The translations under genes were made by a program, and so were the position numbers. A stretch of 37,461 nucleotides of DNA from a virus. Lineage: Duplodnaviria > Heunggongvirae > Uroviricota > Caudoviricetes. Within the stretch, counting starts at the first letter, position 1. Every line of letters starts with the position of its first letter. This document shows, one piece after another, positions 1-37,461 of the stretch. The notes under the pieces are model-generated. The model had not been told where the DNA came from. It saw only the letters and a program-made list of their open reading frames with translations, and searched no databases. The stretch lies in the IMG/VR virus record IMGVR_UViG_2875703104_000006, one strand, 5' to 3'.

Positions 1-12
1 TATTTCCTCCTT

Positions 13-291
13 TCAGCTCCATTCCCGAAGCGGTGTTTCCAGCTCCACGACATAATCAGAGAATACAGAAACATCAAACAAGTCATCAAGAATGCGAATG
101 TTGACAAAATAACCNTCATTCCGGANACAGACAGGTTCTCCCTCTTCTGTTACCCCTGTTTCTGTGTAGGTGAAACCAATTTCATCNACTAACAGTTTAT
201 TCTGGAGGTCTTCATCNTCCNCCCAGNCAAGAGATGACAGGAAGGCCTTAAACTGCAGTTTGTCATGAAACTTCAAAGTTAAATCTTTCAT
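13..291 (-). CDS. Small protein translationally coupled to stf (ATGA overlap); possible tail fiber assembly/chaperone protein
   Basis: 92-aa ORF whose ATG (289-291) overlaps the stf stop (288-290); position matches tfa downstream of stf. No recognisable similarity to lambda Tfa; several N-derived X residues. Confidence 0.35.
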   Translation of the reverse strand: MKDLTLKFHDKLQFKAFLSSLXWXXDEDLQNKLLXDEIGFTYTETGVTEEGEPVCXRNXGYFVNIRILDDLFDVSVFSDYVVELETPLREWS

Positions 292-2498
292 ACGACCTCT
301 TTTAATTGCCTGTCATTTAATTCTTTATGCCATATGCGGAAATTGCGAATATGGCCAAACAGATGTCGTTCTCCAGTATTCGTCTGCCCTCCAAATCGGA
401 TATTTTTATCAGCGGTCACNCCATTATATTCACAATAAACTTCATTAACCGCTTTACCATTTGTCACCACATGAAAGTGACCATCAGCTTTTGCAATACA
501 TCCAAATGTGGTTTTCTCTGCAAATACATCTGTCGCTGCGCTATTAACATACNAGCCTGAAGGGTTTGACAGACTCATATATAACTTACCACTACCTCTG
601 TTGATTGCTGCAATTGCTGATTGCCCGGTATTGGCTGCTGCTATATCCCACACGCGGGGTGCGGCGTTTGGTGCAATATCCCAGTTTTTATGAATCTCAA
701 GTAAAAAAGTAAATGGTAACTTATAAAGATTATTTCTGGTGGGGATACTAACCAAATCACTGGCTCTTGTCGTTGCGCTGCCTCCTGAAATAATAAATGA
801 TGATACACACGGCCCATTCTCTACTTGTGGGGTGGCAAGATAAATATAGTCACCAGATACTGTTGCCCCACCCNGCTCAGGAGAATACTGTATCTGAGAG
901 CCTATTTTTAACTCACCATCAATTGCCTGAATCGTTGCCTCTGCAAAAATCCAGCCNGTGGTCTTATCCTTCCTGACTCGTGCCGTAATTCTGCCGGCAG
1001 CNCCACCTGTCATATTAATTTCAAGCGTTTGCGTATCAATGTACGCATCGCCAAGAAAAGTTGTTGCACTACCATCATACTTATCAAACCGTATACGTAA
1101 CCTTACCTGTCGTTCTGTTTTAAAACGGCATGAGGTTGTCACGTACTTGTTATCGCCTGAGACATCAACTGACTTTGTTGCAGCAATTGATGCCATATTA
1201 ATAGCCGAAGTTTGCCCAACCAGAGAATCGTTGCAGACAAACTTTCCATAAGTAAAACCAAAACTATCNGTCCCGGTTTCGGGCACATCCATGTTTGATG
1301 ACTTCCCCCAGCTGGCTGGACTTTCCGAATTGAGCATGTAGTTCGTTCTTTGTCCCTCAATAAGCAGGCCATCACACTCAAATCGCGGCTCATTAATTTC
1401 CGCCGTTTTCAGTTCGCCAGATTTGTTGATATATGTTGCCGTTGATGCGCGACTGAAATTAACCTGTTTATCACTGGCGACCTGAACCACATCGTCACCA
1501 ATAGCTATTTTTTTATAGCCCGGAGAAAAACCCGCAATCATATCCAGTGAATCGTTAAACGGTATCCACACATCAGGCAGCGGCGGCACTATATTCGCAT
1601 AGGGCTCTGCAGTCACTTCCGCTGCGNCTTCTGCGCGGTCTGCCGCCTTTTCAGCNCGTGTCGCTGCCGACAGAGCCTCATCCTTTTTCTGCCCGGCCTT
1701 TGTTGCGTCTGCTGCNGCCTCCCGCGCTTTTGTGGTGGCGACTCCGGCATTTTCAGCGGCTGACTCTGCATTACGGCGGGAAGCCTCTTCACTGTCTGCG
1801 GAGGCTTCTTCTGACGCACGGGCATTTGTCTCTGAACGTTCTGCCGCTGTTGCTGCGTTTTGTGCGGCTGTTTTTGAAGAAGCTGCCGCTTTCGCGCTGT
1901 TACCTGCATTCGTCTCTGATGNNNNNNNNNNNNNNNNNNNNNTGTCTGCGGAGGCTTCTTCTGACGCACGGGCATTTGTCTCTGAACGTTCTGCCGCTGT
2001 TGCTGCGTTTTGTGCGGCTGTTTTTGAAGAAGCTGCCGCTTTCGCGCTGTTACCTGCATTCGTCTCTGATGTTTTCGCCGCGTTCCTGGACGATGCCGCT
2101 GCTGTTTCTGATTTCTTTGCTGCCGCTGCGCTCTGAGAGGCGGCTTCAGCGTTGCGTGCCACATCCTCCACCATTACCTCAAAACGACGCAATGCCTCCG
2201 GCATGACATCATCTTCCGTCATGGCACCGAGAAAATCATTCAGCGTACCTGGTCTGGAACCTTCATAGACGGTAATGGTCCCGGCATGTGAAGGCGGAAA
2301 ACCTTCAACCAGCAGGGTGACGCTGTACTGGCCATACTCAACATCCATGCTGTAACGCCCGGCTTCATCCGGATTTTCAGAGGCCACCGTGTTCACCAGT
2401 ACCGTGGTGCTGTTACGCTTTGCTTTGAGCTGAATAGTACAGTTCTGTATTGGTTTTCCTGCACCGTCTTTCAGCACGCCTGAAATCTGTACTGCCAT
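288..2498 (-). CDS. stf: Side tail fiber protein (Stf-like); contains a duplication/gap artifact
   Basis: N-terminus MAVQISGVLKDGAGKPIQNCTIQLKA... matches the lambda Stf N-terminus; long Ala/Ser/Thr-rich repeat region; ATG at 2496-2498 preferred over the track's GTG at 2504. Internal 129-bp exact duplicate flanking N-run 1922-1942. Confidence 0.85.
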   Translation of the reverse strand: MAVQISGVLKDGAGKPIQNCTIQLKAKRNSTTVLVNTVASENPDEAGRYSMDVEYGQYSVTLLVEGFPPSHAGTITVYEGSRPGTLNDFLGAMTEDDVMPEALRRFEVMVEDVARNAEAASQSAAAAKKSETAAASSRNAAKTSETNAGNSAKAAASSKTAAQNAATAAERSETNARASEEASADXXXXXXXXSETNAGNSAKAAASSKTAAQNAATAAERSETNARASEEASADSEEASRRNAESAAENAGVATTKAREXAADATKAGQKKDEALSAATXAEKAADRAEXAAEVTAEPYANIVPPLPDVWIPFNDSLDMIAGFSPGYKKIAIGDDVVQVASDKQVNFSRASTATYINKSGELKTAEINEPRFECDGLLIEGQRTNYMLNSESPASWGKSSNMDVPETGXDSFGFTYGKFVCNDSLVGQTSAINMASIAATKSVDVSGDNKYVTTSCRFKTERQVRLRIRFDKYDGSATTFLGDAYIDTQTLEINMTGXAAGRITARVRKDKTXGWIFAEATIQAIDGELKIGSQIQYSPEXGGATVSGDYIYLATPQVENGPCVSSFIISGGSATTRASDLVSIPTRNNLYKLPFTFLLEIHKNWDIAPNAAPRVWDIAAANTGQSAIAAINRGSGKLYMSLSNPSGXYVNSAATDVFAEKTTFGCIAKADGHFHVVTNGKAVNEVYCEYNXVTADKNIRFGGQTNTGERHLFGHIRNFRIWHKELNDRQLKEVV

Positions 2499-2519
2499 AT
2501 TCACTCCACAAATAAAAAA

Positions 2520-2537
2520 GGCGCCATTTCTGGCGCC
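2520..2537 (-). terminator. Hairpin GGCGCCA-tttc-TGGCGCC followed by a T-run on the minus strand, just downstream of J
   Basis: 7-bp perfect stem, 4-nt loop, A-run on plus strand (T-run on minus). Confidence 0.5.
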
Positions 2538-2556
2538 CGTATTTGGGTTATAAAAT

Positions 2557-5500
2557 TCAACTGATACTGATACCGGCTGTTGATTTCTTCATCACGACAA
2601 CAAGAAGGTCGCTGATACTGGTCGTTGGCGTCCAGTTATTTGCACCATATGAAGAAACATTGAAAGTCAGGGTGACATGGCCGTGTCCCGCTGGCATATC
2701 AATGACGGATGAAAATACCCTGCTGACATCCGTCGCGGGTTGCTGAAAGATTTCCTGTCCGTTCTTCAGTACCTGCAGCTTACAGGTTGAATACCAGTAT
2801 GACTGTTGGTTGTTGCTGTTGAAGTTTTCATGCTTACCACCGCGAAACAGAACGGGTGGGATTACTATCTGACGGTCAAAAGCCTGGTCATCGTACACAG
2901 TGACCGTTATTGTACCGCTGGCATAACTGCCATTTCTCGGAAAGGCTTTTCCCACCGTTTTGACAATATCACCTTCAATCTGGTTGGCAGACAGTTTTCC
3001 CAGAATCCGACAGTTCTGGTTAATCGTGACATTATTGAGCGTCCCTGAGTTCGCATTCACGTTACCGCTGATATCGGCATTTTTCGCCGTCAACCGCCCG
3101 TCCGGTGTCAGGGAAAATACCGGCGGATTGCCGCCGCTGGTAATGGTGGGAGCCGTCAGATACTTCAGGAACACTTCGTTCATGAATATCTGGTTGCCCT
3201 GCGCCACAAACATCGGCGTTTCATTCCCGTTTGCCGGGTCAATAAACGCGATACGGTTAGCGGCAACCAGGAACTGGCTCAGTTTGCCTTCCTCCGTATC
3301 CTCCATGCTGAGGCCAATACCCGCGACATAATGCCTGCCGTCTTCGGTCTGCTCAATTTTGACGCCCCACATGGCATTCCATTTATCGTTGGCGTCTTTC
3401 CACTCTTTCGAAAACTCCTCCAGTTTGCTGGCGTTATCCTCCGTCAGCTCGACTTTTTCCAGCAGCTCCTTGCCGAGATGGGATTCAGTTATCTGGCCTT
3501 TGAAAAAATCCAGATAGCCGGAAGCATCATCGCTCGCCTGACCGACAGCCTCCACGAATGCCGATTTGCCAACAGTATTCACACTGCGGATATAAAAATA
3601 ATAATCATGGCCCGGCTTAATATTGATACTGGCAGCTATCCAGTACAGCGCCGTGCCAAGATAGCGGGCTGTGGTTTCAACCTGCCTGATATCGGTAATC
3701 CGCTTTTCCGAGAACCAGAATTCAAACTGTACCGTCGGGTCATAAACGGCAAGATGCGGCGTGGCGGTTATCTGAAAATAGCCCGGCGTCAGATCAATCC
3801 TCGACGGTGCTGCCGGTGCGGCAATCCGGAACGATACCGACGCCGGATCGCCCTGCTGCCCCCACGCATTTACCGCCCGGACTGTCAGCGTGTACCGCCC
3901 CAGCGCCAGTTGCGTGAAGCGGTATGTGGTTTCCGTCGTCCGGGCCGTGCTGACCAGCCGCTCACTGCCGTCATCCGCTGCCACGGTCAGGCGAAGCATA
4001 AAGCTCACCCCCTTCACCACCTTCGGCGTGTCCCAGCGCGCCAGCACCTGATANNNNNNNNNNNNNNNNNNNNNTGTGGTTTCCGTCGTCCGGGCCGTGC
4101 TGACCAGCCGCTCACTGCCGTCATCCGCTGCCACGGTCAGGCGAAGCATAAAGCTCACCCCCTTCACCACCTTCGGCGTGTCCCAGCGCGCCAGCACCTG
4201 ATATTCCCCGCTGTCTGCGGTGACTTCGGCAGTCAGGTGCTGCACCGCTGGCGGCGTGACACCATTCACCGTGCCGCTCTGGTCGCCGTCAAAGTGCGCC
4301 CCGTTATCCACGATGGCCTCTTTTTCCGGTACATGCTGCACGGCAGTGATGGCATACGTGCCGTCATCGTTCTCACNNNNNNNNNNNNNNNNNNNNNCTG
4401 GCGGCGTGACACCATTCACCGTGCCGCTCTGGTCGCCGTCAAAGTGCGCCCCGTTATCCACGATGGCCTCTTTTTCCGGTACATGCTGCACGGCAGTGAT
4501 GGCATACGTGCCGTCATCGTTCTCACGGATACTCACGCAGCGGAACAGGCGCTGGCGCAACGTCGGCAACTTCAGCCCCCACACGCTGTATCCGGCAACG
4601 CCGTCAGGAACCCGGCTCACTTTTACCTTCACGCCGTCGGTGACGGACTGGACCTCCACGCTGACCGGATTGCCGCTTCCGTCAACCAGGCTTATCAGCG
4701 TGGTACCGGAGGATGGCAGAGTGATTTCACGGTCGAGCGTCAGCGTCCGGGTCTGGCTGTTCACCGCCAGCACGCGCCCGCCGATGCTGATACCCGCATA
4801 GTCATCATCGCAGATTTCAATAACATCGCCCGGCACATGGCGAAGCCCTTCTGCGCCCACGCTGAAATCCACGGTCTGCGTTTCCAGCAGTTCCGTTTTA
4901 ATCAGCCACAGCCCGGCTCGGTGTGCCTGCCCCCGACTGGTACAGCCAAAGGCATCCATCTTCGTGACGTTACGACCGTAACGGGCAATGGCCTGCGTGT
5001 CCTCCACAAGCTCTGTCGCCGTCTCCCAGCCGTTATCCGGGTCAATCCAGTTCACCTCAACGGCATTATGGCGGTCCTTCAGGGCGCTGAAACTGTAGCG
5101 GAACGGCGCGCCATCATCCGGCATCACCACATTACTGCGGTTATAGGTCCACACCTTATCCGACGGCCGGTCCTGCACGAACGTCAGCGTCTGCCCGTTC
5201 CATACCGGCATACAGCGCATCGCCGAGCAGAAATCACTGAGAACATCCCACGCCTTACGCTGTGTGGTCAGCCAGGCATTACAGGTGATGCGCGGCTCCG
5301 TGCCACCAAAACCATCCGGCACCGACTGGTCGCAATTCTGGCCGATGACATACAGCGCCCATTTGTCCACATCCGCCGCACCAAGACGTTTCCCCATGCC
5401 GTAGCGCGGATGGGTCAGCATATCCCACAGACACCAGGCCATGTTGTTGCTGTATGCCGGTTTTAACGTTCCGTCCCAGATACCGCTGTATTGTCGCGTC

Positions 5501-6245
5501 TGCGGGTTATAGTTCGACGGCACCTGCAGAATGCGCCCGCGCAGATGATAATTACGACTCACCTGCTGACTGCCGAACTGCTCCGAGTCCACCTGCACAC
5601 CGACCAGTGCCGTGTTCGGGTAGCACTGTTTCATATCGATGATTTCGGTGTATGACGACCAGAGCGTTTTGTTCTGCAGCTGGTCTGTGGTGCTGTCCGG
5701 TGTCATCCTGCGCATCCGGATATTGAACGGGCGCGGAGGCAGGTTATCCACCACCACCGAGGCCAGATACTGCGAGGTGGTTTTGCCCTTAATGGTGATG
5801 TCTTTTTCCGTCACCCAGCCACCGTTACGCTGTATCTGAACCAGCAGGCGAACTTCCGACGGATTCCGGTCACCCTTTGAAGTGGTTTCCACCAGTGCCT
5901 GCACACCGAAGGTAAAACGCAGACGGTCGATGTTTGCCGACGTGATGGTGCGGGTGATCGGCGTGTCGTATTTCACTTCCGTACCCAGCACCGTCTCGGA
6001 GCCGGAGGATTCAAACCCCTCCGGCGGAGTCTGCTCCTGCTCACCTGCCCGGAACACCACCGTGACACCGGAGATATTGGTATTCCCCTCAGTGTCCAGC
6101 ACCGGCGTACTGTTCAGTAGCACGCTTTTTAACCCATCCACCGGACCTTCAATCGGCCCTTCGCTGATGGCATCGATCACACTCAGTAACTGCGTGGATT
6201 TCAGGTTGTCCTTCGCTTCGCGCGGGGTATGCCCCTTACTGCTGC
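2557..6245 (-). CDS. J: Host specificity / central tail fiber protein J (lambda gpJ-like), lacking its own start codon and read in frame from the upstream fragment
   Basis: Translation [42 protein letters not shown]... matches lambda J from about residue 4 through a long stretch; the reading frame carries two internal duplication artifacts around N-runs 4054-4074 and 4377-4397. Confidence 0.9.
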
Positions 6246-6447
6246 CTTTATACGTTTTACCGAGCATGATGTCTTTTCCTGTATGCCCGTGACATACAGT
6301 CCATACACCAACAATATCTTTGTATGGTATGTAGCTGACACCTTCCAGGCCATCGTCACCACTCGGACCAGTGATGAGCACAGACGCTATGGCAACAGCC
6401 CCACCACCAATAGCAGCAGCAATAGCCTTGCGTAATGATGGCGACAT
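6246..6447 (-). pseudogene. N-terminal 67 codons of a phage-21-type SAR endolysin (signal-anchor-release domain) fused in frame to J
   Basis: [67 protein letters not shown] resembles the R21 SAR endolysin N-terminus as recalled; frame continues directly into J at about 6245; start overlaps the pinholin stop (ATGA at 6447). Confidence 0.7.
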
Positions 6448-6662
6448 TATTCACCTCTCGCAGCCTTACGCTTATCTTCTTTAATCTTGAAATAAAGGTT
6501 TGTCAGATACGTCAGCAAGCCAAATACCAGACTACCCAGCACACCTATTGCCGCCCACTGTGAGGGCGTGACTTTATCGAGCAACTGTAAAAACCAGTAC
6601 CCGGCACTACCTGCTGAGGTGCCATAGGCGACACCCGTTGTTAACTTATCCATGGATTTCAT
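6447..6662 (-). CDS. S: Class II holin (phage 21 S-type pinholin) with dual-start motif MKSM
   Basis: 71-aa product [71 protein letters not shown]; two TM segments; Met1/Met4 dual start typical of the S21 holin/antiholin pair. Confidence 0.85.
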
Positions 6663-7401
6663 AACCCCACCCCGCAGACAAAGCGGGTGTAAATTAAGGG
6701 GATACTACGTATCGCAATAAAGGCAGAAACGTAACAGATTCGGAGTCAGTGAATAACTCAGGTATTGGGTTATCAGCTAATATCGAGACTCAAAAAATGG
6801 AAAAACCCGCTCGACGGCGGGTTTAAGCTGTGTGACGAAGTAACCACTCTTAACAGCATAACCAATTTTTTACGTACGTAAACTACTAAATGATATTTGT
6901 GAGAATGCCACCGAGTGTTCAAAACACNNNNNNNNNNNNNNNNNNNNNGGAAAAACCCGCTCGACGGCGGGTTTAAGCTGTGTGACGAAGTAACCACTCT
7001 TAACAGCATAACCAATTTTTTACGTACGTAAACTACTAAATGATATTTGTGAGAATGCCACCGAGTGTTCAAAACACCACCACAAATACATAAGAAAACT
7101 TCAACAAATAACCAATGAATAATTTCCGATGTTATTTTTAGTTTGTTTAAATTAAGTTAAAGAATTATAGGGCGCTTATAAATAAGTGCCATTAATATAA
7201 ATTAGCTAATAGATTTATTTTCGTTCAAACAAGAGCCATGAATAGGATTAGATAGAAAAGGTTCAGATAAAAATAGAGATCTACTTCACAAATTAAATGA
7301 GAAACTAAAACTTACATCTTGAAATAATCGCATTGATTAGATGAATATTTATCGCGCAGTGACATCATTTTTTAATAATAGTTCAAAAAAAAGGGCGTAC
7401 A

Positions 7402-7690
7402 ATGAAAAAATTAACAGTGGCAATTTCTGCTGTAGCTGCATCAGTACTGATGGCGATGTCTGCTCAGGCAGCTGAAATTTATAATAAAGACAGTAACAAG
7501 CTGGATCTATACGGGAAAGTTAATGCCAAGCACTACTTCTCCTCTAATGATGCAGATGATGGTGATACTACTTATGCCCGTCTTGGCTTCAAAGGTGAAA
7601 CCCAAATCAACGATCAACTGACTGGTTTCGGTCAGTGGGAATATGAATTCAAAGGCAACCGTGCTGAATCTCAAGGTTCTTCCAAAGANA
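7402..7690 (+). pseudogene. nmpC: 5' fragment (about 96 codons) of an NmpC/OmpC-family porin gene; truncated
   Basis: [95 protein letters not shown] matches the NmpC signal peptide and first beta strands; similarity ends near 7690 (N at 7688) and a stop follows at 7716. AT-rich promoter region upstream (7080-7400). Confidence 0.8.
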
Positions 7691-7997
7691 AGATAAATTG
7701 TCTCTTCACTCCCTGACAGGGGCGATTCTTTTCAAATCGCCATTTCGCCATGGCCTTCACCACTTCATCACGAAACAAATTATGAGGCTCTGAGCGGAGA
7801 AAAACGATCCGTGTCACAGTCCCATCAGCACCAATATCGAACTTAACCTCAACCAGCCCCTTGATATAATTTGCTGCAGCATATTCCGGATATCGTGGAT
7901 ACACCGTCACTAATTGCCGGGGCTCATCAGCTTTTTGCTGCGAGCATCCCACTGCCAGGACAGATAACAGAAAAAGTAGTAAAAGGCGTCTTTTCAT
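7671..7997 (-). CDS. Lipoprotein with TonB C-terminal-like domain
   Basis: Start [21 protein letters not shown] (lipobox LAVGC) with SD AGGA; body [56 protein letters not shown] resembles the TonB_C fold motif. 3' end overlaps the nmpC remnant antisense, so the C-terminus may be non-native. Confidence 0.5.
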
Positions 7998-8307
7998 TTT
8001 TATTCCTACGGGTCTTATTCTGACAATATATCCTGTGTTCCAGACTGCCACATCACCACATCCTGTGCCATTATCTGACTCACATTACATACATCGCATC
8101 GGGATACAGTAGTAGCACTTTCTGTAATACAGCTTCCTGTTTCTTCCACCATCGCACCGGGATAAACCCGCGAATCATTAACGCGGTAAAAACCCGGTGT
8201 GCATCGTTTTTAATTATCCCCGCACACTCGCGCAGAGGAGTCTCCCTGTCGGGCTGCGGTCTCTGTTAATGAGGGAATATAGCGACGATACGGCGCATCA
8301 ACAAAAC

Positions 8308-8781
8308 TTATTTCAGGCACTGAGTGCGGATATAGTCCTGTGCCCCTTCCAGTTGCTTGTGCATCGTCATCAGCCGCTCTCTGAGGGTGAAATAATCCCG
8401 TGTAACGGTGTCTGCCAGTTGGGGGCCGGTTGCATTATCCACGCCGGAGGTGGTGGGGGCTTCACGCACGGAGCCTGGACAGGTGGCGTTGATCCGCAGG
8501 CGCTTACGACCAGCGGCAACGTCAGCGCGAAGAGTTTCATTTTCAGCTCTCGCATCGGCTAATTCCCTCGAGTATTTTGCATCGAGCGCAGCAACATCGC
8601 GCTGGCGCACCTGCATATCAGTAATGGTTGCGTTCGCCAGCTTCAGTTCACTGGCTTTGTTATCGCGCTGCGCTTTGTAGGTAATCGCGTTATCACGGTA
8701 ATGGTCTGTTGCCATCCACAGCGCACCACAGGCCACCAGCAGAATAACGATAAACGCGGAAAGCATTCGGTTTATGTTCAC
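8308..8781 (-). CDS. Rz: Spanin inner-membrane subunit Rz (i-spanin)
   Basis: N-terminal TM segment then [15 protein letters not shown]...[15 protein letters not shown]...[25 protein letters not shown], closely resembling lambda Rz. Confidence 0.85.
8370..8555 (-). CDS. Rz1: Spanin outer-membrane lipoprotein Rz1 (o-spanin), embedded in the +1 frame of Rz
   Basis: [56 protein letters not shown]: lipobox, proline-rich, close to lambda Rz1; start within the listed ORF is uncertain. Confidence 0.8.
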
Positions 8782-8909
8782 CCCAGCAACCCCGACGAAG
8801 ACAACATCATCCAGGCCATGGAAAGAAAAAGAGCAACCAGCATTAGTGAAAATGAAATGCCGACAATTACACAGAGGATCTTCGCCAGCGTTATGAGTTT
8901 GTCTGACAT
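8778..8909 (-). CDS. Small hydrophobic ORF between endolysin and Rz (43 aa)
   Basis: [43 protein letters not shown]; one TM segment; stop overlaps the Rz start (ATGA). Could be noncoding. Confidence 0.3.
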
Positions 8910-9262
8910 GCTTAATCCTCCCTTCACGATTTCAACGCAATGACCAGTTTTGCCAGCCCATACAGCATCGGGGACACAGCAACACCGACCGCCACCCACT
9001 TAATGGCAAAAGCCAGTGCTCTGCTGATGTCATCAGTTACAGGCGCTTTCAGTTCAAGGCCATTTTTCATAGTCAACCTCAACAGAATTCGTTTACACTT
9101 CGCCATGTTCTCCCTTGCCTTACTCAAGGTCAGAAACACAAAACCTCGCTTGGTGCCAACAAACGGGGTTTTTACTTTTATTCACTTACGTTTCGCCAGT
9201 TCGCAGGATTTCGTGTTATCCGCCCGCGTGGCCATTCCTCATTTTTCAGCAAAATATTCTGC

Positions 9263-9796
9263 TTATCTGTCGATACCCCAGCACGCCAGCGCGCTCTCCT
9301 GGTCACGACGGGATACCTGACCGTAACAGTTGTTTGAACGAATACGGCAGTCTCTGCCACCGTCCTTAATCCACCAGCGAATCGCTTCGCAGGCACCTTT
9401 TCGATCACCAGCATTAATTCGTCTGTAAAACGTCGACGGGAAACACTTACCGGGACCAATGTTGTACGGACAGAATGACGCGATCCCCGCTTTCTGGGGT
9501 TCGGTCAGCGGCACTCTGATGTTTTTCTCCACCCACGCCAGCGCTTTATCACGCTCAATGGCGTTAACCTGGTCGCATTTTTCCTTCGACAACTTCATGC
9601 CCGGAACGACAGGTTTGCCATCCACCATGATGGCACCACGGCAGATGGTCCAGATACCTGCACCATCACGGTATGCCGTGGTGTGGTTGCCTTCCTTTTC
9701 ATCCAGAAACTGGTCGAGAATGTCAGGCGCAGGCGCACCAGCGGCAATCAGCGCCAGAACGGCAGCCGACAGGCCGTATTTGATTTTGGTGTTCAT
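9263..9796 (-). CDS. R: Phage lysozyme (GH24-like endolysin) with Gly/Ala-rich N-terminal signal-anchor (SAR-type)
   Basis: 177 aa; N-terminus KYGLSAAVLALIAAGAPAP is a weakly hydrophobic SAR-like segment; body resembles lambdoid prophage lysozymes. Confidence 0.85.
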   Translation of the reverse strand: MNTKIKYGLSAAVLALIAAGAPAPDILDQFLDEKEGNHTTAYRDGAGIWTICRGAIMVDGKPVVPGMKLSKEKCDQVNAIERDKALAWVEKNIRVPLTEPQKAGIASFCPYNIGPGKCFPSTFYRRINAGDRKGACEAIRWWIKDGGRDCRIRSNNCYGQVSRRDQESALACWGIDR

Positions 9797-9832
9797 GGAT
9801 ATATTAAATATTCAGCCGCTGTCCCTGGCCCA

Positions 9833-10726
9833 CTAAATACGCACTTTAAGATAAGTCAGCCCCGGATGAAGCCAGTAAGCCGGCACTTTTTTAAAGGGTG
9901 GAGTATTAAAATCACGAAGAAGAGCCTCCCGCACAATTGCATCCTTATCAGCACCACTGGCCAGCGCTTCAATCTCAGCGGCTACCTGAAGATATCCCAT
10001 GCAACGGCCAACGCGCTTCATCAGCCCCTGCTTTTTATTGTTCTTCAGGTAATCAATGGCAAATTCAATGAGCTCCTCACTGTGCTGGTGCGATGGAGGT
10101 GTTACTTTCCCATTTTCTGAGATGGTTATTTTCCCAGCATCACCGGATACAACAAAGGATGGCCGGTTACACTCCCATTCCGGGTCACTGAAATTATCAT
10201 TATGAATACTGAAACACTCTGCGAGATTTCTGCTCATCACTTTCCGACAATAATCGTCAAACGCAGCAAACTGCTTTTCATCGCCAGAAGGCACCAATAT
10301 CGACCATTTCTTATTCAGCTCAACGACGTAGCTCTCCAGTTTTTCAATACGTGATTCAACATCATCTTTTTCTGACCGCAGTGTTGACGGCGGCATCTTC
10401 AGAGAACAAGTAATTCTTCCCGGTAGCTTTCCTTTGTAGGTTATCAACACATCCTGCGCCTCTAAAATTACGGGGCGCTTTTCCGGCAACGGTTCGTTCC
10501 ATTCACATAACCCGGCAGCAACATCCATGAAAAACTGCTTCGCCTGCTTTTTCGCCTCAGCTTCGTAAAACTCCAGCGTGGCACCTTCAGTACGGTCAAG
10601 ACTAATCGCCACATCTGGCAACAACAGCGACGCTTGCCCGTCACCTTCCGACTTCACAGTAACAGTAACCTTATCCCCGTAATTATTTATCCCCTTAACA
10701 ACCAGTTCATATTTTTTATTCATCAC
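9833..10726 (-). CDS. Hypothetical 297-aa protein inserted between holin and endolysin
   Basis: Clean ORF, start 2 nt after the holin stop, ends 37 nt before the endolysin start; no recognisable motif. Confidence 0.6.
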   Translation of the reverse strand: MMNKKYELVVKGINNYGDKVTVTVKSEGDGQASLLLPDVAISLDRTEGATLEFYEAEAKKQAKQFFMDVAAGLCEWNEPLPEKRPVILEAQDVLITYKGKLPGRITCSLKMPPSTLRSEKDDVESRIEKLESYVVELNKKWSILVPSGDEKQFAAFDDYCRKVMSRNLAECFSIHNDNFSDPEWECNRPSFVVSGDAGKITISENGKVTPPSHQHSEELIEFAIDYLKNNKKQGLMKRVGRCMGYLQVAAEIEALASGADKDAIVREALLRDFNTPPFKKVPAYWLHPGLTYLKVRI

Positions 10727-10727
10727 T

Positions 10728-10934
10728 TTACTCTCCCCGCGCCGCCTTACGCCGGTCCTCTTTGATTTTGAAATACAGGTTAGTCAGGTACGTCAGCAGC
10801 CCAAACAGCAGACTCCCCAGCACGCCTATTGCCGCCCACTGAGACGGGGAAACCCTGTCCAGCAACTGCAGGAACCAGTAGCCCGTTCCCACCGCTGACG
10901 TGGTGTATGACACACCTGTTGTGATTTTTTCCAT
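10728..10934 (-). CDS. S: Class II holin (S21-type pinholin), single start
   Basis: 68 aa [68 protein letters not shown]; paralog of the 6447-6662 holin. Confidence 0.85.
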
Positions 10935-10945
10935 CTGGTACGTGA

Positions 10946-11128
10946 CTACGGAATGAGCGGATCTTCGGGTTTGCTTCCGGCTGACTGACTGGCGCTGATT
11001 CTCTCAGCGGCCCTTTTATCAATCTGCCTGCGCCAGAAATCGCGCACTGCCCTGTACCCACCCGAAAGAAGATACATAACACAGACTGCCATACAGAAGT
11101 ACAGCATTACCTGATGAATAAATGTCAT
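10946..11128 (-). CDS. Small membrane protein immediately upstream of the holin (60 aa)
   Basis: N-terminal hydrophobic segment [13 protein letters not shown]; stop 12 nt upstream of the holin start; weak SD. Confidence 0.4.
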
Positions 11129-11264
11129 AATTTCTTACCGTTATGGTTGACAATGAGAACTGTTTTCATTTAGAAATGATTGATGTCGAAAGCATCTTTT
11201 CTTTACATTCTCCATTGGGATTACCTCCGCCAGCTTCCATTCCTGCCGCTGGCGGCTTTTTTTA

Positions 11265-11532
11265 TCATGCCGCGATGTCCGCGTTGTTCACTTCCACCTT
11301 CACACTGTCAATCAGCAGCGTATATGTCGCCGCCTTTGATATGCCTGTCAGTTGCAGTTTGTCCGCCGCCCCTGATGCCGGAGACCGCCGCAATGGCCTG
11401 CATCAGGGTATAAGGCGTGATGGCCACCGGACTGCCAAATGGCTGCCACCCCTCCTTCAGTTTTTGTGTCAGTCGTTTCGCAAGGTCTGACGGCGATGCC
11501 GCCCTGACAACATCATAGTGTTTAAATGCCAT
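11265..11532 (-). pseudogene. Internally deleted remnant of the NanS-p-like esterase gene (first about 45 codons joined out of frame to the last about 40 codons)
   Basis: 11410-11532 matches the 5' end of the intact gene at about 16250-16375; 11265-11390 matches its 3' end at 14264-14390. Confidence 0.7.
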
Positions 11533-11792
11533 GGTTCTTTCCACCATCTGAAAAATAATTCTTTAAAATACCTGACATGTAATACAGAAAAAACACAAAA
11601 CCATACCTTAAATAAAAACCTCATCATCAAGCAGATATGCATGGATAAACTACAAGACGAGATATAAACCACCCTGCATTTAAATAAACAATAAACAACA
11701 TCAGAAAAATAATTCTGCTCTATGGTTTACATTCAAAAATATCATTTATACTTTTCAGAACATCACCAGCAAGACATAAACAAGGAAACTAA

Positions 11793-12128
11793 ATGAAGTG
11801 GATTGTGATTGATACAGTTATCCAGCCATCATGCGGAATATCTTTTTCAGTCATATGGAGTAAAATAAAATTAATAATCTGGTATCAATCGGATGCTTTC
11901 TTACCTCCTGAAAGTATATTTACACTGACTCACACAGGTATCATGCTCAATAACAAAGTGCTACCTGTAACCATTTACAACGTAGCACCATTCAATAAAA
12001 CATTCTGGAATTTAATCAAAAACAGCCAGGAATGTCCTACAAATACAGATAACGTATTGAATGAATGCTTTAATAACCGTTGCACTCTGCAAATATGTCC
12101 TTATGGACTAAAACAACAAAGTCCATAA
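11793..12128 (+). CDS. Hypothetical ORF in a strongly AT-rich island (111 aa)
   Basis: Only plus-strand ORF in this segment; atypical composition; no motif recognised. Confidence 0.25.
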
Positions 12129-12159
12129 GGAGTTTACTCACATCTGACAAAATCAATAT

Positions 12160-12420
12160 AAACAGCCCCTCCGGAGAGGGGCTGGAGAGTGGCGCTATGT
12201 GCCATTGCATGGTGCCGGGTGCCTCCCGGTGAATTCAGTACCAGCACCTGAATCCGCGATTATCCCATATACCTACTCGCTGATTGCCCCTCCGCACAGG
12301 GGGATTCACCATGCCAGTTTCTTTTAACAAACTCCCCGCAAACCAGACAACAGTCAACCGCCTGAATTGTGAAGTATTTAAAAATTTCTCCCGCTAACTG
12401 ATACCCGGCTAACAGTCTGG
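12160..12420. repeat. Copy 1 of a roughly 250-bp repeat family containing the perfect palindrome AGCCCCTC-cgga-GAGGGGCT
   Basis: Near-identical to 17082-17335 and related to 16595-16800. Confidence 0.6.
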
Positions 12421-12575
12421 CGTTTTCTTTTTCAGCAACGGGAAAGCAACAACCACCACACCCGCCACCAGCACACCGTCAGCCAGCACTGACATTATCC
12501 GGCTGCTGCAATGCCACTCACAAAAACAGTAAGCAATCACTTTTTACCGTAACAAGTGATAATCCAGATATGTAT

Positions 12576-12929
12576 CTACCCCAGATGAGTAATCCGAAGT
12601 TCATCCATACCACAGGTACTGGCTATTCTGTTGTACTCCTGAACAAGAGCAAATAATTCTGAATTAGCAACCATGAACTCATCGCAAACCCTCTGTATAG
12701 CATCACTATTCAGAATAATAACGTCTCTTCCCGAAAGACGATCAGGAGTACAGAACAAAACTGTCAAACGGCTGAAGGCCTTTGCTCGTCCTGCATTGAC
12801 TATATCAATACGCTGCCTAAGGATGAAACACCCCGACGCCTCATCAATATTCACTCTACCCACACCATATGAATGATAAATATTTAATGCTGAAAAAACC
12901 ATTAGACCGTATAACAAACACTCAATCAA
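12576..12929 (-). CDS. Hypothetical 117-aa ORF at the position equivalent to TerB (and to stx in Stx phages) in the decayed module copy
   Basis: ORF with hydrophobic N-terminus MIECLLYGLMVFSALNIY; lower GC than surroundings; no obvious SD; coding status uncertain. Confidence 0.3.
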   Translation of the reverse strand: MIECLLYGLMVFSALNIYHSYGVGRVNIDEASGCFILRQRIDIVNAGRAKAFSRLTVLFCTPDRLSGRDVIILNSDAIQRVCDEFMVANSELFALVQEYNRIASTCGMDELRITHLG

Positions 12930-13042
12930 TACTTAACAGAACTTTTATTTTTGACAAACATAAAATATTTTCAACAATATCCTGAGCCAGGTATATTTCA
13001 GTATAAGGCTCTGCCGGAAGGAATCTGGAAGAATGAATATAG

Positions 13043-13116
13043 CGCGCTGTACTGGATTCGAACCAGTGACCGATTGCTTAGAAGGCAATTGCTCTGTCCG
13101 GCTGAGCTAACAACGC
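13043..13116 (-). tRNA. argO: tRNA-Arg (anticodon UCU)
   Basis: Cloverleaf readable by eye: 7-bp acceptor stem GCGTTGT/ACAGCGC, anticodon loop CTTCTAA, T-loop GGTTCGAATCC; end coordinates approximate. Confidence 0.8.
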
Positions 13117-13129
13117 TGAATACCGATAA

Positions 13130-13210
13130 TGGACCGCCATCGGGGACCCGCCCCCGCACCAACAACCCTGTTATCGTGTCGTCTGCTCTTCCTGATAAGC
13201 TAATGGCGGT
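13130..13210 (-). pseudogene. Degenerate tRNA-like sequence at the position of tRNA-Arg(UCG) in the other cluster
   Basis: Acceptor ends (accgccat...atggcggtcca) conserved with 18195-18271 but D-arm and T-loop disrupted. Confidence 0.35.
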
Positions 13211-13216
13211 TTGTGA

Positions 13217-13292
13217 TGGTGGCCCTTGCTGGATTTGAACCAGCGACCTGGCGATTATGAGTCGCTCGCTCTCACCACTGAGCTAAAGGGCC
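13217..13292 (-). tRNA. ileZ: tRNA with anticodon CAU (Met, or Ile2 if lysidine-modified; ileZ-like)
   Basis: GGCCCTTTAGCTCAGTGGTGAGAGC...anticodon loop CTCATAA...GGTTCAAATCC...GGGCCACCA with encoded CCA. Confidence 0.8.
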
Positions 13293-13337
13293 GGGAGCAG
13301 AATAATAACGGTCCGTAATTAATTCCGCAATAAAAAA

Positions 13338-13435
13338 CCCGCTCGGCGGCGGGTTGTAGAAACTCTTCTAACGCCAGGCATAAAAAGCCCATTGTTATGA
13401 CGAATTTACCACAGATTCCGGAAAAATCAACCTTG
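13338..13435 (-). promoter_or_regulatory. Late promoter PR'-like (-35 TTGATT, -10 TAAATT), Q-utilisation region and tR'-like terminator downstream of Q copy A
   Basis: Minus-strand sequence TTGATTtttccggaatctgtggTAAATTcgtcataacaatgggc resembles lambda PR' and its early transcribed region; followed by hairpin CCCGC-n6-GCGGG plus T-run at 13338-13353. Confidence 0.55.
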
Positions 13436-14267
13436 TTACCTAGTTACCTTTTTTAACTGCCGCTCAGCCCATGCTTCTTCAATATCAAACCGGGTCACCA
13501 GCGCATCATAGAATTTCTTAACTGTTTTTTCCCATGACGCGCGTGTTATCTGGTTTGTCACCTCGCATATAGCATTAAATGCCTCCGTTGATGGTAGTCT
13601 TTCATAGCCACGACCACCACAACGCTGGCAGTCTCTGATAACAGGCATACCACGTTTTACCGACTCTTCACGATGAATGGCGACACCACGCCCACGGCAA
13701 TCCTTACAGGCGGTGGAAACCTCACCCTTTCCGCCACACTCCGGACAGGCAACTTTTACCACCTCCCTGACTTTTTTCCATACCACGTTTTACCGACTCT
13801 TCACGATGAATGGCGACACCACGCCCACGGCAATCCTTACAGGCGGTGGAAACCTCACCCTTTCCGCCACACTCCGGACAGGCAACTTTTACCACCTCCC
13901 TGACTTTTTTCCATTCTTCCCAGTAAGACGAATACACACCTTTCGTACACTTTGCCCATACCGGCGGCTTACCATCCGGATACTGGACCTTGTTTGTAAA
14001 AACTACGCTTTCAATAAATTTTTCCCCATAGCAACAAGGGCACTGCTTTTTACTCGCTGCGCTGCGGGCATAATCCTCAAAAGCGTACGAAGCCATAATG
14101 CGCATCACTACCGGTTTTATTTCTGCCGGAAGTTTTCTCAACGCCGCCACACGATCGCACCGACTGAGTGCATAATCTGCCAGTAATTCTGTTGCCCGCG
14201 CCCTGTCATTCATACTGATGCCCATTTTCCCCAGTCCATTCCTGCCGCTGGCGGCTTTTTTTATCAT
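13436..14267 (-). pseudogene. Q: Antiterminator Q, copy A: native N-terminus replaced and frame broken by a 133-bp exact tandem duplication
   Basis: Q-like sequence with zinc-binding CPECGGKG...CKDCRGRG; duplicated 133-bp units at about 13648-13780 and 13781-13913; 5' end abuts the nanS-p 3' end. Confidence 0.75.
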
Positions 14268-16375
14268 GCCGCGATGTCCGCGTTGTTCACTTCCACCTTC
14301 ACACTGTCAATCAGCAGCGTATATGTCGCCGCCTTTGATATGCCTGTCAGTTGCAGTTTGTCCGCCGCCCCTGATGCCGGAGATTTCACCAGTGTGAACG
14401 GCGTCCCCCGTTTCTCATCCAGTACCGGCGTCACCTGAATGCTGTTGTTTCCGGCAAACTCAAAAGCCAGTGTGTGCCATCCGTTATCAAAGACCCCGAA
14501 CGTNTCCAGCTTCGCATTCGGCTTCTTGTGGTGCATCGCGTTCAGGTTCGTCGCATCCGTCTGCAGNAAGAAGGACATCAGCATGTCGTTGCCTTCCTCT
14601 GCCAGCGTCACTCCCTCCGGCAGGGACGACAACTGCCAGTAAATGCCCAGGGCAAACTGATTCGGCACCAGTGAACCCGGCAACTTAAACCGTACGCTCA
14701 CACGTCCCCCCTTCTTCAGTAACTCCACTCCCTGTCCGGCTGCATCATGCTCCAGAAACCAGATGTGGTTTTCCGGTTTATTCAGTTGCAGGGCCTTACC
14801 TCCCGTAGCCCCCGCATCACTGACCACCGCTTCAGCAATGTTTTTGTTAACATTGTCTCCGCTCGCCGGTTTGTGATAATAGCGCCAGCCCTGTGATGCC
14901 AGGTCTTCGCCGGACGCCAGCAGACTCATCAGGGTTCGGTTACTGACCGGGGCTTCCGGCTCTCTCTCCGTACCTTCACCGGAAGGTCCGGTGGGCTTCA
15001 CCGTATCAGGCTGTTTTCCGGTAATGAATTCAGCGTTTCTCCCGGCATGCACAAGAATCGCCGTTGCCAGACGGTCGGAAATAATCCCACGACGTGCCCA
15101 TGATCCAAAATGCGTTTTACGGTCNGCCGTCGTCCAGGTTTTGGCGTCCGTTCGACCACCGGCTCCGTAATACCCAATATCCGCAACATCCGGATCTTCT
15201 GACGGCTCGTTGGTACCCACATTTCGCCCGTTTTCATCCGTCATAAACGGCACAAAGAAGATTTTTTTTGCGGATTTCGTCTTGTATGCACCATACACCG
15301 CATCGTATTGCGAAGAATAAGTCTGCTTCCAGTAGTAGGTCGTGTCGCCACAAATCCAGGGAACCGATGACGGAGAGCCCCCGAGACACTGACCTCCGAA
15401 TTCCGACAGGTCAGAACGATATTTTTCCACCATGGAATCAAACAGCCCCGGCTGNGTGGCGTATGCACCCTGTTTCAAATCAAACTCGCCCTGCATCCAG
15501 ACCACTGCAAGCAGAATATTTTTAGGGTTGGCCTTCAGTGCGGCCTGAGTACGGGTAAGCAGGTCCTTGTACAGTGGCTTATCTACACCCCAGCGTGCCG
15601 AGGTCTCGCTTGCGCCGGTGGATTCGCTGAAGGTACCTTCATCGCCCGCCAAAAATGCAGAACCACCACGGCAGCACGGAACCAGAAGAATACCGGCATT
15701 CGCCGGAATAAACGGCAACAATTTCTTCGCGATATGTAATCCCTGCCCCACGCATCCATACTGAGCTGCNCTGGCTTTCGGGTGTGAAAACTTACTCAAA
15801 TCCTGAACATCATGCAGGCAGTGGTCCGCAGGAATAATGTCATTGTAGTTACAGNACGCACCACCCGGCGTGACAGTGCTGCGACGCGCCAGCTGTTTAA
15901 TACGCGGGTCCGGACGGTCATATGTCTCCGGCAGCGGAAGCCCTTCACCATACGCCATACCGTTTGACTGCCCGGCCAGGGCAACAACAAAGTAATACTC
16001 CGGGTTGCTGGTGGTGCTGATAACTGCGCCTTCTCCATCCGACGGCTTCACCACCACAGGTGTGGTGACATCACCTTCCGCCGCAATGGCCTGCATCAGG
16101 GTATAAGGCGTGATGGCCACCGGACTGCCAAATGGCTGCCACCCCTCCTTCAGTTTTTGTGTCAGTCGTTTCGCAAGGTCTGACGGCGATGCCGCCCTGA
16201 CAACATCATAGTGTTTNNNNNNNNNNNNNNNNNNNNNGGCCTGCATCAGGGTATAAGGCGTGATGGCCACCGGACTGCCAAATGGCTGCCACCCCTCCTT
16301 CAGTTTTTGTGTCAGTCGTTTCGCAAGGTCTGACGGCGATGCCGCCCTGACAACATCATAGTGTTTAAATGCCAT
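14264..16375 (-). CDS. nanS: NanS-p-like sialate O-acetylesterase (DUF1737 N-terminal domain plus SASA-type esterase domain); contains a duplication/gap artifact
   Basis: N-terminus MAFKHYDVVRAASPSDLAKRLTQKLKEGWQPFGSPVAITPY and GQSNGMAYGEG motif; 129-bp duplicate around N-run 16217-16237 plus single Ns. Confidence 0.75.
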   Translation of the reverse strand: MAFKHYDVVRAASPSDLAKRLTQKLKEGWQPFGSPVAITPYTLMQAXXXXXXXKHYDVVRAASPSDLAKRLTQKLKEGWQPFGSPVAITPYTLMQAIAAEGDVTTPVVVKPSDGEGAVISTTSNPEYYFVVALAGQSNGMAYGEGLPLPETYDRPDPRIKQLARRSTVTPGGAXCNYNDIIPADHCLHDVQDLSKFSHPKAXAAQYGCVGQGLHIAKKLLPFIPANAGILLVPCCRGGSAFLAGDEGTFSESTGASETSARWGVDKPLYKDLLTRTQAALKANPKNILLAVVWMQGEFDLKQGAYAXQPGLFDSMVEKYRSDLSEFGGQCLGGSPSSVPWICGDTTYYWKQTYSSQYDAVYGAYKTKSAKKIFFVPFMTDENGRNVGTNEPSEDPDVADIGYYGAGGRTDAKTWTTXDRKTHFGSWARRGIISDRLATAILVHAGRNAEFITGKQPDTVKPTGPSGEGTEREPEAPVSNRTLMSLLASGEDLASQGWRYYHKPASGDNVNKNIAEAVVSDAGATGGKALQLNKPENHIWFLEHDAAGQGVELLKKGGRVSVRFKLPGSLVPNQFALGIYWQLSSLPEGVTLAEEGNDMLMSFXLQTDATNLNAMHHKKPNAKLXTFGVFDNGWHTLAFEFAGNNSIQVTPVLDEKRGTPFTLVKSPASGAADKLQLTGISKAATYTLLIDSVKVEVNNADIAA

Positions 16376-16594
16376 GAATCCTCCCGGCCGGGATAATATT
16401 GTGAGTAAAATAAGGAGCGGGCTGAAGTCCGGAAGTTACAGGACAATGGCAGAAGAGAGACGACAGCCCGCAATTCGAAAAAGACCGCGCAGTTGCGCAG
16501 CCTTATGAATTCTGGTTAAAATCCATTCGATTATAAAAATGTATATCTCATGCTGTTGCCCGAACCCACTCGGGCTTTTTTTGCCCACAAGAAA

Positions 16595-16800
16595 GCCCCT
16601 CCGGAGAGGGGCTAAAGCCGCGTATCTGTATCATCATGCACATGGTGCCGGGTGCCTCCCGGTGAGTTCAGCCCGGTGCCACTAAACCCGCGTCATTCTC
16701 GTTTTGATAATCAGAGATTATACCGTCACCAGTCGCCCCTCCGCTCAGGGGGATTCACCATGCGAAATTTTTTTAACAAATGCCCAGTCTGACAGGCAAC
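16595..16800. repeat. Diverged copy of the hairpin-containing repeat family
   Basis: Shares AAAGCCCCTCCGGAGAGGGGCT, ggtgccgggtgcctcccggtgagttcag and cccctccgc(a/t)cagggggattcaccatg segments with 12160-12420 and 17082-17335. Confidence 0.55.
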
Positions 16801-17081
16801 TGTCAACTTACTGAATTGTGAGCAACATAGCATTTAACGGGGAACCTGTTTTCTGCAGTAAAAAGGCCCACCGGAGCGGATGGGCCTGGAAGGATAGCGG
16901 TCATGTGATGCCGGTTTCCCGGTAACTCAGCACCGGTATCTGAGTCAACGTTTTCTCTACTGGGTCATTTCCGATACGCCCTGCCTGCTGACAGGCTTTC
17001 ATCACATCTGAAAATATAGCACCCTGACTGATACTGTAGTACCTAAGGTTCCAGAAACTGTGATGTATCCGGCACAGAAAA

Positions 17082-17335
17082 GCCCCTCCGGAGAGGGGCT
17101 GGAGAGTGGCACTATGTGCCATTGCATGGTGCCGGGTGCCTCCCGGTGAGTTCAGTATCAGCACCTGAACCCGCACAGAAAGGATAAGGGTCGGTGACAA
17201 AACACCAGTTGCTGATTGCCCCTCCGCACAGGGGGATTCACCATGCCAGTTTCTTTTAACAAACTCCCCGCAAACCAGACAACAGTCAACCGCCTGAATT
17301 GTGAGGTATTTAAAAATTTCAACGGGTAACTGATA
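17082..17335. repeat. Copy of the hairpin-containing repeat family, immediately downstream of the small membrane gene
   Basis: Near-identical to 12160-12420. Confidence 0.6.
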
Positions 17336-17340
17336 CCCTG

Positions 17341-17493
17341 CTAATCGCCTGATGCTTTCTTTTTCAGCAACGGGAAAGCAACAACCACCACACCCGCCAC
17401 CAGCACACCGTCAGCCAGCACTGACATTATCCGGCTGCTGAAGTCCACCATCACCACCAGAAACAGCAGGAGCGCAACCACAGCCAGACGCAT
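17341..17493 (-). CDS. Small hydrophobic protein (50 aa)
   Basis: MRLAVVALLLFLVVMVDFSSRIMSVLADGVLVAGVVVVAFPLLKKKASGD; two predicted TM segments; a 5'-truncated copy lies at about 12425-12510. Confidence 0.45.
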   Translation of the reverse strand: MRLAVVALLLFLVVMVDFSSRIMSVLADGVLVAGVVVVAFPLLKKKASGD

Positions 17494-17501
17494 TTTTACC
17501 G

Positions 17502-17933
17502 TCACAGATGATTCTCCAGACGAAGGCCCAGAACACCGGCAATCTCTTCCAGCACCTTGCGCTCTTCCGGCTCTATTTCGCCGTCTGCTTCGGCAATGGC
17601 CACCGCCACATCCAGCACGTCTTCCGCTTCACGCGTATCGTGTTTCACATCCTCGATCTCACGTAACGCCGCACGACGACCAATTTTAAAGTTCGTATCC
17701 AGCTGACCGATAATGGTTGCGCTAATCGCATTAATTTCTGACGTAAACGCGGACAAGGTGGGCTGGTTACGTAATACCTGTTCGATCTTCGCTTTCTCGG
17801 AAGCCTCACATTCACCATCGGCATAAGCCACCAGGTATGCAGCGTTAATCACTGCCTGTGCCAGATCGCGTTTTTCAAACTTTTTAATTTCCGCAGACGC
17901 TCTGCGGGTTTTCTTTTTGAAGATTCCAAGCAT
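17502..17933 (-). CDS. TerB-like domain protein
   Basis: Start MLGIFKKK with SD AAGGAA; acidic helical protein LAQAVINAAYLVAYADGECEASEKAKIEQVL...AVAIAEADGEIEPEERKVLEEIA resembling TerB-family proteins by recall. Confidence 0.5.
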   Translation of the reverse strand: MLGIFKKKTRRASAEIKKFEKRDLAQAVINAAYLVAYADGECEASEKAKIEQVLRNQPTLSAFTSEINAISATIIGQLDTNFKIGRRAALREIEDVKHDTREAEDVLDVAVAIAEADGEIEPEERKVLEEIAGVLGLRLENHL

Positions 17934-18106
17934 TGTGACGTTCCTTTGGGTGGGTGAGCCAACGCCCGGGAGCGATCTGCCCACAGAGAAAGTCACACTG
18001 ACCACTCCGTAAGCTCACCCCCGAAAGGCTCTGTGGTTGATATGCGCCGGGCGTGGCGCGGATACAAAAAAGGCCCGCAAAAGCGAGCCGGGAAAAATAA
18101 GTCTGG

Positions 18107-18180
18107 CGCGTTGTACTGGATTCGAACCAGTGACCGATTGCTTAGAAGGCAATTGCTCTGTCCGGCTGAGCTAACAACGC
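18107..18180 (-). tRNA. argO: tRNA-Arg (anticodon UCU), second copy
   Basis: Near-identical to 13043-13116. Confidence 0.8.
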
Positions 18181-18194
18181 AGAATGCCGATAAA

Positions 18195-18271
18195 TGGACC
18201 GCCATCGAGGACTCGAACCCCGCGCAACCAGCTTCGAAGGCTGGCGCTCTATCCCGATGAGCTAATGGCGG
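18195..18271 (-). tRNA. argN: tRNA-Arg (anticodon read as UCG; argN-like)
   Basis: CCGCCAT TA GCTC ATCGGGATA GAGC G CCAGC CTTCGAA GCTGG ... CGGGG TTCGAGT CCTCG ATGGCGG T CCA; all four arms pair. Confidence 0.75.
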
Positions 18272-18280
18272 TATGTGATA

Positions 18281-18356
18281 TGGTGGCCCTTGCTGGATTT
18301 GAACCAGCGACCTGGCGATTATGAGTCGCTCGCTCTCACCACTGAGCTAAAGGGCC
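18281..18356 (-). tRNA. ileZ: tRNA with anticodon CAU (Met/Ile2; ileZ-like), second copy
   Basis: Identical to 13217-13292. Confidence 0.8.
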
Positions 18357-18396
18357 GGGCGCAGGATAATAACGGTACGTAACTAATCCTGCAATA

Positions 18397-19455
18397 TCAT
18401 CCGTTCTGACTGGCTAAATCCTGAACTTCCCTGACCGTCTGTTCAAAACGTTCAGTCTCCAGCTCAACGCCTGTAGCACGACGCCCCAGCGCCATCGCGG
18501 CTTTGACTGTCGAACCCGACCCCATGAAGAAATCTGCAACCAGGTCACCCGGACGACTGCTCGCACTGATTATCTGCTGCAGCATTTCTGCCGGTTTTTC
18601 GCACGGATGTTTCCCGGGATAGTACTGCACCGGTTTATGCGTCCACACATCCGTGTACGGCACCTGCGCCGTCACGCCAAAATACCGCCGCAGATGCTTA
18701 TATTCACTCTGCAGTTCCGCATACTGCCGGTTCAGTGAAGTATACGTCTCCAGCAGCTGGTGGTGGGGCTTTTCCAGTTCACCCCGCTGATGCTTCTCTT
18801 CTGCCACCCGGGCAAACAGCGCCTGTAATTTCAGATAATCACTTTCGTTCGGCAGCTGCCACTGACTGGCACTGAACCAGTGCGACACCATGTTTTTCTT
18901 TCCTGTGGCATCCACTATCTGTTTTGCCGTTATCCCCAGGGCAGCGCGCGCATCACGAAAGTAAGCAATCAGCGGGGCCATCACATGCTGTTTCAGTGCC
19001 CTGCCCTTCGCCTCATACCCGGCATCTTTCGGACGATACGGCCCCTGATAATGTTCCGCGAACAGAATGCGCTCTGTGGCGGGGAAATACGCCCGCAGGC
19101 TTTCCTTGTTGCACCCGTTCCAGCGTCCGGACGGCTTTGCCCAGATAATATGGTTCAGCACACTGAAGCGTTCACGCATCATGATTTCGATATCAGATGC
19201 CAGGCGATGACCACAGAACAGGTAAAGACTTCCGGCAGGTTTCAGCACCCGCCAGAACTGCGCCAGACACTGGTCCAGCCACTTCAGGTAATCATCGTCG
19301 CCCTTCCACTGGTTATCCCAGCCCTCAGGCTTCACTTTAAAGTACGGCGGGTCCGTGACTATCAGGTCAACAGAATTTTCGGGTAACGACCGGATAAATT
19401 CCAGGCAGTCGGCGTTGATTAACTCACAACTGGATATTTTTACAGTATTAAGCAT
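18397..19455 (-). CDS. DNA methyltransferase (N6-adenine or N4-cytosine, beta class)
   Basis: Motif IV DPPY near the N-terminus (LIVTDPPYF) and AdoMet motif I near the C-terminus (DFFMGSGST). Confidence 0.8.
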   Translation of the reverse strand: MLNTVKISSCELINADCLEFIRSLPENSVDLIVTDPPYFKVKPEGWDNQWKGDDDYLKWLDQCLAQFWRVLKPAGSLYLFCGHRLASDIEIMMRERFSVLNHIIWAKPSGRWNGCNKESLRAYFPATERILFAEHYQGPYRPKDAGYEAKGRALKQHVMAPLIAYFRDARAALGITAKQIVDATGKKNMVSHWFSASQWQLPNESDYLKLQALFARVAEEKHQRGELEKPHHQLLETYTSLNRQYAELQSEYKHLRRYFGVTAQVPYTDVWTHKPVQYYPGKHPCEKPAEMLQQIISASSRPGDLVADFFMGSGSTVKAAMALGRRATGVELETERFEQTVREVQDLASQNG

Positions 19456-19605
19456 GGATCATTAAACCTGTCTCTGATAGGCTCATTCTGCTTTTGCGCA
19501 AAGCAGTGGGCCTGAGGTTTGCTTGTGATCCAGACGCATGAGCAGATGGCTGGTGAGTGCCCCTAACACCCACCAGCCGCCCATTTACCACAAATAAAAA
19601 AGCCT

Positions 19606-19803
19606 TCAGGACTGAAGGCGTCTGTAACAACCAAACTGATAGTCTGCCAGACCCGCCATAACCAGCTGGGTCAGTATTAACTGGCAGCGTTCGCGTGAAA
19701 GGTAAGTATTCTGCGCTATCTCCCCGACTGTCGCCGGTTCGGTAACGCTTAATTCATTAAACACCACTCTGGCGGTTTCTGTCATATCCTGCTGTTTTAG
19801 CAT
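19606..19803 (-). CDS. Hypothetical small protein (65 aa) downstream of tR'
   Basis: ORF from MLKQQDMTE...; weak SD. Confidence 0.3.
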   Translation of the reverse strand: MLKQQDMTETARVVFNELSVTEPATVGEIAQNTYLSRERCQLILTQLVMAGLADYQFGCYRRLQS

Positions 19804-19924
19804 GTCTTTTTCCCTTTTCCGGTTAACGTGACACACCAATAACTCTTGTCGAAAAAGCCAGCAAGCTGAAAGACAGGTATTCACCGCCACCAGCGCGTTT
19901 ACTGTACTGACGCGATTTCAGTCA

Positions 19925-20029
19925 TAAAAAACCCGCCAGGCGGCGGGGTGTAAAAAATCTTCTAACGTCAGGCATAAAACGCCCATCGTTAGAGCAAATT
20001 TACCACAGATTCGGGAAAAATCAACAACA
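19925..20029 (-). promoter_or_regulatory. Late promoter PR'-like (-35 TTGATT at 20019-20024, -10 TAAATT at 19997-20002) with Q-utilisation region and tR'-like terminator hairpin, downstream of Q copy B
   Basis: Minus-strand TTGATTtttcccgaatctgtggTAAATTtgctctaacgatgggc; hairpin CCCGCC-n4-GGCGGG plus T-run at about 19931-19948. Confidence 0.6.
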
Positions 20030-20984
20030 CTATCGCGTTACCCTCTTTAACTGCCGCTCCGCCCATGCCTCTTCAATGTCAAACCGAACCACCAACGTAT
20101 CGTAAAAGCGTTTCACTGATTTTTTCCACGTATCAAGCGTGATAGCACTCGTCACTTTGCATATGGCATTAAATGCCTCCGTTGATGGCAGCCTTTCACA
20201 GCCACGACCACCACAACGCTGGCAATCTCTGATAACAGGCATACCACGTTTTACCGACTCTTCACGATGAATGGCGACACCACGCCCACGGCAATCCTTA
20301 CAGGCGGTGGAAACCTCACCCTTTCCGCCACACTCCGGACAGGCAACTTTTACCACCTCCCTGACTTTTTTCCATACCACGTTTTACCGACTCTTCACGA
20401 TGAATGGCGACACCACGCCCACGGCAATCCTTACAGGCGGTGGAAACCTCACCCTTTCCGCCACACTCCGGACAGGCAACTTTTACCACCTCCCTGACTT
20501 TTTTCCATTCTTCCCAGTAAGACGGATACACGCCTTTTGTGCACTTTGCCCACACTGGTGGCTTACCATCCGGATACTGGATCTTGTTTGTAAAAACCTC
20601 GCTTTCAATAAATTTTTTTCCGTGACAGCAGGGGCACTGTTTTTTGCTCGCCGCGCTACGGGCATAATCTTCAAACGCATACGAAGCCATAATGCGCATC
20701 ACTACCGGTTTTATTTCTGCCGGAAGTTTTCTCAACGCCGCCACACGATCGCACCGACTGAGTGCATAATCTGCCAGTAATTCTGTTGCCCGCGCCCTGT
20801 CATTCATACTGATGCCCATTTTCCCCAGGAACGCAGAAAACCCCATCTCAGCCCGATTCTGTGTCATGCCCTGCGCGGCCATCACATCAGTGATACTCAG
20901 CGCATCTTTTGACGTTGAGGCCGATGCATCGGTCAGGCCAGGGGATTTTGGGGAGTAGTATTTCGGTAAATCTTCCAGTTTCAT
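20030..20984 (-). CDS. Q: Antitermination protein Q (lambda Q family), copy B; frame interrupted by a 133-bp exact tandem duplication
   Basis: N-terminus MKLEDLPKYYSPKSPGLTDASA...DVMAAQGM resembles the lambda Q N-terminus; zinc-binding Cys cluster; duplication splits the gene into ORFs 20316-20984 and 20030-20380. Confidence 0.8.
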
Positions 20985-21355
20985 TTTTTGACCTGCTCTT
21001 CATGCATTATGGGGTAAATCTTCACCCCCATACGTCCACCAGATACTGGCTGACCACGAACGATATTGATTTCATCAAACTGCTCATCGTCCATTAACAC
21101 TCCCGCATGCGTCAGCGCATCCAGCGGTGCTTTCAGGATATTGTCCAGGTCGCGACGACGCTTATCCGGTGGCTCTGCAATCACCTTTATCGCCAGCCTT
21201 CCGGACAGGCTTAATTTCAGCCGCTGCTGGCGAACAATAAGCGCCACAGCCCGGCGATAACGCTTTCCCTCCTCCGAGATAAAATATGTGCTGCCACGGC
21301 GTCGCCAGTAAGTGTTCACCGTCGGCGGGTAAGGTAAAACCAAATCTATGAGCAT
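20981..21355 (-). CDS. rusA: Holliday junction resolvase RusA
   Basis: 124 aa with RusA-family motifs (PPTVNTYWRR..., DKRRRDLDNILKAPLDALTHAGVLMDDEQ). Confidence 0.8.
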   Translation of the reverse strand: MLIDLVLPYPPTVNTYWRRRGSTYFISEEGKRYRRAVALIVRQQRLKLSLSGRLAIKVIAEPPDKRRRDLDNILKAPLDALTHAGVLMDDEQFDEINIVRGQPVSGGRMGVKIYPIMHEEQVKK

Positions 21356-21367
21356 CAGTCACCTCTT

Positions 21368-22414
21368 TTACCCAAGCACGCCAGTTGCAAAGGCGTGATC
21401 AAGAAAACGAAAAATTAAATCAACCTGAGAACCATGCTTTTCTTCGAACGCCAGAGGATCCGCATGAAGCTCGTTGTGATGCTCCCGACACAGCGGTAGC
21501 GTGAAAATATCGTGAGATTTTGTCCCCATTCCGCCCTGACCATGACCAATCAGGTGATGGGGATCGTCGGCTGGCTTACCACAACACGCACACGGCTGTG
21601 TCTTCACCCAGCGTGTGTATTTCTCGTTAACCCAGCGGCGACGTTTAGGTCGTTTCATGAAAGATTCCGGAGACTCAGGATCAACGGCAATGCTGACCAC
21701 CGTCTCTTCCTGTGGCGGGTTTTGCTGGTGGGCGTGAGGCAGCGGCGCAAGATTTTTTGTGCGCTGCTTCAGTATGCTGGTGGCGGTCTGCTCTCCCGGT
21801 ACGATGTCGCTTTCACGGTACATTGAGCGGATTTTTTCCGCACGCAACCCCAGCGAACGACGTAATACCGCTTCCGGTAGCGCGTCCGCCACCTGATTGC
21901 GGACCGCCCACCAGGATAATTCAGCCAGCGATAATTCCCGTTCCTGCGAGCCATTCATTGCATGGCGTATGACGTCAATCATCCATGCAGACAGGTTTTG
22001 GTGAGCAAGTTGCCCGAGTGATTCGGAGGTCTGGTCGCGCAGCTGGTTGTCGCAGTGCCAGCACAACACCATTGCGCCGGTACCATAACGGTGAATGACG
22101 GTTTCACTGTGGTGATAATCGCCGTGTGGCCACTGGCAGGATTTAACATGGCGCAGTAACCAATCAGACAATGCGCCAGCGCCACCAGCAGCACGAATCA
22201 CTCGTTCGTCGCTGAAAAATGGCAGTAATGATTTATCCTCCGCCAGCGGCTGGCGAACGGCAGGAACGACCCCGGACGGCAGATTACGCATGCTTTTCGG
22301 TTCCGGCTCCACCAGTACCCGGGTATTGTGGAATACCGGCATGGATTCACGGCCCGGCTTAACGATCACCAGCCCGAGTTCCGGTACCAGAACAGGTCGA
22401 AGTAATACCCGCAC
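21368..22414 (-). CDS. Lambdoid nin-region protein with HNH-like C-terminus (DUF968-like)
   Basis: C-terminal CACCGKPADDPHHLIGHGQGG...LPLCREHHNELH; family assignment by recall. Confidence 0.5.
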   Translation of the reverse strand: MRVLLRPVLVPELGLVIVKPGRESMPVFHNTRVLVEPEPKSMRNLPSGVVPAVRQPLAEDKSLLPFFSDERVIRAAGGAGALSDWLLRHVKSCQWPHGDYHHSETVIHRYGTGAMVLCWHCDNQLRDQTSESLGQLAHQNLSAWMIDVIRHAMNGSQERELSLAELSWWAVRNQVADALPEAVLRRSLGLRAEKIRSMYRESDIVPGEQTATSILKQRTKNLAPLPHAHQQNPPQEETVVSIAVDPESPESFMKRPKRRRWVNEKYTRWVKTQPCACCGKPADDPHHLIGHGQGGMGTKSHDIFTLPLCREHHNELHADPLAFEEKHGSQVDLIFRFLDHAFATGVLG

Positions 22415-22415
22415 G

Positions 22416-22700
22416 TTACCTCCAGATGCGTTGCTGGAATGTGCGGGACGGACGCGGTGGGCGTTCGGAATAAGGGAGTCTGACGTAGATTATCCAGTGA
22501 CGATAATCGAGGGTGAGGGCTTTCCTAAACTCATATCCACGTCTGCGGTAGTTATGAATCAGCCATTCGGCCTGTTCTTCAGTACAGGGATCGTGCTGAT
22601 ACCAGTCATATTTGAATGCGTGAGAACGCCACCCGTGCCTGCTGGCAAAGGCAGAATCAGAATTGCGAAATTTGAAATTATGCGCCATTGTCATCTCCAA
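22416..22700 (-). CDS. Hypothetical nin-region protein (94 aa)
   Basis: ORF abutting the downstream gene; Trp/His/Arg-rich; no motif recognised. Confidence 0.4.
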   Translation of the reverse strand: MEMTMAHNFKFRNSDSAFASRHGWRSHAFKYDWYQHDPCTEEQAEWLIHNYRRRGYEFRKALTLDYRHWIIYVRLPYSERPPRPSRTFQQRIWR

Positions 22701-22747
22701 TGGCGCTGCAGGTTGCCAGTTGTTCAGGCTGGCTCACGTATTATAAC

Positions 22748-22969
22748 TTATTCCCGAACTACCTTGAAACCGAGTCTTTCCAAGTATTCAATGAATGCCT
22801 CAACAGATAACACTACATGATCATCAGGAATTAACGCTGTGTAGGTAATACCCCCATTCTCAACGCGCACAGCATAGAGGCCATCTTCACTAAAAATTTC
22901 ACGTAATTCTTCGATTTTCATCAACAGAATCCTTCCAGATAAATAGCACTCCCCCTGTTCGGGGTCCAT
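22748..22969 (-). CDS. Hypothetical small protein (73 aa; possibly 57 aa from MKIEEL)
   Basis: ORF only. Confidence 0.35.
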   Translation of the reverse strand: MDPEQGECYLSGRILLMKIEELREIFSEDGLYAVRVENGGITYTALIPDDHVVLSVEAFIEYLERLGFKVVRE

Positions 22970-23058
22970 CCCTCTTCTCCCTGCGCGCTACTTAAGTATT
23001 TTTGATTCTATTCTGGCACCGTCCAAAACTTCAAACACGTTGAAAATAAAAACAAAAA

Positions 23059-23074
23059 ACCCGCCGAAGCGGGT
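23059..23074 (-). terminator. Rho-independent terminator (ACCCGC-cgaa-GCGGGT plus T-run on minus strand) 5 nt downstream of the HTH-peptidase gene
   Basis: Perfect 6-bp stem, tetraloop, 6 T's after it on the coding strand; identical core to 24894-24909. Confidence 0.6.
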
Positions 23075-23078
23075 ATAC

Positions 23079-24185
23079 TCAAACAATCTGGAAAATATTT
23101 CTTGGATTTGTAATAGGTCTGTTGATGGAGAACAACTCACGAATTAAATCTTGGCTCAAGCCAGTTTTCATAAGAATTCTTAGCCAGGTTGCATCATCCA
23201 GCATTTCAATCGCCTCGGCCAGCATGCCGGGTTCTTCAGGGCGCAAAAGTTCATCACCAGGTTCAACTCTCGTATACCCTCTGGAATTAAGATGCATATA
23301 GCCAGTTCTTGCCTGTTCCTGGGTCAATAAGCCTAATGCGCTGGCTCGATAAATACACATTTTAAGGCTGATTTTCCATCTAAGTTTAAATTCAACCAGA
23401 GCATTCCAGTCGAATTGCTTACCTCGTATTCGTGGAAATTCTTTAATGAAAGATAACCTGGGAACTAATAAGGCGCTCGAAAAGTGATCGGCTTGTGATT
23501 CCGTAAGTTTATCACCTGTCGTTATGCCCTCATGCATTACTAAATGCCCTAATTCATGACCTAAATCAGAGCGAAATCTACATATGCTTTTTTTAACATT
23601 GTTCCTGATGATAACAGGCCTGTTATTGTGAACAGTAAAAGCATCAACACGATCATCGACTCCCGTAACATGCGCAACGATTACCCCTAAACTCTCCGCC
23701 AATTTAACCATTGATGATATAGGGCCAAGACCTAAATTCCAGGCACGGCGACAATCTTCTGCCACTCGCTCAATATCATTCGGAGTAAGTAATTCAGCCC
23801 CTGGGTGCTCCGGTATGTTAACGTCAGGAAATTCGATTTCACCTTCAACAGCAGAAATTATAATATTAAGAATCTCAGCCCTGGCCAATACACTATTAGT
23901 CAGCGTTTGAGTCCTGGACTTCTTACTCCGAAAATGGCAGACATCACTTTCCAGAGCGTATTTTCGTTCAGTAAAAAGAAAACTGGACTTAATCATAAGC
24001 GCTGAAGATATTAACTCAAGACATTGCTCCGATGGCCTGCACCCCTTCTCCAGTTTGCTAACGAATTGCTTTGTCTTGCCAATTTTTTCGGCTAACTCTT
24101 CACAAGAAAGCCCAACAGCCATTCTCGCTAGTTTGAGCTTATCACCCCGATACTCAGTGAAGTTATTCACCTGATGTTCCATCAC
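23079..24185 (-). CDS. Fusion of N-terminal XRE-family HTH and ImmA/IrrE-type zinc metallopeptidase domain (COG2856-like)
   Basis: HTH region LKLARMAVGLSCEELAEKIGKTKQFVSKLEKG; peptidase motif DLGHELGHLVMHEG (HExxH). Low GC relative to flanks. Confidence 0.75.
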   Translation of the reverse strand: MMEHQVNNFTEYRGDKLKLARMAVGLSCEELAEKIGKTKQFVSKLEKGCRPSEQCLELISSALMIKSSFLFTERKYALESDVCHFRSKKSRTQTLTNSVLARAEILNIIISAVEGEIEFPDVNIPEHPGAELLTPNDIERVAEDCRRAWNLGLGPISSMVKLAESLGVIVAHVTGVDDRVDAFTVHNNRPVIIRNNVKKSICRFRSDLGHELGHLVMHEGITTGDKLTESQADHFSSALLVPRLSFIKEFPRIRGKQFDWNALVEFKLRWKISLKMCIYRASALGLLTQEQARTGYMHLNSRGYTRVEPGDELLRPEEPGMLAEAIEMLDDATWLRILMKTGLSQDLIRELFSINRPITNPRNIFQIV

Positions 24186-24813
24186 TGCTCACATCCAAAT
24201 CTTTATCCTTCGTACGCCGACGAAGAGGCACCTTATTAATCTCCGCTTCGTCAGGGAGTGTGTTATAATCAAGAGGCATAAGCGGCATCGATGCTGTAGA
24301 TTGATGAGAAACTATACTAATCTGAGCACCATAAGTATTAAATCCAACAAGAGCTACCTCCCAACGAGGCAGTGTGGACTCTAATTCACCATCGCCCTCT
24401 TCGGATAAAAAAGGCTCAGCTATGACTCGCCATGTAATATCTTGCTCAGCCTCAACATCACCAAACAATGAGAGCTGCTCATACTCTACTTTATTTCGAC
24501 GCAGACGATGTTTCTTTTTGGGGTTATTAATGCAATCTTTGGTAAATTGTAGCGGAACTTTATTTAAAGCAACTACATAGTCCAACCCCTTGGAAATCAT
24601 CTCAAGGCCAGGAATTGCATCTTCATTTTGAATAAGATGATTTCTGACCCAATCATAAGCCCTTACACCTTCAGACCAGTTGCTGTCTAATGCGTGCTTA
24701 TGATAGTACAGCTGCTCAAGTACGTTAGCGATCTCCGCCAACAAGTGGCGAACATAGTTTTCAGCAAGATAAGGTTGAAATTCCCAACAAGGAGCTAACT
24801 GATTTTCATTCAT
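24163..24813 (-). CDS. Hypothetical 216-aa protein, first gene of the two-gene cassette; 3' end overlaps the HTH-peptidase start by 23 nt
   Basis: Clean ORF, low GC, candidate promoter (TTGACA) in 24814-24890; no recognisable motif. Confidence 0.55.
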   Translation of the reverse strand: MNENQLAPCWEFQPYLAENYVRHLLAEIANVLEQLYYHKHALDSNWSEGVRAYDWVRNHLIQNEDAIPGLEMISKGLDYVVALNKVPLQFTKDCINNPKKKHRLRRNKVEYEQLSLFGDVEAEQDITWRVIAEPFLSEEGDGELESTLPRWEVALVGFNTYGAQISIVSHQSTASMPLMPLDYNTLPDEAEINKVPLRRRTKDKDLDVSSDGTSGE

Positions 24814-24893
24814 TTCAAGTTTCGCTTTTTTTAGAATTCGTAAACCACATATTTTCGCATTTTTCTATTTTTGTCAACCAGACTAATGCAAAA

Positions 24894-24909
24894 ACCCGCC
24901 GAAGCGGGT
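24894..24909 (-). terminator. Rho-independent terminator (ACCCGC-cgaa-GCGGGT plus T-run on minus strand) downstream of hok and upstream of the cassette
   Basis: Same 16-nt hairpin as 23059-23074. Confidence 0.6.
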
Positions 24910-24978
24910 TAAGTGCGGGTGCGTTGAGGATGCCTGGCACATCAGAGGTGGCGGGAGATTACTCCCCCGCCGGGTCTC

Positions 24979-25134
24979 TTACTCCTCAGGTTCGTAAGCT
25001 GTGAAGACAGCGACCTCCGTCTGGCCGGTTCGGATTCGTACCTCGCAGAGGTCTTTCCTCGTTACCAGTGCCGTCACAATGACGGTTAAACAGATGACGA
25101 TCAGGGCGATTAGCATCGCCTTTTGCTGCTTCAT
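24979..25134 (-). CDS. hok: Hok/Gef-family type I toxin (51 aa)
   Basis: MKQQKAMLIALIVICLTVIVTALVTRKDLCEVRIRTGQTEVAVFTAYEPEE: single TM plus conserved Hok C-terminal region; in-frame upstream extension consistent with a mok-like leader. Confidence 0.8.
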   Translation of the reverse strand: MKQQKAMLIALIVICLTVIVTALVTRKDLCEVRIRTGQTEVAVFTAYEPEE

Positions 25135-25425
25135 AGCCTGCTTCTCCTTGCCTTTCGGCACGTAAGAGGCTAACCTACGTGTGTAGAGCATAGATATGGC
25201 CTCAGATTAATGTTAAGCGTCTTGCAGGACGCGTAATGTTAACTGGGGCTTTTCTCTATCTGCCTTTTGGTGTTCATGCCTGAGACAGATAGCCTCAAGC
25301 ACCCGCTGCAATTCTACTTAACTCTCCTTTTCCCGCAAACCGTTTTTATCCCCAGCGGCAAATCGAATACACCACCAGCGCCACCGCCATCGCAATTCCT
25401 ACCGTTGTTAATGCTTCAGGCCAGG

Positions 25426-25770
25426 TCATCGTAAAATATCCTCCACGCTTATCAGTCCGTTCCGCTCCAGATAACTCATCGCCTTATCCGGTAATTTGCA
25501 GTCTGGCTTCGCTTTCCTCAGTTGCCAGGTTAACTGCTTTACCAGCATGGTTAACTCATCGACCAGACGCTGATATCCCACTGGTTTGTATTCATGCAAT
25601 TTACCGGCTGGCTCTGCTGCCAGCGATACCAGTGCGATTTCCAGAACAGCAATATCCATCTTATATGTGCGGATGATGTCATGGTCGATTGTGCCCGGTA
25701 TGCACAGTCTCTGTGCTTCAATAGTCTCCTCTGCGTGAGCTATTAACTGCTCTCTGGTAAAAGTCGTCAT
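25426..25770 (-). CDS. Hypothetical early-region protein (114 aa)
   Basis: ORF; N-terminus related to the adjacent 55-aa ORF ([15 protein letters not shown] vs [15 protein letters not shown]). Confidence 0.4.
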
Positions 25771-25934
25771 GCCGTAGCCCCTTCTTGATATTTTTCAAAC
25801 CAGAACACAACCGGCTCTGCTTCCAGCGATGCCAGCGCAATCCGTGCCAGTTCCATTTGTTCACCACGGGTAAGCCCGTTTTCAAGCGGGTTTTTAATGA
25901 ACAATTCAATACGTTCTTTGGTAATAGTGGTCAT
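25767..25934 (-). CDS. Hypothetical small protein (55 aa), possible paralog of the N-terminus of the downstream gene
   Basis: ATG at 25932-25934; stop overlaps the downstream start (ATGA). Confidence 0.35.
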
Positions 25935-25944
25935 GTGTTACTCC

Positions 25945-26208
25945 TTAACCCGCAGTGCTTTCAACTGATGAGGGGAACAAAATCTTTTCATCAAACCCTG
26001 CATTCATATCATGGACAGCAACACACCAATCCATTGACGAACGATTATCAAGAGCCTCCATGATTTCATCCATGCGGCGCAGGTCATACAGGTAAATGCT
26101 TTTATCGCCAATGGTGTAAAAACCAATTTTTTTCGGTGATGGACAGCGATCAAGAACGTCCTGTAATTCGTTCAACCATGCCTGTTCTTTTTTTGTCAAA
26201 GTTGCCAT
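25945..26208 (-). CDS. Hypothetical protein (87 aa from MATLTKKEQ)
   Basis: ORF with ATG at 26206-26208. Confidence 0.4.
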   Translation of the reverse strand: MATLTKKEQAWLNELQDVLDRCPSPKKIGFYTIGDKSIYLYDLRRMDEIMEALDNRSSMDWCVAVHDMNAGFDEKILFPSSVESTAG

Positions 26209-26209
26209 A

Positions 26210-26428
26210 TCAGTTTTCCTTATACGGATTAATTTTATTGTGCAGTGTGTTGAACGGAGCCCATACCACGTCGTTATACAATTCAATAACTGGCTCAATT
26301 ATTTTTCCGATTCCCCATACCAGAATTAACGGGGATATCGGTATCATCAACACGATAAACAGAATGAGAAACAAAAATTCTGTCGCTCTACTTTTTCGCG
26401 GATATTCTTTTCTGAATAATGTAGGCAC
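26210..26428 (-). CDS. Small membrane protein (72 aa)
   Basis: Hydrophobic core FLFLILFIVLMIPISPLILVWGIG. Confidence 0.35.
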   Translation of the reverse strand: MPTLFRKEYPRKSRATEFLFLILFIVLMIPISPLILVWGIGKIIEPVIELYNDVVWAPFNTLHNKINPYKEN

Positions 26429-26429
26429 A

Positions 26430-26645
26430 TCACTCTCCTTTGTTGCTCCTCAAAATTTTATGCCCTGGCGCAAAAGCACGCGTTTTGTCGGCACTTATTC
26501 GCCACCCATCTTTACGTGCCTCTTTTGCACAGCCAGCCCATGACGTACCGATATACTCACCAAAATCTGGCGACTGATATTTGCCATCCGTACACTGGCG
26601 GCAATCACAATAGAGATGCATGGTATAACTTGCGGCAATACCCAT
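26430..26645 (-). CDS. Small Cys-rich protein (71 aa)
   Basis: CDC...C...C pattern (YCDCRQCTDGKY...WAGCAKE). Confidence 0.35.
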   Translation of the reverse strand: MGIAASYTMHLYCDCRQCTDGKYQSPDFGEYIGTSWAGCAKEARKDGWRISADKTRAFAPGHKILRSNKGE

Positions 26646-27005
26646 TCAGCCTCCTTTGATGCCCGTGTTTACAACCAGGCAGGCCTCCTTGAGTACCCAG
26701 TCAATAGCGTCTTTCCATGCTCCGGTTTCAACTGGCGGATCCTCACGCCGTACCTGTTCATAAAAGCGCACAGCTTTAACCAGTCCTTCTGATGTCACCG
26801 AAGCTGGCGGGGCCGTGAATAACGCCTGAATTTCATAGTTTGGTCTGTCGTTACAATCCTCTTTTGTCGGGACATATTTCCAGTCACCAACCCACTGCTT
26901 CCCCTGAAAGTCTGTAACGCCTTTTTTCACGTAGCGATATCGCCATGCCACTGGTTTTGCCTGCCCTACCTTTTCATGCCCTTCCTGATAATTAATCTCG
27001 CTCAT
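26646..27005 (-). CDS. Hypothetical protein (119 aa)
   Basis: ORF packed against its neighbours. Confidence 0.4.
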   Translation of the reverse strand: MSEINYQEGHEKVGQAKPVAWRYRYVKKGVTDFQGKQWVGDWKYVPTKEDCNDRPNYEIQALFTAPPASVTSEGLVKAVRFYEQVRREDPPVETGAWKDAIDWVLKEACLVVNTGIKGG

Positions 27006-27178
27006 TCATCGCCCCACTCATCACAATATGCTTCGACCGGTGTTTTCCCTGCTTCATAATCATCACGCCATGCTTCAGCATCAGCGGCACTTCCACCGCG
27101 TAACTCTGCATAATCCATTAACAGTTCATGCCATTCTTCAAAACTGGCGTTATATTTAGTTGAACCAAAATCAGCCAT
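27002..27178 (-). CDS. Small acidic protein (58 aa)
   Basis: MADFGSTKYNASFEEWHELLMDYAELRGGSAADAEAWRDDYEAGKTPVEAYCDEWGDE; start overlaps the upstream stop. Confidence 0.35.
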   Translation of the reverse strand: MADFGSTKYNASFEEWHELLMDYAELRGGSAADAEAWRDDYEAGKTPVEAYCDEWGDE

Positions 27179-27350
27179 TTTGTTCTTCCTCTTCGTCTTT
27201 TATTTCGTGGTATGAGTAATTGCAGTAGTTAAAGAAAATATCTTTAGCTTCATCCTGTATTTCATCTGGTGTTGCATCATCATCCACTTCGAATTCATCC
27301 TCGAAATCTCCACCGGCTATTCCCGTTTCAATANAATTTTCGCATTTCAC
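27171..27350 (-). CDS. Small acidic protein (59 aa, GTG start)
   Basis: Asp/Glu-rich ORF whose stop overlaps the next start (ATGGCTGA); contains one N. Confidence 0.3.
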   Translation of the reverse strand: MKCENXIETGIAGGDFEDEFEVDDDATPDEIQDEAKDIFFNYCNYSYHEIKDEEEEQNG

Positions 27351-27497
27351 TACCGCCCTTTCGGACGGCCTCCTGATGTTCTGAGGGTGCAGAAATCCCT
27401 CCGGTTAAGGATTTGATTTTATTTACAGTGCTAAATTTAATTATTCAGTTCTGGATTTTGTCGCCCTGCATATCCGCGCTTTCGCGTTACGCTCAAT

Positions 27498-27797
27498 CTA
27501 AATTAACTTTTCTATATTTTTCCGCCTTTCCTGTTCCTCCTGGCGCAATAGCCTTACATCATCTGCCAGTCTGGTTTCTCTTTTCGCCACAGAGAGCATC
27601 CAGTCAAACGGCTCCACAACTGCACCGCAGATTTTACAGCGGACCTGACGCTCTTTTTCGTCAACCCGAACAGAGGCGTGATGACAATATGGTCTTTCCG
27701 ATGGCTCATAAAGAAAATTAACCTGATTACGAGGGTCATCCTCTTTTACCGGAAATAAAACGATATTGCTTAACTCATCCTCTGGTTTTATTTCCAT
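27498..27797 (-). CDS. Cys/His-containing 99-aa protein, copy 1 of a tandem gene duplication
   Basis: YCHHASVRVDEKERQVRCKICGAVVEPFDW suggests a zinc-ribbon-like motif; protein identical to copy 2. Confidence 0.55.
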   Translation of the reverse strand: MEIKPEDELSNIVLFPVKEDDPRNQVNFLYEPSERPYCHHASVRVDEKERQVRCKICGAVVEPFDWMLSVAKRETRLADDVRLLRQEEQERRKNIEKLI

Positions 27798-27939
27798 GCT
27801 CCTCTCCTNCGGCCTCCTGATGTTCTGAGGGTGCAGAAATCCCTCCGGTTAAGGATTAAATTTTTAACAGAGCTAAATTTAATTATTCAGTTCTGGATTT
27901 TGTCGCCCTGCATATCCGCGCTTTCGCGTTACGCTCAAT

Positions 27940-28239
27940 CTAAATTAACTTTTCTATATTTTTCCGCCTTTCCTGTTCCTCCTGGCGCAATAGCCTTACA
28001 TCATCTGCCAGTCTGGTTTCTCTTTTCGCCACAGAGAGCATCCAGTCAAATGGCTCCACAACTGCACCGCAGATTTTACAGCGGACCTGACGCTCTTTTT
28101 CGTCAACCCGCACAGACGCGTGATGACAATATGGTCTTTCCGATGGCTCATAAAGAAAATTAACCTGATTACGAGGGTCATCCTCTTTTACCGGAAATAA
28201 AACGATATTGCTTAACTCATCCTCTGGTTTTATTTCCAT
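27940..28239 (-). CDS. Cys/His-containing 99-aa protein, copy 2
   Basis: Differs from copy 1 at three coding positions, all synonymous. Confidence 0.55.
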   Translation of the reverse strand: MEIKPEDELSNIVLFPVKEDDPRNQVNFLYEPSERPYCHHASVRVDEKERQVRCKICGAVVEPFDWMLSVAKRETRLADDVRLLRQEEQERRKNIEKLI

Positions 28240-28678
28240 GCTCCTCTCCTTTGATGCGAATGCCAGCGACGCGTAATGCGTGTTCTAAGTCAATCAGGTA
28301 AAGCCAACTGCCATTTTCTTTAGGTATCATGACATGTCGCTCATCTGCATTTATCGGGTGTCCATATCGAAGGTCGTAGCGAGTCGGTAATTGAACTTCC
28401 CGCGCTTCCAGTTCAGCAATACGCTTGCTCCCATCAGAGATAACGCCTTCGTAATACTCACGCTGCTCGTTGAGTTGTGATTTTGCTTCTTCCAGTCCAT
28501 CCAGCAAATCAGCGATAATATCCGCTTCCCGATGACGGATGTGACGCTTAAACGCAGCAAGAGCCGCATCACAATCCCGTTCAGCATTTGGGCTGTCCGG
28601 GATAGCCTGATACCACGCCAGCGTCGACTGATAGTTTTGTGCTGCCTCACGAAGCGCCTCATAGTTAACCTCTCTCAT
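28217..28678 (-). CDS. Hypothetical protein (153 aa)
   Basis: ORF; helical, charged. Confidence 0.4.
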   Translation of the reverse strand: MREVNYEALREAAQNYQSTLAWYQAIPDSPNAERDCDAALAAFKRHIRHREADIIADLLDGLEEAKSQLNEQREYYEGVISDGSKRIAELEAREVQLPTRYDLRYGHPINADERHVMIPKENGSWLYLIDLEHALRVAGIRIKGEEHGNKTRG

Positions 28679-28971
28679 TGAGCCACCTCCTGATAAATCA
28701 CTGCATGCCCCAGTTTCTCCGCCAGTGCCAGCTCTGCCTTAGCGCCCGCTGACCGCTGCCAGCCATTCAGCATGTAAATCGCATCCACACAACGAATCAT
28801 TGCCATGCAAATATCCATGTAGTGCGGCTGTGTCAGCCCGTCCGGAAGTACTGCCGGGTTTAAGACGGTATGCCCTTCCCGTTTCAGTTCCTCTTCCGCC
28901 TTGTGAAACGCCTCACGGTTGAAATTTTCATATCCCGTCATTGGACCGGCAATATAAACTCTGACCCTCAC
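28675..28971 (-). CDS. DUF4406-like small protein (nucleoside 2-deoxyribosyltransferase-like fold)
   Basis: VYIAGPMTGYENFNREAF motif; GTG start at 28969-28971 preceded by AGGAGG preferred over the overlapping ATG at 29040. Confidence 0.4.
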   Translation of the reverse strand: MRVRVYIAGPMTGYENFNREAFHKAEEELKREGHTVLNPAVLPDGLTQPHYMDICMAMIRCVDAIYMLNGWQRSAGAKAELALAEKLGHAVIYQEVAQ

Positions 28972-29360
28972 TCCATCACCTCCTGAAAGTTTCCCCGATA
29001 GAACGCCAGCACACGCTGCATAACTTCGCTCTGGCGGCACTCACGACAAATTATGTTCTGCCGTCTGTTGTAACGACGTATTTCTCCGTCAGGTAACTTT
29101 CGAATCAGTGTCGGGTCAGCAGCCTTCTCCGGTGTCTTACGCCATACGCGATACGCCTGCTCTGATGGAAATACCCCGCAACCAGAGAGCCAGACATCAC
29201 CACTGGCCGCAAGCGCACCAGATAAACGACGAATAGCGGTCTTACTGACACCCGTTTTATCTGCCAGTTGTCGAAAAGTTTCTCGTCCGCTCAGGCGCAC
29301 GAATTCCACAATGCGCGCCTTCACTTCTTCCCGCTCTTCTGGTGTAAATACTTTTGCCAT
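28968..29360 (-). CDS. Hypothetical protein with probable HTH (130 aa from MAKVFTPEE)
   Basis: ATG at 29358-29360; ADKTGVSKTAIRRL HTH-like segment. Confidence 0.4.
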   Translation of the reverse strand: MAKVFTPEEREEVKARIVEFVRLSGRETFRQLADKTGVSKTAIRRLSGALAASGDVWLSGCGVFPSEQAYRVWRKTPEKAADPTLIRKLPDGEIRRYNRRQNIICRECRQSEVMQRVLAFYRGNFQEVME

Positions 29361-29375
29361 AAGCGCCTCCGGCAA

Positions 29376-30164
29376 TCACTTTTCCGATACAACACGGCGG
29401 GAAGAATCAGTAATCTGTCGAACAATATCCCGGTGCTTGTTCACCTCCCGCAGCGCGGCGCAGACTCGCTCCCACTTCTGAACATCACTTTTCGCCCTGC
29501 GCAGCGCCAGGTTTGCCCTGCGAAGGGACGGAAAAATCAGCTCATCTGCTTGCGTTTCGGTAAACGATGGCAACGGCTGCACAATGTCCGCCACAGTTTC
29601 TGTTTTAATTTCTTCCTGTGTTGCGGCTTCCCGGACTGGTAACGCAGCACCTGCTGGCTGAGGAAAGGCCTTACCATCACTTTCCGTTACCAGCGCGGCT
29701 TTCGGCTCTGCTGGTAAATTATCGCCCGGCATGCAGTAACGAAATTTACCGTTCTGATTAACGCGTGCCAGCCGCCCCGTTGCGGTTACCACCGCCAGCG
29801 TGGAGGCAACCTTGCGAGTACTGACGCCGAACTTACCCGCCAGTTCCTCACACGTTTTAGCACCATCCTGACCGATAAACTCAATCATCATGTCTGCGGT
29901 AACTTTTTGTTCGACCTCCCCGGTCAGCATATCCTGTGCTTCAGATTTTACTGGCCGCTCTTCGGTTACCCGGGATTCACCTTCGCCAGCCAGAAACCAG
30001 GTGTGACCAGTTTTATCAACGACGCCATTTCTTTTGAGTTCCCACAGCTCGTTGAGAACCTCTTCACGACTGATATCAAGTCGCGCGGCCAGTTCTACCG
30101 ATGTGGCTTTTCCCATTGCTTTCAGTGCGTCAAATACGGTTTCCATTAAAATTTCCTCCGACAA
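29376..30164 (-). CDS. Hypothetical protein with two winged-helix-like N-terminal segments (262 aa)
   Basis: ORF between the replication genes and nin-type ORFs. Confidence 0.45.
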
Positions 30165-30179
30165 AATCGTTTCTCAGAT

Positions 30180-30845
30180 TCAAATAAAACCAGCTGCCTT
30201 CCGGCGTTCGTATTCCTGTTTCAGCCGTTCAATTGGCGTTGGCCCTTGCGGGTGTTTCGCCCCTTCCAGTTGTCGTCGCACTGGCGGAACACTCATCCCG
30301 TTACCAACATGCTTTGCCCATTTCGTCAGTTGCCGTTCCGCAAGTCGTTTTAACTCACCCTGCGTCATCTGGCGCTCAATCCCTCTGGTACGCATTTCGA
30401 GGCAGATGTGGTACAGCACAGGCTGAGGCCACGGATATTTGTCGCTTCCGTCATATCGCCAGGACTCATCACGCCAGCGGCGGTACTCCTCCATCACAGC
30501 ATCCACCGTCAGGCCAAATGGATTGGCCCCGCTTTCTGAAATCAGCGCCACAAACTCAGCCAGGTCCGGAGGCCATGTTTCACCCGCCCGGCAGCGGTCC
30601 ATGCACTGGCGGCAGACCTGTCGGATTTGCTGCTCAGTCATCGCGCCAATCTGTGCAATCCAGAGCTTCGAAGGTGCGGCCCCGTTCTTCTGGGTCCAGC
30701 GGTTCGAATAAACCTCCCCCATGAGTTCCCACAGCTTCCAGACCGTTTCCGTCGCTGATAAATCCGTTTTCACGTTCCCACTGCTCACGTGCTGCCCGAA
30801 TTTCCTGAACTGCCCGTGATGCGGTGCCACCTGGTGCTGCTGCAT
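30180..30845 (-). CDS. Replication protein P-like (helicase loader family); true start probably internal
   Basis: C-terminal two-thirds align by eye with lambda P (YPWPQPVLYHICLEMRTRG...TQGELKRLAERQLTKW vs lambda ESYPWKSNAHYWLVTNLYQNMRAN...). Track start overlaps the O-like gene by about 210 nt. Confidence 0.55.
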   Translation of the reverse strand: MQQHQVAPHHGQFRKFGQHVSSGNVKTDLSATETVWKLWELMGEVYSNRWTQKNGAAPSKLWIAQIGAMTEQQIRQVCRQCMDRCRAGETWPPDLAEFVALISESGANPFGLTVDAVMEEYRRWRDESWRYDGSDKYPWPQPVLYHICLEMRTRGIERQMTQGELKRLAERQLTKWAKHVGNGMSVPPVRRQLEGAKHPQGPTPIERLKQEYERRKAAGFI

Positions 30846-31674
30846 GGTTTACCCCCTTGCTGACTGGCTTAACCTGCGCCCTGACGTGATTTACGTGACG
30901 GGCGAATTTCTGCTCCCACTGAACCTGCGTGAAAACTTTCCCCTCCGCTGCCCAGTAGTCCCGGAAAGCGGCAAGTTCAGCAGGTGTAAATTCCGGCTCC
31001 GGCAAAGCCATCCCCCACAACGCAGCCCGTCGTCGAAAATCCGGCGACGGATGCCAGTCATCGACCATCGGAAATTTCCCGATGGGTTCGCTCAGTCCAT
31101 CCAGGGATGCAGGTTCTGCTGCCTGCAACGGCGTACCACTCGACTCACTGGTCGGAGCACTCTCGCGCACGTGCGCGTTATGTGTGGGGTTTAATTCTTT
31201 ATCTGTATCTTTATCTGTCGTGACTCGTCGTGACATGTCGTGACATATGCGTGACTCGTCGTGACACCCCTCATTCTGTTTTCGTAATTTTTCCCTCTCG
31301 CGCTGCGCTCTCTTGCGCTCTGCCGGGGATTTCGCGGTTTGTGAAACGTTGCCATTGTCCTCTTTCAGTACCTGGCGTTTTTCCCATCCGGTGATTAAAT
31401 CTCCATCAAGTACCCGCCCCTGCATTGCCTGTAAAATTGAATCAATTACTTCTTCCGTCACATCAAGCGCACTTGCTAAATCTTCCGTCGTGACATCAAT
31501 GTGACCACGTAGTGACACGCCGTGACATGTCGTGACATTTCGTGACGCGCTCACCAGAAGGTGGATATACACTGCCATCACTGTTGCAATTGGCTGCCCT
31601 GACACCCTGGCAATTGTTCGCCACTTAGGGTCATTTGGCATGTCATGCCATAATCTGAGCCAGGCGTTAGCCAT
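30634..31674 (-). CDS. Replication initiator (O-like; DUF1376/YdaU-like N-terminus, DnaT-like C-terminal region) containing two iteron clusters
   Basis: N-terminus MANAWLRLWHDMPNDPKW; ATG at 31672-31674 preferred; 5' end lies inside a 151-bp duplication artifact (N at 31711), so the exact start is uncertain. Confidence 0.6.
   Translation of the reverse strand: MANAWLRLWHDMPNDPKWRTIARVSGQPIATVMAVYIHLLVSASRNVTTCHGVSLRGHIDVTTEDLASALDVTEEVIDSILQAMQGRVLDGDLITGWEKRQVLKEDNGNVSQTAKSPAERKRAQREREKLRKQNEGCHDESRICHDMSRRVTTDKDTDKELNPTHNAHVRESAPTSESSGTPLQAAEPASLDGLSEPIGKFPMVDDWHPSPDFRRRAALWGMALPEPEFTPAELAAFRDYWAAEGKVFTQVQWEQKFARHVNHVRAQVKPVSKGVNHAAAPGGTASRAVQEIRAAREQWERENGFISDGNGLEAVGTHGGGLFEPLDPEERGRTFEALDCTDWRDD
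31217..31264. repeat. Iteron cluster 1: five GTCGTGAC-type repeats at about 10-bp spacing (candidate ori)
   Basis: Repeats begin at 31217, 31227, 31237, 31249, 31257. Confidence 0.6.
31487..31546. repeat. Iteron cluster 2: six (C)GTGAC(A) repeats at 10-11-bp spacing
   Basis: GTGAC at 31490, 31501, 31512, 31522, 31532, 31542. Confidence 0.6.
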
Positions 31675-31898
31675 ACTCACCTCTTCTGATACCGAATCTT
31701 TTTACTCACAANGGTGGATATACACTGCCATCACTGTTGCAATTGGCTGCCCTGACACCCTGGCAATTGTTCGCCACTTAGGGTCATTTGGCATGTCATG
31801 CCATAATCTGAGCCAGGCGTTAGCCATACTCACCTCTTCTGATACCGAATCTTTTTACTCACAAATTGCCGGAAGTGATCCGGTATGAATATTGCGAG

Positions 31899-32324
31899 TC
31901 AATGCACAGCCACAATATTTCCTGCAGGGCCACCACGATTCATCTGGTTGAAACCAGCGATCGCCACTGCGACAAAATCATCAGCGTCTCTCACCAGTCG
32001 TTCCCGCGTCTCCACCAGCTCCCGAAAATAAGCTGAACTGTGGCTGCGCATTCGGGCCACCAGCAGAGGCGGCATTGCTTTTTCGATCGCTGGTAACAAC
32101 GCCTGAATTTTTTTAACCGCATCAGGAGTGTCTTTCTCCACCCAGCGGAAAATTTTCTGGGTATTGCGAGCCAGGGCTTCCGGATGGCTGTCGTCATATA
32201 ATTCCGGGAACGTCATACCAAGCTCAAAATAAGCCCGGGTTATTTCAGCTGCCGGAACTTTTTCACCGTCCGGATGCGCCCAGGCATTCATCGCCATGCG
32301 GATGTGCTCATGCCTGATTTTCAT
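31899..32324 (-). CDS. YdaT-like protein (Rac prophage early-right gene family)
   Basis: 141-aa ORF directly downstream of the Cro-like gene with overlapping stop/start; assignment by synteny and recall. Confidence 0.45.
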   Translation of the reverse strand: MKIRHEHIRMAMNAWAHPDGEKVPAAEITRAYFELGMTFPELYDDSHPEALARNTQKIFRWVEKDTPDAVKKIQALLPAIEKAMPPLLVARMRSHSSAYFRELVETRERLVRDADDFVAVAIAGFNQMNRGGPAGNIVAVH

Positions 32325-32583
32325 GAATCAACTCCGATGCATTTGGTGTGTTAGCCTTGAATCCAACAGGTAAGCCGTCGGTTGGATTCGGGTAAATATC
32401 AGGCCGGAGTTCATGAGGTGTAACCTCGAAATTCGTTACTTCAGCAACACGTAATGCTTTTTCAGGGCTGAATCTTTCATAGCCCCCCAGCACTCGACTT
32501 ACATGCACCTGAGATAAACCCGTTAGCTTCCCAAACTGTAGCTGGGTGATATGTTTCTCTTTTAAATAGTCTCTTAAGTTCAT
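32308..32583 (-). CDS. Cro/YdaS-like HTH regulator
   Basis: MNLRDYLKEKHITQLQFGKLTGLSQVHVSRVLGG: HTH; divergent from the repressor gene. Confidence 0.6.
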   Translation of the reverse strand: MNLRDYLKEKHITQLQFGKLTGLSQVHVSRVLGGYERFSPEKALRVAEVTNFEVTPHELRPDIYPNPTDGLPVGFKANTPNASELIHENQA

Positions 32584-32690
32584 AGCCAACCTTCTACGTT
32601 ATGCCTCGAGCAAATATTAGCCCCGCTAATTTTAAAGATCAATAGCCAGACTATCTTTGATAATATTGGTAAAACAAATAAACTCTATGT
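32584..32690. promoter_or_regulatory. Divergent promoter/operator region of the immunity switch; palindrome ATTAGC-ccc-GCTAAT at 32616-32630
   Basis: 107-bp AT-rich intergenic region between divergently oriented repressor and cro-like genes; inverted repeat seen directly. Confidence 0.5.
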
Positions 32691-33152
32691 ATGAAAAAAA
32701 CACGCGAAGTGATTGCAACTCCAGAAGCGAGCAAGAATTTAAAAGCCGCATGGAATGCAAGAAAAAAAGAGCTGAAGCTGACTCAAGAGCTGGCGGCTGA
32801 GTTGTTGGGATTCGAATCTCAAGGCACCGTTAGCCAGTATCTGAACGGCAAGATACCGGTAAATACCGACGCTGCGCTAAAATTTGCGGCTCTGTTAAAG
32901 GTAAAACCAGAGGACATTCGAGAAGACCTTAAAGACTTAATGAATTATGTAAGATCATCAGATACTTATGATGATAACTTTTCAGGCAAAGGATGGAGGC
33001 TGGTCAATGAAGAACAGGCAGAGTTACTTAACCTCTTCGAGATTCTACCTGCGTCAGAAAAAGCCAAACTCCTTAACCAGCTACGTGGACTAAACAAGCT
33101 CTACGAGGAAGCCTTCGAGAACATGCTGGCACTAAAGAAACGTAACCAGTAG
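32691..33152 (+). CDS. Prophage repressor (XRE-family HTH, RacR-like)
   Basis: HTH LTQELAAELLGFESQGTVSQYLNGK; position and orientation of a cI analog. Confidence 0.7.
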   Translation: MKKTREVIATPEASKNLKAAWNARKKELKLTQELAAELLGFESQGTVSQYLNGKIPVNTDAALKFAALLKVKPEDIREDLKDLMNYVRSSDTYDDNFSGKGWRLVNEEQAELLNLFEILPASEKAKLLNQLRGLNKLYEEAFENMLALKKRNQ

Positions 33153-33405
33153 CCACCGCTCACTACCCCATCCACAACAAAAAAACCGACGTCTTAGTCG
33201 GTTTTTTTGTGCCATAACTTCTGCAAATCAGCTGTATAACTAATATTTTTCCCTTGAAAAAACATTTACATAGTTACCAAATCAAAAATATCATACGCCA
33301 TACTGTTGACTTAAAATATCCGCGTTACTAATATTTCTATCAAGAACAGCACGGCGCTGTAGGTTTTAGTTCCGCCACCCGGCGTTAAGGGGAAATGAGG
33401 TCAGC

Positions 33406-33561
33406 ATGGATACTATCGAGCTTGGCAACAACGAATCTCTGGTGTACGGCGTGTTTCCCAACCAGGACGGCACATTCACCGCGATGACGTATACCAAAAG
33501 CAAAACGTTTAAAACCGAAAATGGTGCCCGTCGCTGGCTGGAAAGAAACTCAGGTGAGTGA
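33406..33561 (+). CDS. Small early-left protein (51 aa)
   Basis: MDTIELGNNESLVYGVFPNQDGTFTAMTYTKSKTFKTENGARRWLERNSGE; SD GGGGAAATGAGG upstream. Confidence 0.45.
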   Translation: MDTIELGNNESLVYGVFPNQDGTFTAMTYTKSKTFKTENGARRWLERNSGE

Positions 33562-33562
33562 T

Positions 33563-33691
33563 ATGGATTTCGACACAATCATGGAAAAGGCTTACGAAGA
33601 ATACTTCGATGGTCTTGCCGAAGGCGAAGAAGCTCTCAGCTTCAGTGAATTTAAACAGGCGCTTTCCAGTTCGGGAAAATCTAACGGCTGA
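33563..33691 (+). CDS. Small early-left protein (42 aa)
   Basis: MDFDTIMEKAYEEYFDGLAEGEEALSFSEFKQALSSSGKSNG; starts 1 nt after the previous stop. Confidence 0.35.
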   Translation: MDFDTIMEKAYEEYFDGLAEGEEALSFSEFKQALSSSGKSNG

Positions 33692-33720
33692 TAAGCGAAA
33701 CAGCACCGCGAGGAATCAGT

Positions 33721-33960
33721 ATGCAGAAACGAGAACCCGTCATCATCGCGCCAGACTATACCGATGATGAACTTTATGAGTGGATGCGCCAGAAAATTAA
33801 TGCAGTGCAGGATCTGAAATGGGCCAATGAAGCCAGGACTAAGCAGGCTGAAAATCTGTCCGCTCTGGAGCAGGATATCACCAGGCTGGAAAAAAGCAGC
33901 GGCATTAAGCATTGCCAGAATGGTTACATACCCACGTTAATAGCTAACCAACGAGGCTAA
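33721..33960 (+). CDS. Hypothetical early-left protein (79 aa)
   Basis: ORF with SD. Confidence 0.4.
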   Translation: MQKREPVIIAPDYTDDELYEWMRQKINAVQDLKWANEARTKQAENLSALEQDITRLEKSSGIKHCQNGYIPTLIANQRG

Positions 33961-33962
33961 TA

Positions 33963-34283
33963 ATGGAATTTAAAGATTTACCAATGCCATTCCAGGAAAT
34001 GGCAGCGAATATAGTTCGTTCCCAACTGGCGACTCTTGACCTGAGTACCGTAGAAAAAGAAACCATCGATACTATATCCGGTAACGTGCGTCGTGCCTTT
34101 ATCGGTCTGTACGAAGAGAAGCTGCTCTCTGATAACCAGGATTTACATGAAAAATACTTCCTGGATCTAATGGACATCATTGATAAGGGGTTTGGCTTGT
34201 TAATGAAAACGAAAGGGATTCGAATAGAACCCCTTGAAAATTACTTTGCAACAAAAAGCATTAATTCTTTTGATTCAAAATAA
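33963..34283 (+). CDS. Hypothetical early-left protein (106 aa)
   Basis: ORF starting 3 nt after the previous stop. Confidence 0.4.
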   Translation: MEFKDLPMPFQEMAANIVRSQLATLDLSTVEKETIDTISGNVRRAFIGLYEEKLLSDNQDLHEKYFLDLMDIIDKGFGLLMKTKGIRIEPLENYFATKSINSFDSK

Positions 34284-34536
34284 GAGAATTAATTACAGAC
34301 TTAACATGCTCTTTCTCATGATTGAAGCTCTCATGATTGAAAGTGCCGGGTTGAAGCGAGTCGATATAATCAACAAGACTCTGTCGTACGACTTCATTTT
34401 TATCCATAACAGATGCAAGAAATGAAATTGCTAAAAGAGTTATATCACTACGCGCCGCAGCATGCTGCAATGCTTTATCAAAATTATTAATCTGGCGTAT
34501 CAGGGAGTTAATGATTTCATCATTTTCAGTCGACAT
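34261..34536 (-). CDS. Hypothetical 91-aa protein encoded opposite to the surrounding operon (moron-like)
   Basis: ATG at 34534-34536 preceded by strong SD AGGAGGG; AT-rich; convergent 3' overlap with the 33963-34283 gene. Confidence 0.5.
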   Translation of the reverse strand: MSTENDEIINSLIRQINNFDKALQHAAARSDITLLAISFLASVMDKNEVVRQSLVDYIDSLQPGTFNHESFNHEKEHVKSVINSLILNQKN

Positions 34537-34695
34537 TTCACCCTCCTGAGGGTTGGTGATTAAGGAGTTCTCCACGGGTGAGGTGGAGTGCGTGCGCCGG
34601 ACACGGGTGAGCATCCGGCACTGACAGTTTACTGAAAGGATATTTCCCTGAAAAGTCAGACCATAACGCGAAAGCGCTCGGCGAGGTAGCTGGTT

Positions 34696-34955
34696 CATAG
34701 ATAGCCTGTCGTTAAATTTTCGTCGACCGTGCGCTTCCGGTTGTGGCAATCCGCGAAATGGCGCGGCGGTAAGTATGGCGGGGTTATTCCTTCCCCCGTT
34801 GAGGACACCGGGTTGTCAGGTTGACCATAGATAGCCTGTCGTTAAATTTTCGTCGACCGTGCGCTTCCGGTTGTGGCAATCCGCGAAATGGCGCGGCGGT
34901 AAGTATGGCGGGGTTATTCCTTCCCCCGTTGAGGACACCGGGTTGTCAGGTTGAC
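34696..34955. repeat. Exact tandem duplication of a 130-bp GC-rich noncoding unit (probably artifact)
   Basis: Units 34696-34825 and 34826-34955 identical. Confidence 0.6.
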
Positions 34956-35228
34956 CATACGCTTAAGTGACAACCCCGCTGCAACGCCCTCTGTTATCAA
35001 TTTTCTGGTGACGTTTGGCGGTATCAGTTTTACTCCGTGACTGCTCTGCCGCCCTTTTTAAAGTGAATTTTGTGATGTGGTGAATGCGGCTGAGCGCACG
35101 CGGAACAGTTAAAACCAAAAACAGTGTTATGGGTGGATTCTCTGTATCCGGCGTTAATTGTTAACTGGTTAACGTCACCTGGAGGCACCAGGCACCGCAT
35201 CACAAAATTCATTGTTGAGGACGCGATA

Positions 35229-35417
35229 ATGGAAACGTTATTACCAAACGTTAATACGTCTGAAGGTTGTTTTGAAATTGGTGTCACTATCAGTAACCCT
35301 GTATTTACTGAAGATGCCATTAACAAGAGAAAACACGAACGGGAGTTATTAAATAAAATATGCATTCTTTCAATGCTGGCCCGTTTACGTCCGATACAAA
35401 AAGGATGTGCACAATGA
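35229..35417 (+). CDS. Small protein (62 aa)
   Basis: METLLPNVNTSEGCFEIG...; SD GAGGA; stop overlaps the next start (ATGA). Confidence 0.35.
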   Translation: METLLPNVNTSEGCFEIGVTISNPVFTEDAINKRKHERELLNKICILSMLARLRPIQKGCAQ

Positions 35418-35605
35418 ATACAGCATTTGCACTTGTTCTGACAGTTTTTCTTGTTTCCGGAGAGCCAGTTGATATTGCAGTCAGTGTTCACAGGACAATG
35501 CAGGAGTGTGTGACTGCAGCAACCGAACAGAAAATTCCCGGTAACTGTTACCCGGTCGATAAAGTTATTCACCAGGATAATAACGAAATCCCGGCAGGTC
35601 TTTAA
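35414..35605 (+). CDS. Small protein with N-terminal signal-peptide-like segment (63 aa)
   Basis: MNTAFALVLTVFLVSGEPVDIAVSV...; SD AAGGA. Confidence 0.4.
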   Translation: MNTAFALVLTVFLVSGEPVDIAVSVHRTMQECVTAATEQKIPGNCYPVDKVIHQDNNEIPAGL

Positions 35606-35697
35606 AACAGTTCCGTAATAAATATCCGGTTTCATTCTTATATGCCAGCAATGGCAGGGATTTGTTCACCCTTAAATCTGTAATGAGGTAAAACAAA

Positions 35698-37461
35698 ATG
35701 AGTAAAGTCTTTATTTGCGCCGCCATTCCGGACGAACAGGCAATAAAGGAAGAAGGTGCAGTCGCTGTAGCCACTGCCATTGAAGCCGGTGATGAACGTC
35801 GCGCCCGCGCAAAATTTCACTGGCAATTCCTGGAACATTATCCGGCTGCTCAGGACTGCGCTTATAAATTTATTGTCTGTGAGGATAAACCCGGCATACC
35901 CCGCCCTGCCCTCGATTCCTGGGATGCTGAATATATGCAGGAAAACCGCTGGGATGAGGAGTCTGCTTCCTTTGTCCCGGTTGAGACTGAATCAGATCCG
36001 ATGAACGTCACTTTTGACAAGTTGGCCCCTGAAGTACAGAACGCTGTCATGGTTAAGTTCGACACATGTGAAAACATCACCGTTGATATGGTTATTAGCG
36101 CACAGGAATTGTTGCAGGAAGACATGGCAACATTCGACGGACATATCGTTGAAGCGTTGATGAAAATGCCAGAAGTTAACGCCATGTATCCGGAGCTTAA
36201 GCTGCATGCCATCGGGTGGGTTAAGCATAAATGTAAGCCTGGTGCCAAATGGCCCGAAATTCAGGCAGAGATGCGCATCTGGAAAAAACGTCGCGAAGGT
36301 GAACGCAAGGAAACCGGAAAATACACGTCTGTTGTTGATCTCGCCCGCGCCAGAACCAATCAACAGCACAGTGAAAATTCAACAGGAAAAATCAGCCCGG
36401 TCATTGCTGCCATTCATCGCGAATACAAGCAGACATGGAAAACACTGGATGACGAACTGGCCTACGCTCTCTGGCCTGGTGATGTGGATGCCGGAAACAT
36501 TGACGGCAGCATCCATCGCTGGGCAAAAAATGAAGTTATCGACAACGACCGCGAAGACTGGAAGCGTATCTCGGCATCAATGCGCAAACAGCCTGATGCC
36601 CTTCGCTACGACCGCCAGACTATTTTTGGCCTTGTCCGTGAACGTCCGATCGACATTCACAAAGACCCTGTGGCACTGAACAAATACATTACTGAATACC
36701 TGACTACAAAGGGCGTGTTTGAAGATGAAGGAAGAAATCAGAGCGCAACTGATACTCTCTCGTCGCCAGTACCAGAAACTGATGCAGTGGAAACGGCAAT
36801 GCCGGACAACGAAAAAACCGAATGCGAAGTGGAAGACGAACCATCTGTAGAGCGTGAGGGACCGTTCTACTTCCTTTTCACCGATAAGGACGGCGAAAAA
36901 TACGGTCGCGCAAACAAACTTTCTGGTCTGGAAAAAGCACTGGCCCTGGGAGCTACGGAAATCACAAAAGAGGAATACTTCGCACGTAAAAACGGCACGT
37001 ACTCTGGTTCACAACAAAATACTGGTGCATCTGACACGATCGCACAACCAGAGCCGGTAAAAGTTACCGCTGACGAAGTAAACAAAATTATGCAGGCAGC
37101 CAATATCAGCCAGCCTGACGCCAATAAGTTGCTTGCTGTATCACGTGGTGAATTTGTTGCAGGGATTAGCGACCCGAATGATCCGAAATGGGTGAAGGGG
37201 ATTGAAACCCGCGATTCAGTGAATCAGAACCAGCAAGAAACGGAACAGAACGGCCAGAAAGCGGAACAAAACAGCCCAAATGCGTTACAAAACGAGCCAG
37301 AAACGAAACAGCCTGAACCAGTGGCGCAACAGGAAGTGGAAAAAGTCTGCACCGCCTGCGGTCAGACCGGCGGCGGCAACTGCCCTGATTGTGGCGCGGT
37401 GATGGGCGACGCAACATACCAGGAAACATTCGATGAAGAGTATCAGGTTGAAGTTCAGGAA
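35698..37461 (+). CDS. recE: RecE-like exonuclease VIII, N-terminal region (3' end beyond window)
   Basis: ATG at 35698 with SD GAGG; segment LLAVSRGEFVAGISDPNDPKWVKGIETRDSVNQNQQETE resembles Rac RecE as recalled; acidic low-complexity linkers. Frame read by eye and not listed in the supplied track; it appears open to the window end. Confidence 0.55.
   Translation, partial: MSKVFICAAIPDEQAIKEEGAVAVATAIEAGDERRARAKFHWQFLEHYPAAQDCAYKFIVCEDKPGIPRPALDSWDAEYMQENRWDEESASFVPVETESDPMNVTFDKLAPEVQNAVMVKFDTCENITVDMVISAQELLQEDMATFDGHIVEALMKMPEVNAMYPELKLHAIGWVKHKCKPGAKWPEIQAEMRIWKKRREGERKETGKYTSVVDLARARTNQQHSENSTGKISPVIAAIHREYKQTWKTLDDELAYALWPGDVDAGNIDGSIHRWAKNEVIDNDREDWKRISASMRKQPDALRYDRQTIFGLVRERPIDIHKDPVALNKYITEYLTTKGVFEDEGRNQSATDTLSSPVPETDAVETAMPDNEKTECEVEDEPSVEREGPFYFLFTDKDGEKYGRANKLSGLEKALALGATEITKEEYFARKNGTYSGSQQNTGASDTIAQPEPVKVTADEVNKIMQAANISQPDANKLLAVSRGEFVAGISDPNDPKWVKGIETRDSVNQNQQETEQNGQKAEQNSPNALQNEPETKQPEPVAQQEVEKVCTACGQTGGGNCPDCGAVMGDATYQETFDEEYQVEVQE

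Follow-up and report, generated by a model that had tools for sequence, protein, structure and literature searches.

Why should a single viral record carry ten short duplications, nearly all of them exact and half of them split by runs of N of one and the same length? The window, i.e. the whole 37,461-nt stretch of IMG/VR record IMGVR_UViG_2875703104_000006, contains five runs of 21 N, each with an exact 129-bp copy on either side and a period of exactly 150, at the positions at which an initial annotation had placed them (Table). The further exact tandem copies listed there do exist, although some lie about 2 nt away from where they had been put; the pair at 31560, given as 151 bp, proved to be longer, and a tenth site, J12, had been missed. 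All four copies at the two period-133 sites, J8 and J11, are identical, and the N-free duplications, in Q (133 bp) and between genes (130 bp), have junction microhomology of 3-4 nt. Exact 129-bp repeats at five unrelated loci cannot stem from chance.

Table. Joins, skipped segments and ambiguous bases in the window, with their counterparts in the closed genome of E. coli EcPF40
Feature	Position in window	Location and coding effect	Closed genome and neighbouring contigs
15 single Ns, first contig	115-1716	tail-fibre region	sole differences from closed genome
J1, 129 + 21 N + 129	1793-1921/1943-2071 (Ns 1922-1942)	inside stf-like tail-fibre gene, in frame	window 1-1921 = L001 20001-21921, 1943-4053 = L001 21793-23903; 129-bp overlap
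J2, 129 + 21 N + 129	3925-4053/4075-4203 (Ns 4054-4074)	inside gpJ, in frame	L001 23775-23903 common to both pieces
J3, 129 + 21 N + 129	4248-4376/4398-4526 (Ns 4377-4397)	inside gpJ, in frame	L001 23948-24076 common to both pieces
J4, 129 + 21 N + 129	6799-6927/6949-7077 (Ns 6928-6948)	intergenic, essD/porin gene	L001 26349-26477 common to both pieces
Chimeric join I/II, single N	7689	icd-side prophage remnant to potC-side prophage lysis region	genome 1955648 to 1899692
Abutted contigs, 357 bp skipped	10941/10942	DUF826 gene	both reference prophages carry the gene; end of left contig exactly 150 nt into exact inter-prophage repeat (L003 26591 to 26442)
Abutted contigs, 1,694 bp skipped	11384/11385	nanS-p body	right contig starts 149 nt inside repeat
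J8, N-free tandem copy, period 133	13646-13914	Q gene, potC-side prophage; frameshift	L003 21551-21686 common to both pieces
Chimeric join II/III	14234/14235	potC-side prophage to ompW-side prophage	genome 1891230 to 2091582; left contig ends 149 nt inside 161-bp exact repeat
Collapsed two-copy repeat contig, 6 single Ns	14235-16216	nanS-p	
J10, 129 + 21 N + 129	16088-16216/16238-16366 (Ns 16217-16237)	nanS-p 5' end, in frame	L002 29602-29730 common to both pieces
J11, same N-free tandem copy as J8, period 133	20240-20508	Q gene, ompW-side prophage; frameshift	
Single N	27334	small unclosed gap or join	replaces 9 nt of reference (ATTATTTTG)
J12, 443-bp overlap, 98% identity, N at 27809	27366-27808/27810-28250		
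J13, exact 152-bp copies, N at 31712, period 153	31560-31711/31713-31864	covers start of O-like (DnaT-like) gene	
J14, N-free tandem copy, period 130	34696-34959	intergenic, dicB/hypothetical gene (RefSeq annotation)	

Piece by piece, the window aligns to the closed genome of E. coli EcPF40 (NZ_CP054214.1) with zero base differences outside the joins and Ns, and every duplication sits at the boundary between two independently alignable pieces. Adjacent pieces overlap in this reference by 129 bp (five times), 136 bp (twice; 133 net), 443 bp, 152 bp and 134 bp (130 net). The initial annotation had proposed a technical origin and comparison with a closed genome: at all nine sites that it listed, NZ_CP054214.1 has one copy, and the flanking pieces overlap by exactly the duplicated length. 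The pieces form three parts, I, II and III, which map to 1.96, 1.90 and 2.09 Mb of the reference. Upon removal of one copy per site, 0 non-N mismatches remain over 7,088 bp of part I, and in part III the remaining differences are Ns and one 9-nt gap. The second copy at J12 is a mosaic of paralog variants, with 7 mismatches and a 2-nt deletion relative to the reference. At least 80 complete genomes match the sequence around the N-free duplications at 99% identity or more, without the junctions; a search of the GenBank phage collection returned relatives only, at 89-95% identity and partial coverage.

Judged from this tiling, the window is a scaffold that wrongly joins three separate prophage regions of one E. 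coli genome. No complete genome carries parts I and II together (not one record covers 80% or more of window 1-12500), and the 5,426 complete E. coli genomes searched lack the arrangement of II and III. The nanS-p repeat contig has been placed once only, at the start of part III, and 11236-11384 equals 14235-14383 exactly over 149 nt. Three of the six single Ns in this contig (15455, 15770 and 15855) coincide exactly with the three paralog differences in the closed genome; the Ns of the first contig are likewise what a consensus would be expected to show where a near-identical repeat has been collapsed and the base is ambiguous.

The lengths involved are highly regular, and contig ends found 149-150 nt inside exact inter-prophage repeats fit the read-length-scale origin that had been suspected at the outset. 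Pieces S9 and S6 end 149 nt and 150 nt, respectively, inside such repeats, and S7 and S10 overlap by 149 nt. The exact repeats common to two prophages at the N-free sites measure 166 and 169 bp, and the length of the duplication is 299 minus the repeat length R (166 gives 133 at J8 and J11, 169 gives 130 at J14), where the sum of 299 needs 150 nt on one side and 149 nt on the other. The 149/150 value fits eight contig ends or joins, with no single k or read-length value fitting all; the 152-bp (J13) and 443-bp (J12) overlaps depart from the 149/299 arithmetic, and in the 443-bp case the contig begins in the paralog mosaic. Duplication size appears to follow from k or read length, i.e. from a technical setting, and not from local sequence. 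As for the 21 N, S8 and S11 are the two exits from one inter-prophage repeat: S8 starts 149 nt inside it, the visible start of S11 lies 139 nt inside, and the visible end of S10 stops 10 nt before the repeat boundary. From these offsets, which come from one site (J10), we infer a composition of 10 + 1 + 10, with which they would agree. The idea that the 21 N are a masked adaptor or part of a 150-nt read was discarded, as all five loci would then need the same 129-nt insert.

The duplications are almost certainly assembly artefacts, namely untrimmed overlapping contig ends in a mis-chained short-read scaffold. They most probably arose in the following manner: An E. coli genome all but identical to that of EcPF40 would have been assembled from short reads, and the contigs chained into a scaffold. 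From its anchor in unique sequence, a contig would extend into any exact repeat by roughly the length of a read (149-150 nt), and neighbouring contigs would therefore have common ends. If the chaining program wrote the contigs in succession and did not subtract the common end, a false tandem copy would result at every join. Joins between a repeat contig and a unique contig would have a period of 150, presumably made up of an overlap of 149 nt and a spacer of 1 nt; masking of 10 nt on either side of the spacer would then yield the 21 N. At J8, J11 and J14, a short repeat contig of 166 or 169 nt would have been left out and the contigs next to it set end to end, whereby the false copy comes to 299 minus R. 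Since many near-identical blocks are common to the three lambdoid prophages, the chaining most probably took wrong turns as well, hence the chimeric scaffold of three prophage regions from which two segments are missing, and N would have been written in collapsed repeats where paralogs differ. The contig breaks at J1-J4 may be caused by another paralog or by strain mixture; the other two prophages (L004, L005) have J/stf regions of only 65-91% identity, which rules these out as the cause.

A different technical step is an unlikely, though not negligible, source of the copies: a gap-closing or read-extension tool may have extended both edges of true scaffold gaps with reads and missed their meeting, leaving overlapping ends and some Ns behind, in which case the contigs would not have overlapped originally. 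Extension with 150-nt reads would also give a copy plus gap of 150 and a penetration of 149-150 nt into repeats, and the single N that replaces a real 9-nt gap would suit such a tool. Local extension varies, however, whereas a constant 129 bp over five unrelated sites, together with the dependence on R, looks deterministic and graph-like; moreover, the stretch between J2 and J3 (4075-4376) is a separate 302-bp piece that behaves as a contig of its own.

Biological origins fare considerably worse than untrimmed contig ends. It is very improbable that recombination between prophages truly gave the three-part arrangement, with only the small duplications being artefactual. Lambdoid prophages do recombine via common blocks, and the joins lie in or beside such blocks, but contiguity of I and II would need a 56-kb deletion removing potAB, pepT, phoPQ, purB, mnmA and icd, the II/III join is no simple deletion, neither arrangement was seen in the 5,426 complete genomes, and segments of 357 bp and 1,694 bp are missing from this very scaffold where contigs abut. 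The N-free junctions were searched with probes of 47 nt, the halves of which are shorter than the 28-nt seed; a 133-nt probe was uninformative, each half seeding its own match. Probes over the 133-bp and 130-bp junctions found no match in the 5,426 complete E. coli genomes, so that the recurrence in related genomes expected of a genuine tandem duplication was not seen there; the halves of the 133-bp junction match 2,414 records, as a single copy. Neither an exact-pattern scan of viral, genome and metagenome contig collections for the 133-bp junction nor a look-up of the frameshifted Q ORF by its exact protein sequence gave a match. Least credible of all is that some of the N-free duplications are real in the source strain, as their lack of Ns and a microhomology frequent in replication-slippage duplications might suggest, since their junctions are missing even from the genomes with near-identical surroundings, an identical 133-bp event would have struck two Q paralogs exactly within their common 166-bp block, the 299 - R rule predicts their lengths, and the antiterminator Q of both prophages would be inactivated. 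All in all, there is very little chance that at least one N-free duplication (133-bp Q or 130-bp intergenic) or one inter-prophage join is real in the source strain; if it were, it would testify to a recent slippage event, or to recombination among the lambdoid prophages resident there, and not to assembly error.

In de Bruijn and string-graph assemblers, adjacent contigs have k or k-1 bases, or read length minus 1, in common. The copies in the window resemble such untrimmed contig-end overlaps in their fixed exact length, their presence at every contig boundary, their tie to repeat boundaries and their disappearance once one copy is removed. They differ in the implied length of 149 nt (129 visible), which does not match common default assembler maxima such as 127 or 141, and in the unusual 21-N filler. 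With genuine tandem duplications of phages and prophages they have in common the head-to-tail exact copies and, at two sites, the short junction microhomology; in contrast to these, their sizes are uniform, Ns stand at junctions, no independent genome carries them and the same event is found in two paralogs. False duplications made by assembly, some of them beside scaffold gaps, give rise to false gene structures in vertebrate genomes (Ko et al. 2022, PMC9516828), and the vertebrate cases described by Kelley and Salzberg (2010, PMC2864568) are reported to result from assembling both versions of a region that is polymorphic in a diploid. Duplicate sequence is made by assembly in those described cases as well as here, but the source here is a haploid bacterium, the copies measure 130-443 bp, and the cause would be common contig ends at inter-prophage repeats.

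The duplications are no real biological feature. Their value lies in quality control alone: they mark a mis-chained scaffold, the features of which need correction before interpretation or downstream discovery. Other windows from the same source may be flagged by (i) a period of 150 with 21 N, (ii) N-free copies as long as 299 minus the repeat length and (iii) single Ns in collapsed repeats. The odd gene order, the frameshifted Q and the occurrence within one “phage” of two Q genes and two lysis/nanS modules are products of assembly, as are the lengthened J, stf and nanS-p proteins. The initial annotation had held that the duplication lengths are mostly not multiples of 3 and would shift the frames of stf, J, nanS-p, Q and the O-like gene. 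A frameshift results in the two Q genes only (period 133); 129, 150, 153 and 444 are all divisible by 3, and the O-like CDS is intact downstream of the J13 junction. The gpJ ORF stays open and is longer by two in-frame insertions of 50 codons each (1296 aa vs 1196), and one in-frame insertion of 50 aa each is found in the stf-like protein (624 aa vs 574) and in nanS-p (703 aa vs 653), whereas Q at J11 is truncated to an ORF of 222 aa, compared with 273 aa.

The window contains 130 Ns, of which 25 are single and the others form five runs of 21; each of these runs sits between two exact 129-bp copies at a period (copy length plus any N gap) of exactly 150. The two-copy arrays that are N-free or carry a single N were found with Tandem Repeats Finder and a repeat finder; in the two arrays of period 133, all four copies are identical. 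Repeat finding bore out the nine exact duplications listed in the initial annotation, the coordinates being right to within ~2 nt, although one copy described as 151 bp measures 152 bp and the list was incomplete: a tenth overlap, of 443 bp at 27366-28250, was absent from it.

Among 5,426 complete E. coli genomes, a group of strains, including EcPF40, SCU-204, DS566, MCJCHV-1 and a strain labelled EcST1193, matches the window without a base difference except at Ns and at the joins, where neighbouring contig-like pieces meet. Since MCJCHV-1 and the strain labelled EcST1193 are among the best closed matches, the source is probably an ST1193-type E. coli. The window was aligned to three regions of EcPF40 (NZ_CP054214.1) and divides accordingly into parts I to III. 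Part I consists of five pieces of the icd-adjacent prophage remnant, with exactly 129 bp of reference sequence common to each pair of neighbours, and part III of six pieces of the ompW-adjacent prophage, with reference overlaps of 129, 136 (133 net), 443, 152 and 134 (130 net) bp. As the pieces overlap in the reference, the window exceeds the reference length by exactly the duplicated blocks. With one copy removed per site, part I has no mismatch apart from Ns across 7,088 bp, and the sole real differences in part III are its Ns, of which the one at 27334 takes the place of 9 nt; another gap, of 2 nt, in the collapsed alignment of part III is an effect of the excision, the second copy at the 443-bp site being 2 nt short. 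In this comparison with a closed genome, which the initial annotation had proposed, collapse to one copy thus restores the EcPF40 sequence.

Duplicated blocks, reference correspondence, affected genes and tRNA clusters of the window
Feature	Window	EcPF40 (NZ_CP054214.1)	Remark
Part I	1-7691	1,962,738 down to 1,955,648	prophage remnant adjoining icd
Part II	7690-14234	1,899,692 down to 1,891,230	prophage adjoining potC
Part III	14235-37461	2,091,582 down to 2,069,356	prophage adjoining ompW
129-bp copies + 21 N	1793-1921/1943-2071		exact, period 150
129-bp copies + 21 N	3925-4053/4075-4203		exact, period 150
129-bp copies + 21 N	4248-4376/4398-4526		exact, period 150
129-bp copies + 21 N	6799-6927/6949-7077		exact, period 150
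129-bp copies + 21 N	16088-16216/16238-16366		exact, period 150
Two-copy array	13646-13914		exact, period 133
Two-copy array	20240-20508		exact, period 133
Two-copy array	34696-34959		exact, period 130
152-bp copies + N at 31712	31560-31711/31713-31864		exact, period 153
443-bp overlap, N at 27809 between	27366-27808/27810-28250		98% identity
gpJ	ORF of 1296 aa	1196 aa	two in-frame 50-codon insertions
stf-like	ORF of 624 aa	574 aa	one in-frame 50-codon insertion
nanS-p	ORF of 703 aa	653 aa	one in-frame 50-codon insertion
Q (ompW side)	ORF of 222 aa, truncated	273 aa	frameshift
Q (potC side)	split, N-terminus lost		frameshift; cut by chimeric join at 14234
O-like	intact	intact	CDS downstream of its junction
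tRNA cluster	13042-13292		Arg-tct, Met/Ile-cat; downstream of one Q gene
tRNA cluster	18104-18356		Arg-tct, Arg-tcg, Met/Ile-cat; downstream of other Q gene

The three parts map to separate places of one genome, at 1.96, 1.90 and 2.09 Mb; the window is a wrongly chained chimera of three prophage regions and unreliable as a whole. Contiguity of parts I and II as a real event would need a 56-kb deletion including phoPQ, purB and icd, and neither the I+II nor the II+III arrangement is held by any of the 5,426 complete E. coli genomes. Given their separate loci of origin, the apparent pair of Q copies, like the doubled lysis and nanS modules, stems from two different prophages. Compared with both reference prophages, 357 bp at 10941/10942 (the DUF826 gene) and 1,694 bp at 11384/11385 (the nanS-p body) are missing from part II, and both deletions are silent, no N flagging either; the two prophages carry the nanS-p body in near-identical form, and the assembly placed it a single time, at 14235-16216. 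The useful outcome is thus a warning about the entire window, in which other findings resting on gene order or copy number are suspect.

The overlap lengths relate to the many near-identical blocks that the potC-side and ompW-side prophages have in common, within the exact portions of which contig ends fall at fixed distances. The contig ending at 14234 extends for 149 nt into an exact repeat of 161 bp, that ending at 10941 for 150 nt into an exact block of 2,021 bp, and the start at 11385 lies 149 nt inside the nanS-p repeat; the reference overlap between contigs 10942-11384 and 14235-16216 is 149 nt. At the N-free sites, the exact inter-prophage repeats measure 166 bp (Q) and 169 bp, and 299 - 166 = 133 and 299 - 169 = 130 are exactly the observed periods, so both flanking contigs enter the repeat by about one read length and were abutted, the repeat not being long enough to remain as a contig of its own. 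The clearest 21-N case is 16217-16237, where two nanS-p repeat exits are expected at one repeat coordinate: one begins 149 nt inside the repeat, the other becomes visible at 139 nt inside it, and the visible part of the repeat contig ends 10 nt before the repeat boundary. This one site fits a composition of the 21 Ns from 10 masked positions, 1 spacer and 10 masked positions, by which a true overlap of 149 nt would yield the period of 150. The 152+N and 443+N overlaps fall outside the 149/299 arithmetic. In the latter, the second copy is a mosaic of both paralogs' variants and also carries two bases present in neither; it is therefore the beginning of a contig built from mixed paralog reads, and the source genome may contain a third paralog.

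A 133-nt probe over the Q junction matched the single-copy block only, as two halves; therefore, 47-nt probes were used, the halves of which are shorter than the 28-nt seed, such that a match needs a true junction. With these probes, the 5,426 complete E. coli genomes yielded no match to the 133-bp or the 130-bp junction, and the 133-bp junction had no match in viral, GTDB-genome and JGI-metagenome contig collections. With single copies in the closed genome, matching overlaps and N-free junctions unmatched in the searches, the technical origin proposed in the initial annotation is right: the duplications are an assembly and scaffolding artefact, in which shared contig ends were left unmerged. 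The artefact is of a familiar general kind and biologically nothing new; passages in two published accounts document assembly-made false duplications in other genomes (PMC2864568, PMC9516828).

The expectation that sizes other than multiples of three would shift the frame of stf, J, nanS-p, Q and the O-like gene holds for both Q genes only. For most sites the premise is wrong, as periods of 150, 153 and 444 preserve the reading frame; stf, J and nanS-p merely acquire insertions, and the O-like gene is unaffected. The sites at 6928 and 34826 are intergenic.

Three single Ns stand at joins (7689, 27809, 31712), and the N at 27334, replacing 9 reference nt (ATTATTTTG), is a small unclosed gap and not an ambiguous base. 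Six Ns at 14504-15855 are the sole differences from the reference in their contig, and three of these (15455, 15770, 15855) are exactly the three nanS-p paralog differences in the closed genome; such Ns therefore mark ambiguous consensus in collapsed repeats. Likewise, 15 Ns at 115-1716 are the sole differences in the tail-fibre contig, which implies a second, ~99% identical tail-fibre copy in the source sample. Such a partner was not found in two paralogous EcPF40 stf regions, which are at most 91% identical, and could reside in another prophage or reflect a strain mixture. Nor was a repeat or variant behind the contig breaks inside J and stf found in the EcPF40 paralogous regions examined.

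A ~10-nt unit (GTCGTGACNN) recurs in four to five copies at 31217-31265, within the O-like (DnaT-like) replication gene; these are a natural feature outside the artefact and, by analogy with the lambda ori, look like origin iterons. tRNA clusters downstream of Q are the usual lambdoid late-region arrangement, and the CAT-anticodon tRNA is annotated as tRNA-Ile in RefSeq.

Follow-up and report, generated by a model that had tools for sequence, protein, structure and literature searches.

A SAR endolysin-tail tip J fusion frame in Escherichia coli as a probable deletion scar of a domesticated lambdoid prophage

The window analyzed here (IMG/VR virus record IMGVR_UViG_2875703104_000006, 37,461 nt in full) carries a pinholin gene followed directly by a long reading frame that starts like a signal-anchor-release (SAR) endolysin and continues as the lambda tail protein J. 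This raises the question of whether such a fusion exists in the cell, how it was formed and whether it does anything for its host. The features that bear on this question are given below in window coordinates.

13-291, minus strand: small hypothetical gene, downstream of J
288-2504, minus strand: side-tail-fibre-like gene, downstream of J
2557-6447, minus strand: fusion ORF, endolysin N-terminus plus J (PDB and Pfam matches)
2557..6250, minus strand: lambda-type tip attachment protein J, codon 3 to stop (8IYK, Pfam)
6249..6250, minus strand: deletion junction, 2-nt TA microhomology common to both parents (three-way alignments)
6249..6447, minus strand: SAR endolysin 5' fragment, phage-21/RrrD-type, codons 1-66 (3HDE/4ZPU, Pfam, nucleotide alignments)
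6447..6662, minus strand: essD, intact S21-type class II pinholin (Pfam PF04971 and annotation)
6803..6824, minus strand: intrinsic-terminator-like hairpin in the essD leader, at a tR'-like position (terminator scan, consensus match only)
7164..7192, minus strand: sigma-70 promoter-like site, ATGGCA-17-TATAAT (promoter scan, L001 19659-19687)
7402..7689, plus strand: 5' part of a prophage-borne OmpC/NmpC-family porin gene, ended by the contig end (N at 7689)

An S21-type pinholin of 71 aa had been called at 6447-6662 and this call held. EssD matched PF04971 (Bacteriophage P21 holin S; Phage_holin_2_1) with an E value of 2e-35, has the length of about 71 aa typical of the family and starts MKSMDK, giving the dual start motif M1/M4. 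Wherever the locus annotation was read the product was WP_000839596.1, 'phage lysis protein EssD'. The essD stop codon and the ATG of the fusion overlap by 1 nt (TAATG). The terminator-like hairpin was found on the closed MCJCHV-1 sequence (L001 19877-19898) and then mapped onto the window, where a second copy at 6953-6974 is a scaffold duplication. The promoter-like site lies upstream of this hairpin and essD and is possibly the late promoter, in a scan that returned fewer sites than shuffled sequence did.

The fusion reads as 1296 aa in the window, a length inflated by two scaffold-gap artefacts. The window is a draft scaffold whose gaps, runs of 21 N, each have a duplicated overlap of 129 bp at their flanks. 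Two of these gaps (4054-4074 and 4377-4397) fall inside the fusion ORF and lengthen it by 2 x 150 nt. Without them the gene measures 3591 nt and encodes 1196 aa (RefSeq WP_001556898.1), a length that corresponds to about 130 kDa. Residues 1-68 matched the phage-21 lysozyme (3HDE) and RrrD (4ZPU) over residues 1-68 with an E value of about 1e-35, and residues 67-1195 matched residues 3-1131 of lambda J (8IYK) with an E value of 0. The SAR transmembrane segment is retained at aa 8-26 with a mean Kyte-Doolittle hydropathy of 2.11, and 11 of the 20 residues from 8 to 27 are Gly or Ala, as in the weakly hydrophobic, Gly/Ala-rich N-terminal segment of this class of T4-lysozyme-like glycosidases. The triad that defines SAR endolysins, E-X8-D-X5-T (PMC9239132), is present as E35-X8-D44-X5-T50. 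The catalytic domain is incomplete: the PDB match ends at residue 68 of 165, the Phage_lysozyme profile (125 positions) was matched only at positions 3-34 by the endolysin fragment and 3-45 by the whole fusion, and about 100 remaining residues of the lysozyme fold are missing. The J part carries all six J Pfam domains in collinear order (FNIII-A_GpJ, Phage-tail_3, Ig_J, Ig_J_second, Phage_Tail_Tip and Ig_GpJ_C), including the C-terminal receptor-binding domain. The ATG and ribosome-binding site of J are deleted, and tail genes I, K, L, M and H, among others, are absent upstream of it.

The crossover was placed by three-way alignment of the chimera, the endolysin parent and the J parent, with the endolysin part aligned at the nucleotide level to K-12 rrrD and to the lysozyme gene of E. 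coli 82.0311. The endolysin parent supplies nt 1-199 and the J parent continues from its nt 6 (K3). The initial annotation had recognized both the SAR endolysin N-terminus and the in-frame J part, but its count of 67 endolysin codons is corrected to 66 plus the first base of codon 67, and its J start at residue 4, near 6245, to K3 at 6249/6250. The GGTAAA microhomology it proposed did not survive alignment. Both parents contain this hexamer, but at positions 6 nt out of register with each other, which rules it out as the crossover; the bases in common are TA only. With a prior of 1 in 3, preservation of the reading frame is unremarkable by itself.

A junction-spanning 50-mer was found, identical, in 80 records from 79 complete E. 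coli genomes, and the junction had no match in GTDB species representatives or phage records. Carriers include the pandemic ST1193 clone and a few other E. coli lineages. Two matches (pMY504-2 and 23AR0151) were considered as a plasmid location, which was rejected on inspection of pMY504-2, a linear 238-kb record carrying the chromosomal genes bluR, ycgZ and ariR. The exact fusion protein was present on at least 1000 contigs. As ST1193 is a young clone (PMC11488385), such a number is expected under neutrality; it does not exclude a function. Our literature search found no paper on WP_001556898.1, nor on DLP12 essD with rrrD. All inspected copies belonged to a degraded lambdoid prophage integrated at icd and shared the gene order quuD - porin - essD - fusion - stf - sitDCBA - icd'. 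This prophage is bordered by an intact icd at one end and, beyond sitA, by a partial icd fragment at the other, so that part of the target is duplicated as at a phage attachment site. In closed genomes sitDCBA comes after the side-tail-fibre-like and small hypothetical genes. The cargo of this prophage consists of sitABCD, the porin and an inverse autotransporter. In ST1193 the remnant has decayed further, with int and the replication gene frameshifted and with insertions of IS30, IS3 and ISEc21.

A near-intact prophage at the same icd/sitABCD locus was found in E. coli 82.0311 (NZ_CP122454.1). In this genome the two breakpoints lie 17,092 bp apart, with genes for lysozyme, Rz, terminase, portal, capsid, tail tube, tape measure, L, K, I and J in this segment. 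The two elements share integration site and cargo, have identical WP accessions for QuuD, the porin and EssD as well as identical YlcG and YbcN proteins, and their J genes are 95% identical over most of their length. They differ in that 82.0311 keeps the 17.1 kb between the breakpoints and has a frameshifted lysozyme gene, and the 5 mismatches within the 199-nt endolysin part indicate that it is not the exact parent. MCJCHV-1 lacks the lysis and particle genes that 82.0311 retains, and the earlier statement that everything between lysis and J is missing was borne out by this comparison.

The locus also resembles DLP12 of E. coli K-12, with the same order of ybcN, ninE, ybcO, rusA, ylcG, quuD, an opposite-strand porin and essD, and with the next gene beginning at the essD stop (quuD - nmpC - essD - rrrD - rzpD in DLP12). 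The fusion aligns with rrrD over its first 199 nt, with 177 of the first 200 positions identical. Unlike the fusion element, DLP12 keeps a complete rrrD (165 aa) and rzpD/rzoD, while the fusion element has no Rz/Rz1, carries sitABCD and is inserted at icd, the site occupied by e14 in K-12. With phage 21 (S21/R21; 3HDE/3HDF) it shares the pinholin family and dual start as well as the SAR segment and triad of R21 residues 1-68, but no spanin genes follow and catalytic-domain residues about 67-165 are missing, without which we expect no muralytic activity. The remainder is collinear with residues 3-1131 of lambda gpJ, the tip attachment protein or central tail fibre (8IYK), but carries a 66-aa membrane-targeting extension in place of its own start and ribosome-binding site, and the genes that precede J in lambda (H, M, L, K, I) are absent from the element.

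Together these data suggest that the fusion is very probably the scar of an illegitimate-recombination deletion in a domesticated, DLP12-like lambdoid prophage. Of the two origins first proposed, one was that a cryptic prophage had lost a large segment and thereby gained a chimeric SAR-J frame; the 79 closed genomes and 82.0311 support it. A single deletion of about 17 kb at the 2-nt TA would have taken out the last two-thirds of the SAR-endolysin gene together with Rz/Rz1, terminase, every head gene and the tail genes as far as I, and would have brought codon 66 of the endolysin and codon 3 of J together, in frame by chance. The prophage would thereby have lost lysis and particle production, locking in its cargo genes. 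Should a late transcript arise, translation of the fusion would begin at the endolysin start and be coupled to that of essD. The SAR segment of the product would probably enter the inner membrane; the product could not degrade murein since most of the lysozyme fold is missing. We infer that the 1196-aa protein arose as a by-product and serves no selected role, and that the J body survives chiefly as a substrate with which other resident lambdoid prophages recombine.

The other origin first proposed was that assembly had joined two prophage regions through a repeat and that the cell contains no fusion. The scaffold gives some reason for this concern, with its duplicated-overlap gaps and, at N 7689, a join of contigs across which 56 kb of the closed MCJCHV-1 chromosome are missing. 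However, the junction lies within the N-free stretch 4398-6927, is 100% identical in 79 complete genomes from many laboratories and platforms, and shares only 2 nt between its parents, which leaves no repeat available for collapse. Comparison with a complete genome, suggested with the initial annotation, showed the window copy to be 100% identical to the MCJCHV-1 gene outside the gap artefacts. The junction is real DNA and an assembly error is virtually ruled out. A recurrent hotspot, at which the identical rrrD-J junction arose independently several times, was considered because unrelated strains carry the junction on J haplotypes that differ by about 3%; the J body also contains a further mosaic tract. 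Exact recurrence at 2 nt of microhomology is very improbable, and the first ~260 nt of the fusion are identical in six genomes, as is, across haplotypes, the upstream essD-porin-quuD block. Divergence begins abruptly about 60 nt into J, and A3 and O170:H18 differ in one internal tract only, which is a pattern of recombination. We therefore consider repeated origin very unlikely; the identical start and the divergent J bodies argue for one old deletion and later recombination within J. Between ST1193 and A3 we counted 87 synonymous and 23 non-synonymous differences, but rejected them as a dN/dS test of selection, as recombination had brought them in from functional J alleles.

The deletion scar could still have been put to use, as a new gene whose SAR segment exports or anchors a J derivative in the envelope and which is kept for host benefit. 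Such a protein would be co-expressed with the pinholin under QuuD and might, for example, interfere with incoming lambdoid phages or act on the envelope or biofilm. Envelope and biofilm effects have been proposed for the DLP12 lysis genes. The 1196-aa frame is open in most carriers and translationally coupled to an intact essD, quuD and the leader are intact, the SAR segment is intact, and the fusion has spread over several lineages. Against this, the 3.6-kb frame is broken in at least 4 of the 80 records, among the matches listed: O170:H18 carries the nonsense change W392stop (TGG/TAC to TAG at codon 392), and an IS4 element interrupts the fusion in FDAARGOS_536, 21AR0173 and AREA_492. These independent breaks in two lineages argue against selection for the fusion protein. 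SCU-387/AHB7 has in addition lost a codon, in frame, within the SAR segment. An open join has a one-in-three chance of arising anyway, and no such junction occurs in the representative genomes of other species or in phage records. Lambda J is a trimer whose folding normally takes place in the cytoplasm together with partner proteins, and the genes for these partners are deleted in the remnant. A selected function thus appears improbable, and we found no evidence for a new biological mechanism. Expression itself is possible because essD, quuD and the promoter/terminator-like leader are all intact in the remnant, but we see only a slim chance that the fusion is made from the late operon with the pinholin and has some effect. 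Were this so, a membrane-tethered or periplasmic J derivative could alter the envelope or hinder incoming lambdoid phages. Alternatively, initiation at Met62, which has AGGA 9 nt upstream, would yield a near-native cytoplasmic J (MLGKTYK followed by J from G4) that could enter the tails of co-resident lambdoid prophages and shift their host range.

As a deletion scar, the fusion looks like an ordinary relic of prophage decay, although a real and widespread one. Its RefSeq name is 'tail tip protein J' only, and the endolysin-derived signal-anchor on this 'J' could mislead predictions of localisation or vaccine targets. The exact junction provides a clean, datable marker of the domesticated sitABCD prophage in ST1193 and a few other lineages. 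It suggests that a prophage with virulence cargo was disarmed in a single step by the loss of both lysis and morphogenesis, and that the tail-tip gene stranded in the remnant keeps recombining with the J genes of other prophages.

The lysis region of the window carried an essD gene followed directly by a long ORF of mixed origin:

6447-6662, minus strand, essD, S21-type pinholin of 71 aa (Pfam PF04971 'Bacteriophage P21 holin S', E=2e-35)
2557-6447, minus strand, SAR endolysin-J fusion ORF (PDB and Pfam matches)

The pinholin had the M1/M4 dual start and the fusion ATG lay on the stop of the 71-aa ORF (one-base overlap, TAATG). Fusion residues 1-68 aligned with residues 1-68 of both the phage-21 SAR endolysin (PDB 3HDE) and K-12 RrrD (4ZPU), each with an E of about 1e-35, and fusion residues 67-1195 with residues 3-1131 of the lambda tip attachment protein J (8IYK, E=0). 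Pfam detected six of the six J domains but only the first 34-45 of the 125 lysozyme profile positions. These matches confirmed the initial annotation of a pinholin and a SAR endolysin start fused in frame to J, and on this evidence the long ORF is a chimera of endolysin start and J. The SAR segment (aa 8-26) and the triad E35-X8-D44-X5-T50 (E-X8-D-X5-T motif as defined in PMC9239132) were kept; the element has lost the spanins and every J partner, and the lysozyme fold is short of about 100 residues. Judged by sequence, the fusion does not qualify as an endolysin, its catalytic domain being incomplete, or as a working J gene, since it lacks both a start of its own and a tail module.

Three-way nucleotide alignments of the fusion, against K-12 rrrD and lambda J and against a closer parent pair, assigned nt 1-199 of the gene to the endolysin and started the J share at J nt 6. 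The crossover fell at window 6249-6250, where only the bases TA are common to both parents, and the protein consists of endolysin residues 1-66 followed by J from K3. The junction had been placed near 6245, which was roughly right, but 67 endolysin codons and entry at J residue 4 were not. The proposed GGTAAA microhomology was rejected as the crossover: each parent contains it, but the two copies are offset by 6 nt. Because the shared sequence is only 2 nt, the alignments identify the event as illegitimate recombination, neither homologous nor site-specific. The prior for an in-frame join is one in three.

The window is a draft scaffold with scattered single Ns and five 21-N gaps, each followed by an exact 129-bp repeat of the preceding sequence:

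1922-1942, 21-N gap
4054-4074, 21-N gap
4377-4397, 21-N gap
6928-6948, 21-N gap
16217-16237, 21-N gap

A single N at 31712 was followed by a 152-bp repeat. All of these are contig overlaps left unmerged, and they place artificial duplications in ORFs; two gaps within the fusion ORF (2 x 50 aa) swelled 1196 aa to 1296 aa. With gaps removed, the window was 100% identical to the closed ST1193 E. coli genome MCJCHV-1, and this complete genome has the same fusion as a 3591-nt gene annotated 'phage attachment tail tip protein J' (WP_001556898.1). Gap duplication also put a repeat into the tail-fibre gene. At 15 positions the side-tail-fibre region (1-1716 and 288-2504, minus strand) is ambiguous (single N), and it contains an Ala/Ser-rich repeat (…SETNAGNSAKAAASSKTAAQNAATAAERSETNARASEEASAD…). 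Closed genomes carried a truncated N-terminal pseudogene and a 'head spike fiber domain' gene (1254 or 1725 nt) there, and the single 738-aa ORF of the window may be an assembly product.

Contig concatenation does occur in this scaffold. A single N at 7689 truncates the prophage porin gene, and across it the window jumps 56 kb in MCJCHV-1 (2,804,852 to 2,860,890) into a different prophage; no homology was found at the join, and it is therefore a reference-ordered contig concatenation, with rearrangement excluded. The initial annotation had allowed that the endolysin-J junction arose likewise, by assembly joining of two prophage repeats, or by a large deletion in a cryptic prophage. A 751-nt junction-spanning query was 100% identical in dozens of complete genomes. 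A 50-mer centred on the junction (25 nt to either side), which neither parent alone can match, had exactly 80 hits, every one at 100%, and these came from 79 of the 5426 complete E. coli genomes. Two matches were labelled plasmids (pMY504-2 and 23AR0151), of which pMY504-2 was on inspection a mislabelled linear chromosome fragment. Identity in closed genomes therefore refutes an assembly join at this junction; the 79 genomes and a relative prophage in E. coli 82.0311 support the deletion. The junction had no match in GTDB species representatives or phage records and no mention of WP_001556898.1 was found in the literature, and the junction appears undescribed so far. Fusion ORFs created by deletions are a familiar trait of cryptic prophages.

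The second prophage starts at window 7671-9796 (minus strand) and continues onward, with a small TonB-family gene and the following lysis genes:

8308-8781, minus strand, Rz/Rz1-type lysis gene
8370-8555, minus strand, Rz/Rz1-type lysis gene
9263-9796, minus strand, complete 177-aa lysozyme

Its MCJCHV-1 counterpart adds a class II holin, IraM, tRNA-Arg/Ile, an antiterminator and hokD; the window lacks or has collapsed about 2 kb of this region.

In every carrier whose flanks were read out to the icd fragment (MCJCHV-1, O170:H18, A3 and MY504) the fusion sits in a lambdoid, DLP12-like remnant at the icd site, ordered ybcN-ninE-ybcO-rusA-ylcG-quuD, porin (opposite strand), essD, fusion, side-tail-fibre genes, sitDCBA and partial icd. 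The upstream half resembles DLP12, the lysis genes are of phage 21 type and the tail gene of lambda J type; the whole element is a defective prophage. The near-intact prophage at the same site in 82.0311 (NZ_CP122454.1) encodes identical QuuD, porin and EssD proteins but, unlike the remnant, has between essD and J lysozyme, Rz, small and large terminase, portal, protease, decoration, capsid, tail tube, G/T, tape measure, M, L, K and I. The breakpoints lie 17,092 bp apart there, and this interval is lost here, in agreement with the initial annotation that the genes between lysis and J are missing. Its endolysin part shows 5 mismatches over 199 nt and its J is about 95% identical, which marks this prophage as a relative rather than the exact parent. 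The icd site of 82.0311 (locus L005, 1-7017) is occupied by a tandem pair of prophages: first an e14/P2-like element with baseplate genes, pinE, tfaE and an mcrA fragment, ending at one partial icd, then the sit-carrying lambdoid prophage, ending at a second. The interval from replication gene P to the nin region of the remnant contains a large inverse-autotransporter gene, a variable cargo adhesin, adjoining an alpha/beta hydrolase gene:

L001 (MCJCHV-1) 11226-14777, inverse-autotransporter gene, 3552 nt
L007 (another carrier) 2086-6351, inverse-autotransporter gene, 4266 nt
L008 (another carrier) 2442-6350, inverse-autotransporter gene, 3909 nt

Eight carriers are ST1193 (O75:H5, fimH64; PMC11488385); others included an O170:H18 strain and isolates from an Australian bat and wallaby. 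Among aligned copies (six over the first 1800 nt, five over the remainder) the first ~260 nt, junction included, were identical, and the J body beyond comprised two haplotypes that diverge by about 3% (110 differing codons, most of them synonymous). The only difference between A3 and O170:H18 was an internal tract of 1 kb. These patterns are most simply read as one old deletion, after which the J body recombined with other J genes from resident lambdoid prophages. Repeated origin of the same junction is very unlikely, as exact recurrence would need a repeat crossover at a 2-nt microhomology. The replication genes are intact in A3 and O170:H18, whereas ST1193 has frameshifts in the integrase and replication gene and carries IS30, IS3 and ISEc21 in place of the immunity region; the deletion is therefore older than the ST1193 decay.

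Several observations counted against selection on the fusion protein: a stop at codon 392 in O170:H18, an IS4 insertion common to FDAARGOS_536, 21AR0173 and AREA_492, loss of one Ala codon from the SAR segment in SCU-387 and AHB7, R505W in AF16, and the PGAP label of incomplete 'glycoside hydrolase family protein' on the 5' part of broken-frame copies, itself an independent recognition of the chimera. Codon 392 (columns 1174-1176 of the fusion-gene alignment) had three states: the ST1193 type reads TGG (Trp), A3 reads TAC (Tyr) and O170:H18 has the stop TAG. Most carriers keep an open frame, and at least 1000 contigs encode the exact protein, as expected without selection because ST1193 is a young, heavily sequenced clone.

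In the leader, consensus matches alone point to a promoter-like site and a terminator-like hairpin. If the fusion is transcribed, under QuuD-dependent late transcription, its translation would begin at the endolysin start and its SAR segment would send it to the inner membrane, where it is predicted to have neither muralytic activity nor a tail to join; it might be tethered, degraded or jam export. Intact pinholin expressed alone would depolarise the membrane without lysis, as established for phage 21. The element would be unable to lyse the cell or form particles, which would stabilise its cargo of sitABCD, porin and inverse autotransporter. Only demonstrated expression and a phenotype would raise the fusion above low interest; the junction, an instance of a known event type, is useful as a lineage marker and an annotation caveat.

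Follow-up and report, generated by a model that had tools for sequence, protein, structure and literature searches.

An apparent nmpC truncation beside a TonB_C lipoprotein gene probably marks a contig join in a prophage scaffold

Genes and features around position 7689

The window, meaning the whole stretch of 37,461 nt analysed here, contains at position 7689 the meeting point of a 5' fragment of the porin gene nmpC and a convergent gene encoding a TonB_C-domain lipoprotein, with a holin gene to the left and the spanin genes of a lambdoid prophage to the right. The features of this locus, with reference to the ST1193-type complete genome MCJCHV-1 (NZ_CP030111.1), are as follows.

6447-6662, minus strand: ORF for an essD-type class II holin of a DLP12-like prophage remnant, annotated as essD at the colinear position of MCJCHV-1 and colinear with K-12 essD.
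6799-7077: essD-nmpC intergenic region with a 21-N gap (N at 6928-6948), in which 6799-6927 is the same as 6949-7077.
7402-7688, plus strand: 5' fragment of nmpC with the signal peptide and the first beta-strands, comprising codons 1-95 and two bases of codon 96.
7689: a single N exactly on the breakpoint, in place of C (nmpC parent) or A (TonB_C parent).
7690-7997, minus strand: gene for a TonB_C-domain lipoprotein (phage 21 CPT_21_73 type; WP_000830178.1), without its last 6 codons and stop.
7721-7741: palindrome GGCGATT-N7-AATCGCC with 7-bp arms and a 7-nt loop, inside the TonB_C coding sequence.
8308-8781, minus strand: ORF for Rz (i-spanin) of the right-hand prophage (prophage A), annotated as 'lysis protein' in MCJCHV-1.
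8370-8555: Rz1 lipoprotein ORF embedded in Rz, taken from the ORF list.

Regarding the porin, the first-pass annotation, made from the letters of the window, had recognized nmpC over about 96 codons, which is borne out: the first 95 codons of the ORF at 7402-7716 (plus strand) encode a sequence identical to K-12 NmpC (fragment 1) at 95/95 amino acids, and a profile search matched residues 29-93 to the Pfam family Porin_1 (E=1.5e-27), covering only positions 1-65 of the 337 of that profile. Similarity to nmpC stops at 7688-7691, past the N the porin frame reads KINCLFTP, and an out-of-frame stop follows at 7714-7716, in agreement with the earlier description of an end near 7690 and a subsequent stop; the single N that had been reported is present as well, at 7689 and not at 7688. 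With only 95 native codons, the nmpC of the window does not encode the complete 16-strand barrel of about 360 aa.

The convergent ORF at 7671-8051 (minus strand) had been described as a TonB_C-like lipoprotein gene, and the profile search agrees (PF03544, E=7.3e-13, residues 33-99), with a match to profile positions 2-67 of 79, which is all that even the intact protein spans. The ORF holds a 108-codon gene whose native start is the ATG at 7997, and the N-terminus, read directly from the sequence, fits a lipobox pattern by eye (...LAVGC). This gene is also cut, its frame running into antisense nmpC as far as a stop at 7671-7673, so that in the compared translations the native end FTPSRP plus stop is replaced by XSLEEP plus stop. 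It lies downstream of Rz/Rz1 on the late-gene strand, an arrangement that matches phage 21 and MCJCHV-1, and its cos side is missing owing to the join. A palindrome had been placed at about 7730-7751 and associated with the junction; it is found at 7721-7741, within codons WRFEKNRP of the TonB_C gene and 32 nt into its coding sequence, and the intact copies of the gene in phage 21 and in complete genomes have it unchanged. In a shuffle test 23% of the shuffled regions held at least one such repeat, and a role of the palindrome as a junction or terminator signal was rejected, as it is not above chance and is native coding sequence.

Regarding gene order, essD, which had been overlooked, lies directly to the left of nmpC and divergent from it, as in K-12 and MCJCHV-1. 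Judging from this neighbour, nmpC appears to be in its canonical position, beside essD as in K-12 DLP12 (quuD-nmpC-essD), and the Rz at 8308-8781 and essD are parts of separate lysis cassettes from different prophages. The earlier statement that nmpC lies downstream of Rz and not between Q and the holin is thus not upheld, since nmpC adjoins essD, Rz comes from a different prophage and the Q side of nmpC is cut off by the join at 7689.

On the other side of essD, the ORF at 2557-6447 (minus strand) encodes an RrrD-type phage lysozyme portion of about 65 residues (Pfam Phage_lysozyme, residues 34-83) followed in frame by the tail-tip protein J. The lysozyme::J fusion beside essD is also present in complete genomes (gpJ abuts essD in MCJCHV-1, and more than 200 genomes cover the block), and this presence, in contrast to the nmpC junction, marks it as a genuine old deletion in the DLP12-like remnant.

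Parental loci in complete genomes

The alignment with intact nmpC and with prophage flanks of related strains, which had been proposed with the first-pass annotation, identified the parents of both sides. Positions 7080-7691 of the window are 99.8% identical to a locus of ST1193-type complete genomes such as MCJCHV-1, in which the counterpart gene (WP_000737271.1; nucleotide identity 99.8%) is intact at 1,083 nt and labelled 'porin OmpC'. The gene order in MCJCHV-1 is gpJ - essD - porin - quuD - ylcG - rusA - ybcO - ninE - ybcN, an arrangement that marks the locus as a DLP12-like remnant in which Q and the holin flank the porin. The chromosomal ompC, suggested by the PGAP label, was ruled out by the context gpJ-essD-porin-quuD and by the identity to K-12 NmpC.

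On the right, 7690-10941 (3,252 nt) is 100% identical to and colinear with another lambdoid prophage of MCJCHV-1, from 2860890 onward. This parent, prophage A, sits at potC in the reference and carries WP_000830178.1, Rz, lysozyme and holin. In the window, the ORF at 9833-10726 (minus strand, 297 aa), which separates holin and lysozyme, matches DUF1327/YdfR over its first approximately 100 residues (E=1e-40), while the remaining approximately 195 residues have no Pfam match; MCJCHV-1 has identical DNA at this place, for which the sole PGAP annotation is a truncated YdfR pseudogene. At 10941|10942, 357 nt common to both reference prophages, which cover the DUF826 gene directly upstream of the holin, are absent with neither an N nor an overlap, a loss that may reflect either a true deletion of small size or one more contig that was dropped.

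A three-way alignment at the breakpoint reads ...CCAAAGA-C-AAAACC in the nmpC parent, ...GGCGT-A-AAGATAAATT in the prophage parent and ...CCAAAGA-N-AAGATAAATT in the window. Beyond the breakpoint, native nmpC would continue from the left with '...AAAGACAAAACCCG', and native prophage A would continue from the right with '...GGCGTAAAGATAAATT'. The nmpC-side flank is 99.9% identical to its parent up to the N, which is itself the sole mismatch, and the TonB_C-side flank is 100% identical right up to the N; bases 7690-7691 (AA) are common to both parents, which diverge at 7688/7692. In this alignment, position 7689 is the breakpoint between two unrelated sequences. The short stretch 'TGTCTCTT' at 7701-7708 was considered as a Nextera adapter and rejected, the stretch being 100% native prophage sequence.

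Prophages recombine with each other frequently in E. coli. Two lambdoid late regions meet at the junction, and homologous recombination or an inversion between the two prophages could in principle have produced a hybrid prophage with its junction at 7689; this origin is extremely improbable, as the alignment shows unrelated sequence on each side and the only parental homology within 400 nt either side of the breakpoints consists of chance 8-9-mers (E of at least 1.9). For the same lack of homology around the breakpoints, both homologous recombination and a repeat-induced collapse of the assembly graph at 7689 were rejected.

In the ST1193-type complete genomes the left block (1-7688, 99.8% identical and colinear) and the right block (7690-10941, 100%) are parted by prophage and core-chromosomal DNA totalling 56,037 bp, which in MCJCHV-1 corresponds to 2804853-2860889, whereas the two blocks adjoin in the window. 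The nearest complete genomes, which are 99.8-100% identical on both sides, have a full-length nmpC and a full-length TonB_C gene 56 kb apart. The interval contains the core genes icd, rluE, nudJ, mnmA, hflD, purB, phoP, phoQ, roxA, pepT, potA and potB, together with the rest of the remnant (quuD through intE) and the tail, head and terminase genes of the potC prophage.

As arranged and oriented in MCJCHV-1, the two halves are compatible with a simple deletion, and the truncation had been taken in the first-pass annotation for a recombination or deletion junction. A real non-homologous deletion of these 56 kb (MCJCHV-1 2804853-2860889), joining codon 96 of nmpC to the 3' end of the TonB_C gene, would have linked the DLP12-like remnant directly to the half of the potC prophage that carries its lysis and early genes, with loss of quuD through intE, icd, mnmA, purB, phoPQ, potAB and the prophage-A head and tail genes, the N being a consensus hiccup. 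Such a deletion is unlikely, although the fit of order and orientation, the position of both breakpoints in sequence that is unique in the reference and the 2-nt microhomology (AA) at the join are in its favour. It would cost icd, purB, mnmA and phoPQ, and the joint loss of icd, purB, phoPQ, mnmA and further such genes in a natural isolate is unlikely given E. coli physiology. The junction was also not found elsewhere: among 5,426 complete E. coli genomes the nmpC/TonB_C junction did not occur (no place covering 80% or more of 7080-8300), no record in the phage collection spans it, and the junction pattern, with the N as a wildcard, had no match in three collections of genomes, metagenomes and viral contigs. 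A second junction specific to this assembly, 11384|11385, likewise had no match in the collections searched with it.

Joins and gaps in the scaffold

The window has 30 N sites in its 37,461 nt. The nearest other N site to 7689 is the 21-N run ending at 6948, which makes 7689 the sole N within about 700 nt, and the chance of an N falling in the 3-nt ambiguous breakpoint zone is approximately 0.2%. Besides 7689, at least 13 other stitching events are visible in the scaffold, among which are the following.

1922-1942, 4054-4074, 4377-4397, 6928-6948 and 16217-16237: five runs of 21 N, each lying between exact 129-nt copies (129 + 21 = 150).
13646-13914, 20240-20508 and 34696-34955: exact tandem duplications without N, with periods of 133, 133 and 130 nt.

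By comparison with the reference, the 21-N runs are overlapping contig ends that were concatenated without being merged. Through their duplications, gpJ and the essD-nmpC intergenic region have gained spurious repeats; in the latter, the reference holds one copy of the 129 nt duplicated at 6799-7077. Similarly, a single N at 31712 parts exact 152-nt copies and a single N at 27809 parts copies of approximately 441 nt. Five out of seven other N-marked joins link contigs that truly lie side by side in the reference.

At 11384|11385 the scaffold skips the SASA/DUF6645 esterase gene, which is placed instead at 14235-16216, after the Q region, and the ends of the esterase contig overlap 11236-11384 (149 nt) and 11385-11523 (139 nt). 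This is a demonstrable false adjacency, in which the contig of a collapsed two-copy repeat was placed once. After 11384|11385 the scaffold goes on in a prophage 'B', located at a different chromosomal site in complete genomes, and the scaffold is accordingly, at 10.9-36 kb, a chimera of prophages A (at potC) and B (elsewhere). Single Ns occur inside the esterase contig at 14504, 14567, 15125, 15455, 15770 and 15855, of which 15125, 15770 and 15855 coincide with all three A-vs-B esterase substitutions in complete genomes, indicating that they mark mixed-read positions of a collapsed repeat and that Ns in this assembly flag conflict or joining. For the Ns at 115-1716, in the tail fibre, the prophage-A tail fibre is too divergent a paralogue for comparison.

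Regarding the cause of the contig ends, neither breakpoint coincides with a repeat border in the reference genome; the 890 nt to the left of the TonB_C breakpoint occur there once, and the remainder of nmpC is matched by just one further sequence, presumably a more divergent one. Repeat borders, the usual cause of a contig break, thus do not account for the contig ends at 7689. Contigs that break in unique sequence do so most often at IS elements. An IS-mediated event of the K-12 nmpC::IS5 type, in which a multicopy IS lay between the contig ends (through insertion or through a deletion by IS-IS recombination) and the repeat contig was dropped with one N written in its place, would account for ends in such sequence, and nmpC is interrupted by IS5B in K-12. 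This explanation deserves little credence: contig ends in this scaffold keep 129-152 nt of overlap, yet the flanks are purely parental up to the N, with neither IS terminal repeats nor a target-site duplication at the break, and the ORF list holds no transposase ORF nearby. In this respect the earlier observation that no IS element or transposase is visible was correct.

Origin of the junction and comparison with known systems

Position 7689 is probably a scaffold join or an unresolved gap, an assembly artefact rather than a biological event. Two contig ends would have been set side by side, or a gap written as one N, in a fragmented short-read draft of an ST1193-like E. coli, and presumably no reads span the junction. 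The first contig would be the icd-side DLP12-like remnant, with the tail fibre, the rrrD'::J fusion, essD and nmpC, stopping 288 nt into nmpC; the second would start inside the TonB_C gene, 19-21 nt from its 3' end, in a separate phage-21/lambda-like prophage, and run on through Rz, lysozyme and holin. No change to nmpC in the cell would be involved, and the remainder of nmpC, quuD, the 56-kb chromosomal stretch and the second prophage's head and tail genes would be expected on other contigs of the assembly. The 'truncated' ORFs (104 aa and 126 aa) would be reading-frame by-products of the concatenation.

A contig join is favoured because the N falls exactly on the breakpoint, which by chance has the low probability given above; because the same scaffold has many unresolved joins, including the false adjacency at 11384|11385, and switches from prophage A to prophage B, which occupy different chromosomal sites in complete genomes; and because Ns in this assembly flag conflict or joining. 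It is favoured further because the nearest complete genomes hold both genes at full length and far apart, because the junction was in none of the other genomes or contig collections searched, and because a real deletion would jointly remove the core genes named above. The position of the N, the false adjacency and the chimeric A/B paths also stand against the 56-kb deletion.

Several observations speak against an artefact. The order and orientation of the halves fit a deletion, a configuration that a random misjoin would give about 1 time in 4. Neither breakpoint is at a repeat border, leaving the contig ends without an obvious cause, and the N at 7689 has no overlapping contig ends around it, unlike the other N-joins. 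An N-join can, moreover, reflect true proximity, as in the five of seven others joining reference neighbours, which is a point in favour of the deletion. If the junction were real, it would represent a large illegitimate deletion between two prophages, with loss of core genes for metabolism and regulation, in a pandemic ExPEC lineage, and its interest would be modest. Such an isolate would be auxotrophic for purines and glutamate, lack PhoPQ and carry a composite defective prophage and two chimeric short ORFs. Even then it would not be a new kind of system.

Thus, the sequence features that the first-pass annotation described for a truncated gene largely stand, and it was right to caution that both the N and the junction had to be resolved, while its reading of the junction as biological is not supported, given the N on the breakpoint, the other stitching events, the absence of the junction elsewhere and the extent of the chromosome that would be lost. 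With a contig join as the preferred explanation, gene truncations and odd gene orders in scaffolded short-read prophage regions call for caution and should be checked for gap characters and duplicated contig ends; within the window, further ORFs are lengthened or fused through the Ns and the 129-152-nt duplications, e.g. the J ORF of 1,296 aa.

Both genes are already known, one as a prophage porin of the NmpC/Lc type and the other as the phage-21 TonB_C protein, and their combination is most likely not a feature of any genome. K-12 nmpC (b0553), in the cryptic prophage DLP12, belongs with the Lc/NmpC phage-encoded general porins and to the same Porin_1 family as the nmpC of the window, with which it shares all 95 N-terminal residues; the essD neighbour and the region upstream of nmpC are also shared with DLP12, colinear at 92-93% nucleotide identity. 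The K-12 gene is, however, a pseudogene with IS5B near its 3' end, whereas that of the window ends at codon 96 on an N, without an IS, and that of the nearest complete genomes is intact.

Phage 21 CPT_21_73 (UMO75484.1; record OL657228.1) has 100% nucleotide identity over 411 nt to the modern ExPEC-type prophage of the window (7690-8100 against 783-1193 of the phage 21 sequence compared), although the record of phage 21 names Paris sewer in the late 1950s as its source. Its protein of 108 aa has the TonB_C domain and is encoded in the late region between the spanins and cos, matching the window up to the join; the phage copy keeps the native last 6 residues, which are replaced in the window. 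In phage 21, bor lies between the spanins and the TonB_C gene, whereas the ST1193 prophage and the window are without bor there. Other labels for the protein are 'TonB family protein' (WP_000830178.1) and 'partial tonB-like protein of prophage CP-933N'.

Regarding assemblies, the join at 7689 differs from typical unmerged overlaps in having no duplicated ends and in breakpoints that are not repeat borders in the reference. With scaffolded short-read drafts that contain misjoins, the window shares an N on the breakpoint, duplicated ends at neighbouring joins, Ns at the variant sites of collapsed repeats and one displaced repeat contig.

Follow-up and report, generated by a model that had tools for sequence, protein, structure and literature searches.

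An intact long-form YdfR-family gene with a predicted conserved C-terminal domain between the holin and endolysin genes of a prophage lysis cassette

Introduction

Accessory regulators of phage lysis, such as the S71 antiholin of phage 21, LydB of P1, RI and RIII of T4 and the releasin gp25 of Mu, have their genes within or beside the lysis cassette; they are made late, and lysis itself can proceed without them. Classical morons are flanked by a promoter and a terminator of their own, and the lysogen expresses them. Host RNase E has partners of both host and phage origin, including RapZ and RraA, which engage its catalytic half, gp0.7 of T7, which phosphorylates the enzyme, and Dip of phiKZ, which binds elsewhere, in the C-terminal scaffold.

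The closest described relative of the gene reported here is YdfR (b1555) of Escherichia coli K-12, encoded in the cryptic prophage Qin between the S21-type holin gene essQ and the lysozyme gene rrrQ, in the order essQ-ydfR-rrrQ. A two-hybrid screen with RNase E yielded K-12 YdfR, with the interaction mapping to its residues 1–72 (PMC13232886). Strep-YdfR co-purifies Rne(1–598), and the eluate contains DNase-resistant nucleic acid (PMC13232886). On over-production, growth was not slowed and few transcripts changed (PMC13232886), which argues that K-12 YdfR is not a strong RNase E inhibitor; under standard growth, ydfR itself gave almost no RNA-seq reads (PMC13232886). Our search of the literature on ydfR, DUF1327, essQ/rrrQ and the lysis cassettes of Stx phages found only this study and the list of a screen. 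Here, we describe a 296-residue relative that occupies the same position in a lysis cassette and is a member of the YdfR family, which is widespread in E. coli prophages and uncharacterised.

Results

Lysis cassette and gene call

The window, that is, the whole 37,461-nucleotide stretch of viral DNA analysed (IMG/VR record IMGVR_UViG_2875703104_000006), is a draft scaffold with runs of N, and the prophage that it contains looks defective. On its minus strand, a 60-aa DUF1378 ORF (10946–11128; PF07125, E 1.6e-35) precedes the gene S for an S21-type class II holin of 68 aa (10728–10934; PF04971, P21 holin S, E 6e-33), in which ACG stands in place of the first of the two usual start codons (compare MYQM in locus L008). 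The ORF under study follows, and after it comes the gene R for a SAR-type lysozyme, the endolysin (9263–9796, minus; PF00959, E 2.4e-24), with a Gly/Ala-rich hydrophobic segment at the N-terminus (MNTKIKYGLSAAVLALIAAGA) and an E-x8-D-x5-T motif in its translation. These matches bear out the first-pass annotation, which had named the neighbours as a pinholin and a SAR endolysin. Further along the minus strand lie two small membrane-type ORFs between R and Rz (8924–9106 and 8778–8909; PHROGs 1115 and 4906, unknown function), the Rz i-spanin gene (8308–8781; PF03245, E 2e-47) and, embedded in the latter, Rz1 (8370–8555; lipobox in the ORF). A second junction of S and R, free of any insert, is also present in the window. 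The GC content of the ORF is 46% (GC3 47%), compared with ~55% (GC3 59–70%) in S, R and Rz.

The program-made list of ORFs gives the gene as 9833–10726 on the minus strand, with 297 aa counted from a GTG (10724–10726) that is separated by one base from the holin stop codon, TAA at 10728–10730; an ATG follows at 10721–10723. In the alleles of Stx2_95 and BP-4795 the GTG is replaced by GCG and the ATG is retained, and in the insert-free cassette of VT2-Sakai the endolysin ATG stands at the same spot as the ORF start, so the conserved start is the ATG at 10723. Counted from it, the ORF (9833–10723, minus) has 296 codons plus a TAG stop at 9833–9835, for a predicted full-length product of 33 kDa, matching 296-aa homologues named 'YdfR family protein', and a 36-nt spacer (9797–9832) with no obvious Shine-Dalgarno sequence separates it from the endolysin ATG at 9794–9796. 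The position between holin and endolysin given earlier thus stands, but the gaps change, from 2 to 4 nt on the holin side and from 37 to 36 nt on the endolysin side. These comparisons place the ORF start at the putative ribosome-binding position from which the endolysin gene is read in insert-free cassettes; the ORF appears to be translationally coupled to the holin gene.

The frame is open for all 296 codons, confirming that the ~890-nt ORF proposed between the two lysis genes is a real, intact coding gene. An assembly error, which had been named as grounds for discarding it, is ruled out: positions 7690–14503 are free of N, the 894 bases occur at at least 99% identity in 416 complete-genome records, and many IMG/VR loci match the window at 100% identity in S, the ORF and R alike. 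It is also not a chance ORF, since it has full-length homologues and a dN/dS of 0.16–0.4 over its C-terminal two thirds. For identical sequence, the RefSeq/PGAP annotation stops after 112 codons, named 'YdfR family protein, incomplete, missing C-terminus', and in most of the rows listed no feature is given for the C-terminal part; the resulting label of a truncated pseudogene is contradicted by the evidence.

Family assignment and domain architecture

Residues 1–100 match DUF1327 (PF07041) on profile positions 1–88 of 93 with 137.9 bits (E 1.3e-40; curated gathering score 25 bits), and residues 1–296 match PHROG 1085 end to end (profile 1–296 of 296, E 3.1e-190; function category unknown), so that the protein is not, as had been proposed, one with no recognisable motif. 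Its first 74 residues share 47% identity with the N-domain of K-12 YdfR (BLASTP, E 6e-21). With 296 residues, two thirds of them outside the Pfam model, it departs from the single-domain size of ~100 residues typical of YdfR, a size that is descriptive and forms no curated criterion for membership.

Structure prediction and sequence comparison divide the protein into three parts: an N-terminal domain, a linker with a helical hairpin, and a C-terminal domain. The DUF1327 N-terminal domain (residues 1–75; 10499–10723, minus) is predicted as three strands and a long helix (E5–14, E18–27, E38–43, H50–76), with AlphaFold pLDDT means of 72–95 in 10-residue blocks over residues 1–70. It is followed by a basic linker (residues 76–119; 10367–10498, minus; pI 9.05), predicted to be disordered (pLDDT <50 at 74–117), and by an acidic helical hairpin or coiled coil (residues 120–181; 10181–10366, minus). 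The remainder forms a putative C-terminal alpha/beta domain (residues 182–296; 9836–10180, minus), conserved and without a database family, for which block-mean pLDDT is 73–96. An alignment of 21 close homologues gave a poor AlphaFold model (mean pLDDT 46.6), and a 46-sequence alignment including relatives from Salmonella gave a usable one (mean pLDDT 72.8). The invariant residues of the C-domain in our alignments (A2/A3) include H214, G239, R240, Q246, P276, K278, W284, P287, G288 and Y291. Since the start of this domain is also predicted as strand-strand-strand-helix, we considered it as a duplicate of DUF1327, and rejected this at an hhalign probability below 1%.

Across several independent comparisons, dN/dS is lowest in the C-terminal 115 codons (0.16–0.22), compared with 0.32–0.42 in the middle part and 0.3–0.4 in the linker, while the N-domain gives 0.55–0.73 against close alleles and 0.14–0.32 against K-12 and mEp460. 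By this measure, the predicted C-domain of ~110 residues is the most constrained part of the protein; it is described by no database, and its delineation from sequence is new here. The highest 19-residue Kyte-Doolittle mean of the protein is 0.75, with no transmembrane segment, by which prediction the protein is shown to be soluble. The N-domain (pI 5.0) and hairpin (pI 4.7) are acidic; the C-terminal 16 residues of the holin form a basic stretch.

Searches for an activity yielded little. The whole protein has no match in NCBIfam, and all matching PHROGs are of 'unknown function', with none in the lysis category. Pfam searches with 11 C-domain sequences at E <= 10 returned scattered noise only (DUF6200, z-alpha, YqeY), and sequence searches of the PDB with a C-domain profile and a whole-family profile gave nothing below E 0.01. 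With Foldseek, no PDB entry fell below E 0.4, the best being curved-sheet or NTF2-like designs over ~44 residues, and nothing in BFVD fell below E 0.03. Among 5027 PADLOC defence models the best match was PbeC (E 0.018, 11 bits), over the coiled-coil part, and nothing was consistent across 16 family members. The first-pass annotation had allowed that the ORF might turn out to be a known lysis accessory protein; similarity to an annotated lysis protein was found in none of these searches.

Comparison with related genes and systems

K-12 YdfR has the same N-domain in the same slot, but its 103 residues comprise this domain and a short unrelated tail, whereas the 296-residue product continues into linker, hairpin and C-domain; K-12 ydfR also overlaps the endolysin start by 4 nt, where the present ORF leaves the 36-nt spacer. 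Short forms in Stx phages (BP-4795 ORF47, YYZ-2008 and many Stx1a phages) share the slot and start context, with 85% identity over residues 1–112, but end at about residue 112, inside the linker, and so lack the hairpin and C-domain. The Stx2a phage Stx2_95 encodes the same three-part protein, with 329 aa, 77.5% identity and a 33-residue insertion in the hairpin.

Like accessory lysis regulators, the ORF lies in the cassette, yet no similarity of sequence or fold to them was found; most of them are membrane proteins or holin isoforms, while the ORF product has no hydrophobic segment, and neither a membrane-spanning nor a holin-derived segment, of the kind that would mark an antiholin or related regulator, was detected. 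It also resembles the cargo of lambdoid late operons (stx, bor and lom, or ant and a methylase between R and Rz in Stx phages), which is likewise variable at a fixed late slot and has a base composition unlike that of flanking genes. A moron had been another candidate, and the ORF does have the distinct base composition and presence/absence polymorphism of one; the promoter and terminator signals of classical morons were not found at the ORF, which is set between gaps of 4 nt upstream and 36 nt downstream. RapZ, RraA, T7 gp0.7 and phiKZ Dip have no sequence similarity to the ORF product; RapZ co-purifies with RNA, as the ORF product would if the result for K-12 YdfR transfers to it, in which case its N-domain would contact Rne(1–597).

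Distribution and modularity

DNA encoding the N-domain occurs in 3158 of 5426 complete E. coli genomes (58%), in up to 8 copies per genome, and the C-terminal part in 14.5% of the same genomes, 636 of which carry an insert-free junction of the 933W type. The expectation that the holin gene is followed directly by the endolysin gene therefore holds for phage 21, 933W and VT2-Sakai, but a YdfR-family gene at the S21-type junction of E. coli is common (3158 versus 636 genomes). Besides Qin, it lies between holin and lysozyme in BP-4795, mEp460, Evi and PhiR5_1. The proposed survey of related cassettes accordingly recovered both insert-free (933W/VT2-Sakai type) and insert-bearing forms, and phage records include insert-free, short and long states of one cassette. 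The existence of otherwise similar cassettes without the gene marks it as dispensable cargo.

Within 80 IMG/VR loci carrying the C-domain, its gene lies between S and R in all. It encodes 296 aa in 29 and 329 aa in 10, while in 28 it is a stand-alone gene for 185 aa without DUF1327, with R directly after it; the remaining 13 are interrupted or at a contig edge, 10 of them having internally truncated ORFs (134 or 158 aa) and three being ambiguous or running off the contig end. Where R was found, it begins 36 or 42 nt past the ORF end, and the 36-nt spacer is conserved wherever the C-domain gene precedes R. The N-domain stands alone in K-12, BP-4795 and many others, a split and permuted gene pair occurs in L008–L010, and L018 has a sharp step in divergence at the domain boundary, a sign of recombination. 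Together, these arrangements show that the parts recombine as modules, with N-domain alone, hairpin plus C-domain alone, or split and permuted. Obligate co-occurrence of modules, as in a type II toxin-antitoxin pair, fused or split, was not observed.

Searching one genome per species in 185,579 species gave matches in Escherichia and Shigella only, and a search of 1.84 billion representatives gave 74 matches, of which the identified ones are from Escherichia, Shigella or Salmonella. Salmonella homologues (P0142, P0150, P0155) keep N-domain, hairpin and C-domain at ~30% identity overall, with 30–40% identity and 16 invariant residues in the C-domain. In Salmonella prophages, the gene precedes the holin gene and lies amid toxin and toxin-antitoxin cargo, adjoining hicAB, a ParE-like toxin gene and an ArtA-like toxin gene; an antisense ORF separates it from the holin gene, and the holin is of another family (PF16080). 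Variable small antisense ORFs often accompany the gene; those of other lineages were considered as one conserved partner, which was rejected, as they are mutually unrelated.

Late expression

An STnc100 element (12154–12343, minus; Rfam RF02076, 132 bits), covering the late-promoter leader and tR' region, lies upstream of the cassette; we take STnc100 to be the late leader of the lambdoid late transcript. A terminator-like hairpin is located at 12184–12163 and a promoter-like site at 12523–12494, minus strand. Between 12494 and the gene, a consensus scan of the gene's strand found no sigma-70-like site, a type of scan that may by itself miss weak or embedded promoters, and the stretch from S through the ORF to R showed no convincing terminator. 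Given the lack of a promoter or terminator match and the STnc100 element upstream, the ORF should be made late alongside the lysis genes, in agreement with the co-expression suggested earlier, and STnc100 should mark the start of the Q-dependent late transcript that carries it.

Discussion

Our analysis identifies an intact long-form YdfR gene in the lysis cassette. The reading that we tentatively prefer, which we consider plausible though short of probable, is that of a dispensable accessory gene in a recombination-prone slot, with a proposed late cytoplasmic role in RNA metabolism. The only experimental lead for the family is the binding of RNase E by the N-domain of K-12 YdfR, a homologue of 47% identity, for which the two-hybrid and co-purification results could be RNA-bridged. 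On this lead, the protein may act in the cytoplasm late in the lytic cycle, apart from the envelope-disruption machinery. Its N-domain would bind RNA, the catalytic half of RNase E or both, in line with the published results for residues 1–72 of K-12 YdfR; the helical hairpin may oligomerise the protein, and the conserved C-domain could supply a second binding or catalytic activity. A likely outcome would be changed decay or processing of particular RNAs during late-gene expression. As a side effect, the insertion would part the endolysin gene from its holin-coupled ribosome-binding site and may lower or delay endolysin synthesis. About a third of loci have the C-domain but no N-domain, so the function of the C-domain cannot depend on docking of DUF1327 to RNase E. 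No structural or sequence relative points to an activity, which we count against our preferred explanation.

Also counted against it is that the gene adjoins lysis genes at all loci examined, lying in E. coli between S and R and in Salmonella a short way upstream of the holin gene, an arrangement that also fits a lysis-related role. The gene could be a cytoplasmic regulator of lysis timing in the pinholin/SAR-endolysin pathway, acting through the holin tail or the endolysin, or an insert that tunes endolysin translation. It occupies the start site coupled to the holin gene, so that R now follows a spacer in which no Shine-Dalgarno sequence is obvious; its acidic N-domain and hairpin could face the basic holin tail, and soluble or accessory lysis regulators are known elsewhere, such as T4 RIII and P1 LydB. 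In addition, a K-12 ydfR deletion scored in an envelope-leakiness screen, with its lysis-gene neighbours unlisted (PMC3879167), but transcription reading through from the resistance cassette into the endolysin gene could account for this. Against a role in lysis timing, the protein lacks a transmembrane segment and resembles no annotated lysis protein, many similar cassettes of the 933W/VT2-Sakai type work without the gene, and the window itself has its second, insert-free junction. Position is weak evidence, because these lysis cassettes also house unrelated cargo (ant, a DNA methylase), and the step from position to lysis function is weakened further by the Salmonella arrangement, with its intervening antisense ORF and PF16080 holin, and by the RNase E link of K-12 YdfR (PMC13232886). 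Overall, we regard a lysis-timing role as unlikely.

A gene in the cargo region of the late operon might instead serve in conflict, excluding or aborting other phages or countering host defence. Its patchy, mosaic distribution, the several alleles and module swaps at one slot and the GC content below that of flanking genes are consistent with this, as are the elevated amino-acid change in the variable N-domain stretch (dN/dS ~0.55–0.73, close alleles), the hicAB, ParE-like and ArtA-like neighbours in Salmonella and the frequent antisense ORFs. However, late expression is unusual for anti-defence genes, and no match among the 5027 PADLOC models was significant. Expression in the lysogen is improbable because no promoter of its own was found, and K-12 ydfR is nearly silent in RNA-seq under standard growth (PMC13232886). 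We therefore consider a conflict role quite unlikely.

That the gene is a decaying remnant, with a YdfR gene in the first ~112 codons only and a non-functional rest, would suit the PGAP annotation, the 10 truncated loci of 80 with three more ambiguous or at a contig end, and the defective-looking host prophage, but is very improbable and, on the selection and conservation estimates, already contradicted by the open frame, the lowest dN/dS falling in the C-terminal 115 codons, the conservation of the C-domain in Salmonella, its confident predicted fold and its existence as a gene of its own.

More speculatively, the C-domain could be a new fold with its own activity and the full protein an unrecognised class of late factor, either an RNase E/RNA tether or a soluble timer of the pinholin/SAR-endolysin pathway, which we think quite doubtful. 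If true, a late factor present in some form in more than half of E. coli genomes would have its complete form mis-annotated as a pseudogene and, in the case of a tether, host RNA decay would be reprogrammed just before lysis.

The YdfR family is among the commonest uncharacterised genes of E. coli prophages. New here are the predicted three-part architecture, the C-domain as its most constrained part, the stand-alone C-domain gene and the conservation in Salmonella. In RefSeq, the intact long form carries a pseudogene label, and its best-conserved domain has no annotation. The long form represents a conserved, complete architecture with a constrained C-domain, so that studies of the 103-residue K-12 YdfR address a truncated version. 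The S21-type holin-endolysin junction is a cargo slot, and position alone is therefore no basis for assigning a lysis function. Lysis cassettes carrying the gene include those of Shiga-toxin phages and their relatives, in which late expression and lysis govern toxin release; if the RNase E link or an effect on lysis timing were confirmed for the long form, the gene would be a testable factor in late expression or in the release of Stx-type phages.

An intact gene between the holin and endolysin genes

The ORF spans 9833–10726 on the minus strand (297 aa if begun at a GTG) and lies between a P21 holin gene, S, upstream (PF04971 match) and a lysozyme gene downstream (PF00959 match, an N-terminal segment rich in Gly/Ala and an E-x8-D-x5-T motif), after which comes Rz with an embedded Rz1. 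These neighbours agree with the first-pass annotation, and the observation is confirmed. Reading the sequence, the holin TAA (10728–10730) is followed after one base by the GTG (10724–10726) and then by an ATG (10721–10723). Since the Stx2_95 and BP-4795 homologues have GCG in place of the GTG and retain the ATG, and since the endolysin ATG of the insert-free VT2-Sakai cassette occupies the ORF's start position behind the same upstream GGAGAGTAA context, the conserved start is the ATG at 10723, giving 296 aa. The stop codon (9833–9835, minus) is separated by 36 nt from the endolysin ATG, with no obvious Shine-Dalgarno sequence in this spacer. The usual dual start of the holin gene, ATG-TAC-CAG-ATG (MYQM) in related cassettes, has lost its upstream codon here, with ACG at 10941–10943 (ACG-TAC-CAG-ATG), so that the 68-aa holin is the sole product possible from an ATG.

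The window is a draft scaffold with many scattered single Ns and five 21-N gaps (1922–1942, 4054–4074, 4377–4397, 6928–6948 and 16217–16237), each between 129-bp duplications that are contig ends joined through overlap, and gene order left of ~7690 may not be real. The region 7690–14503, ORF included, is N-free. Assembly error, a concern raised in the first-pass annotation, is excluded, because the ORF's 894 bases are at least 99% identical in 416 complete-genome records, and holin, ORF and endolysin are each 100% identical in many IMG/VR prophage contigs.

A known family with an undescribed C-terminal domain

Residues 1–100 match the Pfam family DUF1327 (YdfR family) with 137.9 bits (cut-off 25 bits), PHROG 1085 matches residues 1–296 of 296 (E = 3e-190), 296-aa homologues are named 'YdfR family protein' at source, and the K-12 Qin prophage has the gene order essQ-ydfR-rrrQ-rzpQ. 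The ORF, originally described as having no recognised motif, therefore belongs to a known, uncharacterised family, as a long form with a previously undescribed C-terminal domain; the 103-aa K-12 YdfR shows 47% identity to its residues 1–74. On identical sequence, RefSeq/PGAP calls codons 1–112 alone, as a pseudogene 'missing C-terminus' (NZ_CP023820.1), and the C-terminal third is without any RefSeq feature in most of the matches listed, leaving the C-domain DNA (window 9836–10180; NZ_CP023820.1 1275513–1275860) unannotated.

Among 5426 complete E. coli genomes, N-domain DNA was present in 3158, with up to eight copies per genome, the C-terminal 348 bases in 787 and a 933W/VT2-Sakai-type insert-free S/R junction in 636. 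In phage records the same cassette is insert-free (VT2-Sakai and many Stx2a phages), short, with a ~114-aa YdfR (BP-4795, YYZ-2008 and many Stx1a phages), or long (Stx2_95, 329 aa). The first interpretation is partly supported. The gene is real, late and dispensable, but it does carry a known motif, and such an insert is nothing out of the ordinary in E. coli.

Modularity and recombination

In all of 80 IMG/VR loci encoding the C-domain, its gene was flanked by S and R and oriented as they are: as a 296-aa form in 29, a 329-aa form in 10, a 185-aa form starting at the helical segment, without DUF1327 and with R directly next, in 28, and as interrupted or contig-edge forms in 13. At loci L008–L010, a 213-aa gene (helical segment and C-domain) comes first, followed by a separate 75-aa DUF1327 gene. 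Alleles such as that of locus L018, identical to the window past residue 75 with a diverged N-domain, indicate recombination at the domain boundary. The ORF has a GC content of 46% (GC3 47%), compared with ~55% (GC3 59–70%) in S, R and Rz. Taken as a whole, it is a modular YdfR-family accessory gene at a cargo slot.

A toxin-antitoxin-like pair was also considered; the N- and C-domains are frequently fused, yet each is also found without the other, and this mutual independence argues against such a pair, as neither domain requires its partner.

Small antisense ORFs (86–116 aa), with none in the window, follow the YdfR-family gene in several lineages (L008 4902–5252, L013 2744–3040, L014 3084–3344, L005 4599–4916 and L098 4807–5124). 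Those of L005, L008, L013 and L014 showed no mutual sequence relationship when compared; the 105-aa antisense ORFs at the two Salmonella loci possibly encode one and the same protein.

Late transcription and the value of position

An STnc100 element, which we take to be the leader of the Q-dependent late transcript, lies upstream at 12154–12343 (minus, the ORF's strand), and a consensus scan placed a strong terminator-like hairpin (12184–12163) and a promoter-like site (12523–12494) beside it. From the STnc100 region to Rz, the scan found no promoter and no convincing terminator on this strand, and the ORF is therefore expected on the lysis-gene transcript and should be co-transcribed with the late genes, in agreement with the late co-expression first proposed.

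Homologues in Salmonella prophages come after Q and before the holin gene, with hicAB or a gene for an ArtA-like or ParE-like toxin as neighbour, and in two Salmonella lineages the holin gene is of a different family, PF16080. Placement in the late operon beside the lysis genes is thus conserved, but neither insertion at the holin-endolysin junction nor association with an S21-type holin is. Further cargo, namely ant and a DNA methylase, is found within such cassettes between R and Rz. One rival reading is that the ORF is conflict cargo. Another would make it a soluble lysis-timing factor, or give it a passive effect on endolysin translation; because the Salmonella placement differs and other cargo occurs within cassettes, position by itself is weak evidence for a lysis function.

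Two small minus-strand ORFs between endolysin and Rz, 8924–9106 (60 aa) and 8778–8909 (43 aa), form a second cargo slot of the same cassette; both encode hydrophobic membrane-type segments, match PHROGs 1115 and 4906 (each of unknown function) and are possibly lysis-related. Downstream of Rz is an ORF (7671–8051, minus) whose product resembles a lipoprotein and has a TonB_C domain (PHROG 1267, labelled 'Rz-like spanin'); the opposite strand carries a porin fragment (7402–7716, plus), NmpC/OmpC-like by eye and interrupted by an N.

The remainder of the window

A second S21-type holin gene (6447–6662, minus), with an MKSM dual start as in phage 21, directly overlaps the endolysin start of a 1296-aa ORF (2557–6447, minus), an insert-free junction within the window. 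The first ~66 residues of this ORF resemble a SAR endolysin N-terminus and are fused to a lambda-J-like tail tip protein from its ~third residue. Either R was joined to J by a large deletion or the fusion is a chimera of scaffolding, and the scaffold deserves less trust in this part. With three STnc100 late-leader elements (12154–12343, 16583–16792 and 17070–17275), a match to the anti-Stx2 sRNA AsxR (16528–16580), two Met/Arg tRNA clusters (13042–13292 and 18104–18356), two Q antiterminator genes (20316–20984 and 13722–14267), a nanS-p-like esterase gene (14264–16375) and no stx genes, the window resembles the late region of an Stx-like phage without stx, duplicated or merged. The prophage early region carries the sok antitoxin RNA of a hok/sok module (25129–25304) and the DicF sRNA (35003–35054).

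Predicted architecture, constraint and function

An AlphaFold model built with 46 sequences including distant relatives reached a mean pLDDT of 72.8 (46.6 with just 21 close homologues). It predicts three strands and a long helix in residues 1–76 (block means 72–95 over residues 1–70), disorder in residues 74–117 (<50), a helical hairpin in residues 112–175 (60–73), and three short strands with four helices in residues 185–296 (73–96). Acidic parts (N-domain and hairpin) alternate with basic ones (linker and C-domain). No hydrophobic segment was found in the protein (highest 19-residue Kyte-Doolittle mean 0.75), showing that it is soluble.

Searched exhaustively, 1.84 billion representatives yielded only 74 relatives. 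P0142 and P0155, both from Salmonella enterica, together with P0150, P0167 and P0183, are 266–314 aa long, share 24–31% identity with the window protein and, like it, have an N-domain followed by a helical segment and then the C-domain. Their alignment has 16 invariant C-domain positions, including H214, G239, R240, Q246, P276, K278, W284, P287, G288 and Y291. Across several independent comparisons, dN/dS was 0.16–0.22 for the C-domain (residues 182–296), making the part that RefSeq leaves unannotated the most constrained; values were 0.32–0.42 for the middle part and, for the N-domain, 0.55–0.73 against close alleles versus 0.14–0.32 against K-12 and mEp460. The gene is thus both intact and subject to selection, and the data contradict its being a decaying remnant.

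K-12 YdfR was recovered in a two-hybrid screen that sought partners for the N-terminal half of RNase E, the interaction mapping to YdfR residues 1–72; Strep-YdfR co-purifies Rne(1–598), with DNase-resistant nucleic acid in the eluate, over-production alters few transcripts and does not slow growth, and ydfR is nearly silent in standard growth (2026; PMC13232886). In the supplements of an envelope-leakiness screen, a ydfR deletion is among the hits (PMC3879167), a result that might be explained by the resistance cassette reading through into the endolysin gene. Literature searches found no further paper addressing ydfR.

We tentatively suggest that the modular accessory protein would act in the cytoplasm late in infection, where the N-domain may dock on RNase E, on RNA or on both, the hairpin might oligomerise and the C-domain could supply a second activity of unspecified kind. 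This C-domain, which has no match in Pfam, NCBIfam or PADLOC and no sequence relative in the PDB, is the main new point of our analysis.

Follow-up and report, generated by a model that had tools for sequence, protein, structure and literature searches.

A tciA-tciB cassette in the stx2AB slot of a lambdoid prophage late operon

Bacteriophage P1 has a tciA-tciB(-tciC) locus that was reportedly described by Lobocka et al. in 2004. The C1 operator/Pban promoters are found upstream of its three genes and ban is found downstream of them, and a function has been assigned to the genes only 'by homology'. In CRISPRi, P1 tciA, tciB and tciC scored as non-essential (PMC10695390). TerB proteins have been described as amphitropic proteins that associate with membranes, and a complex of TerB with TerC is formed (bioRxiv 10.1101/2025.09.30.679545; PMC8123226). 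For tellurite resistance, terC, terD and terE are needed together with terB (PMC8123226). More generally, TerB domains have been proposed to be amphitropic membrane sensors (PMC10250203; bioRxiv 10.1101/2025.09.30.679545). In DjlA, a TM helix is combined with a TerB-like domain and a J domain (bioRxiv 10.1101/2024.08.29.610257). Within Stx-like prophages, a TerB gene is a conserved neighbour of PasA/PasC according to a 2026 preprint on Pas sRNAs (10.64898/2026.05.13.724894). Databases already contain the gene pair studied here, under this name and with these families, and record where it lies in Stx-like prophages.

The window, which denotes the whole analysed stretch of 37,461 nucleotides (IMG/VR record IMGVR_UViG_2875703104_000006), carries two ORFs on its minus strand, tciA (17502..17933) and tciB (17341..17505), exactly where a preliminary description had placed them. 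It is almost certain that they form a tciA-tciB accessory ('moron') cassette of a lambdoid prophage that is located in a Q-dependent late operon, in the slot of stx2AB. The window is a scaffolded draft in which runs of 21 N occur and about 130 nt are exactly duplicated at the contig joins. These duplications are found at 16088-16216/16238-16366, at 13646-13778/13779-13911 and, with a length of about 133-136 nt, within 20240-20508 inside Q. Moreover, positions 11000-14300 belong to a different prophage that lies about 193 kb away in the complete genome of MCJCHV-1. The pair itself is inside one clean contig (16238-20375) which matches complete genomes with 99.95-100%.

The tciA gene starts with ATG, 8 nt downstream of the Shine-Dalgarno sequence AAGGAA, and encodes a single-domain TerB protein of 143 aa, an assignment based on Pfam, PHROGs, PDB and homology to P1. 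The TerB-like gene had initially been suggested from the letters of the sequence, and the profile search bore this out: TciA matched Pfam TerB (PF05099) with 60.2 bits (E=2.9e-16) at a cutoff of 24.4. Residues 26-138 cover positions 2-109 of the 118 profile positions, and the curated gathering score was exceeded. By this profile match, TciA is a member of the TerB domain family PF05099. It was also matched over its full length by phrog_632 ('tellurite resistance') with E=8.8e-69 and aligned through residues 13-137 with the solved operon TerB 2JXU (E=4e-8, approx. 25% identity). Weaker matches to DjlA (NCBIfam, E=1e-6) and DUF533 (E=1.8e-5) were all below the family cutoffs. In the AF2 model, the TerB domain is all-helical with seven helices and a pLDDT of 80-90. 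Its top match in Foldseek was 2h5n with a probability of 1.0, but a weak E-value of 0.05; we take 2h5n to have a TerB-like fold according to SCOP.

TciA has two acidic 'ADG...E' motifs, D39/E46 and D117/E124, that are invariant in the homologues of lambdoid, P1, jumbo, N4-like and Pseudomonas phages. This duplicated A-D-G...E motif is proposed as a putative metal/ligand site. The charge is distributed unevenly, with a polybasic stretch of 25 N-terminal residues (net +6) and an acidic remainder (net -12). An extended N-terminus starting from GTG at 18005 would give an ORF of 167 aa, and database entries of 189-192 aa exist. This extension was rejected because indels of 1 nt in related leaders break the frame and because all homologues begin with M-[FL]-G behind a good Shine-Dalgarno sequence.

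The smaller protein, TciB, is a DUF3927 protein of 54 aa with two hydrophobic segments, as judged by Pfam, PHROGs, alignment and hydropathy. Its gene starts with GTG that overlaps the tciA stop codon (GTGA) and is preceded by GGAG. The preliminary description of a small two-TM protein of 50 aa was right about the two hydrophobic segments, while its length corresponds to the same frame read from an internal ATG. TciB matched Pfam DUF3927 (PF13064) with 71.7 bits (cutoff 25, E=4.8e-20) and, over its full length, phrog_1470 ('TciB-like inhibition of cell division or resistance to colicin') with E=1.6e-24. It is alignable with TciB of P1, Pollock and Asesino. The hydrophobic segments comprise approx. 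residues 7-20 and 29-45 with DFSSR in between, and both termini are basic. The predicted topology is thus a membrane hairpin with N-in/C-in orientation. DUF3927 is a small family, for which only 53 clusters (50% identity) were found in 1.84 billion representatives; practically all of them are between 30 and 90 aa in length.

Conservation of the two ORFs as a unit was checked in 108 loci, which came from IMG/VR (80 contigs), species genomes (23) and annotated phages. In 101 of them, the start of the DUF3927 gene falls 4 or 1 nt within the stop codon of TerB; most of the exceptions are due to truncation of the contig or to an ambiguous start. The two genes are a translationally coupled unit. Both are under purifying selection, with a median dN/dS of 0.064 for tciA and 0.24 for tciB, determined on distinct alleles of the same length. 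At least 25 complete E. coli genomes, ABU 83972 among them, contain a stretch of 721 bp with 100% identity, and PGAP calls the same two genes there. With this identity in at least 25 genomes and the purifying selection, the pair is real, far beyond chance. In Pseudomonas phage AF, TerB is paired with another overlapping ORF, which is unannotated, encodes 73 aa and has one TM segment. Thus, DUF3927 itself is not strictly required.

It is the coupling of the genes that suggests an interaction of TciA with TciB. Candidates for Rosetta-stone fusions were checked as possible evidence for a complex, and no genuine TerB-DUF3927 fusion protein was found among P0124, P0184 and P0258. P0124 and P0184 were rejected as frameshift read-throughs of the overlapping genes and P0258 as a chimera of a phosphatase and DUF3927. 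In the AF2 model of P0124, a natural frameshift fusion, the TerB part folds well; the TM part is a single helix of low confidence (pLDDT 47-75) with no docking to, or interface with, TerB.

The genomic position was analysed by comparison with Stx2a_1447. There, the order is methylase-ileZ-argN-argO (97% identity to the window), stx2A-stx2B, a gap and nanS-p. The homology to the window stops at window position 18055, just past a terminator-like hairpin behind argO, and restarts at 16821 inside an STnc100-type element, which in Stx2a_1447 lies 46 nt after stx2B. From this break and resumption it follows that tciAB fills the stx slot precisely. The stx slot had been recognised beforehand as the site of the pair within a lambdoid late operon, and this holds since Stx2a_1447 has stx2AB between the same flanks. 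Neither stxA nor stxB is present between the tRNAs and nanS-p of the window, where the cargo is tciAB.

All of the flanking elements of the window are on the minus strand as well. A DNA N6/N4 methyltransferase of the late operon (18397..19455; Pfam N6_N4_Mtase, E=5.8e-44) is followed by a tRNA cluster (18104-18356) of Ile2 (CAT), Arg (TCG) and Arg (TCT), found with ARAGORN, Rfam and RefSeq. It is of the ileZ-argN-argO type and lies directly upstream of the pair as initially described; the tRNA with CAT anticodon is a tRNA-Ile in RefSeq, i.e. the ileZ type. Directly after tRNA-Arg (argO) there is an intrinsic-terminator-like hairpin with a T-run (18072..18089) which is common to Stx2 phages. 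On the other side of the pair, a proximal STnc100/PasD-like sRNA element (17070..17275) matched Rfam RF02076 with 139.7 bits. The Rfam match begins at 17275, 66 nt after tciB, and the repeat unit at 17305, 36 nt after it. A distal element of the same type (16583..16792; Rfam 165.5 bits) has 88% identity to the Stx2a phage and is the copy that Stx2 phages also have downstream of stx2B. The next late gene is a SASA carbohydrate esterase of the nanS-p type (14264..16375; Pfam SASA and DUF6645), the ORF of which is inflated in the window by a scaffold duplication (129 nt) around an N-run.

The identical region in E. coli is annotated in the order Q, a small ORF, DNA methyltransferase, tRNA-Ile, two tRNA-Arg, TerB and DUF3927. 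Approx. 1 kb without CDS comes next, then the SASA esterase (nanS-p), DUF1378, DUF826, holin, YdfR, lysozyme and lysis protein. PGAP labels the pair as 'tellurite resistance TerB family protein' and 'DUF3927 family protein'. Close lambdoid relatives have mosaic flanks that vary independently in whether they contain the methylase, the tRNAs, STnc100 and nanS-p. A tight functional link between tciAB and the tRNA genes was considered as well, given that tRNAs flank the pair in P1, JLK-2012, Asesino and this window, but it was rejected. With tRNAs in only nine of 24 diverse loci, their vicinity looks like shared placement in accessory regions and not like a functional link.

Upstream of tciA, a conserved leader of approx. 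140 nt (17934..18071, minus strand) travels with tciAB and was found in 85 of 87 related loci, whatever their flanks. It is non-coding because indels of 1 nt in related loci exclude coding. The leader can form several helices with a minimum free energy of -55.7 kcal/mol, and it matched no family in Rfam. Within the helix GGAGTGGTC/GATCGCTCC, three pairs are changed on both sides, a weak covariation as 43-55 of 500 shuffles were comparable. The remaining helices never vary among the aligned loci.

A putative λ-type late promoter region pR' (19985..20024, minus strand) adjoins Q on its downstream side. It consists of TTGATT, a spacer of 16 nt and TAAATT, followed by an AACGAT element. The block from GGTAAATTTG to AACGATGGG aligns with the region just downstream of λ Q, and AACGATGGG comes after TTGATT-16 nt-TAAATT in it. 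We take the λ block to be pR'/qut. Downstream of pR', the terminator scan found a strong tR'-like intrinsic terminator (19932..19947, minus strand). The pair was placed in a late operon because of this λ-like pR' and the two terminators at 19947-19932 and 18089-18072. A consensus scan of the gene strand between argO and tciA found no σ70-like promoter; the scan is crude, and the conserved leader may contain a weak constitutive promoter. Lying behind two terminators without a recognisable promoter, tciAB is therefore probably silent in the lysogen. The most economical reading, we infer, is a Q-dependent expression upon induction only, as for stx2.

Among complete E. coli genomes, 2364 out of 5426 had a match to the 721-bp stretch and 790 the full stretch, with up to eight places per genome. 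A full-length TerB homologue was found by tblastn in 130 phage records. All contexts examined were phage, and those in species genomes were all prophage. In the virulent N4-like podophage Pollock, the pair adjoins dUTPase and replication genes, and its presence there was called 'curious' by the phage's authors (PMC4319500). The Erwinia jumbo phage homologues have 68-70% identity; in the jumbo phage Asesino (68%), the pair adjoins tRNAs. Among prophage loci, L100 has the order Q-tciAB-holin-holin-endolysin, and in L104 the pair directly follows a Q-like gene. Both pairs are of the P1 type, the TciA subfamily with 41% identity. In other species genomes, the pair adjoins CI-like repressors or a DnaB-like helicase.

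Carriage by virulent phages implies a benefit during lytic infection. The contexts range from a site between the C1-controlled Pban promoters and the ban helicase gene in P1 and the dUTPase/replication genes in Pollock to the late operon in the window. As the expression timing differs among phages, the role cannot be tied to one stage of infection. Overall, the data favour a non-essential, membrane-associated role in lytic growth over a defence system of the lysogen. The cassette combined with such a helper mechanism is the best explanation overall and is held with slightly better than even confidence, while the mechanism taken separately is tentative. After induction, RNA polymerase modified by Q would start from the λ-type pR' and read through tR' and the terminator behind argO. 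TciA and TciB would be made together in a fixed ratio. TciB would insert into the inner membrane as an N-in/C-in hairpin and tether TciA, with its acidic TerB domain and polybasic N-terminal tail, to the cytoplasmic face. Together they would represent a two-piece version of the layout 'membrane anchor + TerB domain' of DjlA and YebE. The TerB module at the membrane would then act as a non-essential helper in lytic growth. It may stabilise or monitor the status of the inner membrane and of ions, so that the infected cell is kept productive until programmed lysis. In analogy to the ter operon, the module may further keep out insults directed at the membrane, for instance pore-forming colicins or superinfecting phage. 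No experiments on TciA or TciB were found in the searchable literature.

The preliminary description had proposed a membrane-associated accessory or defence function and had not recognised the P1 TciA/TciB module in the pair. The accessory part fits the data; the defence part is unsupported, given the missing PADLOC match, the missing effector, the virulent carriers and the probable silence in the lysogen. It is unlikely that the pair protects the lysogen by defence or superinfection exclusion, with TciB/TciA blocking DNA entry at the inner membrane or triggering abortive infection. TerB domains do occur in the validated systems Shango, Bunzi and Dionysus (PMC10250203; bioRxiv 10.1101/2025.09.30.679545), and links of the plasmid ter operon to the inhibition of phages and to resistance against colicins have been reported (PMC4319500, PMC8123226). 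Some homologues also adjoin CI-like repressors, a typical site of exclusion genes expressed in the lysogen. However, PADLOC gave no significant match: the best one for TciA was PDC-S48 with E=0.0025, 14.9 bits and 35 residues, and TciB had none. This result was obtained with PADLOC 2.0.0, which is older than Dionysus, and covers the systems in that release. Moreover, the pair is surrounded by tRNAs, sRNA elements and the genes of the nanS-p esterase and the methylase, and neither of the partner sets of the known systems, helicase with ATPase or MAEBL/TM protein with pore-forming toxin, is among them. The pair also lies behind tR' and the second terminator with no detectable promoter and would probably be off in the lysogen. 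In N4-like and jumbo virulent phages, defence would make little sense except in the form of exclusion; genes for exclusion are found in virulent phages too, and the tciAB of such phages is compatible with that. Still more doubtful is a decoy for counter-defence, in which a free-standing phage TerB with an anchor would compete with or poison the host's ter operon, Shango, Bunzi or Dionysus. Virulent phages including the jumbo phages (68-70% identity) carry the pair, and the TerB-containing Dionysus specifically targets jumbo phages. Mimicry of host immune domains is a strategy known from phages. The pair is also non-essential in a laboratory host (PMC10695390). All of this is purely circumstantial, however. 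TciA has only approx. 25% identity to the operon TerB and no match to the PADLOC models of defence TerB, and the pair is abundant in E. coli lineages for which a link to such systems has not been reported. A broader variant, in which tciAB would not be a stress gene but a conserved counter-measure or exclusion device of temperate, phage-plasmid, N4-like and jumbo phages, is regarded as improbable. Its membrane-tethered, free-standing TerB would jam the TerB-based membrane surveillance of the host or block superinfection at the inner membrane, and the conserved and highly structured leader would be a dedicated cis-regulatory RNA.

Two TciA subfamilies of 41% identity (the window and L100) have the pair in the interval from Q to the lysis genes, a recurrence that would suit a modulator of lysis timing, by which the two-TM TciB together with TciA would tune holin triggering or membrane energisation before lysis. 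TciB also resembles small holin/antiholin-like proteins in size and topology. Such a role is nevertheless quite unlikely: in P1, Pollock and Asesino, and likewise in the loci linked to a repressor or DnaB, the pair has no lysis genes beside it, and no holin family was matched in Pfam or PHROGs. The interval from Q to lysis is, moreover, a hotspot for morons in general, with stx, iraM and sRNAs among its cargo. The least probable explanation is the literal one, a gene for tellurite resistance or for stress response by lysogenic conversion. The database labels read 'tellurite resistance' and TciA is homologous to the operon TerB, but terC, terD and terE are absent from the annotated prophage, and the location predicts expression only after induction.

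As a sequence feature, the pair is routine: these phage genes are annotated, and a large fraction of E. coli genomes has them. At the same time, it is a tightly coupled and strongly selected module that is common to lambdoid prophages, P1, N4-like and jumbo phages, and TerB domains have also turned up in several anti-phage systems. The pair could clarify the role of TerB at the membrane. It could further show why the stx slot often holds this cargo in non-toxigenic relatives of Stx phages.

In comparison with known systems, the pair is neither the ter operon nor a recognised defence system nor the Stx cassette. With the operon TerB of terZABCDE(F) (2JXU), TciA shares the domain, the length, approx. 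125 aligned residues and the acidic 'ADG...E' motifs. Unlike the phage-borne pair, the ter operon has the partners TerC, TerD, TerE, TerZ and TerA; no terC, terD or terE was found among the 44 annotated features of the identical prophage or the ORFs around the pair. The membrane partner in the operon is the multi-pass TerC, whereas that of the window is a hairpin of 54 aa. The stx2AB cassette has the identical slot and flanks (methylase-ileZ-argN-argO-terminator on one side, the STnc100-like element and nanS-p on the other) and the same predicted Q-dependent late expression. Its cargo is unrelated to tciAB, which encodes no toxin and is not similar to stx. Shango (SngA), Bunzi (BnzA) and Dionysus (DinB) likewise contain a TerB-like domain, for which action at, or surveillance of, the membrane is proposed. 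In contrast to tciAB, which is carried by phages including virulent ones, they have helicase/ATPase or pore-forming partners and are located in defence islands. DjlA and YebE (DUF533) contain a membrane anchor and a TerB-like domain in a single chain at the cytoplasmic face of the inner membrane, while the proposed anchor of TciA is on a separate polypeptide, TciB, and TciA has no J domain.

The closest relatives are other phages. Escherichia phage JLK-2012 carries the same DNA with 94.6% identity, annotated as tciA/tciB. Non-Stx lambdoid phages (JLK-2012, phage Evi and PPyecE prophages) have the same cassette with 95-98% protein identity, the same leader and, as in the window, the order Q-tRNAs-tciA-tciB-(STnc100)-yjhS/nanS-p-S-R-Rz. 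They differ only in the flanks, namely in the type of Q, the set of tRNAs and the presence of the methylase or STnc100. P1 TciA (AF234172) has 41% identity to that of the window (tblastn, E=2e-23), and in both phages it is a single-domain TerB protein of 141-143 aa. TciB is a DUF3927 protein of 54 aa in both, with 44% identity and the same overlapping arrangement of stop and start codons, and both loci have tRNA genes nearby. The P1 pair lies with ban downstream of the C1 operator/Pban promoters, whereas the pair of the window lies in a Q-dependent late operon. P1 also has the third gene tciC (36 aa, one TM segment), which has no counterpart in the window: after tciB, there is no ORF of the TM type but the STnc100 element. 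JLK-2012 is devoid of tciC as well and therefore, tciC is not universal to the module. As judged by these homologies, the pair is the lambdoid version of the long-annotated tciA-tciB of phage P1 (PHROGs 632 and 1470).

The tciAB pair, a TerB-domain gene (tciA) coupled to a DUF3927 membrane-hairpin gene (tciB), is preceded by a non-coding leader of approx. 140 nt (17934-18071, minus strand), which lies between the terminator-like hairpin behind the tRNA gene argO and tciA. The leader is conserved and accompanies tciAB in 85 of 87 loci, with an identity of ∼70% in other genera. It is highly stable with a minimum free energy of -55.7 kcal/mol. The helices CCACAGAG/CTCTGTGG, GGTGAGC/GCTCACC and GGAGTGGTC/GATCGCTCC either exclude one another or form a pseudoknot, and their covariation is weak. 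The leader matched no Rfam family; it may function in cis regulation or in RNA processing.

Downstream of the late antiterminator gene Q, the late promoter region (19985-20024, minus strand) contains the block GGTAAATTTG..AACGATGGG, with close similarity to what comes immediately after Q in lambda. Next to it, further downstream, lies a tR'-like terminator (19932-19947, minus strand).

The PasD-like sRNA element STnc100 is present in three copies on the minus strand (17070-17275, 16583-16792 and 12154-12343), and every cargo cassette has a copy behind it. Stx2 phages carry the distal copy (16583-16792) downstream of stx2B. An AsxR-like element on the plus strand (16528-16580) scored exactly at the gathering score. 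The STnc100 and AsxR-like elements may serve as recombination boundaries in cassette exchange. Two further small RNAs were detected in the prophage early region, namely, a hok/sok-type antitoxin RNA (sok; 25129-25304, minus strand, 117 bits) and DicF (35003-35054, plus strand, 76.7 bits).

The stretch 11000-14300 is a second lambdoid late region belonging to a different prophage. It comprises, in this order, Q, tRNA-Ile, tRNA-Arg, approx. 500 nt with an unannotated ORF of 117 aa (12576-12929), a truncated DUF3927 gene of 43 aa (12409-12540), STnc100 and, on the strand opposite to the rest, a homologue of the anti-adaptor IraM (11793-12128). This region has lost tciA and kept a remnant of tciB. 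Exact tandem duplications of ∼130 nt (13646-13911, 16088-16366 and 20240-20508) and 21-N spacers (at 1922, 4054, 4377, 6928 and 16217) are marks of abutted contig ends. They make both Q genes look frameshifted and inflate the ORF of the esterase gene nanS-p. Two prophages meet inside nanS-p as an artefact of scaffolding, not of biology.

In Candidatus Pantoea communis, four TerB-like ORFs are clustered within approx. 3 kb (1843-5085); all of them lack a DUF3927 partner, and they possibly form a separate array of TerB paralogues. Pseudomonas phage AF carries an unannotated ORF of 73 aa with one transmembrane segment (1932-2153), whose GTG start overlaps the stop of the TerB gene; the arrangement is that of tciAB, but with a membrane partner other than DUF3927. 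In phage JLK-2012, grouped here with P1 and locus L101, tRNA-Asn, -Thr and -Gly lie ahead of tciAB. They closely resemble the tRNA-Asn and -Thr upstream of tciA in P1, a hint that tRNAs and the tciAB pair may on occasion travel jointly between P1-like and lambdoid phages.

Follow-up and report, generated by a model that had tools for sequence, protein, structure and literature searches.

A RosmerTA-type toxin-antitoxin cassette predicted downstream of hokD in the nin region of a lambdoid E. coli prophage

The 37,461-nucleotide stretch of viral DNA analysed here, hereafter the window, carries a two-gene cassette that is very probably a RosmerTA toxin-antitoxin module (RmrT PDLC03929 / RmrA PDLC03943). 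The cassette is a moron that lambdoid E. coli prophages may have or lack, and here it occupies the nin region, directly after the hokD terminator. By analogy with related systems, it most likely serves as prophage-borne cargo that acts through abortive infection in the manner of a type II-like toxin-antitoxin module. The original prediction had proposed an undescribed module made up of a sensor-protease and an effector. The class was well chosen, as RosmerTA in PADLOC pairs a peptidase-regulator with an effector linked to phage defence, but the module is not undescribed: both proteins match RosmerTA models in PADLOC-DB, and PADLOC returned RosmerTA for both genes. Judged by its sequence, the pair is an already catalogued RosmerTA subtype that is found in common E. 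coli prophages.

Gene content and family assignment

The cassette is a co-directional, minus-strand operon of two overlapping genes, a layout that had been read from the sequence and was confirmed by ORF calls and RefSeq. The 216-aa ORF (24813..24163) is followed by a second ORF (24185..23079) of 368 aa when read from its GTG. Because RefSeq starts the second gene one codon downstream, at the ATG at 24182 (367 aa; WP_000401168.1), the overlap measures 20 nt with the ATG start and 23 nt with the GTG start. The neighbouring gene is hokD (Pfam HOK_GEF; RefSeq annotation), and a sok RNA at 25129-25304 lies with it beside the cassette, in agreement with the predicted location in the nin region next to hok. 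Cassette GC content was indeed lower than that of the remaining window (41.5% vs 49.5%). However, other stretches of the window, such as 26.0-28.0 kb, are equally low, and therefore low GC alone is not distinctive of the cassette.

The upstream protein, RmrT, is identical to WP_001004956.1. It matches the PADLOC RmrT model PDLC03929 (E 4.6e-25, model positions 5-195 of 198) and PHROG 5786 (E 8e-85), and the 58 full-length members of this small RmrT family that an exhaustive profile search yielded all match PDLC03929. No motif had been recognisable in this protein, and Pfam and NCBIfam likewise gave no match. RmrT is acidic (pI 4.9), hydrophilic and predicted to be soluble, with a maximum 19-residue Kyte-Doolittle score of 0.84 and neither a hydrophobic nor a transmembrane segment; on these sequence properties it is not a membrane protein. 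An AlphaFold model built from 58 sequences (pLDDT 85.9) replaced an earlier model based on close homologues only (pLDDT 62.8). The C-terminal tail of RmrT, at residues ~175-216, is disordered and conserved. Foldseek identified no significant structural relative of this model in PDB or BFVD, and the family profile reached only a chance-level match among PDB sequences (E 0.095). One possible but rather doubtful refinement within the RosmerTA assignment is that RmrT is a degenerate or atypical PD-(D/E)xK-type nuclease, which would degrade DNA or RNA once released.

The downstream protein, RmrA, consists of an N-terminal XRE helix-turn-helix (HTH), an M78 (ImmA/IrrE) zinc-peptidase domain and a C-terminal helical region. 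Pfam matches to HTH_3 and Peptidase_M78 bear out the fusion of an XRE HTH to an HExxH (HELGH) metallopeptidase that had been proposed. HELGH occupies residues 209-213 of the 367-aa protein, E228 also belongs to the zinc site, and H209, E210, H213 and E228 are invariant in 29 homologues at identities down to 28%. RmrA matches the PADLOC RmrA model PDLC03943 over its full length (E 6.2e-105). The doubt initially expressed over which gene encodes the effector is settled by family convention, under which the toxin, RmrT, is encoded upstream and the HTH-peptidase serves as the antitoxin, RmrA.

The two genes are inherited together. A gene encoding HTH and Peptidase_M78 domains lies directly 3' of the RmrT homologue in E. 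albertii, Providencia, Proteus, Xenorhabdus and an Enterobacteriaceae metagenome-assembled genome (MAG), and metagenomic loci, Vibrio loci and a second E. coli allele show the same RmrT-RmrA order. A narrower alignment was used for the genomic locus search, which returned five loci. In every locus with room downstream, the RmrA gene directly follows RmrT, such that the 216-aa gene is both conserved and strictly paired with the peptidase gene. The window pair and a V. fluvialis pair share 27% and 47% identity. Two family members have defence-island-like contexts, with one (L013) adjoining an OLD-type ATPase and the other (L019) adjoining a reverse transcriptase and an AAA ATPase beside an integrase.

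Insertion site and control region

The same 16-nt hairpin had been noted on both flanks of the cassette and taken as the signature of an independently acquired moron. The hairpin, ACCCGCCGAAGCGGGT, has exactly two copies in the window, at 23059 and 24894, both of which score as terminator-like on the minus strand. It is contained in an exact 20-nt repeat (AAAAACCCGCCGAAGCGGGT) that brackets the cassette, and about 6e-4 such 20-nt repeat pairs would be expected by chance in 37 kb. We searched for empty sites using a synthetic junction in which 22600-23074 was fused to 24910-25300. This query matched as one piece at up to 97.9% identity, and 67 complete E. coli genomes have the empty site. In these genomes the two flanks meet at one hairpin, and the cassette is therefore a discrete insert of 1,835 bp that lies just after the hokD terminator (Table 1).

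In the empty-site genome L015, both flanks are present with a single hairpin, which is the hokD terminator copy. This copy is also the only one in L017, in which it lies 3' of hok. In genomes without the cassette, the T-run of the window's downstream hairpin is found after the hokD hairpin. The second E. coli allele has the hairpin only 3' of hok. We did not find this hairpin in the orthologous cassettes of Providencia, Proteus, Xenorhabdus and the Enterobacteriaceae MAG, and rejected it as a component of the cassette family for this reason. The hairpin is the native hokD terminator, duplicated on insertion, and does not travel with the cassette family. Independent acquisition is upheld by the 67 empty-site genomes, but the hairpin itself is native to hokD rather than a mark of the moron.

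Across E. coli genomes, this mobile insert is either present or missing at an exactly defined junction. At least 237 complete E. coli genomes contain an identical cassette, among them those of strains 042 (locus EC042_RS07045/07050) and ABU 83972. A plasmid search (tblastn) gave only two matches, both near-identical and from E. coli. Comparing the cassette DNA with 50,697 sequenced phage records using blastn returned no match, and therefore the cassette is known only from prophages.

Upstream of rmrT, a perfect -35 element (TTGACA, 24877..24872) is separated by a 17-nt spacer from a candidate -10 element (AAATAT, 24854..24849), all within the conserved GCGAAAATAT block. A consensus scan missed this promoter because its -10 element is weak. 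In alignment, the block GGTTGACA...GCGAAA.AT is kept in E. coli (two alleles), Providencia, Proteus, Xenorhabdus and the Enterobacteriaceae MAG, from which we infer that it functions as a sigma-70-type promoter. Two 28-nt direct repeats (24853-24880 and 24820-24847; 71% identical, 33-nt spacing) span the promoter and the 5' UTR and constitute a candidate operator to which the RmrA HTH may bind. The repeated unit, TTGAC(G/A)AA...CGAA, also recurs in other genera, where the second copy is located upstream of the promoter. Possession of its own promoter, conserved across genera, together with the empty-site genomes implies that the cassette is an autonomous, mobile unit.

Table 1. Coordinates of the cassette and its flanking features within the window.
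Feature	Coordinates	Strand	Basis
rmrT, predicted toxin, 216 aa	24163..24813	-	PADLOC RmrT PDLC03929; PHROG 5786
rmrA, predicted antitoxin/autoregulator, 367 aa	23079..24182	-	PADLOC RmrA PDLC03943; Pfam
Cassette promoter (predicted)	24849..24877	-	Perfect -35, candidate -10, cross-genus conservation
Two 28-nt direct repeats, candidate operator for RmrA HTH	24820..24880	-	Repeat detection
Upstream hairpin copy, hokD intrinsic terminator, then TTTTTG	24894..24909	-	Terminator-like score; right insertion boundary
Downstream hairpin copy (23074..23059) with T-run TTTTTTGTTTTTATTTT	23043..23074	-	Terminator of rmrTA operon
Inserted segment, 1,835 bp (cassette plus one repeat copy)	23075..24909	.	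Comparison with lambdoid prophages without the cassette

Related systems and alternative explanations

RosmerTA protects against phages, and an rmrA deletion was unobtainable in the verified system (Millman 2022; 10.1101/2022.05.11.491447). The experimentally verified E. coli system, OLC-716, resembles the window pair in being a two-gene operon with the toxin gene first, and its RmrA is likewise ~370 aa long with an XRE HTH, an M78 zinc-peptidase and the HELGH...E motif (29% identity, aligned over ~300 residues). In contrast, the two RmrT proteins have no detectable similarity (BLASTP E 7) and belong to different models (PDLC03935 vs PDLC03929). We therefore rejected placement of the window pair in the verified OLC-716 subtype, as the toxins are unrelated in sequence and the PADLOC models differ. 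Phage defence is experimentally demonstrated for the OLC-716 system, whereas the window subtype is assigned by sequence. The OLC-716 pair maps to PDLC03935/PDLC03949, numbers that are 14 apart, and PDLC03929/PDLC03943 have the same offset, which is consistent with the window pair being a cognate catalogued pair.

Gordonia phage Kita encodes a RosmerTA system that provides defence against BASEL phages (PMC10440598). Like the window pair, it is phage- or prophage-borne and has an ImmA-type protease antitoxin; the Kita defence is narrow-spectrum. Its toxin, RmrT-D5, has transmembrane regions and depolarises the membrane (NetFlax study, PMC10440598), whereas the window RmrT, which is acidic and hydrophilic, lacks any hydrophobic segment, leading us to reject a Kita-like membrane toxin. 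PD-lambda-2, which comprises a HigB-like toxin, an Xre-peptidase and a P4-antitoxin-like protein (Vassallo 2022), was also rejected because the window cassette matched no PADLOC PD-lambda-2 model, has no HigB-like gene and is an operon of two genes.

Closer in layout is vmi480/vmi470 of the Vibrio mimicus element MGIVmi1, in which a lethal upstream toxin is neutralised by an HTH-Zn-peptidase (Luo et al. 2015; PMC4671572). Both this pair and E101_02645/02644, from a prophage of E. coli E101 (Rousset et al. 2021), have a ~200-aa domainless upstream toxin and then a ~362-aa HTH-Zn-peptidase antitoxin, as in the window. In the V. fluvialis family member P0033, a 5-bp spacer separates the genes for a 199-aa toxin and a 361-aa RmrA, nearly identical to the published vmi480/470 layout, and L019, a Vibrio member of the family, has an anatomy that fits the published description. 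The length of the PDLC03929 model, 198 positions, equals that of Vmi480. Vmi480 and E101_02645 are likened to the window toxin family by matching anatomy only. Dependence on clpP was shown for the E101 pair. The second E. coli allele is probably not the E101 toxin (WP_001179380.1), since that toxin has a T46S suppressor mutation and the allele has N, not T, at position 46. More broadly, rmrA is an essential gene of three Pectobacteriaceae, and the presence of such systems makes clpX or clpP essential (PMC13566846; PMC9519441; 10.1101/2020.05.25.114553).

An M78 metallopeptidase and an XRE HTH also occur together in ImmA/ImmR (ICEBs1), IrrE/DdrO (Deinococcus) and CapP/CapH (CBASS). In those systems the HTH protein is a separate repressor that is cleaved by the peptidase to turn genes on. 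In the window, by contrast, one protein carries both the HTH and the peptidase, and its partner is a toxin with no HTH. The analogy originally drawn to ImmA/IrrE-like cleavage of a partner repressor does not fit, because the HTH lies in cis on the peptidase itself and the partner has none. For the same reason, it is highly improbable that the cassette is an ImmA/ImmR- or IrrE/DdrO-type switch through which stress-triggered repressor cleavage controls prophage induction. Such a switch would account for the M78 peptidase domain common to ImmA and IrrE, and for the weaker matches of RmrA to the CBASS regulators CapP and CapH. However, the RmrA model scored 349 bits against 52 for capP, the partner has no repressor domain, and prophage regions that are otherwise near-identical may have or lack the cassette, whose position is in the nin rather than the immunity region. 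No CBASS or element-regulatory genes are attached to it. We rejected an induction switch given the optional presence of the cassette, its nin location and the lack of a separate HTH repressor.

A pure addiction or stabilisation module would retain the prophage or a segment of it, as hok/sok does, and have no anti-phage role. The cassette has the anatomy of a toxin-antitoxin pair, it adjoins another post-segregational killer (hokD/sok), and antitoxin essentiality has been reported for related systems (PMC13566846), all of which such a module would explain; a phage-defence role for the window subtype is suggested by analogy. Nevertheless, we consider pure addiction improbable, given that two other RosmerTA systems protect against phages (10.1101/2022.05.11.491447; PMC10440598) and that family members occupy the defence-island-like contexts of L013 and L019. 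Furthermore, addiction and defence are not mutually exclusive.

Predicted mode of action and significance

As a RosmerTA module, the cassette would operate as follows. In uninfected lysogens, RmrA would keep RmrT inactive, probably with the assistance of ClpXP, whose involvement is suggested by related systems that make clpX or clpP essential. A second, infecting phage would upset this balance: RmrA might be lost or inhibited, for instance, proteolysis might be overloaded, or host transcription might be shut off. Freed RmrT would then halt the cell before the phage cycle completes, and abortive infection of this kind would shield the lysogen population together with the prophage. From the related systems we infer that RmrT is a growth-arresting toxin and that RmrA neutralises it; RmrA probably also represses its own operon via its HTH. 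Defence, toxicity, autoregulation and ClpXP involvement are attributed to the window cassette on the same analogy.

Standard defence annotation (PADLOC, and probably DefenseFinder) would already name this pair RosmerTA, and the assignment carries little weight as a discovery. Its presence/absence polymorphism at the hokD terminator provides natural isogenic comparisons, and the essentiality of clpX or clpP alongside related systems suggests a proteolytic checkpoint for infection sensing. Tentatively, the PDLC03929 RmrT family (~200 aa, soluble and acidic) may have an effector fold and biochemical activity that are new among toxin-antitoxin or defence toxins, as RmrT has no significant structural relative. 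It is possible, at the same tentative level, that an RmrA/ClpXP checkpoint releases RmrT, and that the hokD flanks in lambdoid prophages are a dedicated hotspot at which alleles of the system are swapped.

Insertion of the cassette beside hokD

The original prediction described two minus-strand genes, a pair of hairpins and a hok neighbor, all of which were confirmed by ORF calls, a hairpin search and RefSeq (see table). Genes identical to both are annotated in E. coli 042 in RefSeq. The cassette is lower in GC than the remaining window (41.5% vs. 49.5%), as had been claimed, although other window stretches are equally low. The presence of DicF and sok RNAs confirms a Qin/Rac-like lambdoid prophage context.

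The 16-nt hairpin ACCCGCCGAAGCGGGT occurs in two exact copies, both intrinsic-terminator-like by score on the minus strand. The exact repeat holding it spans 20 nt, and chance alone would produce about 6e-4 pairs of this kind. We queried complete E. coli genomes with a synthetic junction fusing the left flank (22600-23074) to the right flank (24910-25300). Matches to it were single and unbroken, reaching 97.9% identity, and 67 complete E. coli genomes contained 80% or more of it. E. coli strain 025542-1 (L015) has only one hairpin with both window flanks around it, which identifies the hairpin as the native hokD terminator, and its downstream nin-region genes directly follow hokD. The insertion is therefore 1,835 bp and bounded by a duplicated hokD terminator. 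Given these empty sites, the cassette had rightly been read as a moron inserted as a discrete unit, but the hairpin is not part of it: the hairpin is absent beside orthologous cassettes of other genera and, in a second E. coli allele, is found solely after hok.

The cassette was present at 80% or greater query coverage in 237 of 5,426 complete genomes, mostly with at least 99% identity. A blastn search set for distant matches, by contrast, recovered none of its DNA from 50,697 deposited phage genomes. So far, then, its known carriers are all integrated prophages, which may be defective.

The hokD terminator and rmrT are separated by 80 nt containing a perfect TTGACA, after which come the block GCGAAAATAT and a candidate -10 (AAATAT) 17 nt beyond the -35. 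Since the block upstream of rmrT is kept in six loci from five genera, the cassette is predicted to bring its own promoter. A 28-nt unit (TGGTT(G/T)AC...GCGAAA on the minus strand) includes the -35 and recurs downstream; in orthologous loci of other genera, a similar second copy lies upstream of the promoter instead. These repeats are a plausible candidate operator for the RmrA HTH domain.

Elsewhere in the window, the late-regulatory region appears duplicated or mosaic, with long direct repeats ~4.9-6.6 kb apart, and may consist of a pair of neighboring Q/late-promoter modules or reflect prophage mosaicism. A 10-nt iterated unit like GTCGTGACAT forms two clusters of at least three copies each, ~290 bp apart, resembling the replication-origin iterons of lambdoid O genes.

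Coordinates of the cassette, related loci and other window features
Feature	Position	Strand	Details
rmrT ORF	24813..24163	minus	216 aa; identical to WP_001004956.1 (RefSeq hypothetical protein)
rmrA ORF	24185..23079	minus	368 aa from GTG start
rmrA, RefSeq version	ATG at 24182	minus	367 aa; WP_000401168.1, helix-turn-helix domain-containing protein
Hairpin ACCCGCCGAAGCGGGT	23059 and 24894	minus	
28-nt direct repeat	24820-24847 and 24853-24880		71% identical, 33-nt spacing; rmrT promoter and 5' UTR
sok RNA of the adjacent hokD gene	sok 25129-25304	minus	next to cassette; sok at Rfam gathering threshold
DicF antisense RNA	35003-35054	plus	Rfam gathering threshold
Late-regulatory region	12154-14400 and 16528-20510		
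STnc100 sRNA	12154, 16583, 17070		three copies
AsxR sRNA	16528-16580		
tRNAs	13043-13292; 18107-18356		two; three
GTCGTGACAT-like clusters	31207-31256 and 31499-31548		inside or beside ORF 30634..31680
~440-bp repeat	27357-27718, 27801-28160		ambiguous base N near 27809, in one copy
Second RosmerTA allele, E. coli (L017)	4364-6122 of CP157162.1		same subtype; window counterpart 23079-24813
V. fluvialis RmrT/RmrA (L019)	8001-9691 of ABKWLR010000001.1		
Hairpins CCCGCCGAAGCGGGG and CCCGCTACGGCGGGG, prophage pairs	L010 3890 and 5806; L011 856 and 2772		

Assignment to RosmerTA

RosmerTA consists of a toxin, RmrT, and an antitoxin, RmrA. The larger protein carries HTH_3 and Peptidase_M78 (Pfam), bearing out the predicted fusion of an XRE HTH to an ImmA/IrrE metallopeptidase, and the 216-aa protein had no Pfam match. 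In PADLOC-DB, the latter matched the RmrT model PDLC03929 (E 4.6e-25, model positions 5-195 of 198), and the 367-aa protein matched the RmrA model PDLC03943 (E 6.2e-105) along with thirteen more RmrA models. These matches uphold the general idea of a protease-regulator and effector defense module and overturn the proposal that it was undescribed: the feature is real, but RosmerTA is already known.

The verified RosmerTA comes from E. coli OLC-716, with sequences in the supplement of Millman et al. (10.1101/2022.05.11.491447), who reported that RosmerTA protects against phages and could not transform an rmrA deletion. Its RmrA is 29% identical to the window RmrA over ~300 residues, and no similarity was found between the two RmrT proteins. 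The OLC-716 pair corresponds to PDLC03935 and PDLC03949, and the model numbers differ by 14 within this pair as within the window pair. This pattern fits a different, cognate and already-catalogued RosmerTA subtype. A sub-threshold NCBIfam match to "spr1629 family repressor/antitoxin" links RmrA to a pneumococcal system.

Conservation and structure of RmrT and RmrA

A word-indexed search with RmrT returned relatives solely in Enterobacterales, at 53% identity or more, and 1.84 billion representative proteins, searched exhaustively with a profile, yielded 69 matches, nearly all 190-225 aa. We aligned 58 full-length members (mean column identity 26%), every one of which matched PDLC03929. Conserved blocks were PWE, GD..W..GxR.Y, VP.RF, E..Q..L and WR...E, with E110 the sole nearly invariant residue. 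In every locus with downstream sequence, an HTH-Peptidase_M78 gene directly followed the RmrT homologue, so the 216-aa gene is clearly conserved and co-inherited with the peptidase gene. Such loci came from E. albertii, Providencia, Proteus, Xenorhabdus, an Enterobacteriaceae MAG, metagenomic contigs, Vibrio fluvialis and the second E. coli allele. RmrA residues H209, E210, H213 and E228 (an HExxH...E zinc site) were invariant among 29 homologues with identity down to 28%, which suggests that the peptidase is active and under selection.

Whereas RmrT of Gordonia phage Kita depolarizes membranes (PMC10440598), the window RmrT is a hydrophilic, acidic protein (pI 4.9) that lacks transmembrane segments. 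An AlphaFold model built from 58 sequences was confident (pLDDT 85.9), predicting two long helices, then a sheet region of six strands and a C-terminal tail that is disordered yet conserved. Because PD-(D/E)xK motif positions are not conserved in the 58-member alignment, a nuclease-like fold is a lead rather than a finding.

Related systems and proposed mechanism

Vibrio mimicus vmi480/vmi470 encodes a 198-aa lethal toxin and, 5 bp away, a 362-aa HTH-Zn-peptidase antitoxin (PMC4671572). The V. fluvialis pair has the same layout (199-aa toxin, 5-bp spacer, 361-aa RmrA). Judging by this shared layout, Vmi480 probably belongs to the PDLC03929 toxin family. The V. fluvialis pair adjoins a retron-like reverse transcriptase and AAA-ATPase pair and a phage-type integrase, in what looks like a defense island.

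Several such systems have been connected to ClpXP. In E. coli E101, clpP is essential owing to a prophage toxin-antitoxin pair of like type (Rousset et al., 10.1101/2020.05.25.114553), a pneumococcal pair makes clpX essential, with toxin removal needing ClpX (PMC9519441), and among three Pectobacteriaceae the essentiality of rmrA and clpX is confined to RosmerTA-carrying strains (PMC13566846). In the working model we consider most likely, RmrA would keep RmrT inactive with ClpXP help, phage infection would upset this control, and RmrT would then arrest the cell; we infer the steps past gene anatomy and conservation. A pure addiction role is less likely but would fit the same gene anatomy. An ImmA/ImmR-like induction switch is disfavored by a partner protein devoid of an HTH domain, the optional nature of the cassette and its nin-region location. 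Membership in PD-lambda-2 and in CapP/CapH was considered and rejected.

A distant RmrT/RmrA pair in P22-like or lambdoid prophages (L010, L011) lies between early-left genes and an S24-type repressor gene. GC-rich hairpins bracket it, as in the window cassette, giving a second case of a moron framed by terminators.

The second E. coli allele (RmrT 41% and RmrA 58% identical to the window) sits in another lambdoid prophage, across hokD from the side occupied by the window cassette, which implies that both hokD flanks act as a cargo site. This cargo site, the activity of the toxin family and a possible ClpXP checkpoint are what give the cassette its remaining, modest interest.

Follow-up and report, generated by a model that had tools for sequence, protein, structure and literature searches.

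The DNA analyzed here is a stretch of 37,461 nt from the virus IMGVR_UViG_2875703104_000006, and the whole of this stretch is referred to below as the window. An initiator gene is located on the minus strand at 31674..30634 and encodes 346 aa when it is read from the ATG that PGAP assigned in an identical E. coli prophage; the open reading frame itself covers 31680..30634. The downstream gene, also on the minus strand (30845..30180, 221 aa), encodes a lambda P-like helicase loader, as indicated by matches to PF06992 (E 5e-16) and to PHROG 109, 'P-like helicase loader'; in E. coli 118UI, whose prophage is identical, its annotation reads 'replication protein P'. Its open reading frame and the 3′ end of the initiator gene share 212 nt (30634-30845), read in different frames, and the Pfam P and PHROG 109 matches begin at aa 55 and aa 19, respectively, both upstream of the PGAP start at aa 69. 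PHROG 15931, a profile of 482 aa, matched the initiator and P as if they were fused; a frameshift fusion of the two, or an earlier start of P, is possible. Upstream of the initiator are ydaT-, ydaS- and dicA-type genes, which form a Rac-type immunity region. A consensus scan for promoters and terminators inside the initiator gene gave none above shuffle expectation, and a candidate DnaA box, GTGTATATCCACC (31564-31576), was rejected because only 7 of its 9 positions agree with the consensus and because the site is not kept in the Pseudomonas phage.

The window is a draft scaffold. At 31712 a single N connects the two copies of an exact 152-nt duplication (31560-31711 = 31713-31864), which repeats the 5′ end of the initiator gene together with its upstream region and has no counterpart in E. 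coli 118UI, although the prophage there is 100% identical. Runs of 21 N at 1922, 4054, 4377, 6928 and 16217 are each followed by a repeat of the preceding 129 nt. These N-joined duplications look like unmerged scaffold overlaps, and hence assembly artefacts. The array region described below is unaffected by the scaffold duplication.

Within the reading frame 31674..30634 there are two arrays of a short repeated word and an AT-rich tract. On the plus strand of the window, the arrays comprise eleven GTGAC cores in a single orientation with steps of 10-11 nt; because the initiator gene is on the minus strand, the word in gene sense is GTCAC(G). Array A, the upstream array in gene sense (31489..31546, minus strand), contains six GTCAC(G) cores with plus-strand starts at 31490, 31501, 31512, 31522, 31532 and 31542 (steps of 11, 11, 10, 10 and 10). 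Array B, located downstream (31219..31265, minus strand), contains five GTCACG cores that start at 31220, 31230, 31240, 31251 and 31261 on the plus strand (steps of 10, 10, 11 and 10). The arrays are 270 bp apart from start to start, with 229 bp between their nearest cores. A lone core in the opposite orientation (31457..31461, plus strand) is found 33 nt downstream of array A in gene sense. Of the 7 exact copies of GTCGTGAC in the 37.5-kb window, 6 fall inside the 330-bp array stretch and one lies outside it, at 9302.

The arrays are not a product of chance. Given the window-wide frequency of GTGAC, 0.40 copies are expected in 330 nt and 11 were observed (P(>=11) = 6.6e-13). In 2000 dinucleotide-preserving shuffles of 31150-31600, no 5-mer reached more than 3 copies in a chain with 9-12-nt spacing, compared with the observed 11. 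Across the entire window, no non-homopolymer 5-mer other than the array word had six or more copies per 60 nt, and no further cluster of the array word was found elsewhere in the 37.5 kb, which may not span the whole prophage. The two phased iteron clusters that a first-pass annotation of this DNA had placed in the initiator gene are thus real, as is their separation of about 270 bp from start to start. Their limits and order required adjustment: the first cluster ends at 31265 rather than 31264, and because the gene is read from the minus strand this cluster (31217-31265) is the downstream array B, while the second (31487-31546) is the upstream array A.

The evidence points to selection on the repeats as DNA, and not as protein. 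The period of 10-11 nt is not a multiple of three, and the cores are therefore read in all three frames; they translate as VT(T), CH(D/G) or SR, and no peptide repeat results. Entropy was measured in 21 non-redundant homologues that carry the GTCACG class of core, are diverged, and are collinear through codon 100. In these genes the array-A cores contain seven four-fold degenerate sites, whose mean entropy was 0.12 bit, compared with 1.61 bit for 26 other four-fold sites of the N-terminal domain (Mann-Whitney p = 7e-5), and the 4-nt spacers between the cores varied freely. The sole four-fold site outside the arrays with zero entropy, at gene nt 195, falls in an oppositely oriented CGTGAC core that corresponds to the lone GTCAC at 31457, and a CGTGAC copy at gene nt ~193 is also present in phage Evi and in Pseudomonas and Aeromonas phages. 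In E. coli variants the cores and their period are kept and the 11-nt step is shifted, so that the linker peptide CHDESRICHDMSRRVTT changes to CHDESRRVTHMSRQVTT.

Array A has 4 to 6 copies among close relatives, and in phage Evi and a Shigella prophage it is 21 nt shorter, which equals two repeats or seven codons. Such length differences in 21-nt (7-codon) steps would fit replication slippage, and the arrays might then be a by-product of slippage, or of a repetitive peptide, that has no function at the DNA level. This is extremely improbable. The cores lie in all three frames and encode no peptide repeat, their synonymous sites are frozen while the spacers and the peptide vary, and the architecture is kept even where the core sequence differs. 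The same features rule out codon repetition as the source of the repeats.

The initiator protein appears to consist of two domains joined by a linker. The C-terminal domain (aa ~193-270) is a DnaT-type, single-stranded DNA-binding three-helix domain that matched PF17948 (E 1e-17) and PDB entries 4OU6 and 4OU7 (E 4e-20), with a Foldseek TMt of 0.75 at 58-60% identity. The N-terminal ~135 aa matched no Pfam family above threshold, and a profile search for a solved relative of this domain gave chance-level matches only. Similarity to TIGR01714 (phage_rep_org_N) was weak (E 9e-4; 19.4 bits against a cut-off of 49.8). Among seven diverse members of the family, weak matches to TIGR01714 were found in two and to PF09681 (Phage_rep_org_N) in one. 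A match to a Crp-type helix-turn-helix at aa 57-86 was also weak (E ~0.04). PHROG families 1408 and 3729 label the initiator family 'replication initiation protein', many homologues carry the NCBI name 'phage replisome organizer', and the gene itself is annotated only as a 'DnaT-like' or 'replisome organizer' protein. The N-domain family comprises 1895 representatives of 50%-identity clusters at E<=1e-3. Taken together, these similarities hint at an HTH-like N-domain (aa 1-~135), weakly similar to phage replisome organisers and fused to a DnaT-like domain. The first-pass annotation described the open reading frame as O-like, but the initiator is not a lambda O homologue: the Pfam family Phage_rep_O was not matched by the whole protein at E<=0.01 or by the N-domain at E<=10, and only the partner gene is lambda-P-like.

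Array A encodes aa 43-62, which in alignments form an indel-rich loop just before the putative helix-turn-helix, and array B encodes aa ~137-153 of the interdomain linker, which is predicted to be disordered. An AlphaFold2 model that was built from an alignment of 11 sequences had a mean pLDDT of 49.8, which is too weak for fold assignment. Its helices at aa 10-45 and 60-90 were confident, and the pLDDT fell below 50 at aa 47-58, encoded by array A, and at aa 134-204, which are encoded by array B, the AT tract and the remaining linker sequence. A Foldseek search with this model recovered the DnaT domain only, and matches to winged-HTH proteins (CRP, GlxR, MarR) had E>1. The low confidence and frequent indels of the array-encoded loop and linker suggest that the arrays are placed where the protein tolerates arbitrary sequence.

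To determine how widely this architecture occurs, ~66 usable homologous genes were collected by tblastn on phage records and by a scan of one genome per species. These genes come from phages and prophages of Gamma-, Beta- and Alphaproteobacteria, and the hosts include Escherichia, Shigella, Serratia, Pseudomonas, Aeromonas, Bordetella, Chromobacterium, Ralstonia, Burkholderia, Cupriavidus, sphingomonads and others. The array search was motif-agnostic: any 5-mer in chains with 9-12-nt spacing was accepted, and two arrays were defined as six or more chained copies. Two phased arrays were found in ~45 of the 66 genes, at gene nt ~129-165 and ~340-460. When flanking segments of the same loci were used as controls (330 segments of 600 nt each), 322 contained no chain and 8 contained one chain of three. 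The presence of two arrays, which the first-pass annotation regarded as less usual, is accordingly the rule in this initiator family.

The core unit in these genes is NNNACG(C) followed by a spacer, and the variable triplet is lineage-specific. The GTC triplet is found in E. coli, Pseudomonas, Aeromonas, Bordetella and Serratia, the GCA triplet in Ralstonia, Cupriavidus and Burkholderia, and GTA, CGA, GGA, GTG and ACT triplets in other lineages; the cores of the individual lineages read GTCACG, GCAACG, GTAACG, CGAACGC, GGAACGC or GTGACGC. Arrays A and B of one genome always have the identical core. The last core of A and the first core of B are separated by 228-230 nt in the phages with GTCACG cores and by ~190 to 250 nt in the other classes. 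When residues that might determine specificity were sought by their co-variation with the core class, the top columns were either encoded by the iterons or inseparable from phylogeny. In two distant Pseudomonas homologues (L066 and L069, 30-46% identity), array A has 8 GTGACG units and array B consists of two groups of three (gene nt 146-223 and 448-509), so the copy number can expand well past the 4-6 of enterobacterial phages.

The arrays occur with differing C-domains. The homologue of Aeromonas pAEv1818 has a DnaT domain, and arrays are also present in Pseudomonas phita81A, Ralstonia Hennie and Gilvimarinus, where the C-domain has no Pfam match. In these comparisons the arrays travel with the N-domain and not with the C-domain, an association that is partly forced by their position inside the N-domain gene. 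A minority of the homologues, which includes Manatee Spring phage, a Microcystis phage, L037, L040 and L048, has array B only or no detectable array. Array B and the tract without array A were found in Manatee Spring phage, L033, L051 and L054, and array A is therefore not indispensable to the family.

An AT-rich element, which the first-pass annotation had left to be looked for beside the iterons, is present at 31190..31217 on the minus strand. This candidate DNA unwinding element reads ACAGATAAAGATACAGATAAAGAATTAAA in gene sense, directly abuts array B, has an A+T content of 79% and is rich in purines on the coding strand. It contains two copies of the 12-mer TCTTTATCTGT, at 31196 and 31208, and the lowest GC content of the gene (0.325) is reached at 31180-31219. 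Similar tracts were found across the family: in 38 of the 42 loci with array B, at least two AGATA, AGAGA or AGAAG units are present in the AGATA(A/C)/AGAGA-type hexamer-repeat tract that follows it, and in 32 of the 42 this tract is the top purine+AT 30-mer of the 900-nt region; several of the misses are mis-called chains. The tract at 31190-31217 is thus likely to be the unwinding element. A perfect palindrome of 14 bp, CGCGCACGTGCGCG (31164..31177), lies 13 nt beyond the tract and was flagged as a stem; Rac-SA53 and some E. coli variants have imperfect versions of it. The origin of lambda has an inverted repeat to the right of its AT-rich region, and the palindrome is reminiscent of it.

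The tract is also the point at which two sources of the gene meet. The segment 30634-31216 has 92-93% DNA identity to Rac-SA53 and related prophages, where it corresponds to the C-terminal half of ydaU and the first part of ydaV, and the segment 31196-31680 has 87-88% identity to phages Evi, Tritos and vB_EcoS-640R1. The two matches overlap at the tract AGATAAAGATACAGATAAAGA (31196-31216), which occurs in Rac-SA53 too. Judged by these matches, the initiator gene is a mosaic of an Evi-like N-module and a Rac-like C-module with the joint exactly at the AT tract. Rac-SA53 also has the same ydaS/ydaT/dicA-type immunity region, and its loader gene shares the 92-93% identity of the initiator C-half and the tract. 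The N-domain of its YdaU is different, however, since it belongs to DUF1376 (followed by DnaT), and no GTCAC arrays accompany it. The comparison with a Rac-type initiator that the first-pass annotation recommended therefore yielded a common C-half and AT tract only, and no phased arrays were detected in Rac-SA53 ydaU (L003, 3085-3410). The only repeats in that gene are a 19-nt pair (GCAAACA..AAAGC..), whose copies are separated by 301 nt, and, immediately upstream of the AT tract that the two genes share, the inverted pair TGTTCAAACA / TGTTTGAACA. Because the AGATA tract is common to initiators with unrelated N-domains, such as the DUF1376 protein of Rac-SA53, it may double as a linker for module exchange.

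Repeated sites followed by an AT-rich tract, inside an initiator gene and beside a helicase-loader gene, are the signature of ori-lambda and SPP1 oriL, and an origin is therefore the most likely reading of the locus. We consider it probable, at roughly three chances in four, that 31190-31546 is the vegetative replication origin of a Rac-like lambdoid prophage, located inside its own initiator gene. This agrees with the first-pass annotation, which had taken the iterons in the initiator gene as the likely origin, and the reading now gains comparative support from the DNA-level constraint, the wide conservation and the flanking tract, which is the AT-richest of the gene. None of the phage records of the family that were examined carries a rep_origin annotation at this locus, and this type of origin was not found described in the searchable literature, which omits much of the subscription literature.

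The mosaic joint at 31196-31216 would also fit a quite different role, in which the arrays serve another protein or process, for example a repressor or antirepressor, a host factor, a packaging or partition protein, or a recombination hot spot for module exchange. We regard such a role as highly unlikely. The arrays always accompany the N-domain family, across differing phages, hosts and neighbouring genes, the core co-varies between the two arrays within genomes, and no second cluster of the word is found in the window. In addition, iterons and an AT tract beside a helicase-loader gene form the classical signature of an origin (PMC5737612, PMC7466680).

A further question is whether both arrays belong to the origin proper. 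Array B and the AT tract might suffice, and array A and the inverted core might then be a control element that titrates or 'handcuffs' the initiator, or blocks transcription, and so autoregulates the initiator gene; the control iterons of the P1 and F plasmids act in this way. In ori-lambda, unwinding and in vitro replication need only the iterons beside the AT-rich tract (PMC7466680), some of the homologues have array B and the tract without array A, and the copy number of array A varies from 4 to 6 among close relatives. However, in most of the family the conservation of array A is as strong as that of array B, the two always have the same core, and the distance between the arrays is nearly fixed (228-230 nt in the GTCACG class), which fits a joint structure. 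The division into an origin and a control element is rather unlikely, and it would plausibly refine the reading of the locus as an origin rather than exclude it.

The best-known system for comparison is ori-lambda, which is located inside the O gene and consists of iterons and an AT-rich tract; the lambda iterons are ~19-bp imperfect inverted repeats that are bound by O dimers, and extra iterons in Stx phages add 13 aa to the initiator (PMC7466680). In lambda and in the Stx phages 933W and P27, as in the gene studied here, the origin is in the initiator gene, the sites precede an AT tract in the linker-encoding region, and the next gene encodes a helicase loader of the P family. Extra iterons lengthen the initiator in both cases, by 13 aa in the Stx phages and by 7 aa here, and the N-module and its iterons swap as a unit against the C-module. 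The differences are in the protein domains and in the repeats. The N-domain is not Phage_rep_O and the C-domain is DnaT-like; the cores are 6-bp asymmetric direct repeats in units of 10-11 nt, once per turn, in contrast to the 19-bp inverted repeats of lambda; and where lambda has one array, the present locus has two, which are separated by ~230 bp and of which one falls within the sequence that encodes the DNA-binding domain.

The oriL of SPP1 is located inside gene 38 and comprises AB boxes and a DUE (PMC5737612). It resembles the present locus in that boxes and an AT-rich unwinding element lie inside the gene of a replisome organiser (G38P). The initiator may also be related to the organiser family, to which its similarity (TIGR01714 and PF09681) is weak and below the family cut-offs. 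The SPP1 system differs in its loader, which is G39P and not lambda-P-like, and in having a second distant region, oriR, for which no counterpart was found in the window (which may not cover the whole prophage). By this comparison the candidate origin would work like ori-lambda and SPP1 oriL, but it falls outside the lambda O/iteron family; its principle is not new, as it follows the logic of those two origins.

Origins with two sets of sites include those of P4 (ori and crr), the SaPIs (iteron sets flanking an AT-rich region) and the P1 and F plasmids (origin and control iterons). In these systems the same short word occurs in two clusters and one initiator binds both, and the clusters are intergenic or flank an AT-rich region or the rep gene. 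The present locus differs because both clusters precede the AT tract and lie within the coding sequence of the initiator. Another relative is the DopC/DopE pair of Cellvibrionales and Oceanospirillales, which are described as chromosomal genes that have been domesticated; no iterons were found in them by the authors, who named the N-domain HTH_36 (PMC5509034). DopC/DopE show the same order, in which a lambda-P-like protein follows an O-like protein that combines an HTH N-terminus with a DnaT-type C-terminus, but the prophage gene differs from them in carrying full arrays. The Gilvimarinus (Cellvibrionales) homologues were considered as dopC and rejected, as L021 has no DnaT domain and lies beside phage-like genes.

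If the locus is an origin, initiation may proceed as follows. Monomers of the initiator would bind the 6-bp GTCACG cores through the N-terminal HTH-like domain, and with one core per helical turn the proteins would line up along the same side of the helix, at 6 sites in array A and 5 in array B. The arrays would then bend the DNA and could pair across the ~230-bp spacer to form an O-some-like complex. Such a complex would be expected to destabilise the AT-rich, purine-rich AGATAAAGATACAGATAAAG tract beside array B. The DnaT-like C-domain may hold the melted single strand, dock the lambda-P-like loader that carries host DnaB, or do both, and replication would start once DnaB is brought in.

This scheme can be extended, tentatively, to the family as a whole. 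The extended proposal is a conserved bipartite origin in which array A, in the loop of the DNA-binding domain, and array B, in the linker, would cooperate by looping or wrapping the ~230 bp between them to melt a universal purine tract of AGATA repeats, and in which the variable 3 nt (GTC, GCA, GTA, CGA or GTG before ACG) would set the replication-specificity or incompatibility groups of co-resident prophages. As a complete proposal it falls somewhat short of being probable.

A located origin would provide a testable cis element for studies of prophage induction, for plasmid vectors of the lambdoid type, and for phage interference with an 'origin on a plasmid'. The class-specific cores may allow shared and unshared replication specificity among co-resident prophages to be predicted from sequence. 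The locus also illustrates clearly how constraint on the DNA dictates part of a protein sequence, since the loop and linker peptides are translated candidate binding sites.

The initiator gene is very common. Of 5426 complete E. coli genomes, 2564 contain DNA similar to it, and in 658 the match is nearly full-length. The carriers include O157:H7 prophages, and up to 6 places per complete genome were matched. In E. coli draft assemblies, 'partial' versions of the initiator are very many and contigs frequently break off within its gene, which is probably a consequence of its presence in several related prophages per genome.
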